Positions 1 to 64,000 of a DNA stretch of 64,000 nt are shown here, one piece after another (the stretch's first letter is position 1; every line of letters begins with the position of its first letter). The stretch is taken from positions 21,142,001-21,206,000 of the forward strand of contig OZ004613.1 in the NCBI GenBank assembly GCA_963924565.1. Direction: 5' to 3'. The stretch is from Ascidiella aspersa. Its lineage: Eukaryota. Under the pieces are notes generated by a model. The model did no database searches and was not told the origin of the DNA. It saw nothing but the letters and a program-made list of their open reading frames with translations. The translations under genes were made by a program, and so were the position numbers.

Positions 1-203
1 AAAAGAGTAAAGAATTAAATGCGTTAGTCTAAGTAGGTTGCATTCCTCAGCTCTACTTTTGTATAAAAAACGAGATATTGGAGAAATATACAGCGATGAC
101 GTTATAAACTGCTGGAAAAACACGTTAATTGGATCTGTTTGATAAGTGAATAAAGCAATGTTATTTAAGTGAATAAAGCAATGTTATTTTATGGTAATTG
201 TGG

Positions 204-601
204 TAGTGGCGTAGCCAGCCGAAAATTTTTTTCGGGGCGCCAAAAAGTTTGAACTTTTTTGCTTAGGTTTTACCAGTGTATTAACTGCCTTAACGAACAC
301 AAATAACAATGCTAGCAAACCGTTTCGAGCAGCAGCTGACTTAGTGTTCGCAATACTCACAAACCATTCAAAGAGCAAAAACTGACTAAAAGTAGTAAAA
401 GTAAAACTGCGTTAATGTATAGCAAACGTTATAATAACTACATCGTTTATGACGTAACAGTGCATGACAATTGAAGGTGTGACATGTCTGTGATCGACTG
501 TTGTGGTACTGCTCATAAATGCTACAAAACAAATTATTAGGAATAAAATATTTATAAATTTTGGGGGGACATGGCCCCTGCGCCCCTTGGCTATGCCTAT
601 G
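204..601. mobile_element. MITE, hAT-like
   Basis: Perfect 8-bp flanking duplication aattgtgg (196-203, 602-609); imperfect TIRs tagtggcgtagcca / tggctatgcctatg. Confidence 0.65.
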
Positions 602-1239
602 AATTGTGGTTGAAGCAATAAACAAAATGGAAGTAGACCAATAGGCCTCTGACTACCATACAGCCCCAGGCCCATGAAAACCTTAATCCGGCCCTGCACG
701 ACGCGACGAAACATGTCTGACTGTTGACTTGTCGGTCGTGCTTGAAAGCGACTCTGTCCAATGTCAAAATATATTTTACCGTAGGTTAGCACTTTTAAAG
801 TTAAAATTGCATTACGGTATTTTAAATTCCTAATAATTACAATTAGAACAAACTGTAAAAGGCCTTTCAACCGTTCCAGGATTAGGCCTATATTTCCATA
901 ATAATTTAAAATAATATCTGTTAAACCTTTTAAAATAACATTCCTAACATAAAACCTTCGAAAACCCGTAAAAAACGTGGTTTCTATAAAAAAACATATT
1001 TCGACACGACAAAAAGTAGTGCACGCGCTATCTCGACCTCGTTGAAAACGCGTTTAGTCGTATCTGTCATTTTTTGAATTAGCAGATTTAAGTATTCTAT
1101 TTTAATTTCGGAAAAAAAAACTTTTGTTTTTAAATCTGGCGCCATTTTGTTTTAATATGTTACTGTCTGCAAACATCATAAAGTTACTCCGTTTAAAGCG
1201 GTACTTGTTTTTTTTTTGTTTTATTACCCTCTACATTAG

Positions 1240-1335
1240 ATCTTTGTGAAGAAGAATGTCTAAATGGCGGTTCATGTGTTGGAACAAACAAGTGTGATTG
1301 TCCTGGAGATTATCATGGCCACCGATGTCTATATA
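1240..1335 (+). CDS. EGF-like domain exon (first visible exon, phase 1-1)
   Basis: After ctacattag the exon reads DLCEEECLNGGSCVGTNKCDCPGDYHGHRCLY, a 6-Cys EGF pattern, followed by a gtagga donor. Not in the ORF track. Confidence 0.8.
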
Positions 1336-4300
1336 GTAGGAACTAGTGTTATATATACTTTTTAGACACAATTCTTTGTACCGGTATTGTACAACATACA
1401 ATTTCTTCCCAGCCGGATACAGCCGTAGTTTGGAATCTGTAATAGATCTTAATGCAAACATCGAGGGTCGGATGTGTTCAATGTTTGGCGCCGGCACTGT
1501 AATAACATTTGATGGACATATCTACGATTTTCCTGGTAGCTGCCAATATGAGTTTGTGTCCTCTGCTGGTTTACCAGATTTTAAGGTACCGGTACAATTA
1601 GTCTGGGTCAATAACGTTTATGGATGTTTACTTTGCAACCTGTATATTATTTTTGATATTTATAACTTCAATATTATCTAAATTTCGAATTTTTGCATTT
1701 ATAATTTAATATACAAAAGCTTTTACTTGTTTTAATGCTGTTTTTTGAAACTTTGATAAACATAATGTTGTGTTTAATTACGTCTATGGTAATTTTACAT
1801 TTATATTTAGGTCTTGGTAAGAAAAAACCCTAACTGCACTGCAAATGACAAGTATTCATATCCTGCAGAGGGTTGTATAAAGTCGGTTACGATTTACATT
1901 GCAGCATCTAATAAAAAAGTGGTGATGACAAATCAACTGGTCAGACTTGACAATGAAATGTAAATTTACTAAGATTTTTCCAAATTTAGTTATGTAGTAA
2001 TACATTGTAATACAAAACAATTTTGTTATCCATTAACTAATTGCTACAGGTCTTTGCCAGATTTTTTGTTTGAAACTGTTATTACTTGTGCATAGGCAAC
2101 TAGGTAAAACACTAATATAGCTTGTTTATTATACCACTCCAACTAATATTAAAAGAAAATGAATGAATGGCTGACGGTAGGAAATGCAAACTATAGTAAA
2201 TCTTATTCAGTTTTCGGTTCTATCTATTATGTTAAGCCTAATATAAAGCATTATTACAAAAGACAGCAGTCCTCAATTTTTAACATAAAAATACTGTGTT
2301 TAGCCAATCATTGCCTTTTGATGGATTTGGAATATTGCTCAGTAGAATTGAACCATTTACAGTATTCACCCTTGGTGACTTGACTGTAAGGTTGGATAGG
2401 TTTATGAGTTCAGTCCATGTTATTCTTGATCCTTTTGACTACTACAATAAAACTGCAGGACTTTGTGGAAACTTTAATGGAATAAGTTCAGATGATCTAG
2501 TGACAAAACAAGGTATTTAACAAACAGTGTTATTTAAGAAAGTGTTCTCATCATTGTTGGTAGCCCCATGAAGAGAATTCATCTCTAGTTTAGATTTACC
2601 GTATTCAGCAATGGCATGTTTTTTAGGTTCGACTGTCACTGGAGATGTAACTGGACATATCGTTGCTAAAACCTGGATTGAAAAGGATGTAAATGAAATT
2701 TGTCATGACATTGATATGGTAAAGGAGAATCTTACCGATTGTAGAAAAAACAGTGTAAGTATAGCTTAATGTATATTTTGGGGTGTCTCTCTTTTTCTAA
2801 TGAAATGTTTTTTAGCATGTAGAAAAGATCTGTAACATTTTGTGGGCATATTTTTCATCATGCCACTCTGTGCTTAATCCAAGCAAATATTACGACCTGT
2901 GCAAGACTGAGTTATGTCGGTGTGATTACATGAAACATGGGGATTGCCAATGCCAGGTTGTCACCCTATATTCAAGAAGTTGTGCTCTCGCTGGAGGGAC
3001 ACCCCCTGACTGGAGATTAGAGAACCAATGCTGTAAGTTCAACAACTCTATATAGTAAAATAAAATGTGTTTTAATTGTAACAAAAGAAAGACTGTATTT
3101 TACTTCACAACTTAGCATTCAATTTTTTAAAAACTAATAATTTCATAGTTTTAAAAAAATTATTAATAAATATATATGTTTTGTGCACGCATTAGCTCAG
3201 TGTATGACAATATACTGTGGTGCAGTGTCATGGGTTGTTATTGTGAATTGACAAATTGATTGTTGTGTTTTAGTAAGACGATGTCCTGCAAAACACAACT
3301 GGCTTGAATGTGGAAAAGAATCTCCACAAACATGTGTAATGCCTCACCTTGTACCAAATCAACTCTGCTTTGATAGATGCCAGTGTCCATATGGTGAGAA
3401 ATTCATTTTTTAGTTTAGCTTTTCACATTGTTTTATGACTAAAAGACTTTTCTTAACTCACTGTTTAGAAATGACTTGACCTTGAATTGAATCGGTTAGA
3501 CAAATAAATTACACTACTTTTTAAATTGAATACATTATAGGAAAATTGGGTTATTTGGCCAATTATTATATATAATAAATTTTAACTTGCTGTTTGTTGT
3601 GTTTTATTGTGTTACATACTTTATGTGAAATATCACCCAGAATATAACACGTTTACCAAGTTTAAAACTTTAACATATATTTTTGGTGATAATGCTATGC
3701 TTGGATTTGACTTACATTGATAATGAATTGGACTAGGATTTGACTTGGTACAAGTTAATTTGCAAATAACTTGATTGGGACTTAAGTCATTTAAAACTGA
3801 CTTGTTTAGAACTCTGGCTCTCAACGACTTTTAGCGTAAAATAATGTTGTGTTTTTGATTTTAGAATGGACACAAAAAAATAGTAGACCTAGGCCTAAGT
3901 GTAGTTTACTTAAATAAGCAACTATGGCAAAATACAATATGAAAAGTGGTCCACCGGATAAAATCAACAAAACAGTTATTTTTCTTTAGAAACGATGAAA
4001 ACCTAAATATGATACACAACAAGCAGTTTACTTATTGTCCGATTAATCACATATTAATATTGTAAACACTTTTTTTGATACAAAAACACTTATTTTGATA
4101 AAAATATTTTTTGATTTGCACATTCTGCAAGATCTTAATATAAAGATAATATCTATAAATAAATTTTCTAAATATAATTACAGTAAGTTTATCCCAGACA
4201 GTAAACGCGCGGCAGCCGCCCAAAGGCCAAAGTAGTTTTAACTTTCTAATGGTCATGGGGTCTGTTGCGTTGAAGGCCACTAGAACACACGGCTTAAGCA

Positions 4301-7300
4301 ACACTTACTCTGGGATATTACAACATCTATTTTGGCTAAAGCTTAATGGTTTAACACAGTGCGTTTGACAAAATTTAGGCAAAGTATACGCAAAACATAT
4401 CGCGCTTGTTGCAGTAGTTTAATTAAGTATTTGTTCGTCTTTACAGGAACGTACGAACATTCTGGTGATTGCACAGTGCTGTCGAACTGTCCATGCATTC
4501 ACAGGGATCACGAATATCGCCCGGGCGAAGTCACCAGCACCTACAACTGCAATAGCTGGTATGGAATTATGACCATGTGTTTTTTATGAATTCGTCGACA
4601 TAATACTCCAAAACAAAAAGCCATCGTAGACTCACCGAAATCCGATCAATGTTGCAAACAGGGCAGGCTAGAACAGTGGTTCTTAAACTGGGGGGCGTGT
4701 GAAGTTCACAAGGGGGCGCGAGAAATGAACAAACTCTGATGAATTATGACTAAACATTAGGGCGAAGTAATATTTCCCTGCTACTAATCCTCGAATTAAA
4801 CATTTGGTATCCAAAAAACAGTATAATCCTGTACTAATGATACGTAAGCCGTAATCGTTGGATAAAAAGCAGCCTAAAAGGGCTAGATCACAGTGGTTAA
4901 CACACATATATGTGCGACTGTGCGTGTATATTTCTTCGATATAATGCTTAATTTTTCAATTTAAAGAGGTCTGTTCGAGCATATACTGTATATATTTTTT
5001 TCGAAATGTTAGCATAAGTAATATGTTACATATACTTTAGGGGTCCTTCGGATTACGATAAAGCGATTATGCATTTTTAATATTGACGTATTTTAGGCTA
5101 AAAAAAAACATAACAAAACTGAATGCGCTGGTTTAAAGTGTAAATGTACAGCAAAATAAAGATAGATGACTTACACGGGTTAATTTAGAGGCCACCAAAC
5201 CAATAACAGCAATCGTAGTTTAAAAAGATACAGGAGAGTGCCTATAGCACAATCATTCTCAGCTATATACCCACACTTTCAACCACTCTGACGTCCCTCT
5301 GACTCCCAAACTCTTGCCGCAGCATCTGTAGCTCAGGCCAGTGGCAGTGCGACCCGTCCCTGTGTCCGGGTACCGCGCACGTGTTCGGCTTTGCCCACTT
5401 CAAGACCTTCGACGACCGTTTTTACACGTTCGACGGCGCGTGCAAGTACGTCTTCGCCAAGGACGACGTGGACAACAGCTTCGTGATGTACCTGGAGGGC
5501 ACCGAGTGCGGTTCGGACCCCGGTGTCACTTGCATCAAGTCCTTCACTGTTCTGCTGACGATTAACGGCCTAGTGCAGGTATTGCTTACGCGGCGAGTTT
5601 GCTTGTGAGGTAAAGCCTGGGCAGTTTACGTCCCCACAATAATTTATTTTTTTCGTTGTCGTAAAGTTTGTGTGTAATCCGCTTTCGTATATATGCTTCA
5701 TGCGGTGCTACAATTATTTACATGAAACCGATAAATACGTTTTCTCTCAATTTTTTATTCACCTTGCACCCGCAACGAAAAATACAGGCCAAGTATATTT
5801 AAATAAAATCAAAATTGTTTTTAAAAATTTAAATATATGTGAAATTAATTTTTTTAATTTTATTAAGTACACATTCGCCAAATGACGGAAGAAAATTCTA
5901 TTTGATTAAACTTGTTAAGCATTAAAATTTAGTGTGATATTAAGACTAAAAAATACGTAGGTTTTTGTTGTATGGGAATTTCTTAGTTGCCATTTTTGTT
6001 TTTGCAGGAAATTACATTTCGGGAAAGTGCGACAGTCAATATCAACAAATATGACGTCAAACTTCCCTATCAATCAGGTACTTATTTTCACTTGCTTCTG
6101 ACTAAGGCGTTTTACTGTGTATCATTCTTTCCAAGTCTACCGAAACATTGCGTTGCTCACATAGTGTGTTCTTAAATAAAACAATAAGTATCGTTTAGTG
6201 TTTCTTGTACACTTGAACCCACAAAGACTTGCACACCTGCAAAATTGTGACTTTAAATGTAACTGGGCCAACGTAAGTCAAACTAGTAATAACTCTCCCA
6301 CGATCTTCTCTTTCAGGGGACGTTTACATTTGCCAAGAGTCGTCGCTTTACATTCACCTCCATCACGGCTATACCGGTATCGATGTACTGTGGAATGGCC
6401 ACGATACACTTTACGTCACTGTGCCTCGGTCATATCAAGGTAAAGTACATTTTATGTAAACATAATTACAAATAGGGAGTTTTGATAGTTGCGTTTTATC
6501 CCGCTGCCGATACTCGATATTTTGGACGAATAGTTTCGCTTTCCGATCCGATAACAAATGACGTCGTTGCTTTCTCCAACAAACAATATAGGTTGGAATT
6601 GAAACATTTAAAGCCCTTTTTAAGGTTTTAAAGCCAAAATTATTTGATTTAAAGTTAAGAAGTTCAGTTATCTTATGTTGTAAACCTATATTATGTTTTC
6701 ATTTTCAAGGCAGAAATCGTTGCAGTGTTACTAATCATGTCTGAGATTCCTATATAATTTTACTATCGAATCTGCACGCCCTAAATTCTGATCTACCACC
6801 CTAAAATCGTACGAATACCGATGCTAACACTTGGCATCGGGAATCGGCTTTTTTGATAACGATATTTTCGGACATAATTAAAAAAAACGGCGAAGATATT
6901 TCGCCGTTTAGTGTAGGCGGTAAAGGTCGTTCGCAACAATTTTTGCAGTTTTATTGGTAATATCTTGTAGTTACGTGGACTAGATTTAGGGGGTCCATGA
7001 AAGCCTAATTGAAATATTAGTGTATAATTAAGAAGTAATCAACTTCTCAAAATAAACAGTTTAATTAAAAACAAAGCGCCTTTCCGTAATGTATCAAGAC
7101 TCATTTCACTTTCAGATTTTAGACCGAAATGTTTTGTAAAGTCTATTTGTATGGTGACGTAAATTTCATGACGTCATCTATAAGGACATTGCAACTCTTT
7201 TAACGAAATTTTTGCAAATAATTTTTTATTGGCCATTTTTTTTCTTCTTTTACCATAGGCAAGCTTCGCGGTCTTGCTGGCAACTACAACGGAAACGCTG

Positions 7301-10300
7301 CCGACGATTTCATCTCTGCTCAGAACATTCTCGAAAGCACCCCGGCTTCTTTCGGCAACTCGTGGAAGCTGAATAACGATTGTAATGACGTCACTACGAT
7401 CAACGTGAACCCGTGTGAATTAAACAGCGATAAAGGTATCAACTCGGTATAGTTGCAAAATACTGATAAATTTTCATCATAAAACATGTAGAAAAGTAAC
7501 CTGCCTTTTTAGTACAACAAAAAAATGTCTAATTACATAGAAAAAAGGCGCCAAACCATTTTTTAATAAAACCTATTTTTTAAAAAGATCTTTTTGAAAA
7601 TTATGAATCAAGGTTTTTACTAGGCCTTCATTGGCCCCAAAAACTAGTACCCCTAAGTTGTCGATCGACCCTAGTTTAAGAACTCACTACACTACGTCAC
7701 TACGGGTTAAAAAGTTAATATACGTCCAATGGTTGTATCAAACCGGTTACCATAAACTTGTTTCAGTCTTGAAAGTTACGGTAACCGGTTTGATTCTGTT
7801 TTTTGAGAAGGACAAGTTACAAAGTAGTTATAACACTTTCGATTTCCAAATAAGGTTGAATTTTATTAACATATGGATTTCCAATAATAATTAACAAAAA
7901 CTCTTAAGCCAAACATCCGATTTAGCTTATTTTGAATTATTTTCAATAGTATTTTTAATAGTATTTGTTTCGGCGTTTTTTCTTCATCAAAATAAAAATG
8001 CAAATCATTTGCAAGAAACAAAATCCACAAAGAATTGAATTTTTAACGTTTTTTGCGCCGAATTTTGAAAACTTCGCTTCTTCGGGAATTCCCCCACGCC
8101 TTTGAAGTAGTGAGCATTTCCTAAAACGCAAGAAACCGCCTTTTCCGTCTTCACGATATTGTTTTGTATTTTGTTTTCGACATTTGCCATCTTATACTTT
8201 TGCATGCAGAGCCGTACGCGCGCGAGGCATGCGGCCAGATCTACGGCACCAAGTTCTCCGAATGCCACAACGACGTGAACCCGGAGCCCTACTACCACAA
8301 CTGCATGTACGAGTTCTGCGAGTGCACCAAGGACATGAACAGCGAGTGCATGTGCGACGCACTGGCCGTCTACGTGCAGAAGTGCGCCTTCCAAGGGGTC
8401 AAACTGAACTGGAGGAAAGAAGGATTCTGCGGTACGCTGAATATAGGCTATGCTATCAGAATACTGTACAGGACACGAGCTTTTTTTTAATCTGTAGTCC
8501 AGTCAATAATCTTCTTGCGTGTTATATAACTGCACCGAGAACTAGTTAGCAACTTTACACTTCTAAGCCTGTGAACCAAATATTTTTTTATAAAGCGCAT
8601 CAGGTCATCTGCGAGCTCTATCTTTTACAACAATTACCATTCTTTTTTTCATAACAAAAGCGATAATGTTGTTAATTATTAATTTGAAACTGTGGTTTAC
8701 CTTTCAAATGATACTATTATTCGTTGATCAATGTCAGTTGCGACCGAACTACTCTCTTATAGAGATAAAATATAATCAAATTTTTTTTGGATGCAATTCC
8801 AAACTATAGTTTAAAAATAAATAACTAACGATCAATTTACATTTTCGTTTAACAACAATCAAATCGTTAACGTTTAAAATGGGACGTAAAAAGGGTCCAT
8901 AGACACAGTTAACCTATTTGTGGAACCCTCTTTTAGAGCTGAATTGCGAAGGAGGGCAAATCTATCAGTCGTGTGGTTCGGGCTGCGGCCACGATTGTCG
9001 ATCTCTTTCTGTTCCCGAAGTGTGTACATTGGACTGCGTGGAAGGATGTAATTGTCCTGATGGAATGTACCTCAATCAACAAGGTAGCATAAGCGCGGAA
9101 TTTAAGGCGTCAAGTGTATTTCAATACATTTGCGATTCTTGAATTTTACGCTTCGAATACAATATTCAATCCGCTTATTTCAAATTTCCCCCTTAACTGT
9201 CACTATTACCTTATACAGCGTTGCCTCAAAGTCTTTGACCATTTGTCGGTCTTTAAATGTCTTTGAATTGAATTGAATTGCGTATTGAAATTTCTTTAGA
9301 AAAATCCTATGTTATTTCAACAGTCTTTGATTTTATTTTATTTATAGTTTTGGCTTCAAGTTTAAACGGTATACCGTTGCAAAACATTTTTTTTACCAAT
9401 TGTTCTTGTGGTAAACATGTCATTTATACTCTTTTTTTATTATTTTAAAAAACGTTGAGCAATTCAATTTAATTCTTTGAAAAGTTATAAATTGTCTTTA
9501 AAAAGTAATTTAATGTGTTAACTTTTTTTTTTGATAAATCCTGTGGCAACGCTGTTATATTGTACGACACGATTTTGTTAGCTAAAAACAGAGTAAGCAT
9601 TTTAAAGAAATGTTTATTGTCGACATGAACATCATACATTACTTTACAGTGTATTTTAATTGTTAGTAAATCTTGAATACTATCAAGCTATACTGAAATA
9701 GTTTCTTTCATTCGCTACAAATGCAAACTAAATCATTAATGTAAGTGAACGACACATAAACTACTTTAGGCGTTTGCGTGGAGGACGTCGACTGTCAATG
9801 TTATCATCTCGGAACTTGGTACGAACCAGGCCAGACCATTCACACACCAGGCATTTTGTGGTGAGTGTCCTTCCTTGCAAAGGATTTCTGTAATACTTTA
9901 ATAGCCTATACTCGTGCACGCTCTTAGGCATCACAGTTATGTGGTACCGGAAACGACGTTATACTGAATTAGGCTCCAATAAATCTGTCCTTTAAAAATT
10001 GTGATAATAGAACATGGAACACGAATGTGTTCGAATGACCAACCGATAAAAACCAACATCTGCTTGTAGGAGTTAAATCAAACGAAACAAAATACTTTCA
10101 ATTTAGAACGTTCGATTATCGTGTTTTCACACATTTTCCAGCTAAGGGCAGTGTTTCTCAGCCTTTTATGGCTAGTGGCACCCCTCAGGAAAAATAAATA
10201 GATTACAGCACCCCGAGAAGATTTTTCCGTAGACAATTCACTATAATGTCACAATAAAAGGCACTGAAAACACGCACATTAACTCTACACAACGTAGGAA

Positions 10301-13300
10301 GTTATAATTGGATTTATTACACTCTAATCTTACACAAAAAGATCTAAGAGACCAAAATCAGAGTCCCAAATATGTTGCACCCTCGAGGATTAGAAATGGC
10401 ACCGCGGGGTGGTCACCCCTGTTGTGAACCACTACGCGTCACCCCTGTTGAGAACCACTACGCGTCACCCCTGTTGAGAACCACTACGCGTCACCCCTGT
10501 TGAGAACCACTACGCGTCACCCCTGTTGAGAACCACTACGCGTCACCCCTGTTGAGAACCACTACGCGTCACCCCTGTTGTGAACCACTACGCGTCACCC
10601 CTGTTGAGAACCACTACGCGTCACCCCTGTTGAGAACACTGAGCTAAGGAATATGCCACCACAAAACAATAACATACACAATACTTGAACTTTCGTGCTT
10701 TCAACAGCCAGTGCATTCGTGGACGCATCCAGTGCGAGGGAACAGAGACAGCGCCTTCTCTCTGTCCCGACGGCCAAGTCTACCACAACTGCACTGCCAA
10801 AGGTTCGTTTGACATCACATCGGCTTCCGGGATGGAATGCGCCAAGACTTGCACCAACAAGGATCTGCCTTGCCCGGACACCCTCTGCTTATCAGGTAAA
10901 AGCCCGTCTCTGTGCCATTCAAACTTTGTAATGTTGGACGACATTTTTGTTGTTAAATACTAGTGATTTCTCAAACTTATTTGGTTTGTTTAAAAAAAAT
11001 ATCCGCCGGCATATTTCCTTACAATAATATCATAACTTAACAATCGCCCCTAATACACGACAGTACAATAGGCAGATAACATAACAATATTAGTATAAAA
11101 ATATTATATATATATATTATTTATTCTCGATTACTTGCTTGCATGCTTAATGCTTATGCCTATTGTAAAACGAAAAAGCCGTTTTCCAAAATTGCTTTTT
11201 CGCAGCACACAATTTGAGAATTAATGTTGTAGCCGATTGGTTAATAATATATTGAGGTAACTTCAATTTTTATTTCCGAAGCTCGTCAACGATTCTATAC
11301 GTACTATAAAAAAACGCAACCCATCGATGTTGTGCTGACATAATTAAAGGTATTTACGGGATAGTGGTTCCTAAACCAGGGTGTGAGGACGTCTTGGGTT
11401 TTTATAAGGCAGTCTTATGAGTTAAACACATAATCTTTCAATTCATTGGCTGATAAAATTTAATAGAATGAATACATTGTTGTAATTAGACTTTAATGAC
11501 GTATATATTTATATACATATCAATAGTACAGAACTGAATCTGTCGATCAATGATACAAGCAGGGCAAGCTAGAAAAACACCTAGCCTGCAGCGAGTTTCG
11601 AAACCACGACCCCCGACCGTACTGTGACTGTCGCTCTATCAACTGGGCTAGGCAGGCTCAGAGGGGTGCGAGTCGAGAAACAACCACGGCGCCAATGCTT
11701 GCCACATTCTGTGTATCTTTCATTAAATTATGTGGTACTTATAGATCCCCTTCAATATCAAGTTGCTTGTACTAACAGTTTTAATAATAATCAATTTAAG
11801 TTCTCCATAATTTAAGTGATGCAAAAGGAATGTGTCTTAAATAATTAAAATAATTTAATGGTTTATCAATATTGCCAAATATTAATAATAGTTAAATAAT
11901 CAATATTAATAATAGTTAAATAATTTAATGGTTTATCAATATTGCCTTTAACTGCAAAATAGAGTTAACATATAAGCCGTATAGATCGCATCACTTTTGA
12001 AGAATGTAAAACCGTAAACATGCAGTAGAATCAGGGTTGTATTGAAGTTAAGTCGTGGGGCATATAATAATTTTAGGTACATTTTCCCGTTTTTGCAGGT
12101 TGCAGCTGCCCGCACGGTTATGTATGGCACAATGACAAATGCGCGGAACCGTCGACCTGCCCGTGCTATCACAACAATAAGGAACACGACAATGGGGATA
12201 GCATTGATGTTGACTGCAACAAATGGTATATTTGTAATATTTATCGACTAAAATTATTACGAGTTTAAGGAAAAATTTAACTTTTAATTTTGAGAAACAC
12301 AAGCTACTTTTTGAATGTTAACTATGCGTAGATTTAACGTTTTGTCTTACCAGACAAATATCAGAGATAAACAATTTTAATTAATTTTGATTTTATTATT
12401 AATTATGTTGTTATGTTTGTTGGCTCAAAACAACACTCAATCACACATGCGAGATGAAATTGAAATAATTTATTTAAAACACTTCCTAAGCTTTCGAACA
12501 CTTACCAATACATAAGAACGTTTTCACAACCTCATTAAGTTCTAACAGCGCCGACGAATTTATCAGAAATGTTGATTTTCTTAAAATCTGTAATAGTGTT
12601 GTATACGCGTTTCGGTAATGTTAATCTGAGGCAGTACTTCACGAATGACATATCTTTTCTGTGTTCCTGTATGTTAGCACTTGTTCAGCTGGGTCGTGGG
12701 AATGCACGCACAAGTCTTGCGGTGGTCAGTGTAGCGTGTCTGGCGAATCCCATTTTAGATCGTACGATTACAAGTGGTTCGACTTCGCTGGCAACTGCGA
12801 GTACATTTTAACCACGGTTTGTTGTTAGAATTTACATTCATTTTGTAATGCACTTATACAAACTTTGATAAGGCCCATTTAACATTTTGTACTGAAAATC
12901 GTGTTTTTACTTTATGGGGTTTATAGATTTATTTGTTTGTTGTTTTTATATCAAATAAATGCAAATAATGAAATGTCAAGGTAAATTTTAGTTGTATCCT
13001 TTGTAGAGATAGACCGATATAACGGGTAACCGAAAATATCGGCCGATATTTGACTTCTACCGATATATCGGTATCGGCAAATGTAGGCCGATATTTTAGT
13101 ACGAAAGTACGATATAATTTTTCCTGCACAAAAAACAACTTCTCCATTTTTTGATAAAAAAATTGGGTTTTAGCATCACGTCAAGTTAATATGCAAAATA
13201 ATAGTCCAATAATTAATAAAGGTATATAAACTAAAACGTTATTTGGATTTTTTTCAATTAATTCAAGTTTTGAACATTTCCCATGTCTATAAAAAAATTG

Positions 13301-16300
13301 GCGTTGGTATCGGGTATCGGTTGACAAAAAATGTAAAAAATACCTCTATCGTTCCAGAAAAGTGATATCGGTTGATCTCTAATCCTTTGTACAGTTAATC
13401 TTAAACTGTTTATAAAAACAGATAAAACATAAAGTCATTTCTTAAATTATAACAGAACTAGATGACATTTTATTGTCTGCGGGATATTTCTTATTACCTA
13501 ACGTGTTTCAGCTCCTTTGTACAGCTGGAATAAATTATATATGCCGATATTGGTTGAAACCTTAACAACTTCTTTCTATGTCGTTATTTGTTTTCAGGAT
13601 GAATGCGGAGTAAACGCCGGGACGTTCAAAATATACATAAAGTCGAATCCTTGCGAGACCCTCGGCGTGGTTTGTTCCCGAACAGTCACCGTTCAACTCG
13701 GGGTAATGGCAACACATTTATAGGCAAACATAACACATCAACGCATTTTGTCTTCAATCCATAATTAGTTCAAAATTGCATTTATTTTACACTAATCGGC
13801 GCTACGTTGCAACGAAGTGGTTCATTATACATGAATACGATTGTAATTCTAACCATTATGTGTTAATATTTTTAAATGATTTAAAATACCCACAGTCCCA
13901 CAGAAATCAAATACTTTAAACAAAATAGTCCAATAACTTGCATCGCCAAACCAGTGTTTTTTACAGTATTTTATCGCCCCGAACGAGAATTTATGCGGAA
14001 CGGTATAAATATTGTTAACGTTCATATAATATAGTTTGGGGAGGACATGGACTGGCTTCCAACCGCTGTTCACCATTTAGACCTCCATCAACTGTACCAG
14101 ATGGTCGTGACTAAAAGCAGTCTAATTCGGTGGTAAAATATATCAAATATAAATAAACATGACCCAAACACTGGCAAACTTTAGAAAATTAGAAGCTTTA
14201 AAGGTGCAAATCGCCAAATAATAAACCAATTTTGCGGTGTTAGCAACACATGTTTGAGATAATCCAAAGGCAGACACTAAGCGTTGCATAGGTGCAATAA
14301 AAGCACTGTACAAAAAGCTAAATATTGCAGTAGACCCCGAGGGCCCTTTGCAGTAGAGCATGCAGGAAGAATTGGTTGGTTTCTCTCTAGAGAGGCGCCC
14401 CCCTGGTTAGAACTCACTGACCTAAAAAACGATTTAAACAACCATTTTTTAAGGAGACAAATATTGTACAAGGCAGCGTCGTATTATTAATACCTTCCTA
14501 TTTTGGGATGTTTACTGGCCCACAATTAAATTGTCTGCAATCGGTATGGTGAGTGTGTCGGACTAGAATTTTATTTAAACGCGACGTAACTCTTGCATTG
14601 TCTTATACTTAAACGGGAAAACACAGCGAAAGGGTCAATTTCTTTTGTTTCCAGGTTAACCAGATTGTGCTACATCGGGGTCACCCGCCCGACGAAACCT
14701 CTCTGGCCAGTTCCAGCGGAGTCGACGTTTTCTACCAGATCTCAAAGCACGGCTTTTTCGTTGTTATCGAAACCGCGATCGGACTGACTGTGTTTTGGGA
14801 CGAGGGCACTCGCATCTACGTGGAGCTGGCCAACTTTCACCAGGTAACTTTGTTGAAGCGAATCCAGCGTTCTCGAAGTTTATTATTTCAGTTTTGTTGA
14901 TATTGATATTGCGTATTACGGAAACAACCTGGAGTAAACTTCTTTACAGTCTTGTAGTTTTTGTTTCTAAAACGATACTATACCTCGGAAAATTTGTTTC
15001 ACATTTTTAAATAACTTAATTTCTACATACCCATGACCCACGATTCTTTCGATAAGACAATTCCTCCCTGGAACGAATTTCCTCCCTAAAATTGAAAATT
15101 CCTTAGCTCACTTTGAGTACCACTGCTTTATTCATTTCATCTCTTACAAATGTCTTACTAAAGTGTTTCCGTTGAAACCTGCATTCCTTCGCAGGGCAAG
15201 GTGTGCGGCCTGTGCGGAAATTACGACGGCGATGAGAACAACGACTTCCTGATGCGGAGCCAGGACGTGGCAAGCGGTAGTAACGAGTTTGGCAACAACT
15301 GGCGCCTGATGGAGTCCTGTCCGCAAAGCAACTTCAACAAGTCGATCGACCAATGCGACGAGCACCCCAACCGGAAGGCCTGGGCCACCAGAGAGTGCAA
15401 GATTATCGAGGGCGACGCCTTCAAGGAATGCAGAGAAGAGGTAATTTTGTTACACCAAATTGCAGGAACCCTATACTTCCTTTCGGATGCCAAGCGGTAC
15501 ACAAAGTGTCCTTAAACTATATTAATATAGGCGAACCGTAAATAAAACAATGGAAAACTTCAAACAATAAAAAGCGGCCAACGTCTAAAAAAGGGACACT
15601 TAAACGTAAATTTTATGCATTTAAGACCACTAACAAAATTGTGTTGCAAACAGTCGATGATGTTACTAAAACGTTTAGTTTATTATGTCTGTGAGAATGG
15701 AGATGTTAACCCAAGAACAAGTTAATGGTAGATAATAATATGCTGCAAGACAGGATTTGGCTTAGAGTTAGTATAATACAATGGGTCAGGGGTTCTTAAT
15801 CTCTTTTTACCGCGGACCCGTAAATAATTTTTTGGCTTCGTGTGGACCAGTATTGGCACCAATTTTTAGAGATGCTGACGTCATAAATTTATGTCACAAT
15901 ACAAATGGAGACTTCAGAAATCTACTGTTTCCGGTACGAAAATGTACGAAAATGTGAAAGTGAAAGAAGTCTTAACCATATTCAGTAAACAATGTTTTAT
16001 TTTTAATAAAACTCTTTTCTTTAAAAATTGATTAATTTTTAAATAAAACACCAATAGTTCAATTCGGCTTTCGTGGACGCCCTAAAGCTACTTCACAAAC
16101 CCCCAAGGGGTTCATGGACCCCAGTTTAAGAACCTCTGTAATAGGTGAACTCTACGCTAAATGAGTGAAGTAATAGGTCGAAGGAGAAAATTTTTGACGA
16201 CGAAGTAACGTCTCTCTTTCTTTAAGAAAACACCCGCTTTCACTAAACGCGCTTTAAATTCGTTTGCCAGGTGGACCACAAGAAGTACATGGACCACTGC

Positions 16301-19300
16301 ATGTCGGACTCGTGTGGGTGCGATGCTGGAGGCGACTGCGAGTGCTTCTGCAATGCGGTGGCGGCATACGCGCATGCCTGCGGTCAGGTCGGCATCTTCG
16401 TGGACTGGCGTACACCCGGAGTTTGTCGTAAGTGTACTGTGCATATATTGGCGCAGCGGAACACCGCGTTTTATCGATTTACTTTCGGCCTTGTATCCTA
16501 CATATTTATCACGCAACAGACAAAACGATGCTTGCAACACAGATTCCGAATTGGCAGAAATTCATTTCTTATCGCTGTGCCCAATCCCAATACAAATGTC
16601 AAGTTTTTTATTGAAGAAATGCCTGACCTCATACCTTACTGATGACAGTCCAATTTAGCAAGACCAAGCGTCATGCTTTGTGAATGGCAACCTTAAAAAA
16701 TCAATAAACACAGAAATAAATATGCCACGTCGCGTGGTTATGCAACTGTTTATGCGCTAATCAACTTTTACAGTTCGCTTCCATACTGTATCTCCAGTAT
16801 GGTGTACCAACAAAATCGGTTTAGTTTTGTTCCTCCATTAGGCATATCTAACTAGTTAATCTCACCTGGTGTGTTAAGCGGATTTTTATTTCGAATGTCC
16901 GTAGCGACGATGTGCGAGCTTTACAACAAGAACGACACGTGTGAGTGGCATTACGAGGTTTGCGGCACTTCGTGTCCCGACACTTGCTGCGACCGAAACA
17001 ACCAACACAACTGCGGCCTGCCCTGCCTCGAAGGATGCCATCCCAGATGCCAGTTCGGATTCGTCTTTGAGTAAGTAACAGTAGTGAATAGCATAACGCT
17101 CTTCCATCGTTCAAGGAAGGCTTCAAGTTTCCTAATACTGTCGTTTGGTTTGCAGAATAGAAAATAAAAATAATTCACCAACCGGCAAAAGTGGCATAGT
17201 GTGGAAATGTAAAATGATCTTGTTGAGTGTTCTTAAAGGCTTTCGGCATGCCACTGATAAACTGTTGGGATTTAAAGGTGTTCGCAGTTATGGAAGCGAT
17301 TTTAAAAGCTAGTATAAAGCAAACTTGAACTTGATTAGCGATTAAGTTTTTAGTACATTGAACGCATGTAACTCGTTTTAACGATGTTTATGTCCTGCTT
17401 AGGGCTTCCAAATAAGTATTGCGTGCCCATAAAAGTAGTTGTTTTAACATTAAAGTCGATTATTCATATGATTTCAGTCAGGAACTGCAGATCTGCATAC
17501 CGGATACCGAGTGTCCAACGTGCCCAGCAACTACTACCATTGTAACCACTACGGCAACTACTGTTTACACCACCACCGTATCAGTGTCGAGTAAGTTTAT
17601 ATATTAAGGAAAGTCTTTATTTTGTACAACAAAAAAAAAACGCATGGAAAACCTTAAAAAGTATTTCAATATGAGGTTCTGTTTAACAGTATTAGTTAGT
17701 GAGGTTCATTTAACTTCGATGAAAGTTTTGCACAATTAACGTCTGTTGTCTAACGGCATATGTGTTTTGACGAGACATCTTGTTGTTAATTTTCAAAAGT
17801 AAACCTAAATTATTTTTTCAGCCACAGCAACATCAGTTGCAACTACGCGTGTTACAACCGCAACAACAACCCAAGCACCAACCACCACCCAAGCACCAAC
17901 CACCACTCAAGCACCAACCACCACTCAAGCTCCAACCACCACTCAAGCTCCAACCACTACTCAAGCACCAACCACCACTCAAGCTCCAACCACCACTCAA
18001 GCTCCAACCACTACTCAAGCACCAACCACCACTCAAGCTCCAACCACCACTCAAGCTCCAACCACTACTCAAGCACCAACCACCACTCAAGCACCAACCA
18101 CCACTCAAGCTCCAACCACCACCCAAGCTCCAACCACCACTCAAGCACCAACCACCACTCAAGCACCAACCACCACTCAAGCACCAACCACCACCCAAGC
18201 TGCAACAACCCCGTTTTCCGCCGTTTTGCCGCAGTGCAACAATTACTGTGTGGACGACGAAGGAGTGCACATTCCTGTGCGTTTTTGTTCCGTTTGTTTT
18301 AGTCAGTCTTCTTTCACTAAGAGTATAAACATGTAGGGTTTTAGTTTACAAGAGTATAAAAATGTAGGGGTTTTAGTTACGCGGTCCTCAATTATTATCA
18401 TTAAAATGATTTAAATTAAAATATATATGCGGCCCATGCAACATTAGCGGGAAGTTAACTATGCTATGATCCCGGATTACAAATATTTTTTTTTTACTTT
18501 TAAGATGTCTTTATGCAGTTGCTGCGAGGCATAGTGTACTGAGGAAATGTTTCTCTGACAATTTCTGACCATCCGCGTGGGGCGTCGAAACTTTCGCCAA
18601 ACTAATTTTTTTCCGTGATGAAGACATCGTATGGGACCTCAAAACGTCGTAAACATAAAACAGAAATTGGCGGAAAAATTATATTCTTTAATCCAACACA
18701 CAAGAAGCATTAAAGTACTAGTTTAAAATTGTGCAGGCTTGGCTAGTAAAGCCTAGTGTTGGCCCCTCCACACGACCGGTTTCAAATCTCGGAAATAACG
18801 TTTAGGGACGGGGTGATTCTTCAAAAATCTACGTGTTTTTTCATTTGGTGTGAATTTTATTTTAATATTCTTATTATTGATTTAATGAATCAGGTGGCAG
18901 TCTTACGACTGAACAAAACCTTTTGTCGTGACACCATATACAACGAGTAACAAACTGTTTTCAGGAACTACACGTTAGCAAAAACTGAATAGTGTACACT
19001 GGCAAGAATTTACATCAAAACCCCTGATGTGTAATGTGTCCCCCTTAGCGTGCGTTGTTAAGGGTCGATGTTTTCCCACGCAGGTTGGCCAGGTGTGGTT
19101 CAGCGACCTGTGCCAAACGCAGGAGTGCAGTTTCTACGGCGACTCGTGTCCTTCGATCAAGAGCAGCGTAGTGACGGCGAACGTGAGCAGCACCTGCGTG
19201 CTTTCCATTTCTTGCCCGATCTACAAGCGATCACAGTCAATCGTTCACGCCGACCCGGCCGACGATCCCGACGTTTGCTGCGACGAGCTGGAGTGCAGTA

Positions 19301-22300
19301 AGCCGTTTAGGTTTAAGTCCATCACACTGCTGTCTTAACCCTACGGCGGTGTCCAGGGCCGTATTAAGAGTTCTGTAGGACTAAGGCTGTTTACTACAGA
19401 AGGGCCTAATTTTGCAAACCAAGCTTTATTTACTCACACACAAGGCACATATTGACTCGACTCAGTCAACCTGTATCACTAACAGCCTTAGTCTTACAAA
19501 AAATGTAACCTCCAAAAAATTAAGGACTTTTTCCAGGGCCTAAGTCTATAGCCTTAGTAGCCTAATGGTTAATCTGGCCCTGGTGGTTTCATACACAAAT
19601 CAATAAAATTAGTACCGGTACTTTTAGGACGCGAAACTTTCACTGATAAGCGCAGTATTTTTAAGCTCACGAAATGAGAATTAAAGAGTCAAGCATATTT
19701 AGTGGTCATTCCTTCAACATCATTTCTACTAATACGTGTTCATTGGAGAGATTTTGCTTTGTGAAACGATTCCTAGGTCAATTTATAGCTGTGTGTTTTT
19801 CAACAAGAAACGTTGTTTATTTGAACAATTTGACAAGAACGTGGGCCAGTCATTTCCATATTTACAATATAAAATCCACCTAAAATATGTTTAGTTTAGA
19901 TTTAAAGTAGACATTTTGATACAATTTATAAATGTTATGAATATATACACATTTCTTGCTCTGTATAACAACACAGAATGTTAGTGTAACTATAATTTGT
20001 TAAAGTTTTTTATAATTGGAGGCTCCGTTATTTTGTACATTAGGCTGCATATATATACCAAATACGGGCCTATTTTGTATGTTTTTAATTGGGAAAATAG
20101 CCTATACATGTTTTTTTTTTTGTTTTTTAATGTGGTGTACTATTTTGTTGAGTTAGTGTTCTTAAATTAGCATTAAATAAACAAGAAGTCAATGAAATTT
20201 AACGAGGGTATGTTTGAATAATTATTTAAAGTTGCTTTTTCCCCTAATTACAACTATACTTCACGATTTTGCCATGCACTGGTTATGTTATTGTCACACA
20301 ACATAACTCCTTTGCTACTTCCTTCAAGCTAGACCGGTGTTATGTGTATTTACAGAGTGTTCCCCGGACTCTTATCTGAAGACAATTTGCCCGGAATGGA
20401 ACACCACCGTCATTTGCACCATCTTGGAAAAGCAGACCTACGTGGGAGTTTACCCAGACACATATGGCTGCTGTCCAGACTACGAATGCGGTAGGTCATC
20501 AAACTGTTTTTTGCGCGAGATGTTCTTTATTTGGGAGACTTAATAGTATACCCTGTGAATTGCTTTTGGCCTCCATTTTAAATTGCAATTTGTTATCCAC
20601 AACAGTCTAGATCAGGGATCCCCTAACTATAATTGTAAGGCATAACTATCGCGGGCCGGATAACTGTAAAGATTGCCAATGGCCAGTCGGGTATGTTTTT
20701 TGTCGAACTTTTATTACCTTGATTATCGTTAAACGAAGGAAATGTAGAGAACTATGCACCAAAAAAACTGTAATGCGCTATACGAAATTGTTGTTTACTT
20801 CATTAAAATTTAAGTTGGAATTGCAAAATTTCACCAGAAGTTTATCGTCATTAAGGAAATATTCCACGGGCCGGTGAAATAAGACCGCTGGCCGTAGTTG
20901 ATAACCCCTGGTCTGGTTATCAATAAAGCTACAGTTTTCTTCAACAAGGTGTGTTTGTTGCAGGACTTAACGCAAAATTAATGTGTAAGCGAGGTATGGA
21001 AATTAAAATAAAAAACTCGTTGCTCGAATCTATGGTGTTTTCTTTTTGAAAACGCGTGTATTAATCTCCCTCTAAACGAGTGCTTCTTAACCAGGGTTCT
21101 ATCGTCCTCTATAACATTGTCCCACAGCCAACTTGATTTTTATTATGCATTGTTTTTTTTTAAATGGGCCATGGCCTCTCCCAAACTATGTTTTTGTCAA
21201 CTTTTAAAGTAAATGCAATTATATGCACTCCGCACGAATTTTCCCTATATGATGTATGTTTTTGTCTGTTTTAAGAAAATCTATTTAGTCCGTAAGCGCT
21301 ATGCACATTATGGCATGTTGCGCCGTGTCTCATAACCACTTTAAAGTGCAATTTATGTTAATTTAAAAAATAAATCCCGTAATTTCACGCTAAATTAAAA
21401 TATCTTTCATGTCCTTTTGCCAATTTAAGCCAAATAAAAGGAAAATTATCAAATGATTACATACCGGGTTTTAGATGCATATTTGCGCACGGGTTCACCA
21501 GAAAACAACAGGTGTTTTCAACATTAGTTGACTTTGTGAGGTCATTCCTGAAAACTTTTATGACCTTTTTAACAAAATCCTGGATCCGCCCGTTTTGAAG
21601 GCAAGCGTAGAAGGAAGAAACAGTTACTGAGCGAAAACTTGGGGTTCAACGAAAGTTTGCAGAATAACATAGGGGAACTACTGCCCTAAACCATCTCTTT
21701 TTTAGTATGCAAGCCCGACTCGGAACTGGCATCTTTGTGTCCTGATTGGGATAAACAGTGTCCTCTAGGACACAAACGATTTCCCCTTCCTGACAATTCG
21801 TGTTGTCCGATGTACGAATGTCGTTGCAACGATTGCGTCATTAATGATACCTACATTCTGGCGGTAAGCTTACGATTGACAGCCAAATGTTGCTAGTTTG
21901 ATTATTTATATCCCTTTTATTGTAAACAACTGTCTGTTGAATAAATTTAGTCTTTATAGATTTTTATGGCATTATAATTGGAAAGCTATAACGTATCTGA
22001 TTAAGCTAAGTAAATACTGAGCCACATAAACTGGGGGAAAATAACAAATGTTTGAGTCAACATAATAGACATTCGAACATATTTTTTTATCTTGTTTTTT
22101 ACTGATACCGCTCCACAAATTTATATTAATGTACGATTTAACCTGCTGGAAATACGAAAAATTATCATATTAGTGGTTTATTTTACGCTATACTTTAATT
22201 AGTTCTTATCGCGGTCCTTTAAATGAGAAAAAACATTCAATAAAGGAAAGATAAACCGAACGTTGAATAACAATTATAATTACCAAAGGAGCTAATTTTG

Positions 22301-25300
22301 ATTACTAAATAGAGAAACCGGTGAAATATTGAAATTACATTTTAGCTTAAACAACACAATAACGTTTGTTTCAGGGATGAGTAAGGACGCCTCAAAAAAA
22401 ACTTCTTATAAGCGGTACAAGTCGAGTTCTTTGTAAACTTGCAGGTAAACGCAAAGTTGGCGATAGACGATTGCGTGACACTGGTGTGCGACCCCGCTAC
22501 TCAGGTGGGCTCCTGTCCAACAGTCAGTGTCTTCAAGAACTTCACCAGTTACTGCACCACTCCGTCCTCCAACATTTGCACTCAGTTCGAAGAGTTGTAC
22601 GAGGTAAAGATACGCAAATGGCAAACAGATATTTTTGACTATACAGATCAACATTTTTGAGTTGCACTTTCCAATTGAAAAACGTTGTTTTGCTGTCTCA
22701 AAGACACAAATAGGTATAAAGGGTAAACCAAAAGTAGGCTTACGGTTATTCCACAGCGTTGGCTTGGAAGACAAGGTAGCATTGAATCGTTCACCTGACC
22801 TGACACCAATGGATTCCTTTTTTGTGGGTGTTGTAAAGAACAAGGTGTATGAGAAGAAACCCAAAACAATAAATTTACTTTTAGACCCAAACCCTACTTT
22901 TTATAACTGCAAGCCTACTTTTGGCCGACTCTGTATACCAAATGTTTTAATTAAAATCTGTCTAAAAGATTTGTTCAAGGATAATTACTCTTAATAATTG
23001 TTCACCCAACTTTTTTCATTAAGGGCTGGATAAATTTAAGGCCTGGGCATCACGGGCCGGATAACAGTTAGGATTTTCGATCGCGGGCCGGATGTAAAAT
23101 TTTTTGTCAAACTTTTTGTTAAACGAATGAAATGTAAACAAATAGGCAATATACACTGTAATGAGCATTAATAAATTGTCGTACTTAAATTTCTTTAAAA
23201 TGTTCTTTTAAATGGCGTTCGACGACATATCAAGTGTAGGCCTACTTCATTTTTAATAAAAAAATATTCCGCGGGCCGGGTAAAATGACACGTTGGGCCA
23301 GATCTGACTCGCGGGCTATAGTTGTTTGATCCATGCTCTAAATAACAATTACACATATCGACCTCAACGTTGGTTTATAGGAAACGTACCTCGACCCGTC
23401 GGACGACCCCAATGTTTGCTGTCCTGAGTTTGAGTGCAGATGTAATACGACGGTGCTGAGCTCAACGTGTGCGCAGTGGTACGATCGCATGGATTGCTCG
23501 ACCTACCAGAAGATTAAACCGGAATCGTACTACCACGATTCGTCAGAGTGCTGTCCTGTGCTTTCTTGTGGTAAATTGCGCAACAAGACGCGAATGTGTT
23601 AACAGGATTTTAAACGAACACATTTAGGCTAAATAGTCATATAAACAACAAAGTGTGTTTTAATAACTAATTTAATTTTCTTTATCAGTTGTATTCGATT
23701 TCATTTTTGTACTAAACTGTGGCACTATTAAAATCTGCAAACTATAAGCTGTCAGTTTCCTTAGTTATATTTGGCAAAAAGTTTTCTACAAATCCTACAA
23801 AGTTTAGTCGTTTGCCCCAAATGGTTTGTAAATAAATCAACCCCCATGTTAAAACAGGCCTAACTAGCTAGTTGCCCACTCTTTTTCTTTAAAAATATGA
23901 ATGTTTTATTCTATTTTTTTTATTTGTATTTTTTATTTTGAAATATTAATGTTTTATTTTACTTTTTTATTTTAGAATGTAGGGATGATCTGCATGACGT
24001 TTGTCCTCAATGGACAGACTTCAAATGCCCTGGTTTGAACGAAACGAGAAAGTTTCGCGGCTTTACTGACGACGGATGTTGTCCAAACTATGATTGCGGT
24101 TTGTTGCAATATAACGTTTATTTAAAATTACCTACCTCTTTAAAGTATGCTCGAATCGTTTTATTTGTGTGAGTGGTAGCGTTGAAAGAATAAAATAAGA
24201 GTTTTACCGCTTTAGATATTCAGGAGTCTTAATTTATTGCATATAGCATTTAGGAACAGCAAGCCCAAACCTTACGCCTCTTTTCATTTTAGAAAAACCT
24301 CCTTGTTTGGACTTGGAAGGAAATCCTTTCACGGTAGGTGTTATTTTACATTACAGACTTGCTCTTTTGGTTACATGGCTGGTAAATTTTTGTTTGATCT
24401 ATAAAAAACCGGCATATTAATCAAGGGATGTTTATTAACCTTTAATTGGACAATATGTTTACGTGGTTTGCCTAAAAAAAAGTGATCTTTAAGTATGTCT
24501 AACGAAATATCCCTGAAAAAGTTATAAAAAATATCGCAATTTGGATTTATTTTTGTTGTAAAATACATCGCGGACCAACAACATGCAGCAAACTTATTAA
24601 GAATGTTTTAAGTCATCAGTTTTATTTTACGACTGTAAGCCCTCATAGTTGAATATCTATATTGGTTATTATGAATTAATTACCCCTGCTGTGTACGATT
24701 GATTTTATTTTTACATGTTATTTGTTCTATTTGGATTTTACTTAAACTACATTTTTTTACTGAGAAACAATGCGCCAGAGACGTTACAGATCTACACCAT
24801 AACGGGGCATCTAAAACGGGGAGCCTTAGTAAACCTGAGGATACCAGTTGACGTTATGTACAAATATGCAACTATAATCTTCGTTAAAATACACCCATGA
24901 GATAGCGGGATTGTCTGGTGAAAAAGGTACACAGTATATAGTAAAAAAAAATTTTTTTTAGCGGTTCGGCACCTGCAAACATATTTTACCGCAACGCTGT
25001 ACCGGCAGCATTTATTGACCGTAACGCCGCTTCGGCTTACTTTCGCATCTGGTGGAACGACGCATAAACATTTTTCAGTTGTTTCGGTTTTATAAATTAG
25101 GTGGAGGTCGTGCTAAAAACAAAATGCATCCGACCTCAATACGACAGTCAATAGAAATTTAGGTACAGTCAAAACAAATGTGGTTTAAACATTTTAAACT
25201 ATATTTTAATGTTAATTTTTTTACGAATTTTTAACTGAATCGTTTGATTGACTCAAGTTGTGCGTAAAACTCCGAAGCTATGCCACTGGTATAACTTGGC

Positions 25301-28300
25301 AAGTATTCGTACAGGGCACGATTTACCTAGCATCAGAAAACAGCAGATGCTGCAATCGAACTTGCATAGATGATGTCGGGCCGAATCGCTTGGAGGAGGT
25401 CTGTTTTAACGAGACTTGCATATACGAATGCGATAATCCCAACCAACAGCATCATTTTCGTGATACCTGGGATAGCAACAAGCCTTGCTGCTACGAGTAC
25501 GATTGTGGTAAGAACTATATAGTATGATGCTTCTTATATTGATGCAGGTGGCAATGTAAGGTTGTGTCAGTGACGTTTGGACAATATAACTAAATAAGAG
25601 CGTTCGAAGTTTCATCGATATGATTACACACGGGCTGTATTTGTGTAACAAGCTTAACAGCGTTCTCTAATTTGCTTATATTAAGTCATGTTATTGCAAA
25701 AAGTAAAATGAATGTGGGTATTTATTACTAAACTGCCTTTAATTTTGTTAGGACACAACTCACTATCTATACATTTTAGCAAATTTATAAAATGTACACC
25801 CACCTTATGTTTTAAAGTTTTAAAAATCTTCCTTGAGGCCGGAATTTTGTTTTTAAAATACGCCCAGATCGCATGAAAAGTTTCGAAAGCCCCAAATGTT
25901 TAAGTTTGAGTATATTTATAGAACCACTTGGCTTACTAAAACAACAATAAACGCTTGTTTGTTATTTTTAATTTTTTTTGTCTAATTGTAAACACTGCTC
26001 GAACACTGCAGTGTGCAACCCACTAACCTGTGCCAACGTGACCTGCTTATCCAATGAGCGCAAGGACCCCGTGACTATGGCTGACGGTGTGACTGTGTGT
26101 TGCGACGTCTATGAATGCGGTAAGATATTTATTTTTAATTACTTGTACACGCTTTCTGGTTTCTGATAGTTTATCACAGTTTAATCTTTTTTCGGATGGA
26201 TGTCTCTTACGTTGTGTTATACAGGTTTATTTGAACTCATTTTTTGTACTTTCACACATATTCCAATTATAGTTCGTTTCCTAAAAAATCTGTGTGGACT
26301 GAAGTTCATTGCCATATTTTATATTTTTTTTACGAAATGCGTACCACCTTTTCAATGTTAAATATAAGATGACATGATTTACTCCAGAACGGGTTGCTAC
26401 CATTGAGCTAAAATAATTTTCACAATACTGATGTCTGCTGCATGTGACCCAAAAGTTGTCATGCTATATGCTTAACTCAGTGCTTCTCAACCTTTTTTCG
26501 CGGCGACCCAATATTAAACATAAGTATGACGACTGAGCTTTTACGACCCAATTGTTTTTTCCTGTAAGCGAAATAAAAACTATAGCTTCTTGCAAGCGAA
26601 CAAAAAATAGGCATTAGCATGAAGAATTTCGAATTTTAATATTTATTCTAAGACATTATTTGGGCTGCTTCCTTAATTGATAAATGTGACTAGAGGTCGG
26701 CGACCCAACCAAATCATACAGCGACCCAATTTGGGGTCGCGACCTATAGGTTAAGAAGCACTGGCTTAACTGCTTCAAGAGCCTGAAAAAATATCAGTTA
26801 TGATTTAGTACGATAAATGTGTTTTCATTCATAATAATTTTTGATTTTAGTTCCTGTCCGATGTTTGTATCGCGGAGAAACTTATGAGGTAAGAAACCAA
26901 TAAAAACATCTTTTGAACAATTATTATAATATCATTAGGGAAAATATTTCACTATATAATATTTTCGAAAACTTTTTTTTTCAGTCATTCGCATCATTAT
27001 GTATTTTAAAAACACAAAGTGTAGTTTGCACTAGGCAAGTTAGGAATATTTTAGATTCTGTACGAACCGTGCTACGGCCAGGTAATACTTTGTTTTCTTT
27101 TTATTTTAACACATAACGAGTAAAATGTATTCCTAACTTCAGCCAAACGAAACGTGGACTGATGACTGCTACCAGTATACTTGTCTTCACAACGTGTCCG
27201 TCTTCGTACCAACACAAATCGGTCATGTCGGGTGCGATGACGAAGTAAATTGCACGTCATGTCAGAAGGAAACTTTTGTGCGGACCGACGAGTGCTGCGG
27301 CGACATTTACACTTGTTGTAAGAATAAAAATACGCTTGTTTAAATTGTACGCTATTGTTTGTCAGTTGTATTTAACCAAACCTAGCAATGTTGGTGTTTT
27401 TTCACATTTTTTTAGTGTTGTACAACCAGTTTTGCAAGGTTCTGCAATACGTTTGTTGGTGTTTGTGTGTGTGTGTGTGTGTGTGTGTTCAAGCATTGTG
27501 GACCTTAACCTAACCATATGTTTAGCTCCGTTGGAATGTCCGACCATAACTTGTGGCGCCGACCAACTAAGAGTTCCCAAAGATGAACAGCCCACACCTT
27601 GTTGTACGGAGTACGAATGCCGATGTAAGATCAATTGAAAGTTTTGGTTTTGTATTTATTTTTGTCAATGTATGCAACTGTTTTCTTTTTCCAGGCAAAT
27701 GTAGCGGTTTGGGTTCAACTTCTTCAACGACGTTTCAATGTAGTCAAACTCTTCAATTTACTGGGAACTGTACCTATCTTTTAACCAAGGTAACCTGTTT
27801 TGTAAAATTATTGTAAAAATATGTAGATTTTGTTGTACAAAACCTTTTATCTAACTTTTTCCGGGGTTGTATTTCGCGCGGTGTTTACCTTAAATAAGCC
27901 GACACGATTAGCGATAAATTTGTGAAAATAAGTCAATTTGATTGTAGGGTAACTTTGTGTACTGTATTTTTTAATTGATCCGTTTATATTTTAGGAGGTA
28001 ACTAGTAGTGATTATGAAGTGTTGGTCGAACAAGGTTCGTGTCGTGGTGTTTATCAATCGGACGTCTACTCGGCCAATCAAATGTGCTACAAAACACTTA
28101 TTGTCAAGTATTTTGATAACACCTACAAGTTCCACGTCGTCACAAACAAGGTTTATTTTTTACTCATCATTCTAAATAGAAAACTATTTGTGTCAGTTAC
28201 AGTCTATTTTATAGAAATTAATGATACATGACTTCTTATACACTAATTATATCGAAACGAGTTGGCTTAACTTTTTCTGTTTGTTGTTACATTTTGTCCT

Positions 28301-31300
28301 ATTCGTGTACGTGTATAGGTTACCATGAACGAAACCCCAATTGACTTCAGTAACCAGATCGGAGGAATAAACGCTCATGTTAGCACGGTTCTAGTCGGTG
28401 GATTGTCGTACATTTCTTTCTTAACCTTAAGTGCGATGGACGGGGGTCTAATCATTACCTACTCAAACCCGAACGTTGCGACAAAGGCCGGTGCTGTTGG
28501 CTTGTTTGAAATCTCTCTTGCTTCGAGTAGCACAAGCGGGGGAACATCGGGATTGTGTGGTATGGCAACATTTACTTATTAATATTTATTAATTTTAGTC
28601 TAGAAGTCAGTGTTCAACTATATAGTTGTATCAAAATTTTGAAATAAAACAAACTCTTAACTGTCACAAATTGTTCTGTATAATATTCGTGTGGTCAGTG
28701 CGTTAGTTATTTCTTGCAATTAAACCACAATTGGCAATACCGACATCATTTTCTGAGTCGTTATGGCACCTGTTTTTGTTGAGGATCATTTCTTACGTTT
28801 TTGCATTTTTAATATACTGTGCAGTTTAATTTGAAATGCTATGATTATATAAATCTGGGATAATGATTTTGAATATAGTAAAATAAGCGTTGCGAAGTTG
28901 ACTTTATCATGAGACTTTTCGATTTGCCTGGCGTTTCATTCTCTTAACGTTTTCTGTTTAATTAAGTTCATGTAGCATTATGACTAAAACATTATATTGG
29001 TAGTTATTTTATCTAAGATGTTATGCAATGTTGTTTAAAAATATATACGAATATTCATAAATGTTTGACTATACCGTTGATTTAGTTATTTGTTTATTTG
29101 TAGGTAATTGCAATGGTACCGGTCACAACAACACGGAATGCGCTTCATTACCACCAGTTGTTGAGTCTGAATACATCGAAGATGACAATTGCTTGCCTCC
29201 ATGTGGTACAGGTGAAACTTGCCAAGAACCCAGATGTCAATCAGTCGGTCCGTGTGGCCCTGAATGCAAATCCTGCACAGACTTGGGATTTAATGATCCT
29301 TGTCAAGTATTGGACGACGCACTTTTCGGTAGGACATGTTAAAAATGTTTTTAATGTACAGATTAAAGATGATAGTTATGATGCGAATGATTTGCTTTTT
29401 TGTTCATAGGAAAATTGCACTTATTTATGAGGTTGATTTTTATATTTTATTGTTATTTTGTTTGCAGCTAAATGTCATGAAGGGATAGACCTGGGTGCTT
29501 TGATTGCGTCTTGTCAAGACGATCAATGTTTAAATCCCAATGACCCAAGTTCAGGTGCCGAAGAACAATGCAACGTTTGTGTTTCACGTTTTATACAACA
29601 GCACATAACCGAATGTATAAGCGGCGGGAATTGCGAAGATTATCAAGAAATTCTAAACTGTGAAAAAGGTAATTTTGGTGCGTTTTGTCTCTCAGCTCTC
29701 GCAAAATACTTTTCAGTTTTGGTTGCGCTTTTTCAAGTATAGACTTTTTTATTTAGATTTGTATTCATTATTTTATTGGTAATTAACAGTTTTGTAATTC
29801 TGTATAGATAACGAGACGTGTGAGGATACCGGAAAAGTGTTCGAAAAATGCATTAGCAGTTGTAAAGCACAAACTACGTGTGATGATATCACTCAAACCA
29901 CTGTAAGAGCAAATTATTGTATTTTAGCGCATATATGAGTTTTTGTGTTAATTAGATAAACATTCATTTTGATATGAGTCGACCTATATAAAGCGTTGTC
30001 TGCCATCGCATGGTATTTCTTTAGGTTAATTGAATATATTTACATTAAATATGTTGATGTGTTTTCGTTTGCAGACCTCAAATTGCACTCATTCTATCGT
30101 GTCCGCCTGCGTTTGTCCAGAGGGTTACGTGTTAAAGAGTGACACTGAACAAGTATGCGTCAAAGAGGAATGTAAGTACTCCACTTTGATTCGGGGATAA
30201 TTTCTAAACAATACGATGTTAAAATTTATTTGCCGTTTAATTTAAATATGTATTAATTATCTCGTTGAAATCAGGTTGCACTTGTCCTGAAGAACCTGAC
30301 TGTGATGAAGGACCTAACTATGATCCTATTGTTATTGACACCGATTCTTGTGGTTGTAATGTCTACAGCGTGACATGTGGTATGATTTGTTGTTAAGTAA
30401 ACATTTTGAATAAATGACAGGGAATGACTAGTAATTTTGTTCCGTAGGTTGTTCACCGAAATGTACTAATCCAATAACAAACAAAGAAATGGAACCTGGA
30501 CATCACTACAAATATGGCTGTGGCAAGTATGTTTGTCCAAGTTACGATCCCCACACCAATCCAAACTGCGAATCACAGGAAGCCACGTTTTCGCGTGACG
30601 ATTGTTTGCATGTAAATTGCTCAAGCAGCAAACTTCCGAAATACCACAACGACCCCGATGAATGCTGTCCAACTGTAACCTGCGAGTGCCCACCACCAAT
30701 TACTCCATCACCCGATTGCACTGATCCCTATCAGATACTTACAAACACAAGTGGAGAATGTCCGACGGAAACGTGTAAGTGCCAATGTCCACCAGTCGGA
30801 GTAAACTGTTCGTCGAGTCCTGGTTGTCGCGTGGTGCCTACAAATAACGTTACGTCAACTATTTGCGGATGCATCGAGAGTTGGGAATGCGTTCCCGACC
30901 CCGATCTGTGTCCACCTGTTACACATTGCAGCACTTGTGAAAATCGAACGAAGGTGGAGACTGTGCCTGGTTCCGGGGAATGTGAGGCCGACTGCGATCT
31001 TTACAGATGTGATCCGAAACCTTGTCCCAGCTATTCACAACCAGAACTACCCTGTCCAAAATATCATCGCGAGATTCCAATTTACGCTGCCAGCGACACC
31101 GACAAATGTTGTCCGATGGAGAAGTGCGAATGCAAATCAGTAGGCGACCTTAAGGCGGAATGTGATCAATGGTATGATTATGAATGTGAAGACGATTACC
31201 TGAGAAATAGGACGAACGATGAAACGGAATGCTGTCCTGAGTATGAGTGTATTTGTAACCAAGCAAATTGTCCACCTCCTGTTAATTGTTCTTGGTTGAC

Positions 31301-34300
31301 ACTTGAAACACACTGGCCTCCGCCGTATGCAACTGGCGCCCACGAAGATGTTTGTTGTGCATCATACAACTGCACCTGTGTTGATGTTCCTTGTCCTCCG
31401 TACAACGAAACTTGTCCGCAATATCAAAAAGTCAGCAGTCGAGACAACACCACTAACCCTTGTTGCCCGACTCACAGCTGTGTTTGTGACCCTGATCAGT
31501 ATCCCGCGTATTATAAATCACCTGAGAACAAGCCAGATGAAAATGGAGTCTGTTCACATCCAGGACAAAAGCCCGACCCCGTATACGACGATCCAACCGG
31601 ATGTTTGGCAAGATGCGTGTGTTATCCATCCGATCAGGTGCTTGGATATTGTGCAGAATATCAGACGGTGCTTGGGGTTTGTCATAGACCCAGAGTGGTG
31701 ACAACCCTAATTCCTGCCGCCGACAATCCAGATTATTATTGCTGTCCCAAGCCGGATTGCCAATGTCCGAATTGTGCTGATGTTCCTAATGCCAAAAATT
31801 GTTCTTTGTGTGAAAAGCGAGTTTTGAATCACACAGATTCATGTTGTGGAGATATATATCGATGTGGTAAGCACTCACTTTATCTTGAACCTTGCAATTG
31901 TCTGATAACAGCGTAAGTATGGCTAAACGTTTACTAACCGCATGTTTAGATCCGCTGGAATGTCCGACCATAACTTGTGGCGCCGATCAACAAAGAGTTC
32001 CCAAAGATGAACAGCCCACACCTTGTTGTACGGAGTACGAATGCCGATGTAAGATCAATTGGAAGTTTTGGTTTGGTATTTATTTTGGTCAATGTATGCA
32101 ACTGTTTTCTTTTTCCAGGCAAATGTAGCGGTTTGGGTTCAACTTCCTCAACGACGTTTCAATGTAATCAAACTCTTCAATTTACTGGGAACTGTACCTA
32201 TCTTTTGACCAAGGTAACCTGTTTTGTAAAATTATTGTAAAAATATGTAGACTTTGTTGTACAAAACCTTTTATCTAACTTTTTACTGAGGTTGTATTTC
32301 GCGCGGTGCTTACTTTAAATTGGCCGACACAGATAAATTTGTGTACTATATTTTTTAAGTTGATCCGTTTATATTTTAGGAGGTAACTAGTAGTGATTAT
32401 GAAGTGTTGGTCGAACAAGGTTCGTGTCGTGATGTTTATCAATCGGACGTCTACTCGGCCAATCAAATGTGCTACAAAACACTTATTGTCAAGTATTTTG
32501 ATAACACCTACAAGTTCCACGTCGTCACAAACGAGGTTTATTTTTTATTTATCAATCTAAATAGAAAACTATTTGTCTCAGTTACAGTCTATTTTATAGA
32601 TTTAATGATACATAGCTTATTGTACACTAATTATATCGAAACGAGTTGGCTTAACTTTTTCTGTTTGTTGTTACATTTTGTCCTATTCGTGTACGTGTAT
32701 AGGTTACCATGAACGAAACCCCAATTGACTTCAGTCACCAGATCGGAGGAATAAACGCTCATGTTAGCACGGTTCTAGTCGGTGGATTGTCGTACATTTC
32801 TTTCTTAACCTTGAGTGCGATGGACGGAGGTCTAATCATTACCTACTCAAACCCAAACGTTGCGACAAAGGCCGGTGCTGTTGGCTTGTTTGAAATTTCT
32901 CTTGCATCGAGTAGCACAAGCGGGGGAACATCGGGATTGTGTGGTATGGCAACATTCACTTATTAATATTTATTAATTTTAATCTAGAAGTCAGTGTTCA
33001 ACTATATAGTTGTACCAAAAATTTGAAATAAAACAACTCTAACTGTCACAAATTGTTCTGTATAATATTCCTGTGGTCAGTGCGTTAGTTATTTCTTGCA
33101 ATTTAATCACAATTGGCAATACCGATTCCATTTTCTGAGTCGTTATGGCACCTGTTTTTGTTGTGGAACATTTCTTACGTTTTTGCATTTTCAATATACT
33201 GTGCAGTTTAATTTGAAATGCTATGATTATATAAATCTGGGATAATGAATTTTGGATGTAGTAAAATAAGCGTTGCGAAGTTGTCCTTATCATGAGACTT
33301 TTCGATTTGCCTGGCATTTCCTTCTTTTAACGTTTTCTATTTAATTAAGTTCTTGTAGCATTATGACTAAAATATTATATTGGTAGTTATTTTATCTAAG
33401 ATGTTATGCAATGTTGTTTAAAAATATATACGAATGTTCTCAAATGTTTGACTATACCGTTGATTTAATTATTTGTTTATTTGTAGGTAATTGCAATGGT
33501 ACCGGTCACAACAACACGGAATGCGCTTCATTACCACCAGTTGTTGAGTCTGAATACATCGAAGATGACAATTGCTTGCCTCCATGTGGTACAGGTGAAA
33601 CTTGCCAAGAACCCAGATGTCAATCAGTCGGTCCGTGTGGCCCTGAATGCAAATCCTGCTCAGACTTGGGATTTAATGATCCTTGTCAAGTATTGGAGGA
33701 CGCACTTTTCGGTAGGACATGTTAAAAATGTTTTTAATGTACAGATTAAAGATGATAGTTATGATGCGAATGATTTGCTTTTTTATTCATAGTAAAATTA
33801 CACTTATTTATGAGGTTGATTTTTATATTTTATTGTTATTTTGTTTGCAGCTAAATGTCATGAAGGGATAGACCTGGCGGCTTTAATTGCGTCTTGTCAA
33901 GACAATCAATGTTTAAATCCCAATGACCCAAGTTCAGGTGCCGAAGAACAATGCAACGTTTGTGTTTCACGTTTTATACAACAGCACATAACCGAATGTA
34001 TAAGCGGCGGGAATTGCGAAGATTATCAAGAAATTCTAAACTGTGAAAAAGGTAATTTTGGTGCGTTTGTCTCTCAGCTCTCGCAAAATACTTTTCAGTT
34101 TTGGTTGCGCTTTTTTAAGTATAGACTTTTTTTATTTAGATTTGTATTCATTATTTTATTAGTAATTAACAGTTTTGTAATTCTGTATAGATAACGAGAC
34201 GTGTGAGGATACCGGAAAAGTGTTCGAAAAATGCATTAGCAGTTGTAAAGCACAAACTACGTGTGATGATATCACTCAAACCACTGTAAGAGCAAATTAT

Positions 34301-37300
34301 TGTATTTTAGCGCATATATGAGTTTTTGTGTTAATTAGATAAACATTCATTTTGATATGAGTCGACCTATATAAAGCGTTGTCTGCCATCGCATGGTATT
34401 TCTTTAGGTTAATTGAATATATTTACATTGAATATGTTGATGTGTTTTCGTTTGCAGACCTCAAATTGCACTCATTCTATCGTGTCCGCCTGCGTTTGTC
34501 CAGAGGGTTACGTGTTAAAGAGTGACACTGAACAAGTATGCGTCAAAGAGGAATGTAAGTACTCCACTTTGATTCGGGGTTAATTTCTAAACAATACGAT
34601 GTTAAAATTTATTTGCCGTTTAATTTAAATATGTATTAATTATCTCGTTGAAATCAGGTTGCACTTGTCCTGAAGAACCTGACTGTGATGAAGGACCTAA
34701 CTATGATCCTATTGTTATTGACACCGATTCTTGTGGTTGTAATGTCTACAGCGTGACATGTGGTATGATTTGTTGTTAAGTAAACATTTTGAATAAATGA
34801 CAGGGAATGACTCGTAATTTTGTTCCGTAGGTTGTTCACCGAAATGTACTAATCCAATAACAAACAAAGAAATGGAACCTGGACATCACTACAAATATGG
34901 CTGTGGCAAGTATGTTTGTCCAAGTTACGATCCCCACACCAATCCAAACTGCGAATCACAGGAAGCCACGTTTTCGCGTGACGATTGTTTGCATGTAAAT
35001 TGCTCAAGCAGCAAACTTCCGAAATACCACAACGACCCCGATGAATGCTGTCCAACTGTAACCTGCGAGTGCCCACCACCAATTACCCCATCACCCGATT
35101 GCACTGATCCCTATCAGATACTTACAAACACAAGTGGAGAATGTCCGACGGAAACGTGTAAGTGCCAATGTCCACCAGTCGGAGTAAACTGTTCGTCGAG
35201 TCCTGGTTGTCGCGTGGTGCCTACCAATAACGTTACGTCAACTATTTGCGGATGCATCGAGAGTTGGGAATGCGTTCCCGACCCCGATCTGTGTCCACCT
35301 GTTACACATTGCAGCACTTGTGAAAATCGAACGAAGGTGGAGACTGTGCCTGGTTCCGGGGAATGTGAGGCCGACTGCGATCTTTACAGATGTGATCCGA
35401 AACCTTGTCCCAGCTATTCACAACCAGAACTACCCTGTCCAAAATATCATCGCGAGATTCCAACTTACGCTGCCAGCGACACCGACAAATGTTGTCCGAT
35501 GGAGAAGTGCGAATGCAAATCAGTAGGCGACCTTAAGGCGGAATGTGATCAATGGTATGATTATGAATGTGAAGACGATTACCTGAGAAATAGGACGAAC
35601 GATAAAACGGAATGCTGTCCTGAGTATGAGTGTATTTGTAACCACGCAAATTGTCCACCTCCTGTTAATTGTTCGTGGTTGACACTTGAAACACACTGGC
35701 CTCCGCCGTATGCAACTGGCGCTCACGAAGATGTTTGTTGTGCATCGTACAACTGCACCTGTGCTGATGTTCCTTGTCCTCCGTACAACGAAACTTGTCC
35801 GCAATATCAAAAAGTCAGCAGTCGAGACAACACCACTAACCCTTGTTGCCCGACTCACAGCTGTGTTTGTGACCCTGATCAGTATCCCGCGTATTATAAA
35901 TCGCCTGAGAACAAGCCAGATGAAAATGGAGTCTGTTCACATCCAGGACAAAAGCCCGACCCCGTATACGATGATCCAACCGGATGTTTGGCAAGATGCG
36001 TGTGTTATCCATCCGATCAGGTGCTTGGATATTGTGCAGAATATCAGACGGTGCTTGGGGTTTGTCATAGACCCAGAGTGGTGACAACCCTAATTCCTGC
36101 CGCCGACAATCCAGATTATTATTGCTGTCCCAAGCCGGATTGCCAATGTCCGAATTGTGCTGATGTCCCTAATGCCAAAAATTGTTCTTTGTGTGAAAAG
36201 CGAGTTTTGAATCACACAGATTCATGTTGTGGAGATATATATCGATGTGGTAAGCACTCACTTTATCTTGAACCTTGCAATTGTCTGATAACACCGTAAG
36301 TATGGCTAAACGTTTAATAACCGCATCTTTAGATCCGCTGGAATGTCCGACCATAACTTGTGGCGCCGATCAACAAAGAGTTCCCAAAGATGAACAGCCC
36401 ACACCTTGTTGTACGGAGTACGAATGCCGATGTAAGATCAATTGAAAATTTTAATTTTGTATTTATTTTTGTCAATGTATGCAACTGTTTTCTTTTTCCA
36501 GGCAAATGTAGCGGTTTGGGTTCAACTTCTTCAACGACGTTTCAATGTAATCAAACTCTTCAATTTACTGGGAACTGTACCTATCTTTTGACCAAGGTAA
36601 CCTGTTTTGCAAAATTATTGTAAAAATGAGTAGATTTTGTTGTACAAAACCTTTTATCTAACTTTTTGCTGGGGTTGTATTTCGCGCTGTTTACTTTAAA
36701 TAGGCCGACACTGATAAATTTGTGAAAATATGGGAATTTGATTGGAAGGTAACTTTGTGTACTGTATTTTTTAATTGATCCGTTTATATTTTAGGAGGTA
36801 ACTAGTAGTGATTATGAAGTTTTGGTCGAACAAGGTTCATGTAGTGATGTTTATCAATCGGACGTCTACTCGGCCAATCAAATGTGCTACAAAACACTTA
36901 TTGTCAAGTATTTTGATAACACCTACAAGTTTCACGTCGTCACAAACGAGGTTTATTTTTTAATTTCTCAATCTAAATAGAAAACTATTTGTGTCAGTTA
37001 CAGTCTATTTTATAGAAATTAATGATACATGACTTCTTATACACTAATTATATTGAAACGAGTTGGCTTAACTTTTTCTGTTTGTTGTTACATTTTGTCC
37101 TATTCGTGTACGTGTATAGGTTACCATGAACGAAACCCCAATTGACTTCAGTAACCAGATCGGAGGAATAAACGCTCATGTTAGCACGGTTCTAGTCGGT
37201 GGATTGTCGTACATTTCTTTCTTAACCTTAAGTGCGATGGACGGGGGTCTAATCATAACCTACTCAAACCCGAACGTTGCGACAAAGGCTGGTGCTGTTG

Positions 37301-40300
37301 GCTTGTTTGAAATCTCTCTTGCATCGAGTAGCACAAGCGGGGGAACATCGGGATTGTGTGGTATGGCACCATTCACTTATTAATATTTATTAATTCTAAT
37401 CTAGAAGGCAGTGTTCAACTATAGTTGTATCGAAATTTTGAAATAAAAAAACACTAACTGTCACAAATTGTTCTGTATAATATTCCTATGGTCAGTGCGT
37501 TAGTTATTTCTTGCAATTTAATCACAATTGGTAATACCGACATCATTTTCTAAGTCTTCATGGCACCTGTTTTTGTTGTGCAACATTTCTTACGTTTTTG
37601 CATTTTCAATATACTGTGCAGTTTAATTTGAAATGCTATGATTATATAAATCTGGGATAATGAATTTTGGATGTAGTAAAATAAGCGTTGCGAAGTTGAC
37701 TTTATCATGAGACTTTTCGATTTGCCTGACGTTTCATTCTCTTAACGTTTTCTATTTATTTAAGTTCTTGTAGCATTATGACTAAAACATTATATTGGTA
37801 GTTATTTTATCTGAGATGTTATGCAATGTTGTTTAAAAATATATACGAATATTCATAAATGTTTGACTATACCGTTGATTTAATTATTTGTTTTTTGTAG
37901 GTAATTGCAATGGTACCGGTCACAACAACACGGAATGCGCTTCATTACCACCAGTTGTTGAGTCTGAATACATCGAAGATGACACTTGCTTGCCTCCATG
38001 TGGTACAGGTGAAACTTGCCAAGAACCCAGATGTCAATCAGTCGGTCCGTGTGGCCCTGAATGCAAATCCTGCACAGACTTGGGATTTAATGATCCTTGT
38101 CAAGTATTGGAGGACGCACTTTTCGGTAGGACATGTTAAAAATGTTTTTAATGTACAGATTAAAGATGATAGTTATGATGCGAATCATTTGCTTTTTTAT
38201 TCATAGTAAAATTACACTTATTTATGAGGTTGATTTTTATATTTTATTGTTATTTTGTTTGCAGCTAAATGTCATGAAGGGATAGACCTGGGTGCTTTGA
38301 TTGCGTCTTGTCAAGACGATCAATGTTTAAATCCCAATGACCCAAGTTCAGGTGCCGAAGAACAATGCAACGTTTGTGTTTCACGTTTTATACAACAGCA
38401 CATAACCGAATGTATAAGCGGCGGGAATTGCGAAGATTATCAAGAAATTCTAAACTGTGAAAAAGGTAATTTTGGTGCGTTTGTCTCTCAGCTCTCGCAA
38501 AATACTTTTCAGTTTTGGTTGCGCTTTTTTAAGTATAGACTTTTTTTATTTAGATTTGTATTCATTATTTTATTGGTAAATAACAGTTTTGTAATTCTGT
38601 ATAGATAACGAGACGTGTGAGGATACCGGAAAAGTGTTCGAAAAATGCATTAGCAGTTGTAAAGCACAAACTACGTGTGATGATATCACTCAAACCACTG
38701 TAAGAGCAAATTATTGCATTTTAGCGCATATATGAGTTTTTGTGTTAATTAGAAAAACATTCATTTTGATATGAGTCGACCTATATAAAGCGTTGTCTGC
38801 CATCGCATGGTATTTCTTTAGGTTAATTGAATATATTTACATTAAATATGTTGATGTGTTTTCGTTTGCAGACCTCAAATTGCACTCATTCTATCGTGTC
38901 CGCCTGCGTTTGTCCAGAGGGTTACGTGTTAAAGAGTGACACTGAACAAGTATGCGTCAAAGAGGAATGTAAGTACTCCACTTTGATTCGGGGTTAATTT
39001 CTAAACAATACGATGTTAAAATTTATTTGCCGTTTAATTTAAATATGTATTAATTATCTCGTGGAAATCAGGTTGCACTTGTCCTGAAGAACCTGACTGT
39101 GATGAAGGACCTAACTATGATCCTATTGTTATTGACACCGATTCTTGTGGTTGTAATGTCTACAGCGTGACATGTGGTATGATTTGTTTTTAAGTAAACA
39201 TTTTGAATAAATGACAGGGAATGACTAGTAATTTTGTTCCGTAGGTTGTTCACCGAAATGTACTAATCCAATAACAAACAAAGAAATGGAACCTGGACAT
39301 CACTACAAATATGGCTGTGGCAAGTATGTTTGTCCAAGTTACGATCCCCACACCAATCCAAACTGCGAATCACAGGAAGCCACGTTTTCGCGTGACGATT
39401 GTTTGCATGTAAATTGCTCAAGCAGCAAACTTCCGAAATACCACAACGACCCCGATGAATGCTGTCCAACTGTAACCTGCGAGTGCCCACCACCAATTAC
39501 TCCATCACCCGATTGCACTGATCCCTATCAGATACTTACAAACACAAGTGGCGAATGTCCGACGGAAACGTGTAAGTGCCAATGTCCACCAGTCGGAGTA
39601 AACTGTTCGTCGAGTCCTGGTTGTCGCGTGGTGCCTACAAATAACGTTACGTCAACTATTTGCGGATGCATCGAGAGTTGGGAATGCGTTCCCGACCCCG
39701 ATCTGTGTCCACCTGTTACACATTGCAGCACTTGTGAAAATCGAACGAAGGTGGAGACTGTGCCTGGTTCCGGGGAATGTGAGGCCGACTGCGATCTTTA
39801 CAGATGTGATCCGAAACCTTGTCCCAGCTATTCACAACCAGAACTACCCTGTCCAAAATATCATCGCGAGATTCCAACTTACGCTGCCAGCGACACTGAC
39901 AAATGTTGTCCGATGGAGAAGTGCGAATGCAAATCAGTAGGCGACCTTAAGGCGGAATGTGATCAATGGTATGATTATGAATGTGAAGACGATTACCTGA
40001 GAAATAGGACGAACGATAAAACGGAATGCTGTCCTGAGTATGAGTGTATGTGTAACCAAGCAAATTGTCCACCTCCTGTTAATTGTTCGTGGTTGACACT
40101 TGAAACACACTGGCCTCCGCCGTATGCAACTGGCGCCCACGAAGATGTTTGTTGTGCATCATACAACTGCACCTGTGTTGATGTTCCTTGTCCTCCGTAC
40201 AACGAAACTTGTCCGCAATATCAAAAAGTCAGCAGTCGAGACAACACCACTAACCCTTGTTGCCCGACTCACAGCTGTGTTTGTGACCCTGATCAGTATC

Positions 40301-43300
40301 CCGCGTATTATAAATCGCCTGAGAACAAGCCAGATGAAAATGGAGTCTGTTCACATCCAGGACAAAAGCCCGACCCCGTATACGATGATCCAACCGGATG
40401 TTTGGCAAGATGCGTGTGTTATCAATCCGATCAGGTGCTTGGATATTGTGCAGAATATCAGACGGTGCTTGGGGTTTGTCATAGACCCAGAGTGGTGACA
40501 ACCCTAATTCCTGCCGCCGACAATCCAGATTATTATTGCTGTCCCAAGCCGGATTGCCAATGTCCGAATTGTGCTGATGTTCCTAATGCCAAAAATTGTT
40601 CTTTGTGTGAAAAGCGAGTTTTGAATCACACAGATTCATGTTGTGGAGATATATATCGATGTGGTAAGCACTCACTTTATCTTGAACCTTGCAATTGTCT
40701 GATAACAGCGTAAGTATGGCTAAACGTTTACTAACCGCATCTTTAGATCCGCTGGAATGTCCGACCATTACTTGTGGCGCCGATCAACAAAGAGTTCCCA
40801 AAGATGAACAGCCCACACCTTGTTGTACGGAGTACGAATGCCGATGTAAGATCAGTTGAAAGTTTTGGTTTTGTATTTATTTTTGTCAATGTGTGCAACT
40901 GTTTTCTTTTTCCAGGCAAATGTAGCGGTTTGGGTTCAACTTCTTCAACGACGTTTCAATGTAATCAAACTCTTCAATTTACTGGGAACTGTACCTATCT
41001 TTTGACCAAGGTAACCTGTTTTGCAAAATTATTGTAAAAATGAGTAGATTTTGTTGTACAAAACCTTTTATCTAACTTTTTGCTGGGGTTGTATTTCGCG
41101 CTGTTTACTTTAAATAGGCCGACACTGATAAATTTGTGAAAATATGGGAATTTGATTGGAAGGTAACTTTGTGTACTGTATTTTTTAATTGATCCGTTTA
41201 TATTTTAGGAGGTAACTAGTAGTGATTATGAAGTTTTGGTCGAACAAGGTTCATGTAGTGATGTTTATCAATCGGACGTCTACTCGGCCAATCAAATGTG
41301 CTACAAAACACTTATTGTCAAGTATTTTGATAACACCTACAAGTTTCACGTCGTCACAAACGAGGTTTATTTTTTAATTTCTCAATCTAAATAGAAAACT
41401 ATTTGTGTCAGTTACAGTCTATTTTATAGAAATTAATGATACATGACTTCTTATACACTAATTATATTGAAACGAGTTGGCTTAACTTTTTCTGTTTGTT
41501 GTTACATTTTGTCCTATTCGTGTACGTGTATAGGTTACCATGAACGAAACCCCAATTGACTTCAGTAACCAGATCGGAGGAATAAACGCTCATGTTAGCA
41601 CGGTTCTAGTCGGTGGATTGTCGTACATTTCTTTCTTAACCTTAAGTGCGATGGACGGGGGTCTAATCATAACCTACTCAAACCCGAACGTTGCGACAAA
41701 GGCTGGTGCTGTTGGCTTGTTTGAAATCTCTCTTGCATCGAGTAGCACAAGCGGGGGAACATCGGGATTGTGTGGTATGGCACCATTCACTTATTAATAT
41801 TTATTAATTCTAATCTAGAAGGCAGTGTTCAACTATAGTTGTATCGAAATTTTGAAATAAAAAAACACTAATTGTCACAAATTTTTCTGTATAATATTCC
41901 TATGGTCAGTGCGTTAGTTATTTCTTGCAATTTAATCACAATTGGTAATACCGACATCATTTTCTAAGTCTTTATGGCACCTGTTTTTGTTGTGCAACAT
42001 TTCTTACGTTTTTGCATTTTCAATATACTGTGCAGTTTAATTTGAAATGCTATGATTATATAAATCTGGGATAATGAATTTTGGATGTAGTAAAATAAGC
42101 GTTGCGAAGTTGACTTTATCATGAGACTTTTCGATTTGCCTGGCGTTTCATTCTCTTAACGTTTTCTATTTATTTAAGTTCTTGTAGCGTTATGACTAAT
42201 ACATTATATTGGTAGTTATTTTATCTGAGATGTTATGCAATGTTGTTTAAAAATATATACGAATATTCATAAATGTTTGACTATACCGTTGATTTAATTA
42301 TTTGTTTATTTGTAGGTAATTGCAATGGTACCGGTCACAACAACACGGAATGCGCTTCATTACCACCAGTTGTTGAGTCTGAATACATCGAAGATGACAA
42401 TTGCTTGCCTCCATGTGGTACAGGTGAAACTTGCCAAGAACCCAGATGTCAATCAGTCGGTCCGTGTGGCCCTGAATGCAAATCCTGCACAGACTTGGGA
42501 TTTAATGATCCTTGTCAAGTATTGGAGGACGCACTTTTCGGTAGGACATGTTAAAATGTTTTTAATGTACAGATTAAAGATGATAGTTATGATGCGAATG
42601 ATTTGCTTTTTTATTCCTAGGAAAATTGCACTTATTTATGAGGTTGATTTTTATATTTTATTGTTATTTTGTTTGCAGCTAAATGTCATGAAGGGATAGA
42701 CCTGGGTGCTTTGATTGCGTCTTGTCAAGACGATCAATGTTTAAATCCCAATGACCCAAGTTCAGGTGCCGAAGAACAATGCAACGTTTGTGTTTCACGT
42801 TTTATACAACAGCACATAACCGAATGTATAAGCGGCGGGAATTGCGAAGATTATCAAGAAATTCTAAACTGCGAAAAAGGTAATTTTGGTGCGTTTGTCT
42901 CTCAGCTCTCGCAAAATACTTTTCAGTTTTGTTTGCGCTTTTTTAAGTATAGACTTTTTTCATTTAGATTTGTATTCATTATTTTATTGGTAATTAACAG
43001 TTTTGTAATTCTGTATAGATAACGAGACGTGTGAGGATACCGGAAAAGTGTTCGAAAAATGCATTAGCAGTTGTGAAGCACAAACTACGTGTGATGATAT
43101 CACTCAAACCACTGTAAGAGCAAATTATTGTATTTTAGCGCATCTATGAGTTTTTGTGTTAATTAGATAAACATTCATTTTGATATTAGTCGACCTATAT
43201 AAAGCGTTGTCTGCCATCGCATGGTATTTCTTTAGGTTAATTGAATATATTTATATTAAATATGTTGATGTGTTTTCGTTTGCAGACCTCAAATTGCACT

Positions 43301-46300
43301 CATTCTATCGTGTCCGCCTGCGTTTGTCCAGAGGGTTACGTGTTAAAGAGTGACACTGAACAAGTATGCGTCAAAGAGGAATGTAAGTACTCCACTTTGA
43401 TTCGGGGTTAATTTCTAAACAATACGATGTTAAAATTTATTTGCCGTTTAATTTAAATATGTATTAATTATCTCGTTGAAATCAGGTTGCACTTGTCCTG
43501 AAGAACCTGACTGTGATGAAGGACCTAACTATGATCCTATTGTTATTGACACCGATTCTTGTGGTTGTAATGTCTACAGCGTGACATGTGGTATGATTTG
43601 TTTTCAAGTAAACATTTTGAATAAATGACAGGGAATGACTCGTAATTTTGTTCCGTAGGTTGTTCACCGAAATGTACTAATCCAATAACAAACAAAGAAA
43701 TGGAACCTGGACATCACTACAAATATAGCTGTGGCAAGTACGTTTGTCCAAGTTACGATCCCCACACCAATCCAAACTGCGAATCACAGGAAGCCACGTT
43801 TTCGCGTGACGATTGTTTGCATGTAAATTGCTCAAGCAGCAAACTTCCGAAATACCACAACGACCCCGATGAATGCTGTCCAACTGTAACCTGCGAGTGC
43901 CCACCACCAATTACTCCATCACCCGATTGCACTGATCCCTATCAGATACTTACAAACACAAGTGGAGAATGTCCGACGGAAACGTGTAAGTGCCAATGTC
44001 CACCAGTCGGAGTAAACTGTTCGTCGAGTCCTGGTTGTCGCGTGGTGCCTACAAATAACGTTACGTCAACTATTTGCGGATGCATCGAGAGTTGGGAATG
44101 CGTTCCCGACCCCGATCTGTGTCCACCTGTTACACATTGCAGCACTTGTGAAAATCGAACGAAGGTGGAGACTGTGCCTGGTTCCGGGGAATGTGAGGCC
44201 GACTGCGATCTTTACAGATGTGATCCGAAACCTTGTCCCAGCTATTCACAACCAGAACTACCCTGTCCAAAATATCATCGCGAGATTCCAACTTACGCTG
44301 CCAGCGACACCGACAAATGTTGTCCGATGGAGAAGTGCGAATGCAAATCAGTAGGCGACCTTAAGGCGGAATGTGATCAATGGTATGATTATGAATGTGA
44401 AGACGATTACCTGAGAAATAGGACGAACGATAAAACGGAATGCTGTCCTGAGTATGAGTGTATTTGTAACCAAGCAAATTGTCCACCTCCTGTTAATTGT
44501 TCTTGGTTGACACTTGAAACACACTGGCCTCCGCCGTATGCAACTGGCGCCCACGAAGATGTTTGTTGTGCATCATACAACTGCACCTGTGTTGATGTTC
44601 CTTGTCCTCCGTACAACGAAACTTGTCCGCAATATCAAAAAGTCAGCAGTCGAGACAACACCACTAACCCTTGTTGCCCGACTCACAGCTGTGTTTGCGA
44701 CCCTGATCAGTATCCCGCGTATTATAAATCGCCTGAGAACAAGCCAGATGAAAATGGAGTCTGTTCACATCCAGGACAAAAGCCCGACCCCGTATACGAT
44801 GATCCAACCGGATGTTTGGCAAGATGCGTGTGTTATCCATCCGATCAGGTGCTTGGATATTGTGCAGAATATCAGACGGTGCTTGGGGTTTGTCATATAC
44901 CCAGAGTGGTGACAACCCTAATTCCTGCCGCCGACAATCCAGATTATTATTGCTGTCCCAAGCCGGATTGCCAATGTCCGAATTGTGCTGATGTCCCTAA
45001 TGCCAAAAATTGTTCTTTGTGTGAAAAGCGAGTTTTGAATCACACAGATTCATGTTGTGGAGATATATATCGTTGTGGTAAGCACTCACTTTATCTTGAA
45101 CCTTGCAATTGTCTGATAACACCGTAAGTATGGCTAAACGTTTAATAACCGCATCTTTAGATCCGCTGGAATGTCCGACCATAACTTGTGGCGCCGACCA
45201 ACAAAGAGTTCCCAAAGATGAACAGCCCACACCTTGTTGTACGGAGTACGAATGCCGATGTAAGATCAATTGAAAATTTTAATTTTGTATTTATTTTTGT
45301 CAATGTATGCAACTGTTTTCTTTTTCCAGGCAAATGTAGCGGTTTGGGTTCAACTTCTTCAACGACGTTTCAATGTAATCAAACTCTTCAATTTACTGGG
45401 AACTGTACCTATCTTTTGACCAAGGTAACCTGTTTTGCAAAATTATTGTAAAAATGAGTAGATTTTGTTGTACAAAACCTTTTATCTAACTTTTTGCTGG
45501 GGTTGTATTTCGCGCTGTTTACTTTAAATAGGCCGACACTGATAAATTTGTGAAAATATGGGAATTTGATTGGAAGGTAACTTTGTGTACTGTATTTTTT
45601 AATTGATCCGTTTATATTTTAGGAGGTAACTAGTAGTGATTATGAAGTTTTGGTCGAACAAGGTTCATGTAGTGATGTTTATCAATCGGACGTCTACTCG
45701 GCCAATCAAATGTGCTACAAAACACTTATTGTCAAGTATTTTGATAACACCTACAAGTTTCACGTCGTCACAAACGAGGTTTATTTTTTAATTTCTCAAT
45801 CTAAATAGAAAACTATTAGTGTCAGTTACAGTCTATTTTATAGAAATTAATGATACATGACTTCTTATACACTAATTATATTGAAACGAGTTGGCTTAAC
45901 TTTTTCTGTTTGTTGTTACATTTTGTCCTATTCGTGTACGTGTATAGGTTACCATGAACGAAACCCCAATTGACTTCAGTAACCAGATCGGAGGAATAAA
46001 CGCTCATGTTAGCACAGTTCTAGTCGGTGGATTGTCGTACATTTCTTTCTTAAGCTTAAGTGCGATGGACGGGGGTCTAATCATAACCTACTCAAACCCG
46101 AACGTTGCGACAAAGGCTGGTGCTGTTGGCTTGTTTGAAATCTCTCTTGCATCGAGTAGCACAAGCGGGGGAACATCGGGATTGTGTGGTATGGCACCAT
46201 TCACTTATTAATATTTATTAATTCTAATCTAGAAGGCAGTGTTCAACTATAGTTGTATCGAAATTTTGAAATAAAAAAACACTAATTGTCACAAATTTTT

Positions 46301-49300
46301 CTGTATAATATTCCTATGGTCAGTGCGTTAGTTATTTCTTGCAATTTAATCACAATTGGTAATACCGACATCATTTTCTAAGTCTTTATGGCACCTGTTT
46401 TTGTTGTGCAACATTTCTTACGTTTTTGCATTTTCAATATACTGTGCAGTTTAATTTGAAATGCTATGATTATATAAATCTGGGATAATGAATTTTGGAT
46501 GTAGTAAAATAAGCGTTGCGAAGTTGACTTTATCATGAGACTTTTCGATTTGCCTGGCGTTTCATTCTCTTAACGTTTTCTATTTATTTAAGTTCTTGTA
46601 GCGTTATGACTAATACATTATATTGGTAGTTATTTTATCTGAGATGTTATGCAATGTTGTTTAAAAATATATACGAATATTCATAAATGTTTGACTATAC
46701 CGTTGATTTAATTATTTGTTTATTTGTAGGTAATTGCAATGGTACCGGTCACAACAACACGGAATGCGCTTCATTACCACCAGTTGTTGAGTCTGAATAC
46801 ATCGAAGATGACACTTGCTTGCCTTCATGTGGTACAGGTGAAACTTGCCAAGAACCCAGATGTCAATCAGTCGGTCCGTGTGGCCCTGAATGCAAATCCT
46901 GCACAGACTTGGGATTTAATGATCCTTGTCAAGTATTGGAGGACGCACTTTTCGGTAGGACATGTTAAAATGTTTTTAATGTACAGATTAAAGATGATAG
47001 TTATGATGCGAATGATTTGCTTTTTTATTCCTAGGAAAATTGCACTTATTTATGAGGTTGATTTTTATATTTTATTGTTATTTTGTTTGCAGCTAAATGT
47101 CATGAAGGGATAGACCTGGGTGCTTTGATTGCGTCTTGTCAAGACGATCAATGTTTAAATCCCAATGACCCAAGTTCAGGTGCCGAAGAACAATGCAACG
47201 TTTGTGTTTCACGTTTTATACAACAGCACATAACCGAATGTATAAGCGGCGGGAATTGCGAAGATTATCAAGAAATTCTAAACTGTGAAAAAGGTAATTT
47301 TGGTTCGTTTGTCTCTCAGCTTTCGCAAAATACTTTTCAGTTTAGGTTGCGGTTTTTTAAGTATAGACCTTTTTCATTTAGATTTGTATTCATTATTTTA
47401 TTGGTAATTAACAGTTTTGTAATTCTGTATAGATAACGAGACGTGTGAGGATACCGGAAAAGTGTTCGAAAAATGCATTAGCAGTTGTGAAGCACAAACT
47501 ACGTGTGATGATATCACTCAAACCACTGTAAGAGCAAATTATTGTATTTTAGCGCATCTATGAGTTTTTGTGTTAATTAGATAAACATTCATTTTGATAT
47601 TAGTCGACCTATATAAAGCGTTGTCTGCCATCGCATGGTATTTCTTTAGGTTAATTGAATATATTTATATTAAATATGTTGATGTGTTTTTGTTTGCAGA
47701 CCTCAAATTGCACTCATTCTATCGTGTCCGCCTGCGTTTGTCCAGAGGGTTACGTGTTAAAGAGTGACACTGAACAAGTATGCGTCAAAGAGGAATGTAA
47801 GTACTCCACTTTGATTCGGGGTTAATTTCTAAACAATACGATGTTAAAATTTATTTGCCGTTTAATTTAAATATGTATTAATTATCTCGTTGAAATCAGG
47901 TTGCACTTGTCCTGAAGAACCTGACTGTGATGAAGGACCTAACTATGATCCTATTGTTATTGACACCGATTCTTGTGGTTGTAATGTCTACAGCGTGACA
48001 TGTGGTATGATTTGTTTTCAAGTAAACATTTTGAATAAATGACAGGGAATGACTCGTAATTTTGTTCCGTAGGTTGTTCACCGAAATGTACTAATCCAAT
48101 AACAAACAAAGAAATGGAACCTGGACATCACTACAAATATGGCTGTGGCAAGTACGTTTGTCCAAGTTACGATCCCCACACCAATCCAAACTGCGAATCA
48201 CAGGAAGCCACGTTTTCGCGTGACGATTGTTTGCATGTAAATTGCTCAAGCAGCAAACTTCCGAAATACCACAACGACCCCGATGAATGCTGTCCAACTG
48301 TAACCTGCGAGTGCCCACCACCAATTACTCCATCACCCGATTGCACTGATCCCTATCAGATACTTACAAACACAAGTGGAGAATGTCCGACGGAAACGTG
48401 TAAGTGCCAATGTCCACCAGTCGGAGTAAACTGTTCGTCGAGTCCTGGTTGTCGCGTGGTGCCTTCAAATAACGTTACGTCAACTATTTGCGGATGCATC
48501 GAGAGTTGGGAATGCGTTCCCGACCCCGATCTGTGTCCACCTGTTACACATTGCAGCACTTGTGAAAATCGAACGAAGGTGGAGACTGTGCCTGGTTCCG
48601 GGGAATGTGAGGCCGACTGCGATCTTTACAGATGTGATCCGAAACCTTGTCCCAGCTATTCACAACCAGAACTACCCTGTCCAAAATATCATCGCGAGAT
48701 TCCAACTTACGCTGCCAGCGACACCGACAAATGTTGTCCGATGGAGAAGTGCGAATGCAAATCAGTAGGCGACCTTAAGGCGGAATGTGATCAATGGTAT
48801 GATTATGAATGTGAAGACGATTACCTGAGAAATAGGACGAACGATAAAACGGAATGCTGTCCTGAGTATGAGTGTATTTGTAACCAAGCAAATTGTCCAC
48901 CTCCTGTTAATTGTTCGTGGTTGACACTTGAAACACACTGGCCTCCGCCGTATGCAACTGGCGCCCACGAAGATGTTTGTTGTGCATCATACAACTGCAC
49001 CTGTGTTGATGTTCCTTGTCCTCCGTACAACGAAACTTGTCCGCAATATCAAAAAGTCAGCAGTCGAGACAACACCACTAACCCTTGTTGCCCGACTTAC
49101 AGCTGTGTTTGTGACCCTGATCAGTATCCCGCGTATTATAAATCACCTGAGAACAAGCCAGATGAAAATGGAGTCTGTTCACATCCAGGACAAAAGCCCG
49201 ACCCCGTATACGATGATCCAACCGGATGTTTGGCAAGATGCGTGTGTTATCCATCCGATCAGGTGCTTGGATATTGTGCAGAATATCAGACGGTGCTTGG

Positions 49301-52300
49301 GGTTTGTCATAGACCCAGAGTGGTGACAACCCTAATTCCTGCCGCCGACAATCCAGATTATTATTGCTGTCCCAAGCCGGATTGCCAATGTCCGAACTGT
49401 GGAGAAGAATATGTGTCAAAGTTAGAATTAGAAGCACAGCTTGAGCCTGGTGAGATCGTGTTACCCAAAGAGCCTTTATCCGAGTGTTGTCAAGAATACG
49501 AAAAGAGGTGCGACCCGGATGCCGAAACTAGACCGGACTGTGTCAGCTTGAAGCCAACATGTCCTGTTGGCTACAAATGGGAGCGCAATCAAACCAAAGT
49601 GGGGTGTTGCCCCGACTATTACTGCGTTTGTGTGCTTGACAATTGTTTCGTACCACCTTGTAATGCTCCAAAGGTTCTTAACAGTACCGAATCGGGTTCA
49701 TGTTGCAAAAACTACACGTGTAAATGCCCGCCCAGCACGGACCCGGTTGTGTGTACTCTGCCCAAGGTCGATGCCTTTACAGAAACAGATTGTCCTCAGA
49801 AGTACTGCAAATGCCCCGACGTGTGCCCCAATGAAGTGACGAGCAATTGCACTAACAAGCCAGGCTGCCGTTCCGTCCCAATCAGCACCGACGAATGTGG
49901 CTGCGCCACAAACTCTACGTGTATTAATGACCCGTCGCCTTGCGAACCGGCACCCAACTGTGCCAACTGCTCTTCGCCAGTGGAAACAGGCAGCGTTGAC
50001 AAAGTGGGAGAATGCAATTCGACTTGCCCGACGTTCAGCTGCGAGCCCGACGAATGCCCGCCCGATCCCATGCCACCACTTTGCCTTTGGAATACGATCA
50101 CTTTCAACCTCACAGACCCGTGCTGTCCTACGAAGGTTGCAATATGCAACACAAAAAAATGCCCGAGCACCACTTGTCCGTCGGGATACGGCAAGCGACC
50201 AATAGAAGGAGAGTACTGGGACAACGACCGTGACTGCGCGCCCGGCCTCACCTGTTGCCCAAAGGAAGAGTGCTTCTGCGACGTCTGTTTGTACAAGGGT
50301 GTCCCACATGTTGTCGGGGACGAGTGGGTCGACATGTCAGAGTCGTGCAACATGCTGATGTGCACGGGTAACCGAACCGGCGATTGCTTTACTGTCATTG
50401 AACGCTTGCCCTTCTGCTGGGTGTACGCACCCAACGGGACTCTCTTAATGCTCACCGTGGGCACACAGCTGCCATATCCCGACGACCCGTGCAAGTCAAC
50501 CGAGTGTCACATTCTAGAAGAAACCTGCCAGACCTACGAGGCGGAAGGAAACGACCAGTGCCCACAGCTGCTCACCTGCGACAGTTACCACAAGCTGGAG
50601 ACAAACCACACATCGGGCGTCTGTTGTCCATCCCAGCAGTGCATTTGCAAACCATGCGGCGGGGATTACCAGTCAAAGCCCGACCGCGACATGATGAGCT
50701 GGGAAACTGAGGTGAACGAAACCTTGAACCAGAATCCAAACCAGATTTGCTGTCCGCGCTCGCAGTTCCAATGCGCGGGCATCGACATCTTGTCCGGGAT
50801 TTGCCCGCAATGGAATTTCACCTGTCCTGTCGGTAAGGAGAGGTTGCGGACGAACCCAGAGGAAGAGTGCTGTCCCGAGTTTATTTGTGTTTGCAAACCC
50901 TGCGCCAAGGTCACAAATCCCGTTCCAATACACGATTGCGAGTACCTGGTAAACAAAACTGTCGAGGAAAACCCGCTGCAGGAGTGCTGTCCAGCAGCCA
51001 GGTTGGAGTGCCACTTAGAGAGTGATTGTTGCGGAAGCGATTACCAAAGCTACGAGCAAGTTAACGCATCTTTGGATGTCGGCGAAGAAATCACCAGTAA
51101 GCCCGAAAGCCACATTTGTTGCCCCATTTACGAACCCAGGTGTATCGATGGGATCGCTTCGAGTGCGACCTGTGCGCCGTACAACGAAACTTGCGAGGTC
51201 GGGTATCGCCACCAGCGAAGCGAATTTAACGTCGGATGCTGTCCGGTATACTACTGCGTGTGCAACGAAACACTGTGCCCGCCCAGGCCAGACTGCCCGG
51301 CGCCCATGAATTACAATGAGACCGGCACTATTGGAGAGTGCTGCAAAACGTGGGAGTGTAAGTGTCCACCTGACACGAATGAAACGCTTGTATGCGTCCC
51401 CCCAGAACAGGTGTTTAACACTACGAGCATTTGCCCGACTCAGTACTGTCGGTGTCCAGAAGCGATCGAATGCCCGTACAACCCTGATGTGGACAACTGT
51501 ACGTCGGCTGCTGGATGTAGGCCCGAGGTAGAAAGCCGTGATTCCTGCGAATGCGTCAACTCGTCTATCTGCGTAAACGATCCAAATCTCTGCCCCGCTG
51601 AGCCTGACTGCGGCGACTGTTTCGAGTCAAAGGACTCCGGCCTTCTTCCGGGTTCGGGCGACTGTGTGGCCACTTGTACAAACTACACTTGTCAGCCTAA
51701 GGCCTGTTGGTCTCCACCAGCTCCGTCGATATGCCAGCTTGAGCAGATCAACACGGTCATTGTTGACTGCTGTCCAGTGCATAGCAAAACCTGCAAACCA
51801 AATGCTTGCCCCAACATTACGTGCCCGGCTGGTTATGTTGGTCGTTTCTACGGCGACTACTACGACGACGACCATGACTGCACCCCTAGTCTGTACTGCT
51901 GCCCAAAGCTGGTTTGTGTGTGCAATGCTTGCTTCGACAACGGCGTCATAAAATCACTGGGAGCTCTGTGGCAGGACCCGAACGACGTGTGCCAGTATAA
52001 AACATGCAGCGCAACTCTGGGAGAAGATAATTGTTACACTGTGCATACCGAGTTTCCAACCTGCATTTCGGGAGGCGAGAAATATCCGGTAAACTCGTCC
52101 TTGCCTACAGGCAACCCGTGCACGCAGGTTGTTTGTCATCAGAACAGGACCAATACGCACTGCATCACCTCTTTCTTAGCTACTACCGTGAAGTGTGGCG
52201 GGCCACCTTTGTGTCCAGAGTTCTATATCCCGAATTCAACTTATCCATTCGGTGTATGCTGTCCTAGCTACACTTGTATATGCAACGAGTGCGGCAGCAA

Positions 52301-55300
52301 CTACCCGGGTCCGGGACCCTCGAGGAACGTAGAATGGTACGAGAAGGTGGTGAACATGACGACCGAAGAGAACGCCAACCAACACTGCTGCCCGCTGGTG
52401 AAGATCGTCTGTGACGAGACCACGCTACCCCTTTGTCCCGGCTTCAACACGACATGTAGTGTTGACCAGACTAAGGTCGAGCTGAACAGCACGCACGTGT
52501 GTTGCCCGCAGTACGAGTGCCGTTGCCGCGAGTGCTGCGTGGCGCCACCTATCGACCCCTCCCAGGTGTCAGAATGCGAAGAGATTGCATTGGTCCCGAT
52601 CGACAGGAACCCAAACTACGTCTGCTGTCCACAGGAGGAGGTTGTGTGCAGGTCAGATCAAAGCTGTTGCTCTGTGCCGGAATGCCCTACTCACCAGACT
52701 CCCCAAGTGACCAGCGAAATGGACCCCGCCAAGCACTACTGCTGCCCGTTATACGAGTGTGTGTGCAGCGGCTGGTGCGATGCGGGCTACCAGAGCTACG
52801 AGCTGCTCGAGACGCTACTGACACCCGGCCAGGAGCTGGTTTTACACAACGCGGACGACTGCTGTCCAATCTACAGGGTGGTGTGCGCTCCGACTGCTGA
52901 AAACCGTAGCGATTGTGATACTTATAACATCCAGTGTGACAGTCCTTTCGTGCTGCAGCGAAACCTGACTGATTACGGCTGCTGCGGCGTATATCGCTGT
53001 GCGTGTGACGAACAGCTGTGTCCGCCCAAACCAGATTGCGAAGCCCCTAAGGCTCTGAAAGCGCTGGGCTTTGTGGCAGAAGGCTGCTGTCGCCAATACG
53101 GGTGCGAGTGTCCATCCGACAGCAACGTGACATGCATCGGCAGCGAGATCGTAGCCTTTACGGACACGGTCTGCCCAAGAAAGTATTGCCGATGCCCTGA
53201 TTCTCGCGAGTGCCCGGTAAACGCGGCCATTAACTGTACAGCGAAACCGGGATGCAGGGCGACAGTCACACAGCGCGATTCTTGCGGCTGCGTGGTGAGC
53301 GCTTCGTGCTCGCAGGACGAGGCCCTCTGCCCGCCCTTGCCCGAGTGCGGCGATTGCTTTGAGCTGGAACAGCTGCCGGCGCCGCTCAACGTTGGCGACT
53401 GCAACGCGACCTGTTTTAGCTACACTTGTACACGGAAGCTCTGTCCGGCGTCGCAGGTGGTCGAGACGTGCGCCTTGGAGCAGGTGGTGACAGTCAACAG
53501 CGACGATTGGTGCTGCCCCCACGACGAAGTGGTCTGCCTGCCGGGCAGCTGTCCGGAGGTTGAGTGCGGGGCTAACTTCGTGAAAGTAGTTCACGAGGAA
53601 ACAATCGACGCGTCGCACAACTGTACCGGCAACCTGAGCTGCTGTCGACTGGAGGACTGTCTGTGCGACGTCTGCCACCACAACGGCTCTGTTTTCCCGC
53701 TGCACGACACATGGCTGGATGAGTTCGACTTCTGTTTGCGCCACCGCTGCACTGAACAGCGTGGCAGCGACGGCTGCTACACCGTAAACCAGGTTCTGCC
53801 CTACTGCATCTACAACAACGACTCTTACCCAGTGGGTGCCACCATTAACACGCACAACCCGTGCATACGGATGCGCTGCATCGAGCGCGATCACGGCAGC
53901 GGCGTGTGCACGCACGACTTCACCATGGAGTACACTATTTGCCCGGCTCCTCCAGTCTGCGCGTCCTTCTACGTTCCAACCGCTGATTTCGCCCCAACGC
54001 ACTGCTGCGCCAACTACACGTGCGAGTGCGCCAACTGCGGCTTCGGTTACTTGGGCCCGGATACGCTGCGCGTGCTCGAGTGGTACGAGAAGACGCAAAA
54101 CTTCACGCTGCAGGAAAACCCGAATCAGATCTGCTGCCCTCGGCTGCACATTGTCTGCGATGAGTCGGTGCTCGGTCTCTGTCCAGAGGCCGACTTGGTG
54201 TGCGGCTACGGAAAGACTAGAGTCGAGAGCTCGGGCAACCACCCATGCTGTCCAGACGTTTCGTGCGTGTGCGATGAATGTCGCGCCTTCACCAATCCGA
54301 CCCCGGGCGACCTCCACACGTGCGAGAAGATCGTGGGCAAGACAACTGAGGAGAACCCGAACAACGAGTGCTGTCCTGAGTCGAAGATCGTTTGCGAGGA
54401 GGAGGCGTTTTGTTGCCAGGTGCCCGCTTGTGATGAACACGAGGAGCCAGTAAAGACCGGAGCGTTGGACCCGGACACCAACGGATGCTGTCCTCTGTGA
54501 GTTTTATGTTTTTCTTAAAAGAAGCAACTTTTTTTCAAGGCTAAATGGTTGTTTCTTTTTAATTTTTCTACGTGTTAGTGAATGTAACAAATGCTGCAAT
54601 GATCAGGACTTGAATTAAGTCGCTGATTTAAAATTTATTCAATAACCTCAAAGACTTTAATCTATGGTATTTATGCTAATGACCTGAACCAAATTTGTGT
54701 TTTACTTTCACTTGCATACGTTTTAGTTCAGTTGAGGTGGATAAAGTCGGTGTTCAAATACAAATATGTTAGCTTACAGTTTTGTTGTTGGCGTTAGCTG
54801 TACAATACGTAGCCTGGGACGACTTTACGAACTTTATAAAGCAACTTTTTTTGAAATACTAATGATTTGACATCTATTTATTTCGATATAACGATGGCTT
54901 CAACTGGAACCTAACGTGTTCTTTATCAAAAAGGCTCGACTCGATTAACAAAATATTTAAAAATAACACAGAAAAAATTAATTACTGGATAGAAAAAAAA
55001 GAAGTAAAACCACTGCAAAATTTGTTAGTTATGCATTACTGATTGTGCAAAACAATATGACCAACTTTCTGTGTCTAATTTTTTATTAGTACTGTTTAAT
55101 ATAAACTAGATAATCTTAAGTTATATATCAATTTGTATTTTGCCAGGTACGAATGTCAATGCAAGGGAGTGCAAGTACTGGACCACGAGTGCGAGTTTAC
55201 CAACTTCACTTGTCCACTAGGATTTTCCAAGCAGCGCAACAACTCTTGGGACGAGTGTTGTGCAACTTACTACTGTAGATGTGAACAGTGCGCATTGAGA

Positions 55301-58300
55301 GACATTGTTTATCCGGTGGGTCTAAAACAAAAACATTGACAGCAAACACCCAACAGTCAAGGTCTAGAGTCTAGACCAGCGGTTCCCAAACTTTTCTTAA
55401 ATTTTTGCCTGGTGGACACGTTGCAATTATTTTGATATTTCGCGACCCCCCAAAAAATTCAAGGGTCAGTTGACCCATATTTCTTGTGGTACACTAGTGC
55501 AGTGTTTAAAACATTCGCTAAAGCCTAATGTTGAAAAACTTACCACTAAAATTCTCCTTGTGGACCCTCTGAAACTGTTGTACGGACCTTAAGTTAGTCC
55601 GCGGACCCAAGTTTGGTAACAGCTGGTCTAGGCTCTTAGGTGTGAATATTCGAAACCAGGGCTTTCCAGACGTTAGAGTTTGCGACCCCGCTAAACTCCT
55701 TTTTGCGCGACCCTTTACGCTGAACATTAAATAACTGATAATTTTGCTTTTTGTTTTGGCGCCCTTAGTAATGTACAACTCAGTAAGGGTTGTATTGTGC
55801 AGTCGTTTGTAAAGAGTAGTAAGCAAATAAAAAATGTTTTTTAATTTTTAAATTAAAATAATCCATGGGTCACATTTAGGCCGTGGACCTGGATTTGGAC
55901 GACCCTTAAGCAGGTTGTTGAACAGAAAGGGTTTAAATGTATTTGCCTATTAATACATACAGCATGCAGATGTGGGCTTTTCGTTGGTATTTAGTGAAAC
56001 CTTTCTATTCAGATAGGATAATCAGGTTGCAATATATAAAGCCAAATTGTAATAAATTCTCGACAAGCTTCATTAGGTCAGAGTAAAAAAATAACTTTCT
56101 ATTAAAGGTCGGTTCCAGTTGGATAGACATCAACGACCATTGTCTGGTGAAGGAATGCATGCAAATTGGAATAAGCTGTCCGTACATCAATACTAACAGC
56201 AAATACGAGTGCGACATAGTCAATAAAACCGACTGCATCAACGTCAGTATCACATTTTCTATTTTTCTTCGAAATTTTATTAACGCATAGTTGTTAATAC
56301 AACGTTTAGTCGAAACATAGCTAGCTATACCTTTTAGCAATAACCACGTACTTTACCTACTCTCGTTTTTAAGCTTGTTTAGAAACGAATACAACATTTC
56401 GATAAAGTTTACATTGCCTATTTAAAAATCATAAACTACCGATTATCATAATATACGCTTTAAATTGAAATTACTTTGTAGGCCGGGGGACAACTTGTGC
56501 CAACAACCGACACCGAAGGCTGCTGCAAAGAATGTAAGAATTGTTTTAGTACACTTTTATATATATATTGAAAACTAACGGATCCGATACTGAAGGCTTT
56601 ATCAGTGTACACAAATTTATAGCACATAGACTTACACAAGAAAACAAAACAATGTTTTTGAAACAGAAACAGCATCAGTAAACTAAACATCATCGCCAAA
56701 CACTCACAAGTAACTCACAATTTAAGCCTCCTACCGCGACAAGGTAGTAACACTAACTGCCGTAAGAACAATTACAATGTCAAGGCACCATGTGCTCAGT
56801 GACCTTTGACCGCAAGTAACAGAATGCTTACACAATTAAATGGGTCATAAAGCACTTAACATCATAATGCGCTTTAGTAAATTCACTGTTAATCTTAACA
56901 TATATCATATAGATTATATCATAGAACAAGGGCTAAAAAGTTAGACTACGTGCCCAACGTGAGACAATTATGATTTAAGCCGGTGTTTCCCAACCTTTTT
57001 CACATTAGTGCCCCCTTAAGCTTAATATTATTTTATATCGCTCCCCTCATTTTGCTCTTCAGCAAAGTGACATATTAATCGTTTGCTAACATCATATTGT
57101 CTACACTTTTGTTTCGATAAGCTGTCCGCAATATTTTAGGTTGTCTAACATACATCCACTATGGAAATTTATAGATACATTATTTTACCAGGTCATGCCA
57201 TTCATAGAAAAAAAAATCAACTTTCTGCACCAGACTTTAAATCAGGGGTATGCAATTATTTCTAGTCGCGAGCGCCAACCAAACTAAAAAAGGTCTCTGC
57301 GGGACGCACAAAATGTTAAACTAAGAATTGTGTTATTAAAATATTAGAACAACTGGGAATCACGCGGGCCTCGGATTTTTTTCATCCATACTAATACTGA
57401 AAAGTGTAATAAAGCTAGATTGTTTTTAAGTCCGGGCGCACCTGGCGAGCGAAGCGAGCGCGAATTTTGGGGGGTATACCGGCATTTTCTTTCAAAATTT
57501 TTTTTCTTTTCAAATTTTTTTTTTTTTTGTCGTATATAATTTTTGAATACGTTTTCCGTTCGTCCGCGACTCACTTGGCAGCCTTCCACTGCGCAATGGT
57601 AAAGAAGCGCTGATCTAGTCCAAAGACAGAATTAAAACGTAAACAAACTAGACGTAGAAAGATCATTCGCGAGAAGCGCGAACATTTTTTGCCCGTACTA
57701 GGTTAAAATTGTCAAAAAGTATTTGAAATGGACTCGTGTCTAGTTTTCAAAAAAGCTTCGGCCCATGGGCCGTATGTTGGCGAGCCCTGCTTTAAATATA
57801 CAAACATTTTTCCGCGCATAAAACGGTGAAACGCAACAGCTACCAACAACTTTACATAAGAAAGCTAATTATTACGTAACATTAGTCGGGAAACTACTAC
57901 AAGTTCGCAGTACGGAAGTTGCCATTTAAGGTTAAATGTTTCATACAGTATTACAGTGCTGTTTCTTACTATTTTTATGTGAACTTTTATAAATTTTTGC
58001 CATAAGTACTTTCCTGTAACGCCCCCTGATGTGCGTTCGGCGACCCCCAAATGAGACAAAGACCCAAAACGCCCCCTTGTAACTCGCCAACGCCCACAAG
58101 GGGCGGTACCGCCCACGTTGGGAACCTCTGATTTAAGCAAAACACATTGTGGGGTTCTTCAACTTAGTAGCTGTACGGCTGCACCGAAATTACAAAAAAA
58201 CATCATTAATTGCGTTATCTTGGTAACACGTTGCATAGGTGTTACTTCAAGCCATATTGCAAAGCAGGACTGGGGAATCGGTTGAAAATTACCCGAGTCC

Positions 58301-60167
58301 GACTCTGGCTCCGACTATACGGCCTGCATTTCACCCATCTATACGTAACTAAAATAAGGTGGATATTCATAAATCCACTAATACGCCTTATTCATCCAGC
58401 CACAATACATGGTTGGAAAATAATACACCTTTTGCTATTAGACTTTTACAAATGACGATTTTCTAAACGTTTGTACCTGGGTCTTTAATTAAATCTGCGC
58501 AGTGACAAAGCCACTCTGTAATAATAACGTTATTACGGTTGGCACAATTAAAACAACCGCCGTAACAATGATAAATTAATGACGATTCTTAAAGTAATTG
58601 TATACTGTGTGTGTTAGTGTTCACATGTACAATGTACATTTGCAGCAGTTGACACAACCGTCACCAAATAATAGCTTGGATTCAAATACCTTTAAAAAGA
58701 ACAGCAATTTAACTTGACACGGTATAAGTTTAAATTAAAGATTAAATTACTTCTGTAAACTGAAGGCATCGATTATACAGCATTAGCGGTTCAAAAACGT
58801 GAAAATACTTCTTTATGCGATATTTACGTTATCACGGTTTTTATTTTTTTATTTTAGTGGTATACTGATAAAACGTATTGAAATGCATGTAAAAAAAAAC
58901 TCTATGTATGGAACAAATGCATTGATAAGGTATTTTTTCTTGCAACATTTACACGCTACACTACATGTCAAAACGTTGTTGAAGCCCAACTGATTTTTTT
59001 TTGTTATTGTGATAATCTTGTATGTTTTGGTTGGAACTGGATCGGGTGGAAACCGAATAAATTTATGTCGCATTGTTTAGGTAAGATGTGCATAGCGACT
59101 GAGCATCGTGAAATAGTGACTATTTACAACTCCACTACCGGCGTAAATTGCTCGTCGACAGATGAACTTGACCTGCCAATATGCGACGGCGCTTGCACCA
59201 CAACCTCGGAATACAATGTGTACGTTTTTACCGACAGGCATTATATACTAACCATAAGCAATTTTGGTTTCCAATACAATATGTTATTTATTTGTCTTTA
59301 AAAGAGGGCTAATTACGTTTAATCTTTCAAAAAGTTAAAATTGCACATTAGTGTGCGTACATCATTGGTGGAAACAAATGTCACATAATTTTTACCGACA
59401 ATGCGAAATACAAGATAACACTTGGTTTAAACTTCGGAATTGGCCATCACAGCGATTTGTTAAGCTTTTTCCCAAATTCTTTCCTGATAAACCAAAATAC
59501 ACTGCCAATTCCTCCCCAGCAAAATTAACGAAATATTCACATAGTTCTAATTCGACGTGTACTTCTGATAGAAAAACAAAATGAACACCTTTAGTGGTGC
59601 TAAATGATCCATAACGCCTCCTTTCCTTGTTACTTTTGCCATTTTCTGTTTATTTTATCTTCTTTTACATCTTTTCACTGATGATGGCATAAGGAACAGC
59701 AAAATGTCATCCATCAAATATTTTTTGATTGAGTACTAAATATTAACAGTTATATAATTAATATGTAGTTTGGGACACATAAGGTAATTTTGGCCTTCGA
59801 TTTGATGTTAATGTGAAAAATGCCTATATATTTCTAAAGATATTGCATTAGTTTCAAGCATACTGATCGTGTCTGTGTTTCAAGAATCTCGCTTTGGTAA
59901 ACTTTGGTAAACAAAACCTTAGGTTAAAGACACGCCCTTTCCCGCCTGTCTTATAATAATCTTTTGCATGGCATTCCTTTTACTTTTTTTCTCTGCTCCC
60001 TCAGAAATACGGGCGACTACGATTCGGTTTGTCGGTGCTGTAAAGCGCACACGGTTGATCCCCGGACTGCTACGCTCCAGTGCACGGACGGATCGACGCA
60101 TTCTCTCGCCTACGACTTTGTGGTGGAGTGCTCGTGCCACGAGACCGAATGCACGCCGATTCCTTGA
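1240..60167 (+). CDS. Giant gel-forming mucin / von Willebrand factor-like secreted protein (5'-partial, ~90 exons, at least ~8,300 aa; 8 VWD domains, short PTS tract, C-terminal cystine knot)
   Basis: Hand-built GT-AG exon chain with matching phases: 1240-1335, 1413-1585, 1811-1959, 2304-2512, 2627-2754, 2816-3032, 3274-3393, 4447-4558, 5323-5578, 6008-6077, 6317-6439, 7259-7435, 8210-8431, 8937-9083, 9770-9860, 10708-10895, 12099-12225, 12678-12816, 13598-13702, 14655-14843, 15195-15440, 16271-16427, 16905-17070, 17478-17590, 17822-18276, 19084-19297, 20356-20490, 21706-21863, 22445-22603, 23381-23570, 23976-24098, ~25331-25507 (acceptor uncertain), 26012-26119, 26851-26888, 27143-27317; five 10-exon cassettes 27526-54496; then 55147-55315, 56108-56242, 56482-56533, 59081-59219, 60005-60167 (TGA). 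VWD motifs (TFDG...C.Y, GLCGNFNG), C8, TIL and CTCK motifs are visible. No start codon or signal-peptide exon was found in the window. Confidence 0.9.
1413..4558 (+). CDS. D1 assembly exons (VWD1-C8-TIL-E)
   Basis: CSMFGAGTVITFDGHIYDFPGSCQY; KTAGLCGNFNGISSDD; C8 CHSVLNPSKYYDLCKTELCRC...WRLENQC; TIL CPAKHNWLECG...CQCPYG; E module CPCIHRDHEYRPG. Confidence 0.9.
5323..9860 (+). CDS. D2 assembly exons (VWD2-C8-TIL-E)
   Basis: CPGTAHVFGFAHFKTFDDRFYTFDGACKY; KLRGLAGNYNGNAADDF...FGNSWK; C8 CHNDVNPEPYYHNCMYEFCEC; TIL CEGGQIYQSCGSGCGHDC...CVEGCNCPDG. Confidence 0.9.
6980..7185 (-). mobile_element. Inverted partial copy of the MITE at 15787-16138
   Basis: Its reverse complement matches ~15870-16090 (gatgacgtcat.aaattt..gtcac.atacaaat, tgaaagtgaaa, ggctttc.tggac.ccctaaa). 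Confidence 0.6.
9216..9554. mobile_element. MITE with 13-bp TIRs and apparent 5-bp TSD
   Basis: cagcgttgcctca ... tgtggcaacgctg, flanked by ttata on both sides. Confidence 0.65.
10149..10641. mobile_element. hAT-like MITE with a tandemly amplified 3' end
   Basis: Ends cagtgtttctca ... tgagaacactg; agctaagg occurs at 10140-10147 and 10642-10649 (left copy offset by 1 nt). Confidence 0.7.
10414..10641. repeat. 26-bp minisatellite cacccctgttgagaaccactacgcgt, 8 full copies plus 1 partial
   Basis: Unit starts at 10414, 10440 ... 10622; contiguous with no spacers. Confidence 0.95.
10708..17590 (+). CDS. D' and D3 assembly exons (TIL'-E'-VWD3-C8-TIL)
   Basis: CPDGQVYHNC...ECAKTC; CSVSGESHFRSYDYKWFDFAGNCEYILTTDEC; KVCGLCGNYDGDENNDF; DSCGCDAGGDCECFC; CPTMCELYNKNDTCEWHYEVCG. 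These match the MUC2/MUC5/VWF D3 consensus. Confidence 0.92.
11584..11657 (-). pseudogene. tRNA-like element (tRNA pseudogene or tRNA-derived SINE head)
   Basis: Minus strand GCCTGCCTAGCCCAGTTGATAGAGC...GTCGTGGTTTCGAAACTCGCTGCAGGC (74 nt). It has a GCCTGC/GCAGGC acceptor stem, A-box-like and B-box-like motifs, degenerate anticodon and T arms, and a T5 run just downstream. Confidence 0.65.
13004..13381. mobile_element. hAT-like MITE
   Basis: TIRs tagagatagaccgatat / atatcggttgatctcta; perfect 8-bp TSD atcctttg; subterminal ccgata/tatcgg repeats. Confidence 0.85.
15787..16138. mobile_element. hAT-like MITE
   Basis: TIRs caggggttcttaa / ttaagaacctctg; degenerate TSD caatgggt / taataggt. Confidence 0.7.
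17822..18276 (+). CDS. PTS (mucin) exon, Thr-rich
   Basis: Phase-1 entry from 17590 gives TATSVATTRVTTA(TTTQAP)n...FSAVLPQCNNYCVDDEGVHIP, ending at a gtgcgt donor. Confidence 0.85.
17863..18201 (+). repeat. 18-bp coding tandem repeat ACCACCACYCAAGCWCCA, ~19 copies, encoding TTTQAP
   Basis: 18 full units 17863-18186 plus a partial TTTQA. The visible variation is at synonymous third positions in the TTTQAP frame. Confidence 0.95.
19084..27317 (+). CDS. Ten exons of Cys-rich VWC-like / CCPxYxCxC modules between PTS and the first D4
   Basis: DPDVCCDELEC, YGCCPDYEC, NSCCPMYECRC, DPNVCCPEFECRC, DGCCPNYDC, KPCCYEYDC, VCCDVYEC, ECCGDIYTC. Includes a 38-nt micro-exon at 26851-26888. Confidence 0.8.
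19354..19582. mobile_element. hAT-like MITE
   Basis: TIRs cagggccgtattaa / ttaatctggccctg; degenerate TSD gcggtgtc / gtggtttc. A similar end (ttaatccggccctg) occurs near 684-697. Confidence 0.65.
20613..20910. mobile_element. hAT-like MITE (related decayed copy at ~23000-23335)
   Basis: Ends caggg / ccctg; TSD-like gtctagat / gtctggtt; internal cgcgggccggataac and atattcc.cgggccgg motifs shared with 23050-23280. Confidence 0.6.
22719..22933 (+). mobile_element. Internally deleted Tc1/mariner-superfamily element with transposase remnant
   Basis: ~30-bp TIRs (ccaaaagtaggcttacggttat / ataactgcaagcctacttttgg), TA flanks, and internal translation RSPDLTPMDSFFVGVVKNKVYEKKPKTI, the SPDL.P.D catalytic motif region. 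Confidence 0.85.
26478..26763. mobile_element. hAT-like MITE
   Basis: TIRs cagtgcttctcaacct / aggttaagaagcactg; perfect 8-bp TSD gcttaact; cgaccca subterminal repeats. Confidence 0.88.
27464..27488. repeat. (TG)n microsatellite
   Basis: About 12 TG units in the intron just before the cassette array. Confidence 0.9.
27526..31866 (+). repeat. Coding cassette copy 1 (10 exons, 2733 nt, 911 aa: D4-type VWD-C8-TIL plus Cys-rich modules)
   Basis: Exons 27526-27624, 27695-27789, 27995-28150, 28319-28559, 29104-29328, 29468-29668, 29808-29902, 30075-30171, 30275-30379, 30448-31866. Motifs CKCSGLG...FTGNCTYLLTK and SGLCGNCNG. Confidence 0.93.
31950..36249 (+). repeat. Coding cassette copy 2
   Basis: Near-identical exons and introns to copy 1; offset 4424 nt; last exon 34831-36249. 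Confidence 0.93.
36333..40663 (+). repeat. Coding cassette copy 3
   Basis: Near-identical; offset 4383 nt from copy 2; last exon 39245-40663. Confidence 0.93.
40747..45077 (+). repeat. Coding cassette copy 4
   Basis: Near-identical; offset 4414 nt; last exon 43659-45077. Confidence 0.93.
45161..49400 (+). repeat. Coding cassette copy 5 (runs on into the giant exon)
   Basis: Offset 4414 nt. Similarity to copies 1-4 ends at ...CQCPNC (~49400), after which the frame continues GEEYVSK without a splice donor. Confidence 0.93.
48073..54496 (+). CDS. Giant 6,424-nt Cys-rich exon (~2,140 aa)
   Basis: Contains the 2128-aa ORF 48114-54500. Acceptor tccgtag at 48072; donor CT/gtgagt at 54497 is in phase with the 55147 exon (CCPL|YECQC). 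Confidence 0.92.
55147..60167 (+). CDS. Terminal exons: VWC-like module and C-terminal cystine knot (CTCK)
   Basis: YPVGSSWIDINDHCLVKEC...GCCKEC; then KMC...VNCSS...ICDGACTTTSEY...VCRCCK...LQCTDGS...VECSCHETEC, stop TGA at 60165-60167. Shows the CxGxC, CxCC and CxC pattern of mucin/VWF cystine knots. Confidence 0.9.
55377..55625. mobile_element. hAT-like MITE
   Basis: TIRs cagcggttcccaaact / agtttggtaacagctg; TSD gtctagac / gtctaggc. Confidence 0.8.
56981..58130. mobile_element. hAT-like MITE (outer element of a nested pair)
   Basis: Ends cggtgtttcccaac / gttgggaacctctg; perfect TSD atttaagc. Confidence 0.78.
57243..57789. mobile_element. hAT-like MITE nested inside 56981-58130
   Basis: Ends caggg / ccctg; perfect TSD ctttaaat. 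Confidence 0.75.
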
Positions 60168-60341
60168 GCGAGCGAGAACTTTGTTTCAGTGCACGTGTCG
60201 GTGCTATTCGTGCGGTACTATATACTCTGGTGCTTAACCATGGTTACAACGGGACAAAATTCCTTCGCCTTACCTCCTCCCCCCTTTCTCTATTCAAGCC
60301 GTTGTAAGTATTTTCCCATATTTCTAACTCCTTTGGAATTT

Positions 60342-61050
60342 TGTGTGTGTGTGTGTGTGTGTGCCTGTGTGTGTGCCTGTGTGTGTGCCTGTGTGTGTGC
60401 GTGTGTGTGTGCGTGAGTGTGCCTGTGAGTGTGCCTGCGAGTGTGCCTGTGANNNNNNNNNNNNNNNNNNNNNNNNNNNNNNNNNNNNNNNNNNNNNNNN
60501 NNNNNNNNNNNNNNNNNNNNNNNNNNNNNNNNNNNNNNNNNNNNNNNNNNNNNNNNNNNNNNNNNNNNNNNNNNNNNNNNNNNNNNNNNNNNNNNNNNNN
60601 NNNNNNNNNNNNNNNNNNNNNNNNNNNNNNNNNNNNNNNNNNNNNNNNNNNNNNNNNNNNNNNNNNNNNNNNNNNNNNNNNNNNNNNNNNNNNNNNNNNN
60701 NNNNNNNNNNNNNNNNNNNNNNNNNNNNNNNNNNNNNNNNNNNNNNNNNNNNNNNNNNNNNNNNNNNNNNNNNNNNNNNNNNNNNNNNNNNNNNNNNNNN
60801 NNNNNNNNNNNNNNNNNNNNNNNNNNNNNNNNNNNNNNNNNNNNNNNNNNNNNNNNNNNNNNNNNNNNNNNNNNNNNNNNNNNNNNNNNNNNNNNNNNCT
60901 GTGAGTGTGCCTGTCTGTGTGTCTGTGAGTGTGCCTGTGTGTGTACCTATGTGTGTGCTTGTGAGTGTGCCTGTGTGTGTACCTATGTGTGTGCTTGTGA
61001 GTGTGCCTGGGTGTGTGTGTGTATAAAACTCTCTGTTTGTGTGTGTGAGT
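60342..61050. repeat. TG-rich degenerate microsatellite spanning an assembly gap (N 60453-60898)
   Basis: gtgtgtgcct/gtgagtgtgcct units on both sides of 446 N. Confidence 0.9.
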
Positions 61051-61752
61051 GATTTTGTCCGGTGTTCCCCACCCCTTCCCAACTGTATTGCCGATCCACA
61101 AGAGATCTTACCCGAAGGAATTACTTGCCCCGTTGTACCTTTGTTATATTTATGTTATCTCTAAGTTTGCCGTTTGTCACAGCTTCGGTTGTGACATACT
61201 GATATAAAGGATTGTCGCCAAACAACCATCAAGGCCTTATCGGAGTGTTGTCACCACTGAAACTAACGACCCTACCGTGATGCTTGTATGTGTTGAAAAA
61301 AATAAACTTACCAAAGTTTTTGATTTACTGTTTTTGTTTTCAGCATCGACAAATAATCTGTTTAGTATTCTAACACGTTCAACTGAATATATTGCTGATA
61401 AACATGATTATTTTCTATTCCAAACACACTTACAGTATATGGTGAAAACAATTGCCTATTAGAAATCATTCCAAACACTCCTGACCAAATTAGTCGTATT
61501 TTGTATCTGTTATCCAGGATTAGAAAAATCATTCCAAACAAGCAAAATTAAAGATGAAAAATGGATAATATGCAATTTTGTAAAATTGCCAAAACGTTTT
61601 ACTCCTGACAAAATTAGTCGTGTTTTGTATCTGTAATCCAATCCAGGAATTCTGTGTGTATAAAACTTTTGCCATATTAGTCAGTGTTTTTTGTCTTAAT
61701 GTCCTGGCGAAAATCTACTGGGGGGGGAGGGGTTACAAATTTCTGCTGCTCT

Positions 61753-63616
61753 TTAGACCGTCGTATTCCTTAAACTAAAATTATCATTGTCCAGCATTTG
61801 AAAAAGAAGGCGTTCTTTGACACACGACGCTGTTAATCTTGTGTCTTCGTCTTTATCCCAGCATTCTCGAATCGTCTTTTCCAAAACAGAAGCCACTTCT
61901 GACATTGAAGTATCTGAACGTAAATTTCATCGTTTACAAGTTAACAAGTTCAGTGCATCATGACATTTTTATTGCTTTATTTGTACTATATGTTTTAAAT
62001 TTGCAAAGTGTTCCCCCAAACTTTTCTAGAAAGTTAGGCTATCTAACCTTTTTTCGAAAAACCGAAAGTAGGTCTTCTGCCACTGATAACAACCAGTTCA
62101 TGTAGACTTGAGAAATCGCTTACATCCGCCTGGTATGGAATTTTATGCAATGGAACAGCTTGAAGATTTTCTAAAAATGATTTTCAAATGATGAAGCACA
62201 GTACTCATAATCAGGGAGTCGAACCGGAACCGAACCGGAACTTTATGAACCGGTTTCGGTCCAATTTTTCCCGAACCATAATCGAACCTGAACCGTTTTT
62301 TAAAAAAAATTCTGAGGAGCCAGACCGGAACTGAACCCAATATTTTAAATAAACCTGAACCTTAACCGAACCCGAACCTGTCAACAAAAGCGGTTTACTC
62401 CAGCATGACGTCACAACCTCTAATTTACACGATTAATCTATGCCATGTTCGAAATTTTATAAAAATAATGAATAGTAATTACATAAAAACGTTAGTTTTT
62501 TATTTTTTAGATATGTCAATAACGAGCAGCTTGTTTACGCCGCGTAGTTCTACATTTATTGACCCACATTTTCATCTCATATTGCATCCGAACCGGAACT
62601 TTATAAACCGGTTTTGAAAATAAATTTACTCGAACCGGATCTGAACCGGAGCTTTTAAAATGCTCGAAACCGAAACCGGAACTGAACCGGATTTCGAAAA
62701 AATCCTTAAACCCGAACCGAACCTGAAGCGGAAAAGTCAAACGGTTCGACTCCCTGCTTATAATCCATAAACATTTCGCCCTCTTTTTTTCAGAATGATA
62801 AAATATACGCAATCTCTTTCTCACTGGTATAATTAAAACGCACAAACTTTATTACTAAAAAGCCTGAACATACCGTAGAACTCGTGGCACCGATTTACAA
62901 TCTCCCACATGACAAGTGACATCGAATAAATGTCGGACTGCTTGAGCGATACTACGCTGTTATGTAGGTTGATGGAAAGATCAAGTATTTCAGGGGCGGT
63001 GTAATAAGGTGTTCCCTCCGCTATAAGGTGCTGCAAATTTGTTGAATATTTGTAAAAACTTAAATTAATTCGGTATTGTTGATTAGAAAAGTGTCACGAA
63101 TACAATAATGTGCCCGTTATTTTGGTACTACTTCGACGCTTTCCAGTCTAGATACCCAGAAGTGTTAACTTTTAGTTAGCTTTCTGCTTAAAAAAAAAAC
63201 GCCCGGTCGCTCGTGTTTTCAGTTTTCACTACCACTTTTAATGTAGAGTAGACACTGACCTGCTTTAATACAGTAATCAGCATCACGCCACTTTTGGGGC
63301 ATTATGACGTAACACGAAGGCTAGTCGTAAACAAAACAACAAGCTTAACGCATAAGTAAAGAATGTTACAAACAATCGTTAGAAACTAATTTGTGTCAAA
63401 AAGTTACAATAAAGTTAAAGAATACCAAGGTTCCAGTTATTTTACGTTTGTTTGCCAAATCAATCACCTGAGCCTGGACTTCTTTGTTAGCAAAATCATT
63501 GGCGGCACCGAACGACATCGCTGATCCGAAATCCCCAATTGCTAGCATGAGATTTTCTCGAACGAACACATTGCTGCTTTTAATGTCACGGTGCACAACG
63601 ACAGGTTTAGATTGCC
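61753..63616 (-). CDS. TGF-beta family type II receptor Ser/Thr kinase (TGFBR2/ACVR2/BMPR2-like), last four exons, 5'-partial
   Basis: Exons 63616-63468 (KPVVVHRDIKSSNVFV...IGDFG), 63030-62874 (GTPYYTAPEILDLSINL...KQSDIYSMSLVMWEIVNRC), 62170-62048 (IPYQ...LHELVVISGRRPTF) and 61913-61753 (TIRECWDKDEDTRLTASCVKER...TAA). Phases are consistent. ECWDxDxxxRLTAxCVxER is typical of type II receptors. Confidence 0.88.
62212..62756. mobile_element. hAT-like MITE in a kinase intron
   Basis: Perfect 15-bp TIRs cagggagtcgaaccg / cggttcgactccctg; TSD ctcataat / cttataat; many subterminal gaaccg repeats. Confidence 0.88.
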
Positions 63617-64000
63617 CTAAAGAATTACTAGGATGATATAATGAATGAACTCCTAACTACCATTATACCCCATAAACCCTTTTTTAAAGTGAACAAAATA
63701 ACAAAGCGGTTACTAATATTAGAAAAGTTCGCATAATCGTTCGAAAAATGCAATTTTGGTGATTGAAAAGAGTCAACTATTAATTTATGTTATCACCTCG
63801 ACGGTTTGTATGAAAATATTTACCTGGGTAATCTGTATCACTATAGGTTTCATAAAACGAATAATGGTTCAGATGCGTTTTCGGTTCAGCGTATAACGTA
63901 AAATCCATTTAATTTGAAAAAGTATACCTTGTTCTCTTAAACAGACTTAAAATGATTAAAGACTTTTGAAGTAATTCAATAAGTAAAACTGTGAAAATAT

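What the first reader, a model, noticed from the sequence alone, without database searches (positions are those of the whole stretch)
1240..60167. At least ~8,300-aa mucin/VWF-family polymer subunit lengthened by Cys-rich modules and five D4 assemblies instead of a PTS tract
Seen: one continuous frame over ~90 exons with EGF-D1-D2-D'D3, only ~150 aa of PTS, about 6,800 aa of Cys-rich sequence including five D4-type VWD-C8-TIL assemblies, and a cystine knot. Established: gel-forming mucins (MUC2/5AC/5B) have D1-D2-D'D3, a long PTS region, one D4 and a CK; VWF has VWA domains and one D4. Inference: this is an atypical architecture, possibly a long disulfide-stiffened, N-glycosylated fibre that polymerises end to end. 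Candidate roles are a mucus net, adhesive, clot or extracellular scaffold.
Basis: partly seen in the sequence, partly recalled or inferred. Interest (0 to 1): 0.88.

Follow-up and report, generated by a model that had tools for sequence, protein, structure and literature searches.

The report
Giant sea-squirt mucin/VWF-like polymer gene
This window holds one very large sea-squirt gene (about 8,100-8,300 amino acids) of the mucin/von Willebrand factor family. Its long middle is built from cysteine-rich modules and five near-identical repeated cassettes instead of a sugar-coated mucin tract; the architecture is real and apparently undescribed, but its tissue and function are unknown.

Summary
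A splice-aware model of the + strand gives 89 GT-AG exons, one open frame and 8,145 codons from 1240 to the stop at 60165-60167.

- **N-terminal part:** exon-by-exon searches confirm an EGF-like exon, D1, D2, D' and D3. D3 keeps both cysteines that VWF and MUC2 use for head-to-head disulfides.
- **PTS tract:** about 190 aa.
- **C-terminus:** a VWC domain followed by a cystine knot.
- **Five internal D assemblies:** they are real but need two corrections. Pfam cannot see them; only a local profile-profile alignment to D2/D3 does (96.5%, E 8e-10). They are "D4" by position only. They sit in a 4.4-kb genomic tandem repeat, and each cassette has 10 exons and exactly 911 codons in phase 1-1. Exons of copies 1-4 differ by 0.55-1.2% and introns by 1.7-4.0%, with pN/pS 0.12-0.31.
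- **Cysteine-rich bulk:** Pfam finds nothing. It has only 11 relatives among 1.84 billion representative proteins; the named ones are ascidian. One domain per ~560-aa super-repeat folds like a VWF C domain.
- **Paralogue:** a tandem gene with the same EGF-to-knot layout lies just upstream.

No RNA evidence could be obtained. One-gene status rests on a VWC domain split by the intron after the PTS exon, on the paralogue, and on truncated ortholog models. I rate it a new variant of a known kind.

The parts
1240..1335 (+). EGF-like exon; starts in phase 1, so at least one upstream exon is missing
   Evidence: Pfam EGF_2 E 7e-4, below the cut-off. The same exon opens the upstream paralogue, 70% aa identity.
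1413..4558 (+). D1 assembly: VWD1 about 1413-2754, C8-1 2816-3032, TIL-1/E-1 3274-4558
   Evidence: Pfam VWD E 1.3e-6, C8 E 1.7e-15, TIL E 1.3e-3 on single exons.
5332..9860 (+). D2 assembly: VWD2 5332-7435, C8-2 8210-8431, TIL-2 8937-9083, E-2 9770-9860
   Evidence: Pfam VWD E 3.5e-11 and 2e-3, C8 E 1e-20, TIL E 6.4e-11.
10708..12225 (+). D' (TIL'-E')
   Evidence: The exon at 12101-12223 aligns best with VWF 808-847 (E 3.7e-10). The tail of the exon at 10709-10894 aligns with VWF TIL' in 2mhp (E 0.02).
12678..17052 (+). D3 assembly: VWD3 12678-15440, C8-3 16271-16427, TIL-3 16905-17052; keeps both inter-chain cysteines
   Evidence: Pfam hits. The exon carrying the end of VWD3 matches MUC5B D3 best (72.9 bits; VWF D3 42.8). 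The C8-3 exon aligns with VWF 1076-1126, and our Cys sits where the C1099A chain 7kwo has Ala. The TIL-3 exon matches MUC2/MUC5B D3, with the CEWHY motif Cys conserved.
17478..18276 (+). PTS tract of about 190 aa in two exons, with an 18-bp x 18.9 tandem repeat at 17861-18200. The last 14 codons begin a VWC domain.
   Evidence: Tandem repeat; translation; 56% S+T+P.
19084..27317 (+). Unique Cys-rich region of about 510 aa in 11 exons: the remainder of the split VWC, then six-Cys modules ending in CCxxxxCxC
   Evidence: Model. Residues 6-44 of Clavelina P0002 match 19180-19296. Ciona P0015 starts inside this VWC.
27526..45077 (+). Cassettes 1-4, starting at 27526, 31950, 36333 and 40747. Each has 10 exons, 2,733 nt = 911 codons, phase 1-1: a divergent VWD-C8-TIL-E of 438 aa plus a 473-aa Cys-rich exon.
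   Evidence: Genomic repeat. Exon model. hhalign to D2/D3: 96.5%, E 8e-10, 333 columns. Exon versus intron divergence. pN/pS 0.12-0.31 and no Cys changed.
45161..48004 (+). D assembly of cassette 5 (nine exons)
   Evidence: Same as cassettes 1-4.
48073..54496 (+). Giant exon of 6,424 nt (2,141 codons, 294 Cys). The first ~449 aa match the cassette exon; three further super-repeats of about 560 aa follow, each with one VWC-fold domain plus small Cys modules.
   Evidence: Translation. Internal period. Pfam blank. AF2 pLDDT 75, with VWF C4 at Z 6.1 / 78 aa / 3.7 A and Foldseek probability 1.0.
55147..56533 (+). C-terminal VWC domain in three exons, split by an intron at ..YP|VG..
   Evidence: Colinear with P0001 residues 2205-2304 and with P0002; splice sites.
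59081..60167 (+). Cystine knot in two exons, with the stop at 60165-60167
   Evidence: 63-64% identical to the Phallusia ortholog's knot. The last exon matches Norrin (E 5e-3) and VWF CK 4nt5 (E 0.05) with all Cys aligned. The Clavelina ortholog's knot matches 4nt5 at E 5e-7.

Best explanation
The interval is one protein-coding gene for a secreted giant glycoprotein of the VWF / gel-forming-mucin superfamily. It belongs to a subfamily found so far only in ascidians.

Proposed mechanism (inferred from family knowledge and conserved residues, not shown):
- Two chains join tail to tail through the C-terminal cystine knot.
- Dimers then join head to head through disulfides in D3, assisted by D1-D2 as in VWF and mucins. 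The product is a linear, covalently linked polymer.
- In place of a long O-glycosylated PTS tract, the spacer between the two polymerising ends is about 6,700 aa of disulfide-bonded modules carrying about 150 N-glycosylation sequons. The modules are VWC-fold domains, short six- to ten-Cys modules, and five divergent D assemblies.
- The subunit should therefore be a long beaded rod rather than a bottle-brush.

The five D-plus-Cys-array cassettes arose by recent tandem duplication of a frame-neutral 911-codon unit. They are kept alike by unequal crossing-over or gene conversion while under purifying selection, so subunit length is probably variable between lineages and perhaps between individuals.
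For: One frame, 89 GT-AG exons, no internal stop.

Domain evidence:
- D1, D2, D' and D3 are confirmed exon by exon.
- The D3 cysteines aligned with VWF C1099 and with the VWF C1142 / MUC2 C1130 position are present.
- Cystine knot: the ortholog matches VWF CK at E 5e-7, and the cysteines of our last exon all align.
- Knot homodimer model of the Phallusia ortholog: score 0.66, best of 3 controls 0.00. Runs agree in at least 91% of contacts and partner pLDDT is at least 86. The mark was reached by 21 of 30 solved one-chain pairs and 0 of 23 single chains. On eukaryotes it was reached by 17 of 29, but by only 1 of 7 without an older solved relative, so the pass may be from memory.

Continuity across the PTS:
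- The PTS exon ends with the first two Cys of a VWC domain (..GVHIP) and the next exon continues it (VGQVW..C....C).
- This intron has the same position and phase as the intron in the C-terminal VWC, which ortholog proteins read across.
- All four annotated orthologs (Ciona, Clavelina, Styela, Phallusia) start without a signal peptide, in the middle of a module. They are truncated models, not separate secreted proteins.
- A tandem paralogue upstream repeats the whole order from the EGF exon to the knot and stop.

Cassettes and Cys-rich region:
- Exons are about 3 times more conserved than introns, with no exon indels among copies 1-4, no Cys changes, and pN/pS 0.12-0.31.
- The cassette D aligns end to end with D2/D3.
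- The VWC fold is found in the Cys-rich region.
Against: - There is no transcript evidence at all.
- The signal peptide is not established.
- RefSeq models in Ciona and Clavelina begin just after the PTS position. This could reflect a real internal promoter rather than truncation.
- Copy number of a 22-kb array of units 96-99% identical could be misassembled. Cassettes are frame-neutral, so they could also be skipped in splicing.
- Most of the Cys-rich sequence (the small modules) has no significant structural match, so 'rod of VWC-like beads' is partly extrapolation.
- Polymerisation is inferred from conserved residues and a model that may be reciting the solved VWF knot dimer.
Confidence: 0.7

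Rival explanations
1. There are two transcription units. An upstream short mucin-like gene covers EGF, D1, D2, D'D3 and the PTS. A separate downstream gene covers the Cys-rich arrays, the cassettes and the cystine knot.
For: The Ciona (P0015) and Clavelina (P0002) RefSeq models both start at the position matching window 19.1-19.3 kb, just after the PTS. No RNA data were available to me.
Against: - A VWC domain is split by the intron 18277-19083, at the same position and phase as a verified VWC intron.
- The supposed downstream proteins would start mid-domain without a signal peptide.
- The PTS exon has a usable GT donor in frame and no terminal stop is needed.
- The paralogue keeps the same D3 -> mini-PTS -> VWC order.
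Confidence: 0.1
2. The gene is real, but the number of cassettes in the protein is not five. Either the array is mis-sized in the assembly or polymorphic, or some frame-neutral cassettes are skipped by splicing.
For: The units are 4.4 kb and 96-99% identical, and each is exactly 911 codons in phase 1-1. Copy number differs among species: none in the Ciona model, one in Styela, two in Clavelina, one in the paralogue. Lang et al. note that near-identical VWD repeats cause assembly problems in FCGBP (PMC4948705).
Against: - Every copy carries its own substitutions and intron indels (spacings 4383 versus 4414; 15-33 exon differences among copies 1-4), as expected of distinct loci.
- Introns between and within cassettes are short, with ordinary splice sites.
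- The coding constraint on each copy argues that each is translated.
Confidence: 0.2
3. It is a kielin/chordin-like (KCP/BMPER-type) extracellular BMP modulator, as the automatic name of the Styela ortholog suggests. On this reading it is not a structural polymer.
For: The Styela ortholog XP_039251056.1 is named kielin/chordin-like. The protein has many VWC-like modules followed by VWD-C8-TIL units, and the nearest ESM-Atlas cluster is VWC/VWC2L (score 0.79, a lead only).
Against: KCP and BMPER lack D1-D2-D'D3 and a cystine knot and are 10 times smaller. This protein has both polymerisation ends, with their key cysteines. Only 11 sequence relatives exist, none a vertebrate KCP.
Confidence: 0.03
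4. It is the ascidian SCO-spondin, the subunit of Reissner's fibre.
For: It is a giant non-PTS protein with N-terminal VWD assemblies and a C-terminal VWC plus knot. Lang et al. found invertebrate mucin-like proteins close to SCO-spondins (PMC4948705).
Against: No exon contains LDL-receptor class A, thrombospondin type 1, EMI or FA58C domains, and these define SCO-spondin. The D3 exons score best against MUC5B/MUC5AC/MUC2.
Confidence: 0.03

Closest known systems
Von Willebrand factor (human VWF)
   Same: D1-D2-D'D3 head and a VWC-plus-cystine-knot tail. The cysteines at the VWF C1099 and C1142 positions and the knot CxCC motif are conserved. A stem of C-type domains precedes the knot, and one domain per super-repeat superposes on VWF C4 (Z 6.1, 78 aa, 3.7 A).
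   Different: No VWA domains. No furin site (no R-x-K/R-R anywhere). No RGD. About three times longer. Five extra D assemblies and thousands of residues of Cys modules, against six C domains and one D4 in VWF.
Gel-forming mucins MUC5B / MUC5AC / MUC2
   Same: These are the best sequence matches for the D3 exons (MUC5B 72.9 bits, MUC5AC 62.5 bits, MUC2 34.5 bits). They share the head and tail modules, a PTS tract follows D3, and there is no propeptide cleavage motif.
   Different: The PTS is about 190 aa (2.3% of the protein) rather than thousands of residues. No CysD (Mucin2_WxxW) domain. The central region is disulfide-rich and carries N-glycosylation sequons.
Ci-GFM1 of Ciona (Nakashima et al. 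2018, PMC6109156)
   Same: An ascidian member of the same superfamily with D1-D2-D'D3, a tiny PTS (50 aa), D4, VWC and a knot.
   Different: Ci-GFM1 is 2,880 aa and carries chitin-binding and fibronectin type II domains. None of these is found here. It has no repeated cassettes or giant Cys-rich exon.
SCO-spondin and alpha-ovomucin (non-PTS relatives; PMC4948705)
   Same: They are precedents for VWD/knot proteins whose length comes from Cys-rich modules, or which lack a PTS. SCO-spondin forms a thread.
   Different: SCO-spondin is defined by LDLa and TSP1 repeats, which are absent here. Alpha-ovomucin is small and has no module arrays.
FCGBP and zonadhesin
   Same: Both have tandem, nearly identical VWD-C8-TIL units within one gene. 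For FCGBP this is stated in PMC4948705; for mouse zonadhesin it is from my own knowledge.
   Different: They lack the D1-D2-D'D3 plus knot polymerisation pair. FCGBP VWDs carry GDPH autocleavage motifs, and none occurs here.
Annotated ascidian orthologs
   Same: Four models: Phallusia CAB3264414.1, Clavelina XP_076818448.1, Styela XP_039251056.1 and Ciona XP_026695156.1. They are 36-60% identical and colinear from the Cys arrays to the knot.
   Different: All are N-terminally truncated models of 2,284-3,613 aa with automatic names (notch-like, kielin/chordin-like, uncharacterized). None shows the D1-D3 head, and cassette number is 0-2.

Membership tests
VWF / gel-forming mucin superfamily (disulfide-polymerising D1-D2-D'D3 ... 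CK glycoproteins) | Three N-terminal VWD-C8-TIL assemblies with a D' between D2 and D3 | tested here: met
   Pfam on single exons; PDB alignments for D' and D3.
VWF / gel-forming mucin superfamily (disulfide-polymerising D1-D2-D'D3 ... CK glycoproteins) | D3 cysteines that make inter-chain disulfides (VWF C1099 and C1142; MUC2 C1088 and C1130) | tested here: met
   The C8-3 exon aligns with VWF 1076-1126 with Cys at 1099, where the C1099A chain 7kwo shows Ala. The TIL-3 exon aligns with MUC2/MUC5B with the CEWHY Cys conserved. That these residues are the inter-chain ones is from the literature and my own knowledge.
VWF / gel-forming mucin superfamily (disulfide-polymerising D1-D2-D'D3 ... CK glycoproteins) | C-terminal cystine knot able to dimerise | tested here: met
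   The ortholog's knot matches VWF CK at E 5e-7. All Cys of the last exon align. Dimer model score 0.66 with best control 0.00, possibly from memory.
VWF / gel-forming mucin superfamily (disulfide-polymerising D1-D2-D'D3 ... CK glycoproteins) | Signal peptide / secretion | tested here: inconclusive
   There is only a candidate: a 46-nt first exon 3.6 kb upstream of the window, with a hydrophobic 15-mer and a GTAAGT donor in phase 1. The paralogue has a candidate of the same length.
Gel-forming mucin proper (MUC2/5AC/5B/6/19) | Long central PTS domain(s) dominating the protein | tested here: not met
   The PTS is about 190 aa of 8,145.
Gel-forming mucin proper (MUC2/5AC/5B/6/19) | CysD (Mucin2_WxxW) domains, as in the MUC2/MUC5 types | tested here: not met
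   No Pfam hit in any exon.
Von Willebrand factor | VWA domains A1-A3 between D3 and D4 | tested here: not met
   No VWA hit in any exon.
Von Willebrand factor | Furin-type propeptide cleavage site after D2 | tested here: not met
   R-x-K/R-R does not occur anywhere in the model.
SCO-spondin | LDL-receptor class A and thrombospondin type 1 repeats | tested here: not met
   No such Pfam hits.
Otogelin | AbfB domain | tested here: not met
   No such Pfam hit.
Kielin/chordin-like protein (KCP) / BMPER | An array of VWC domains ending in a single VWD-C8-TIL, without D1-D2-D'D3 and without a cystine knot | tested here: not met
   The head and the knot are both present.
   The cassette D aligns over 333 columns with D2/D3, including an E-like tail, and is preceded by a six-Cys module. 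No D4 reference sequence was available for a direct comparison. The domain composition of VWF D4 is from my own knowledge.
Ci-GFM1-type ascidian gut mucin | Chitin-binding and fibronectin type II domains | tested here: not met
   No such Pfam hits; architecture from PMC6109156.

The most novel reading that the evidence does not exclude
This gene and its tandem paralogue encode the structural filaments of the ascidian pharyngeal mucus net, the regular rectangular filter secreted by the endostyle. I found no molecular identification of that net's proteins in the papers I read. A rod-like, covalently polymerising subunit whose length is set by a variable number of 911-aa cassettes would then be a genetic determinant of mesh geometry. 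The only link so far is indirect: 'VWF' genes mark the glandular endostyle zones 2 and 4 in Ciona (PMC13635237; PMC12212465, citing Sasaki 2003 and Yamagishi 2022). Whether those markers are orthologs of this gene was not testable here.
Probability: 0.12. Interest if true: 0.8.

Novelty: new variant of a known kind. Interest (0 to 1): 0.5.

Why it matters
It shows a third way of lengthening the ancient mucin/VWF polymer subunit. Mucins use a PTS bottle-brush and VWF uses VWA domains. Here the spacer is thousands of residues of disulfide-bonded VWC-like modules plus a frame-neutral, recently amplified D-assembly cassette.

It gives a full-length template for a gene that public annotations in four ascidians hold only as truncated, misnamed fragments. 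It also supplies a concrete candidate for ascidian extracellular fibres (mucus net, gut membrane, tunic or clot) that can be tested by in situ hybridisation and proteomics.

The cassette array is a natural experiment on how subunit length affects a disulfide-linked polymer.

Tried and rejected
- **Pfam:** blank on the giant exon and the cassette exon, on the cassette D exons and on the whole Clavelina and Phallusia orthologs.
- **PDB by sequence:** phmmer of the Clavelina ortholog found only the knot.
- **Small Cys modules folded alone** (model mded2655ab748, pLDDT 84): no significant match. The best was the MUC2 C-terminal region at Z 3.4; the best Foldseek E-value was 0.015. They stay unclassified.
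- **ESM Atlas:** the nearest cluster was VWC/VWC2L at 0.79, a lead only.
- **Literature:** searches for vWFL or VWF-like endostyle genes, and for kielin with Styela, returned nothing usable. The Styela thyroglobulin-like paper (PMC12992692) concerns a different protein.
- **Readings rejected on missing defining domains:** KCP/BMPER, SCO-spondin, otogelin and Ci-GFM1.
- **GC-rich giant exon:** exon GC is 0.44-0.54 throughout the gene against about 0.33 in introns, so this is not an anomaly.
- **Pfam Cementoin hit on the PTS exon** (E 3e-25): I take it as an artefact of hexapeptide periodicity.
- **Joined model:** the joined spliced protein was never handed to any search, fold or complex tool. 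All such calls used single exons by reference or natural database proteins.
- **Assembly gap:** the N run at 60453-60898 was left untouched.

Full report
**What the window is.** It is G000:C7:21142001-21206000 of a 308.6-Mb, 75-contig genome. Earlier notes of this scan call the genome a probable sea squirt. The best protein matches here are all ascidian: Phallusia 60%, Clavelina 47%, Styela and Ciona 36-38%.

**Gene model.** No spliced aligner was available. I wrote a dynamic-programming exon finder using codon log-odds, splice-site matrices re-trained on the window, and a small bonus for tblastn hits of the fetched orthologs.
- The strict run gives 89 exons, all GT-AG, with median intron 198 nt and intron phases 54/28/6 for phases 1/0/2.
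- It yields 8,145 codons and 988 Cys, ending at the stop at 60165-60167. A looser run gave 8,300-8,474 codons.
- The strict model omits some VWD1 exons (1413-1591 is a clear VWD start). It contains one 57-nt exon (11656-11712) that lies in a dispersed repeat and is probably false.
- The joined protein exists only in my scripts. There it was used for counting and for local alignments against this genome's own flanks and the fetched proteins. It was not sent to any search, fold or complex tool; those received single exons by reference or natural database proteins.

**Head of the protein.** Exon-by-exon Pfam finds the following.

| Assembly | VWD | C8 | TIL |
|---|---|---|---|
| D1 | 1415-1591 | 2816-3031 | 3276-3392 |
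| D2 | 5333-5578, 7261-7434 | 8212-8430 | 8939-9082 |
| D3 | 12679-12816, 15195-15440 | 16271-16426 | 16907-17050 |

- D' is shown by PDB alignments: 12101-12223 matches VWF 808-847 best (E 3.7e-10), and 10709-10894 matches VWF TIL' weakly.
- The D3 exons score higher against gel-forming mucins than against VWF. The comparisons are MUC5B 72.9 versus VWF 42.8 bits, MUC5AC 62.5 versus 49.6, and MUC2 34.5 versus 14.7.
- In the C8-3 exon our ..GGDCECFC.. aligns with VWF 1092-1101. The second Cys falls on residue 1099, exactly where the engineered C1099A chain 7kwo shows Ala.
- In the TIL-3 exon ..NDTCEWHYEVC.. aligns with MUC2 ..PHECEWHYEPC... By my knowledge of the VWF and MUC2 literature, this is the VWF C1142 / MUC2 C1130 position.
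- Both head-to-head disulfide cysteines are thus kept.
- There is no furin motif, no GDPH and no RGD anywhere.

**N-terminus.** The first recognisable exon (1240-1335) is EGF-like (E 7e-4, below Pfam's cut-off) and starts in phase 1.
- The only candidate first exon lies 3.6 kb upstream of the window: ATG, a hydrophobic 15-mer, and a GTAAGT donor in phase 1, 46 nt in all.
- The paralogue has a candidate of identical length and phase.
- I regard this as unproven.

**PTS.** Exons 17478-17590 and 17822-18276 encode about 190 aa with 56% S+T+P. They include 19 TTTQAP units from an 18-bp tandem repeat. The paralogue has only about 15 such residues, so the tract is a young expansion.

**Is it one gene across the PTS?** This is the weakest joint, because the Ciona and Clavelina RefSeq models start just after it. 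Three observations argue for continuity.
1. The PTS exon ends ..C-NNY-C-VDDEGVHIP and the next exon begins VGQVW-FSDL-C-QTQE-C. Together they make the N-terminal half of a VWC domain of the same pattern as the intra-exon VWCs of the giant exon.
   - The intron sits at the same place and phase (P|V, phase 0) as the intron in the C-terminal VWC (..IVYP|VGSSW..).
   - The Phallusia and Clavelina proteins read straight across that C-terminal intron.
2. The ortholog models begin mid-module with no signal peptide, as truncated models do.
3. A tandem paralogue on the same strand runs from an EGF exon at 21071462 to a knot with stop at about 21135070, which is 6.9 kb before the window.
   - In between it has D1, D2, D'D3, a mini-PTS and the same VWC.
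   - These are followed by giant open exons (one of 1,876 codons) and one D cassette.
   - The unit EGF...knot is therefore what was duplicated.
   - Nothing similar lies within 14 kb downstream.

**The five cassettes.** A 4,383-4,414-bp genomic unit is repeated five times from about 27.5 to 49.5 kb.
- Each unit has ten exons of 99, 95, 156, 241, 225, 201, 95, 97, 105 and 1,419 nt. The total is 2,733 nt = 911 codons, entering and leaving in phase 1. In the fifth unit the last exon runs on into the 6,424-nt giant exon.
- Copies 1-4 differ by 0.55-1.2% in exons and 1.7-4.0% in introns, with no exon indels.
- pN/pS is 0.12-0.31 over all ten copy pairs; among copies 1-4, 20 of 910 residues vary and no cysteine changes.
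- These are distinct, constrained copies rather than an obvious assembly duplication. Copy number still needs long-read confirmation.
- The first 438 aa of each unit give no Pfam hit apart from a weak TIL match. The contiguous cassettes of the Clavelina protein give none either, and phmmer against the PDB finds nothing.
- A local hhalign of {cassette D, Clavelina D} against {D2, D3} aligns 333 columns end to end. It runs from the VWD start motif through GLCGNCNG, C8 and TIL to an E-like tail, at 96.5% probability and E 8e-10. Smith-Waterman z-scores are 8.3-8.6 against shuffles.
- They are therefore divergent D assemblies. 'D4' is justified by position only.
- Cassette number differs between lineages: two in the Clavelina model (its D parts about 97% identical over 361 aa), one in Styela, none in the Ciona model, and one in the paralogue. 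This points to repeated, lineage-specific amplification or homogenisation.

**The cysteine-rich bulk.**
- It is Pfam-blank.
- A full HMMER pass over 1.84 billion representative proteins finds only 11 relatives at E <= 1e-3. All the named ones are ascidian and the longest is 3,613 aa. No full-length model of this gene is in that collection.
- AlphaFold2 on one super-repeat (10-row alignment, pLDDT 75) gives an all-beta beaded chain.
- Foldseek finds NEL/NELL2, VWF C4 (probability 1.0, TM 0.59 on the target), VWF C6, fibronectin type I pairs and the MUC2 C-terminus.
- VIA-align places VWF C4 (Z 6.1, 78 aa, 3.7 A), collagen IIA VWC (Z 5.4) and CCN3 VWC (Z 5.2) on model residues 216-341. That is the 123-aa segment with the C-x2-C...G...W motif.
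- The remaining six- to ten-Cys modules were folded alone at pLDDT 84. They have no significant solved counterpart; the best is the MUC2 C-terminal region at Z 3.4.
- I therefore call the region an array of VWC domains interspersed with unclassified short disulfide modules. There are 59 CC-x(2-8)-C-x-C motifs in the protein.
- Sequon density is 20-24 per 1,000 aa here against 4 per 1,000 in D1-D3, about 150 sites in all.

**Tail.** Exons 55147-55315, 56108-56242 and 56482-56533 form a VWC. Exons 59081-59219 and 60005-60167 form the knot.
- They are colinear with the orthologs at 56-69% identity.
- The Clavelina knot matches VWF CK 4nt5 at E 5e-7.
- Our last exon aligns all its Cys, including CxCC and the final C-x-C-x4-C.
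- The homodimer model of the Phallusia knot scored 0.66 with best of 3 controls 0.00. Contacts agreed in at least 91% between runs and partner pLDDT was at least 86.
- That mark was reached by 21 of 30 solved one-chain pairs and 0 of 23 single chains. On eukaryotes it was reached by 17 of 29, but by only 1 of 7 without an older solved relative. Because the VWF knot dimer is solved, this pass may be memory; it shows likeness, not binding.

**Comparison with what is known.**
- Lang et al. counted 17 multi-VWD proteins in Ciona and note non-PTS relatives (alpha-ovomucin, SCO-spondin). They list the defining domains of VWF (VWA), SCO-spondin (LDLa), otogelin (AbfB) and zonadhesin (MAM) (PMC4948705). 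None of these occurs in any exon here.
- Nakashima et al. described Ci-GFM1 (2,880 aa, 50-aa PTS, chitin-binding domains) (PMC6109156). This gene is a different one.
- 'VWF' genes are used as markers of endostyle zones 2/4 in Ciona (PMC13635237, PMC12212465). I could not test whether they are this gene's orthologs.
- I found no description of this architecture or of any of its orthologs.

**Verdict.**
- The gene is best filed as a new, ascidian-specific variant within the VWF/gel-forming-mucin superfamily.
- Its function and even its transcript structure remain to be shown.

Noticed in passing
G000:C7:21071462-21135070 (loci L006, L008-L015), upstream of the window, + strand: A tandem paralogue of the whole gene. 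Its order is EGF exon, D1, D2, D'D3, a mini-PTS of about 15 aa, VWC, giant open exons (one of 1,876 codons), one D cassette, VWC, and a cystine knot with stop. The Cys arrays are about 33-42% identical to this gene and the head exons 45-75%.
   Followed up: partly
window 16885-17050 versus G000:C7:21090196-21090355: The TIL-3 exon is 100% identical in protein and 94.6% in DNA between the two paralogues, while other head exons are 74-83% identical in DNA. This may be a gene-conversion patch or unusually strong constraint around the inter-chain cysteine.
   Followed up: partly
window 17824-18276: The TTTQAP repeat exon matches Pfam Cementoin, the trappin transglutaminase-substrate repeat, at E 3e-25 in four stretches. 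This is probably an artefact of hexapeptide periodicity, but the glutamine in each unit could be a cross-linking site.
   Followed up: no
window 10412-10637: A 26-bp tandem repeat, 8.7 copies at 98% identity, lies inside the intron between the D2 E-module exon and the D' exon.
   Followed up: no
window 60342-61017: TG-rich microsatellites flank the assembly gap (N run 60453-60898) about 175 nt after the stop codon, so the 3' UTR and poly(A) site cannot be read here. The gap was left untouched.
   Followed up: no
P0002 (Clavelina XP_076818448.1), residues about 212-572 and 807-1167: The two D assemblies of the Clavelina ortholog are about 97% identical to each other but only about 44% identical to those of this genome. 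Cassettes are therefore amplified or homogenised independently in different ascidian lineages.
   Followed up: partly
G000:C7:21138358-21138403 and 21068339-21068384: The candidate first exons of the two paralogues are both exactly 46 nt from the ATG to a GTAAGT donor in phase 1, and each encodes a short hydrophobic peptide. Their sequences are not obviously alike.
   Followed up: partly
window 6974-7177, 15787-16138, 11532-11712: Intronic dispersed repeats have several copies, in both orientations, in the introns of the upstream paralogue. One of them overlaps a 57-nt exon of my model, which is therefore probably false.
   Followed up: partly
window 52842-54440, minus strand: A 532-codon open frame lies antisense to the GC-rich end of the giant exon. 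It is most likely a by-product of the codon composition of the sense strand.
   Followed up: no

What the first reader, a model, noticed from the sequence alone, without database searches (positions are those of the whole stretch)
27526..49400. Five-fold tandem amplification of a whole 10-exon, 911-aa, phase 1-1 cassette inside one gene
Seen: five ~4.4-kb copies (offsets 4424, 4383, 4414, 4414) with introns nearly as conserved as exons. Each coding unit is 2733 nt and begins and ends in phase 1. I saw no stop, frameshift, lost splice site or lost Cys in any copy. Inference: the cassette acts as a giant coding VNTR. Copy number could vary between alleles by unequal crossover, and whole cassettes could be skipped in frame, tuning subunit length in 911-aa steps.
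Basis: partly seen in the sequence, partly recalled or inferred. Interest (0 to 1): 0.8.

Follow-up and report, generated by a model that had tools for sequence, protein, structure and literature searches.

The report
Five-copy exon cassette in tunicate mucin
A giant mucin-like gene of a sea squirt relative carries a ten-exon, 911-amino-acid block repeated about five times head to tail and still intact, a known way of making proteins longer in large steps.

Summary
The repeat is real. Window 27511-49401 holds 4.96 head-to-tail copies of a 4.4-kb unit. The copies are 97.4-99.3% identical.

Each of units 1-4 carries ten exons. These sum to 2733 nt (911 codons), enter and leave in phase 1, and have intact AG/GT sites, no stops and unchanged Cys. 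Unit 5 has exons 1-9, but its tenth exon has no donor of its own. It runs on into a 6.4-kb exon.

- **Selection:** exons differ by 0.5-1.3% and introns by 0.9-4.8%. dN/dS is 0.12-0.28, so the copies are kept as coding sequence.
- **Not an assembly artefact:** read depth in another individual is about 6 times the flank. Collapsed contigs of two more samples give about 4 and 5 times. Six reads and two contigs cross the unit-to-unit joint.
- **Expression:** stranded RNA reads confirm four of the splice joints.
- **Gene identity:** a tunicate gel-forming-mucin/VWF-like gene with D assemblies, a TTTQAP x19 stretch and a cystine-knot-like end. The cassette is a D4-like VWD-TIL assembly plus a Cys-rich, weakly VWC-like block.

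Copy-number variation is suggested but not shown. Cassette skipping was not tested. This is a new member of a known kind (LPA KIV-2, CR1, FCGBP).

The parts
27511..49401 (+). Tandem array, 4.96 units of about 4.4 kb
27511..31933 (+). Unit 1. Exons 27526-27624, 27695-27789, 27995-28150, 28319-28559, 29104-29328, 29468-29668, 29808-29902, 30075-30171, 30275-30379, 30448-31866
   Evidence: RNA joints 28559>29104, 29668>29808, 29902>30075 and 30171>30275
31934..36316 (+). Unit 2. Exons 31950-32048, 32119-32213, 32380-32535, 32703-32943, 33487-33711, 33851-34051, 34191-34285, 34458-34554, 34658-34762, 34831-36249
36317..40730 (+). Unit 3. Exons 36333-36431, 36502-36596, 36795-36950, 37120-37360, 37901-38125, 38265-38465, 38605-38699, 38872-38968, 39072-39176, 39245-40663
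40731..45144 (+). Unit 4. Exons 40747-40845, 40916-41010, 41209-41364, 41534-41774, 42316-42540, 42679-42879, 43019-43113, 43286-43382, 43486-43590, 43659-45077
45145..49401 (+). Unit 5 (partial). Exons 45161-45259, 45330-45424, 45623-45778, 45948-46188, 46730-46954, 47093-47293, 47433-47527, 47700-47796, 47900-48004. Exon 10 starts at 48073 and runs on
48073..54496 (+). 6.4-kb exon. Its first 1329 nt are exon 10 of unit 5. The rest is older E10-like Cys-rich blocks, 24-39% identical to exon 10
27143..27317 (+). Exon U upstream of the array (start approximate). It ends in phase 1. Its ...CCGDIYTC end resembles the tail of exon 10 only at protein level
2816..17071 (+). N-terminal D assemblies of the same gene: exon pieces hitting Pfam C8, TIL and VWD
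17861..18200 (+). Small mucin-type repeat, TTTQAP x19 (18-nt period, 18.9 copies)
59928..60164 (+). Cystine-knot-like last exon (Pfam DAN, E 0.003, below the cut-off)

Best explanation
The array is a real, transcribed, in-frame tandem amplification inside a tunicate gel-forming-mucin/VWF-like gene. The repeated cassette encodes a D4-like assembly: a VWD domain, a Cys-rich stretch and a TIL domain. This is followed by a 473-residue Cys-rich block that looks weakly VWC-like.

It most likely grew from an older state with two cassettes, through unequal crossing-over between neighbouring units. The newest units lie at the 3' end. All copies are held under purifying selection, so the secreted, disulfide-linked subunit gains 911 residues (112 Cys) per unit.

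Shown: the array, its integrity, selection on the exons, multi-copy depth in other samples, the transcribed strand and four splice joints.

Inferred: the unequal-crossover history, use of all units in one mRNA, copy-number differences between individuals, and the mucus or gut-barrier role.
For: - **Array and exon model:**
- **Selection:** exons differ by 0.53-1.29% and introns by 0.87-4.82%. dN/dS is 0.12-0.28 and no Cys changes.
- **History:** 157 of 168 variable sites fit the tree ((u1,u2),(u3,(u4,u5))), and neighbouring units are the most alike.
- **Only one locus:** the genome holds the exon-10 head five times, all in the array.
- **Depth:** X9 DNA reads give about 37 in the unit against about 5.9 in the flank. 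The expected single-copy depth is about 6.3 (1936 Mb read over a 308.6-Mb genome). X1 contigs give 206-263 against 67. X2 contigs give 377-518 against 97.
- **Tandem joint:** 31992>27569 is crossed by 6 X9 reads, 1 X1 contig and 1 X2 contig.
- **RNA:** almost all reads inside the array lie in one orientation, and there are four GT..AG joints at my exon ends.
- **Gene family:** Pfam VWD, C8 and TIL in upstream exons and a TTTQAP repeat. The Clavelina homologue of the cassette hits VWD at 3.7e-12 and TIL at 2.9e-5.
- **Older state:** P0001, from another sample, is 93.0-93.9% identical to every unit's exon 10, including the read-through into the intron. A non-terminal unit therefore exists elsewhere, while the units here coalesce much later.
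Against: - No read or contig spans the array, so the exact number and order of units rest on the assembly.
- Contig depth is flagged by the tool as no copy number. The X9 flank estimate rests on three 200-nt bins.
- RNA cover is thin: 140 reads, and only 4 of the 10 junction types were seen. By my rough hand sums, depth is about 0.7-1.5 in upstream exons against 1.7-6.3 in cassette exons. This cannot fix how many units enter one mRNA.
- 11 of 168 sites break the tree, so there is some gene conversion.
- The unit tail (31777-31933) has no DNA match to either flank of the array, so the first duplication junction cannot be reconstructed.
- C8 is not recognised in the cassette.
- The VWC reading of exon 10 rests on weak leads only.
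Confidence: 0.8

Rival explanations
1. The array is real but fixed. A few recent duplications now have the same copy number in every individual, so it is not a VNTR.
For: The site patterns are mostly tree-like, with few signs of exchange. The depth ratios of 4, 5 and 6 have wide errors, and the tool warns against reading contig depth as copy number.
Against: Three samples give three different ratios. In X9, unit-1-private alleles appear in 12 of 295 reads (4%) where 20% is expected. Alleles shared by units 3-5 are at 80% where 60% is expected. So the make-up of the array differs between individuals. Only the 40 best-supported of 196 differing places were listed, which favours such sites.
Confidence: 0.3
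2. The copy number is an assembly artefact: haplotypes laid in tandem, or an over-expanded repeat.
For: No single read or contig spans the array. In X1, probably the source sample because its flank contigs show 0 differences, the contig depth ratio is only 3.1-3.9.
Against: X9 depth is about 6 times the flank and about 5.9 times the genome-wide expectation. The X2 ratio is 3.9-5.5. The five units differ by 168 ordered variable sites that form a tree, not two haplotype sets. There is no other copy in the genome.
Confidence: 0.05
3. The units are alternative cassettes. One or a few are chosen per transcript, by skipping or mutually exclusive use, rather than all being joined.
For: Every unit enters and leaves in phase 1 and is 3 x 911 nt long, so any subset keeps the frame.
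Against: The units differ at only 24 of 911 codons, so a choice between them would change almost nothing except length. RNA depth in cassette exons is several times that in upstream single-copy exons (rough). No joint bearing on this was seen.
Confidence: 0.07

Closest known systems
Human LPA kringle IV-2 array
   Same: An intragenic head-to-tail array in which each unit holds whole exons and introns and is read through in frame. It is listed as a 5.6-kb unit with 5 copies in the reference at >99% (table row and text passage of PMC2588610).
   Different: That unit is small (two exons, 114 aa) and its copy number varies widely in people; both points are recalled, not from a call. Here the unit is ten exons and 911 aa, of VWD/TIL/Cys-rich type, and variation is not yet shown.
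Human FCGBP internal triplication
   Same: A mucus protein built of VWD assemblies, with a multi-exon tandem array inside the gene: 48-kb array, 15.7-kb unit, 3 copies, >95% (table row of PMC2588610).
   Different: This gene has a TTTQAP stretch, a cystine-knot-like end and no GDPH in the cassette exons. The GDPH motif of FCGBP is named in the abstract of PMC10880436 (search listing). The unit here has one VWD plus a large Cys-rich block, and there are five units. My search in PMC8267560 found no passage on the triplication.
Human CR1 long homologous repeats
   Same: An 18.6-kb unit with 3 copies at >97% inside the gene (table row of PMC2588610). Length forms of the protein that differ by one whole repeat through unequal crossing-over are recalled, not from a call.
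   Different: The domains are Sushi domains, and it is a membrane receptor rather than a polymer-forming secreted protein.
Ciona Ci-GFM1 gel-forming mucin
   Same: The same scaffold: D1, D2, D'D3, a small PTS stretch, D4, VWC, CK and a chitin-binding domain (passages of PMC6109156). Here a CBM_14 exon lies 2.4 kb before the window on the same strand.
   Different: Ci-GFM1 is 2880 aa with one D4 and two VWC domains. Here the D4-like assembly plus its Cys-rich block occurs five times, and exons between 27.5 and 54.5 kb alone sum to about 6200 codons. Orthology was not tested. Supplementary Fig. 5e of that paper, which I could not see, may bear on it.
Clavelina lepadiformis XP_076818448.1 (uncharacterized protein)
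   Same: The closest named relative: exon 10 is 45% identical over 449 aa and exons 2-9 match in order. It has two cassettes of its own, 47-50 of 50 residues identical per window over about 400 aa.
   Different: It has two copies rather than five. Its unit is 595 aa and lacks the long exon-10 block between the copies. Identity decays at both edges, which looks like conversion of an older pair.

Membership tests
Gel-forming mucin / VWF family | N-terminal VWD-C8-TIL assemblies | tested here: met
   Exon pieces hit VWD (2.6e-11, 2.4e-8, 3e-5), C8 (8.3e-15, 2.1e-20, 1e-13) and TIL (2.7e-11; 1.4e-4 and 4.3e-4, both below the cut-off) between 2816 and 17071. The VWD of the first assembly was not located.
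Gel-forming mucin / VWF family | Central Pro/Thr/Ser-rich repeat | tested here: met
   TTTQAP x19 at 17861-18200. It is small, as in Ci-GFM1.
Gel-forming mucin / VWF family | C-terminal cystine knot | tested here: inconclusive
   59928-60164 hits DAN at E 0.003 with 18 bits, against a cut-off of 22.
Gel-forming mucin / VWF family | D4 assembly followed by VWC domains | tested here: inconclusive
   The window's cassette exons alone give only a weak TIL hit. The Clavelina homologue of exons 2-9 hits VWD at 3.7e-12 and TIL at 2.9e-5, but no C8. Exon 10 has no Pfam hit and no match among solved structures. Leads to VWC are weak: Atlas score 0.77, and Foldseek CCN3 vWC at prob 0.97 but E 0.19 on a model with pLDDT 62.
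Multi-exon coding tandem array (LPA KIV-2 / CR1 / FCGBP kind) | Head-to-tail units that hold whole exons and introns inside one gene | tested here: met
   The tandem joint is seen in three runs.
Multi-exon coding tandem array (LPA KIV-2 / CR1 / FCGBP kind) | Unit coding length is a multiple of 3 with the same phase at both ends | tested here: met
   2733 nt, phase 1 in and phase 1 out, in units 1-4. Unit 5 lacks the last 90 nt and the donor.
Multi-exon coding tandem array (LPA KIV-2 / CR1 / FCGBP kind) | Copy number differs between individuals | tested here: inconclusive
   Depth ratios are about 4 (X1), about 5 (X2) and about 6 (X9). The array make-up differs in X9. There are no spanning reads.
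Multi-exon coding tandem array (LPA KIV-2 / CR1 / FCGBP kind) | All units present in the mature mRNA | tested here: inconclusive
   140 RNA reads and four joints. The depth ratio is rough.
FCGBP | GDPH autocleavage motif in VWD domains | tested here: not met
   No GDPH in any exon of any unit.

The most novel reading that the evidence does not exclude
The array is a copy-number-polymorphic coding macrosatellite. It sets the subunit length of a chitin-binding, net-forming mucin in 911-residue steps. The same D4-like segment is amplified again and again in ascidian lineages: five units here, a near-identical pair in Clavelina, and two old cassettes in the neighbouring paralogue. This would make it a hot spot through which filter feeders adjust the mechanics of their mucus or gut barrier.
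Probability: 0.25. Interest if true: 0.6.

Novelty: new member of a known kind. Interest (0 to 1): 0.4.

Why it matters
Large in-frame exon-cassette arrays are a known route to length variation in secreted and surface proteins. Well-checked cases outside vertebrates are few. This one sits in the polymer-forming mucin/VWF scaffold of a tunicate, the sister group of vertebrates. It is also one of the larger coding units, at 911 aa and 112 Cys.

If copy number varies, it offers a tractable natural series for asking how subunit length changes a disulfide-linked mucus network. The Cys-rich block of exon 10 also marks a family seen so far almost only in tunicates: 8 hits among 1.84 billion representatives.

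Tried and rejected
- Tandem Repeats Finder found nothing in the array because its longest period is 500.
- Pfam on single cassette exons gave only a sub-threshold TIL hit.
- Pfam on the whole 3613-aa and 2383-aa relatives gave nothing, even at E 10. A 420-aa part did hit VWD and TIL, so the blanks are probably a filter effect on long Cys-rich proteins.
- Exon 10 had no match in PDB sequences. It had no Pfam hit as a whole or in seven overlapping pieces of 112-120 aa. The giant exon had none either.
- The AlphaFold model of exon 10, from a nine-row alignment, was poor (pLDDT 62.3, pTM 0.28). Foldseek gave no row at E <= 0.001. I use its VWC rows only as a lead.
- I looked for the origin of the unit tail (31777-31933). 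It has no DNA similarity to the sequence left of the array beyond 16 nt, and none to the sequence right of 49401.
- In the metagenome relative (L001-L003) I found one cassette joined to the giant exon. There is no exon-10-like exon within about 1.9 kb upstream (L002), but the contig ends there, so a second cassette is not excluded.
- Paper searches for this array or gene in tunicates found nothing specific.
- A search of this scan's notes by words found nothing.
- I rejected a reading as FCGBP (no GDPH) and a reading as a pseudogene array (dN/dS, intact sites, RNA).
Full report
**Observation.** The window holds a clean tandem array.
- The repeat finder gives families of five copies spaced 4424/4383/4414/4414.
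- A 20-mer offset count peaks at 4414 and its multiples.
- blastn of one unit against the window gives 27511-49401 as four full units plus 4257 of 4414 nt.
- Pairwise identity without gaps is 97.4-99.3%. Units 3, 4 and 5 are closest to each other.
- The genome (308.6 Mb, 75 contigs; the window is contig 7, 21142001-21206000) holds the first 600 nt of exon 10 five times, all inside this array.

**Exon model.** I read unit 1 in three frames and placed ten exons: 99, 95, 156, 241, 225, 201, 95, 97, 105 and 1419 nt. That sums to 2733 nt, or 911 codons.
- The phases on entry to exons 1-10 are 1, 1, 0, 0, 1, 1, 1, 0, 1, 1. Exon 10 leaves in phase 1.
- After mapping through the alignment, all 49 exons with both ends mapped have AG and GT, have no stops, and carry the same number of Cys in each unit.
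- The 35 split codons give the same residue in all units, except the first (Ser after exon U, Asp after exon 10). None is a stop, and two are Cys. Each full unit therefore encodes 112 Cys.
- Exon U upstream ends in phase 1.
- The fifth unit differs. Similarity stops at 49401, which is nt 1329 of its exon 10. The frame then stays open to a GTGAGT donor after 54496. So there are four whole cassettes and a fifth fused to the 6.4-kb exon.

**Selection and history.**
- Exon columns differ by 0.53-1.29% between units and intron columns by 0.87-4.82%. Introns are very similar, but 1.5 to 4.3 times more diverged than exons.
- Counted per exon without split codons, dN/dS is 0.12-0.28 for all ten pairs. 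Synonymous differences are 1.3-3.9%. 24 codons vary in amino acid, and none involves Cys.
- Of 168 ungapped variable sites, 157 fit one tree, ((u1,u2),(u3,(u4,u5))). The other 11 do not; 5 of these are a single pattern, 3 of them clustered at columns 131-137.
- Neighbouring units are the most alike and the youngest pair lies at the 3' end. This is what stepwise unequal crossing-over gives.
- The flank differs between individuals by about 2%: 11 differences in 590 nt in X2, and 6 near-fixed differences in about 320 nt in X9. The units are therefore about as far apart as alleles are in this species.

**Reads from other samples (stretch 26000-31999).**
- *X9 (Illumina DNA, raw reads).* Depth summed over both orientations is 6.8, 5.1 and 5.8 in the three clean flank bins (26800-27399). 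It is 30-44, mean 36.8, in 29000-31799. That is a ratio of about 6.
- The genome-wide expectation is 1936 Mb read over 308.6 Mb, about 6.3, which agrees with the flank.
- *X1 and X2 (Logan contigs).* Flank contigs have depth 66.7 and 97.4. Unit contigs have 206-263 and 377-535. The ratios are 3.1-3.9 and 3.9-5.5. The tool warns that such depths are no copy number, so I use them only to say 'several'.
- The joint from the end of one unit to the start of the next (31992>27569) is crossed by six X9 reads and by one contig each in X1 and X2.
- X9 is another individual. At 18 listed sites where only unit 1 differs, 12 of 295 reads carry the unit-1 letter. At 14 sites where units 3-5 share a letter, 238 of 298 reads carry it, against 60% expected. 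Only the 40 best-supported of 196 differing places were listed, and 34 of them lie in the unit.
- X1 is probably the source sample, because its flank contigs show 0 differences. This is an inference.
- Together this rules out one or two copies. It hints that number and make-up vary, but does not prove it.

**RNA.**
- X10 is a stranded RNA library, with 140 reads laid. Inside the array every read lies with its first mate on the minus strand. The only plus-orientation depth falls over the dispersed repeat at 26400-26799.
- For the usual library type, that orientation means RNA of the plus strand.
- Four GT..AG joints, with 3-4 reads each, fall exactly on my exon ends: 4>5, 6>7, 7>8 and 8>9.
- The other six junction types were not listed.
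- By my hand sums, depth is about 0.7-1.5 in the two upstream exons and 1.7-6.3 in cassette exons. This fits several units per mRNA, but is too thin to count them.

**What the gene is.**
- Upstream exon pieces hit Pfam C8, TIL and VWD in the order of three D assemblies.
- 17861-18200 encodes TTTQAP x19.
- 20-27 kb holds small Cys-rich exons that end in CCPxYEC-like motifs.
- The last exon is cystine-knot-like, below the cut-off.
- A CBM_14 chitin-binding exon lies 2.4 kb before the window on the same strand.
- This is the scaffold described for Ciona Ci-GFM1 and for vertebrate gel-forming mucins and VWF (passages of PMC6109156).

**What the cassette is.** The cassette sits where the D4 assembly sits in that scaffold.
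- Its own exons are too short for Pfam.
- The Clavelina protein that matches exons 2-9 in order hits VWD at 3.7e-12 and TIL at 2.9e-5 over that stretch.
- No C8 was recognised.
- Exon 10 has no Pfam or PDB sequence match.
- Three weak leads point to VWC-like modules: the Atlas (0.77), the name 'kielin/chordin-like' that NCBI gives the Styela relative, and compact Foldseek rows to CCN3, MUC2 C-terminal and collagen IIA VWC domains on a poor model.

**Relatives.** Exon 10 finds only 8 proteins among 1.84 billion representatives.
- The named ones are from the ascidians Clavelina lepadiformis and Styela clava. The window's organism is therefore very probably a tunicate. This is an inference; its name is coded.
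- Clavelina has two cassettes of its own, nearly identical in the core and decaying at both edges.
- An unnamed relative in three metagenome contigs is 45% identical over the giant exon. It has exons 1-9 joined straight to the giant exon, like unit 5 here.
- P0001, from another sample, is 93.0-93.9% identical to every unit's exon 10. It shares the tail and the first 15 codons of the intron. A non-terminal unit therefore exists in another taxon, yet the five units here are far closer to each other than to it.
- A paralogous gene 7-40 kb upstream has two old cassettes, 48% identical to each other and about 39% to this one.
- Cassette duplication in this family has thus happened at several depths of time.

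**How it most likely works.**
- An older duplication fused the head of the giant exon to a short '...CCGDIY.C' module, which stands before exon 1 in every cassette and species seen. This made an exon 10 with its own donor.
- Unequal crossing-over between units then added and replaced units. The core stayed uniform while the left edge (exon U, units 1 and 2) drifted.
- Each unit adds one D4-like assembly and a string of small disulfide-rich modules to a subunit that probably polymerises through its D3 and cystine-knot ends, as in mucins and VWF. That last point follows from knowledge of the family and was not tested here.

**Known kinds and novelty.**
- The same paper's table lists CR1 (18.6 kb x3) and FCGBP (15.7 kb x3, >95%).
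- This array is a new member of that kind, in a new host gene and lineage, with a large unit.
- My paper searches found no report of it. These cover open-access text only.

**Earlier scan note.** Note s1-792941 on the 6.4-kb exon agrees with what I saw: exon-10-like blocks at 24-39% identity recur along it.

**Limits.**
- There are no spanning reads.
- Supplements were closed.

Noticed in passing
window 26478-26728: A dispersed high-copy element sits in the intron before exon U. X9 depth there is 5-10 times the flank and X1/X2 contig depth is more than 100 times the flank. Many loose ends fall at 26477-26511 and 26695-26728.
   Followed up: partly
window 27450-27496: A (TG)n microsatellite lies 14 nt left of the array's left edge.
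   Followed up: no
G000:C7:21102137-21135073 (L005, L008, L006, L009): A paralogous gene lies upstream on the same strand. It has two old cassettes, each followed by a large open exon (1222 and 1876 aa). The two are 48% identical to each other. The gene ends in a Cys_knot-like exon.
   Followed up: partly
L009:7341-7604 (C7:21139341-21139604): A CBM_14 chitin-binding exon (E 4e-7) lies between the upstream gene's end and the window's first D assembly. It may be the start of this gene, as in Ciona Ci-GFM1.
   Followed up: partly
protein P0002 (Clavelina lepadiformis XP_076818448.1), residues 112-699 vs 707-1292: This protein has its own pair of cassettes. They are nearly identical in the core and decay at both edges, which looks like gene conversion of an older duplicate.
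   Followed up: partly
window 30448-31866 and 48073-54496: The Cys-rich block of exon 10 belongs to a family with only 8 hits among 1.84 billion representatives and no Pfam model. 59 columns, 51 of them Cys, are invariant across nine aligned blocks.
   Followed up: partly
window 60453-60898: An assembly gap (446 N) flanked by TG-rich microsatellites, just after the cystine-knot-like exon. I left it as it is.
   Followed up: no
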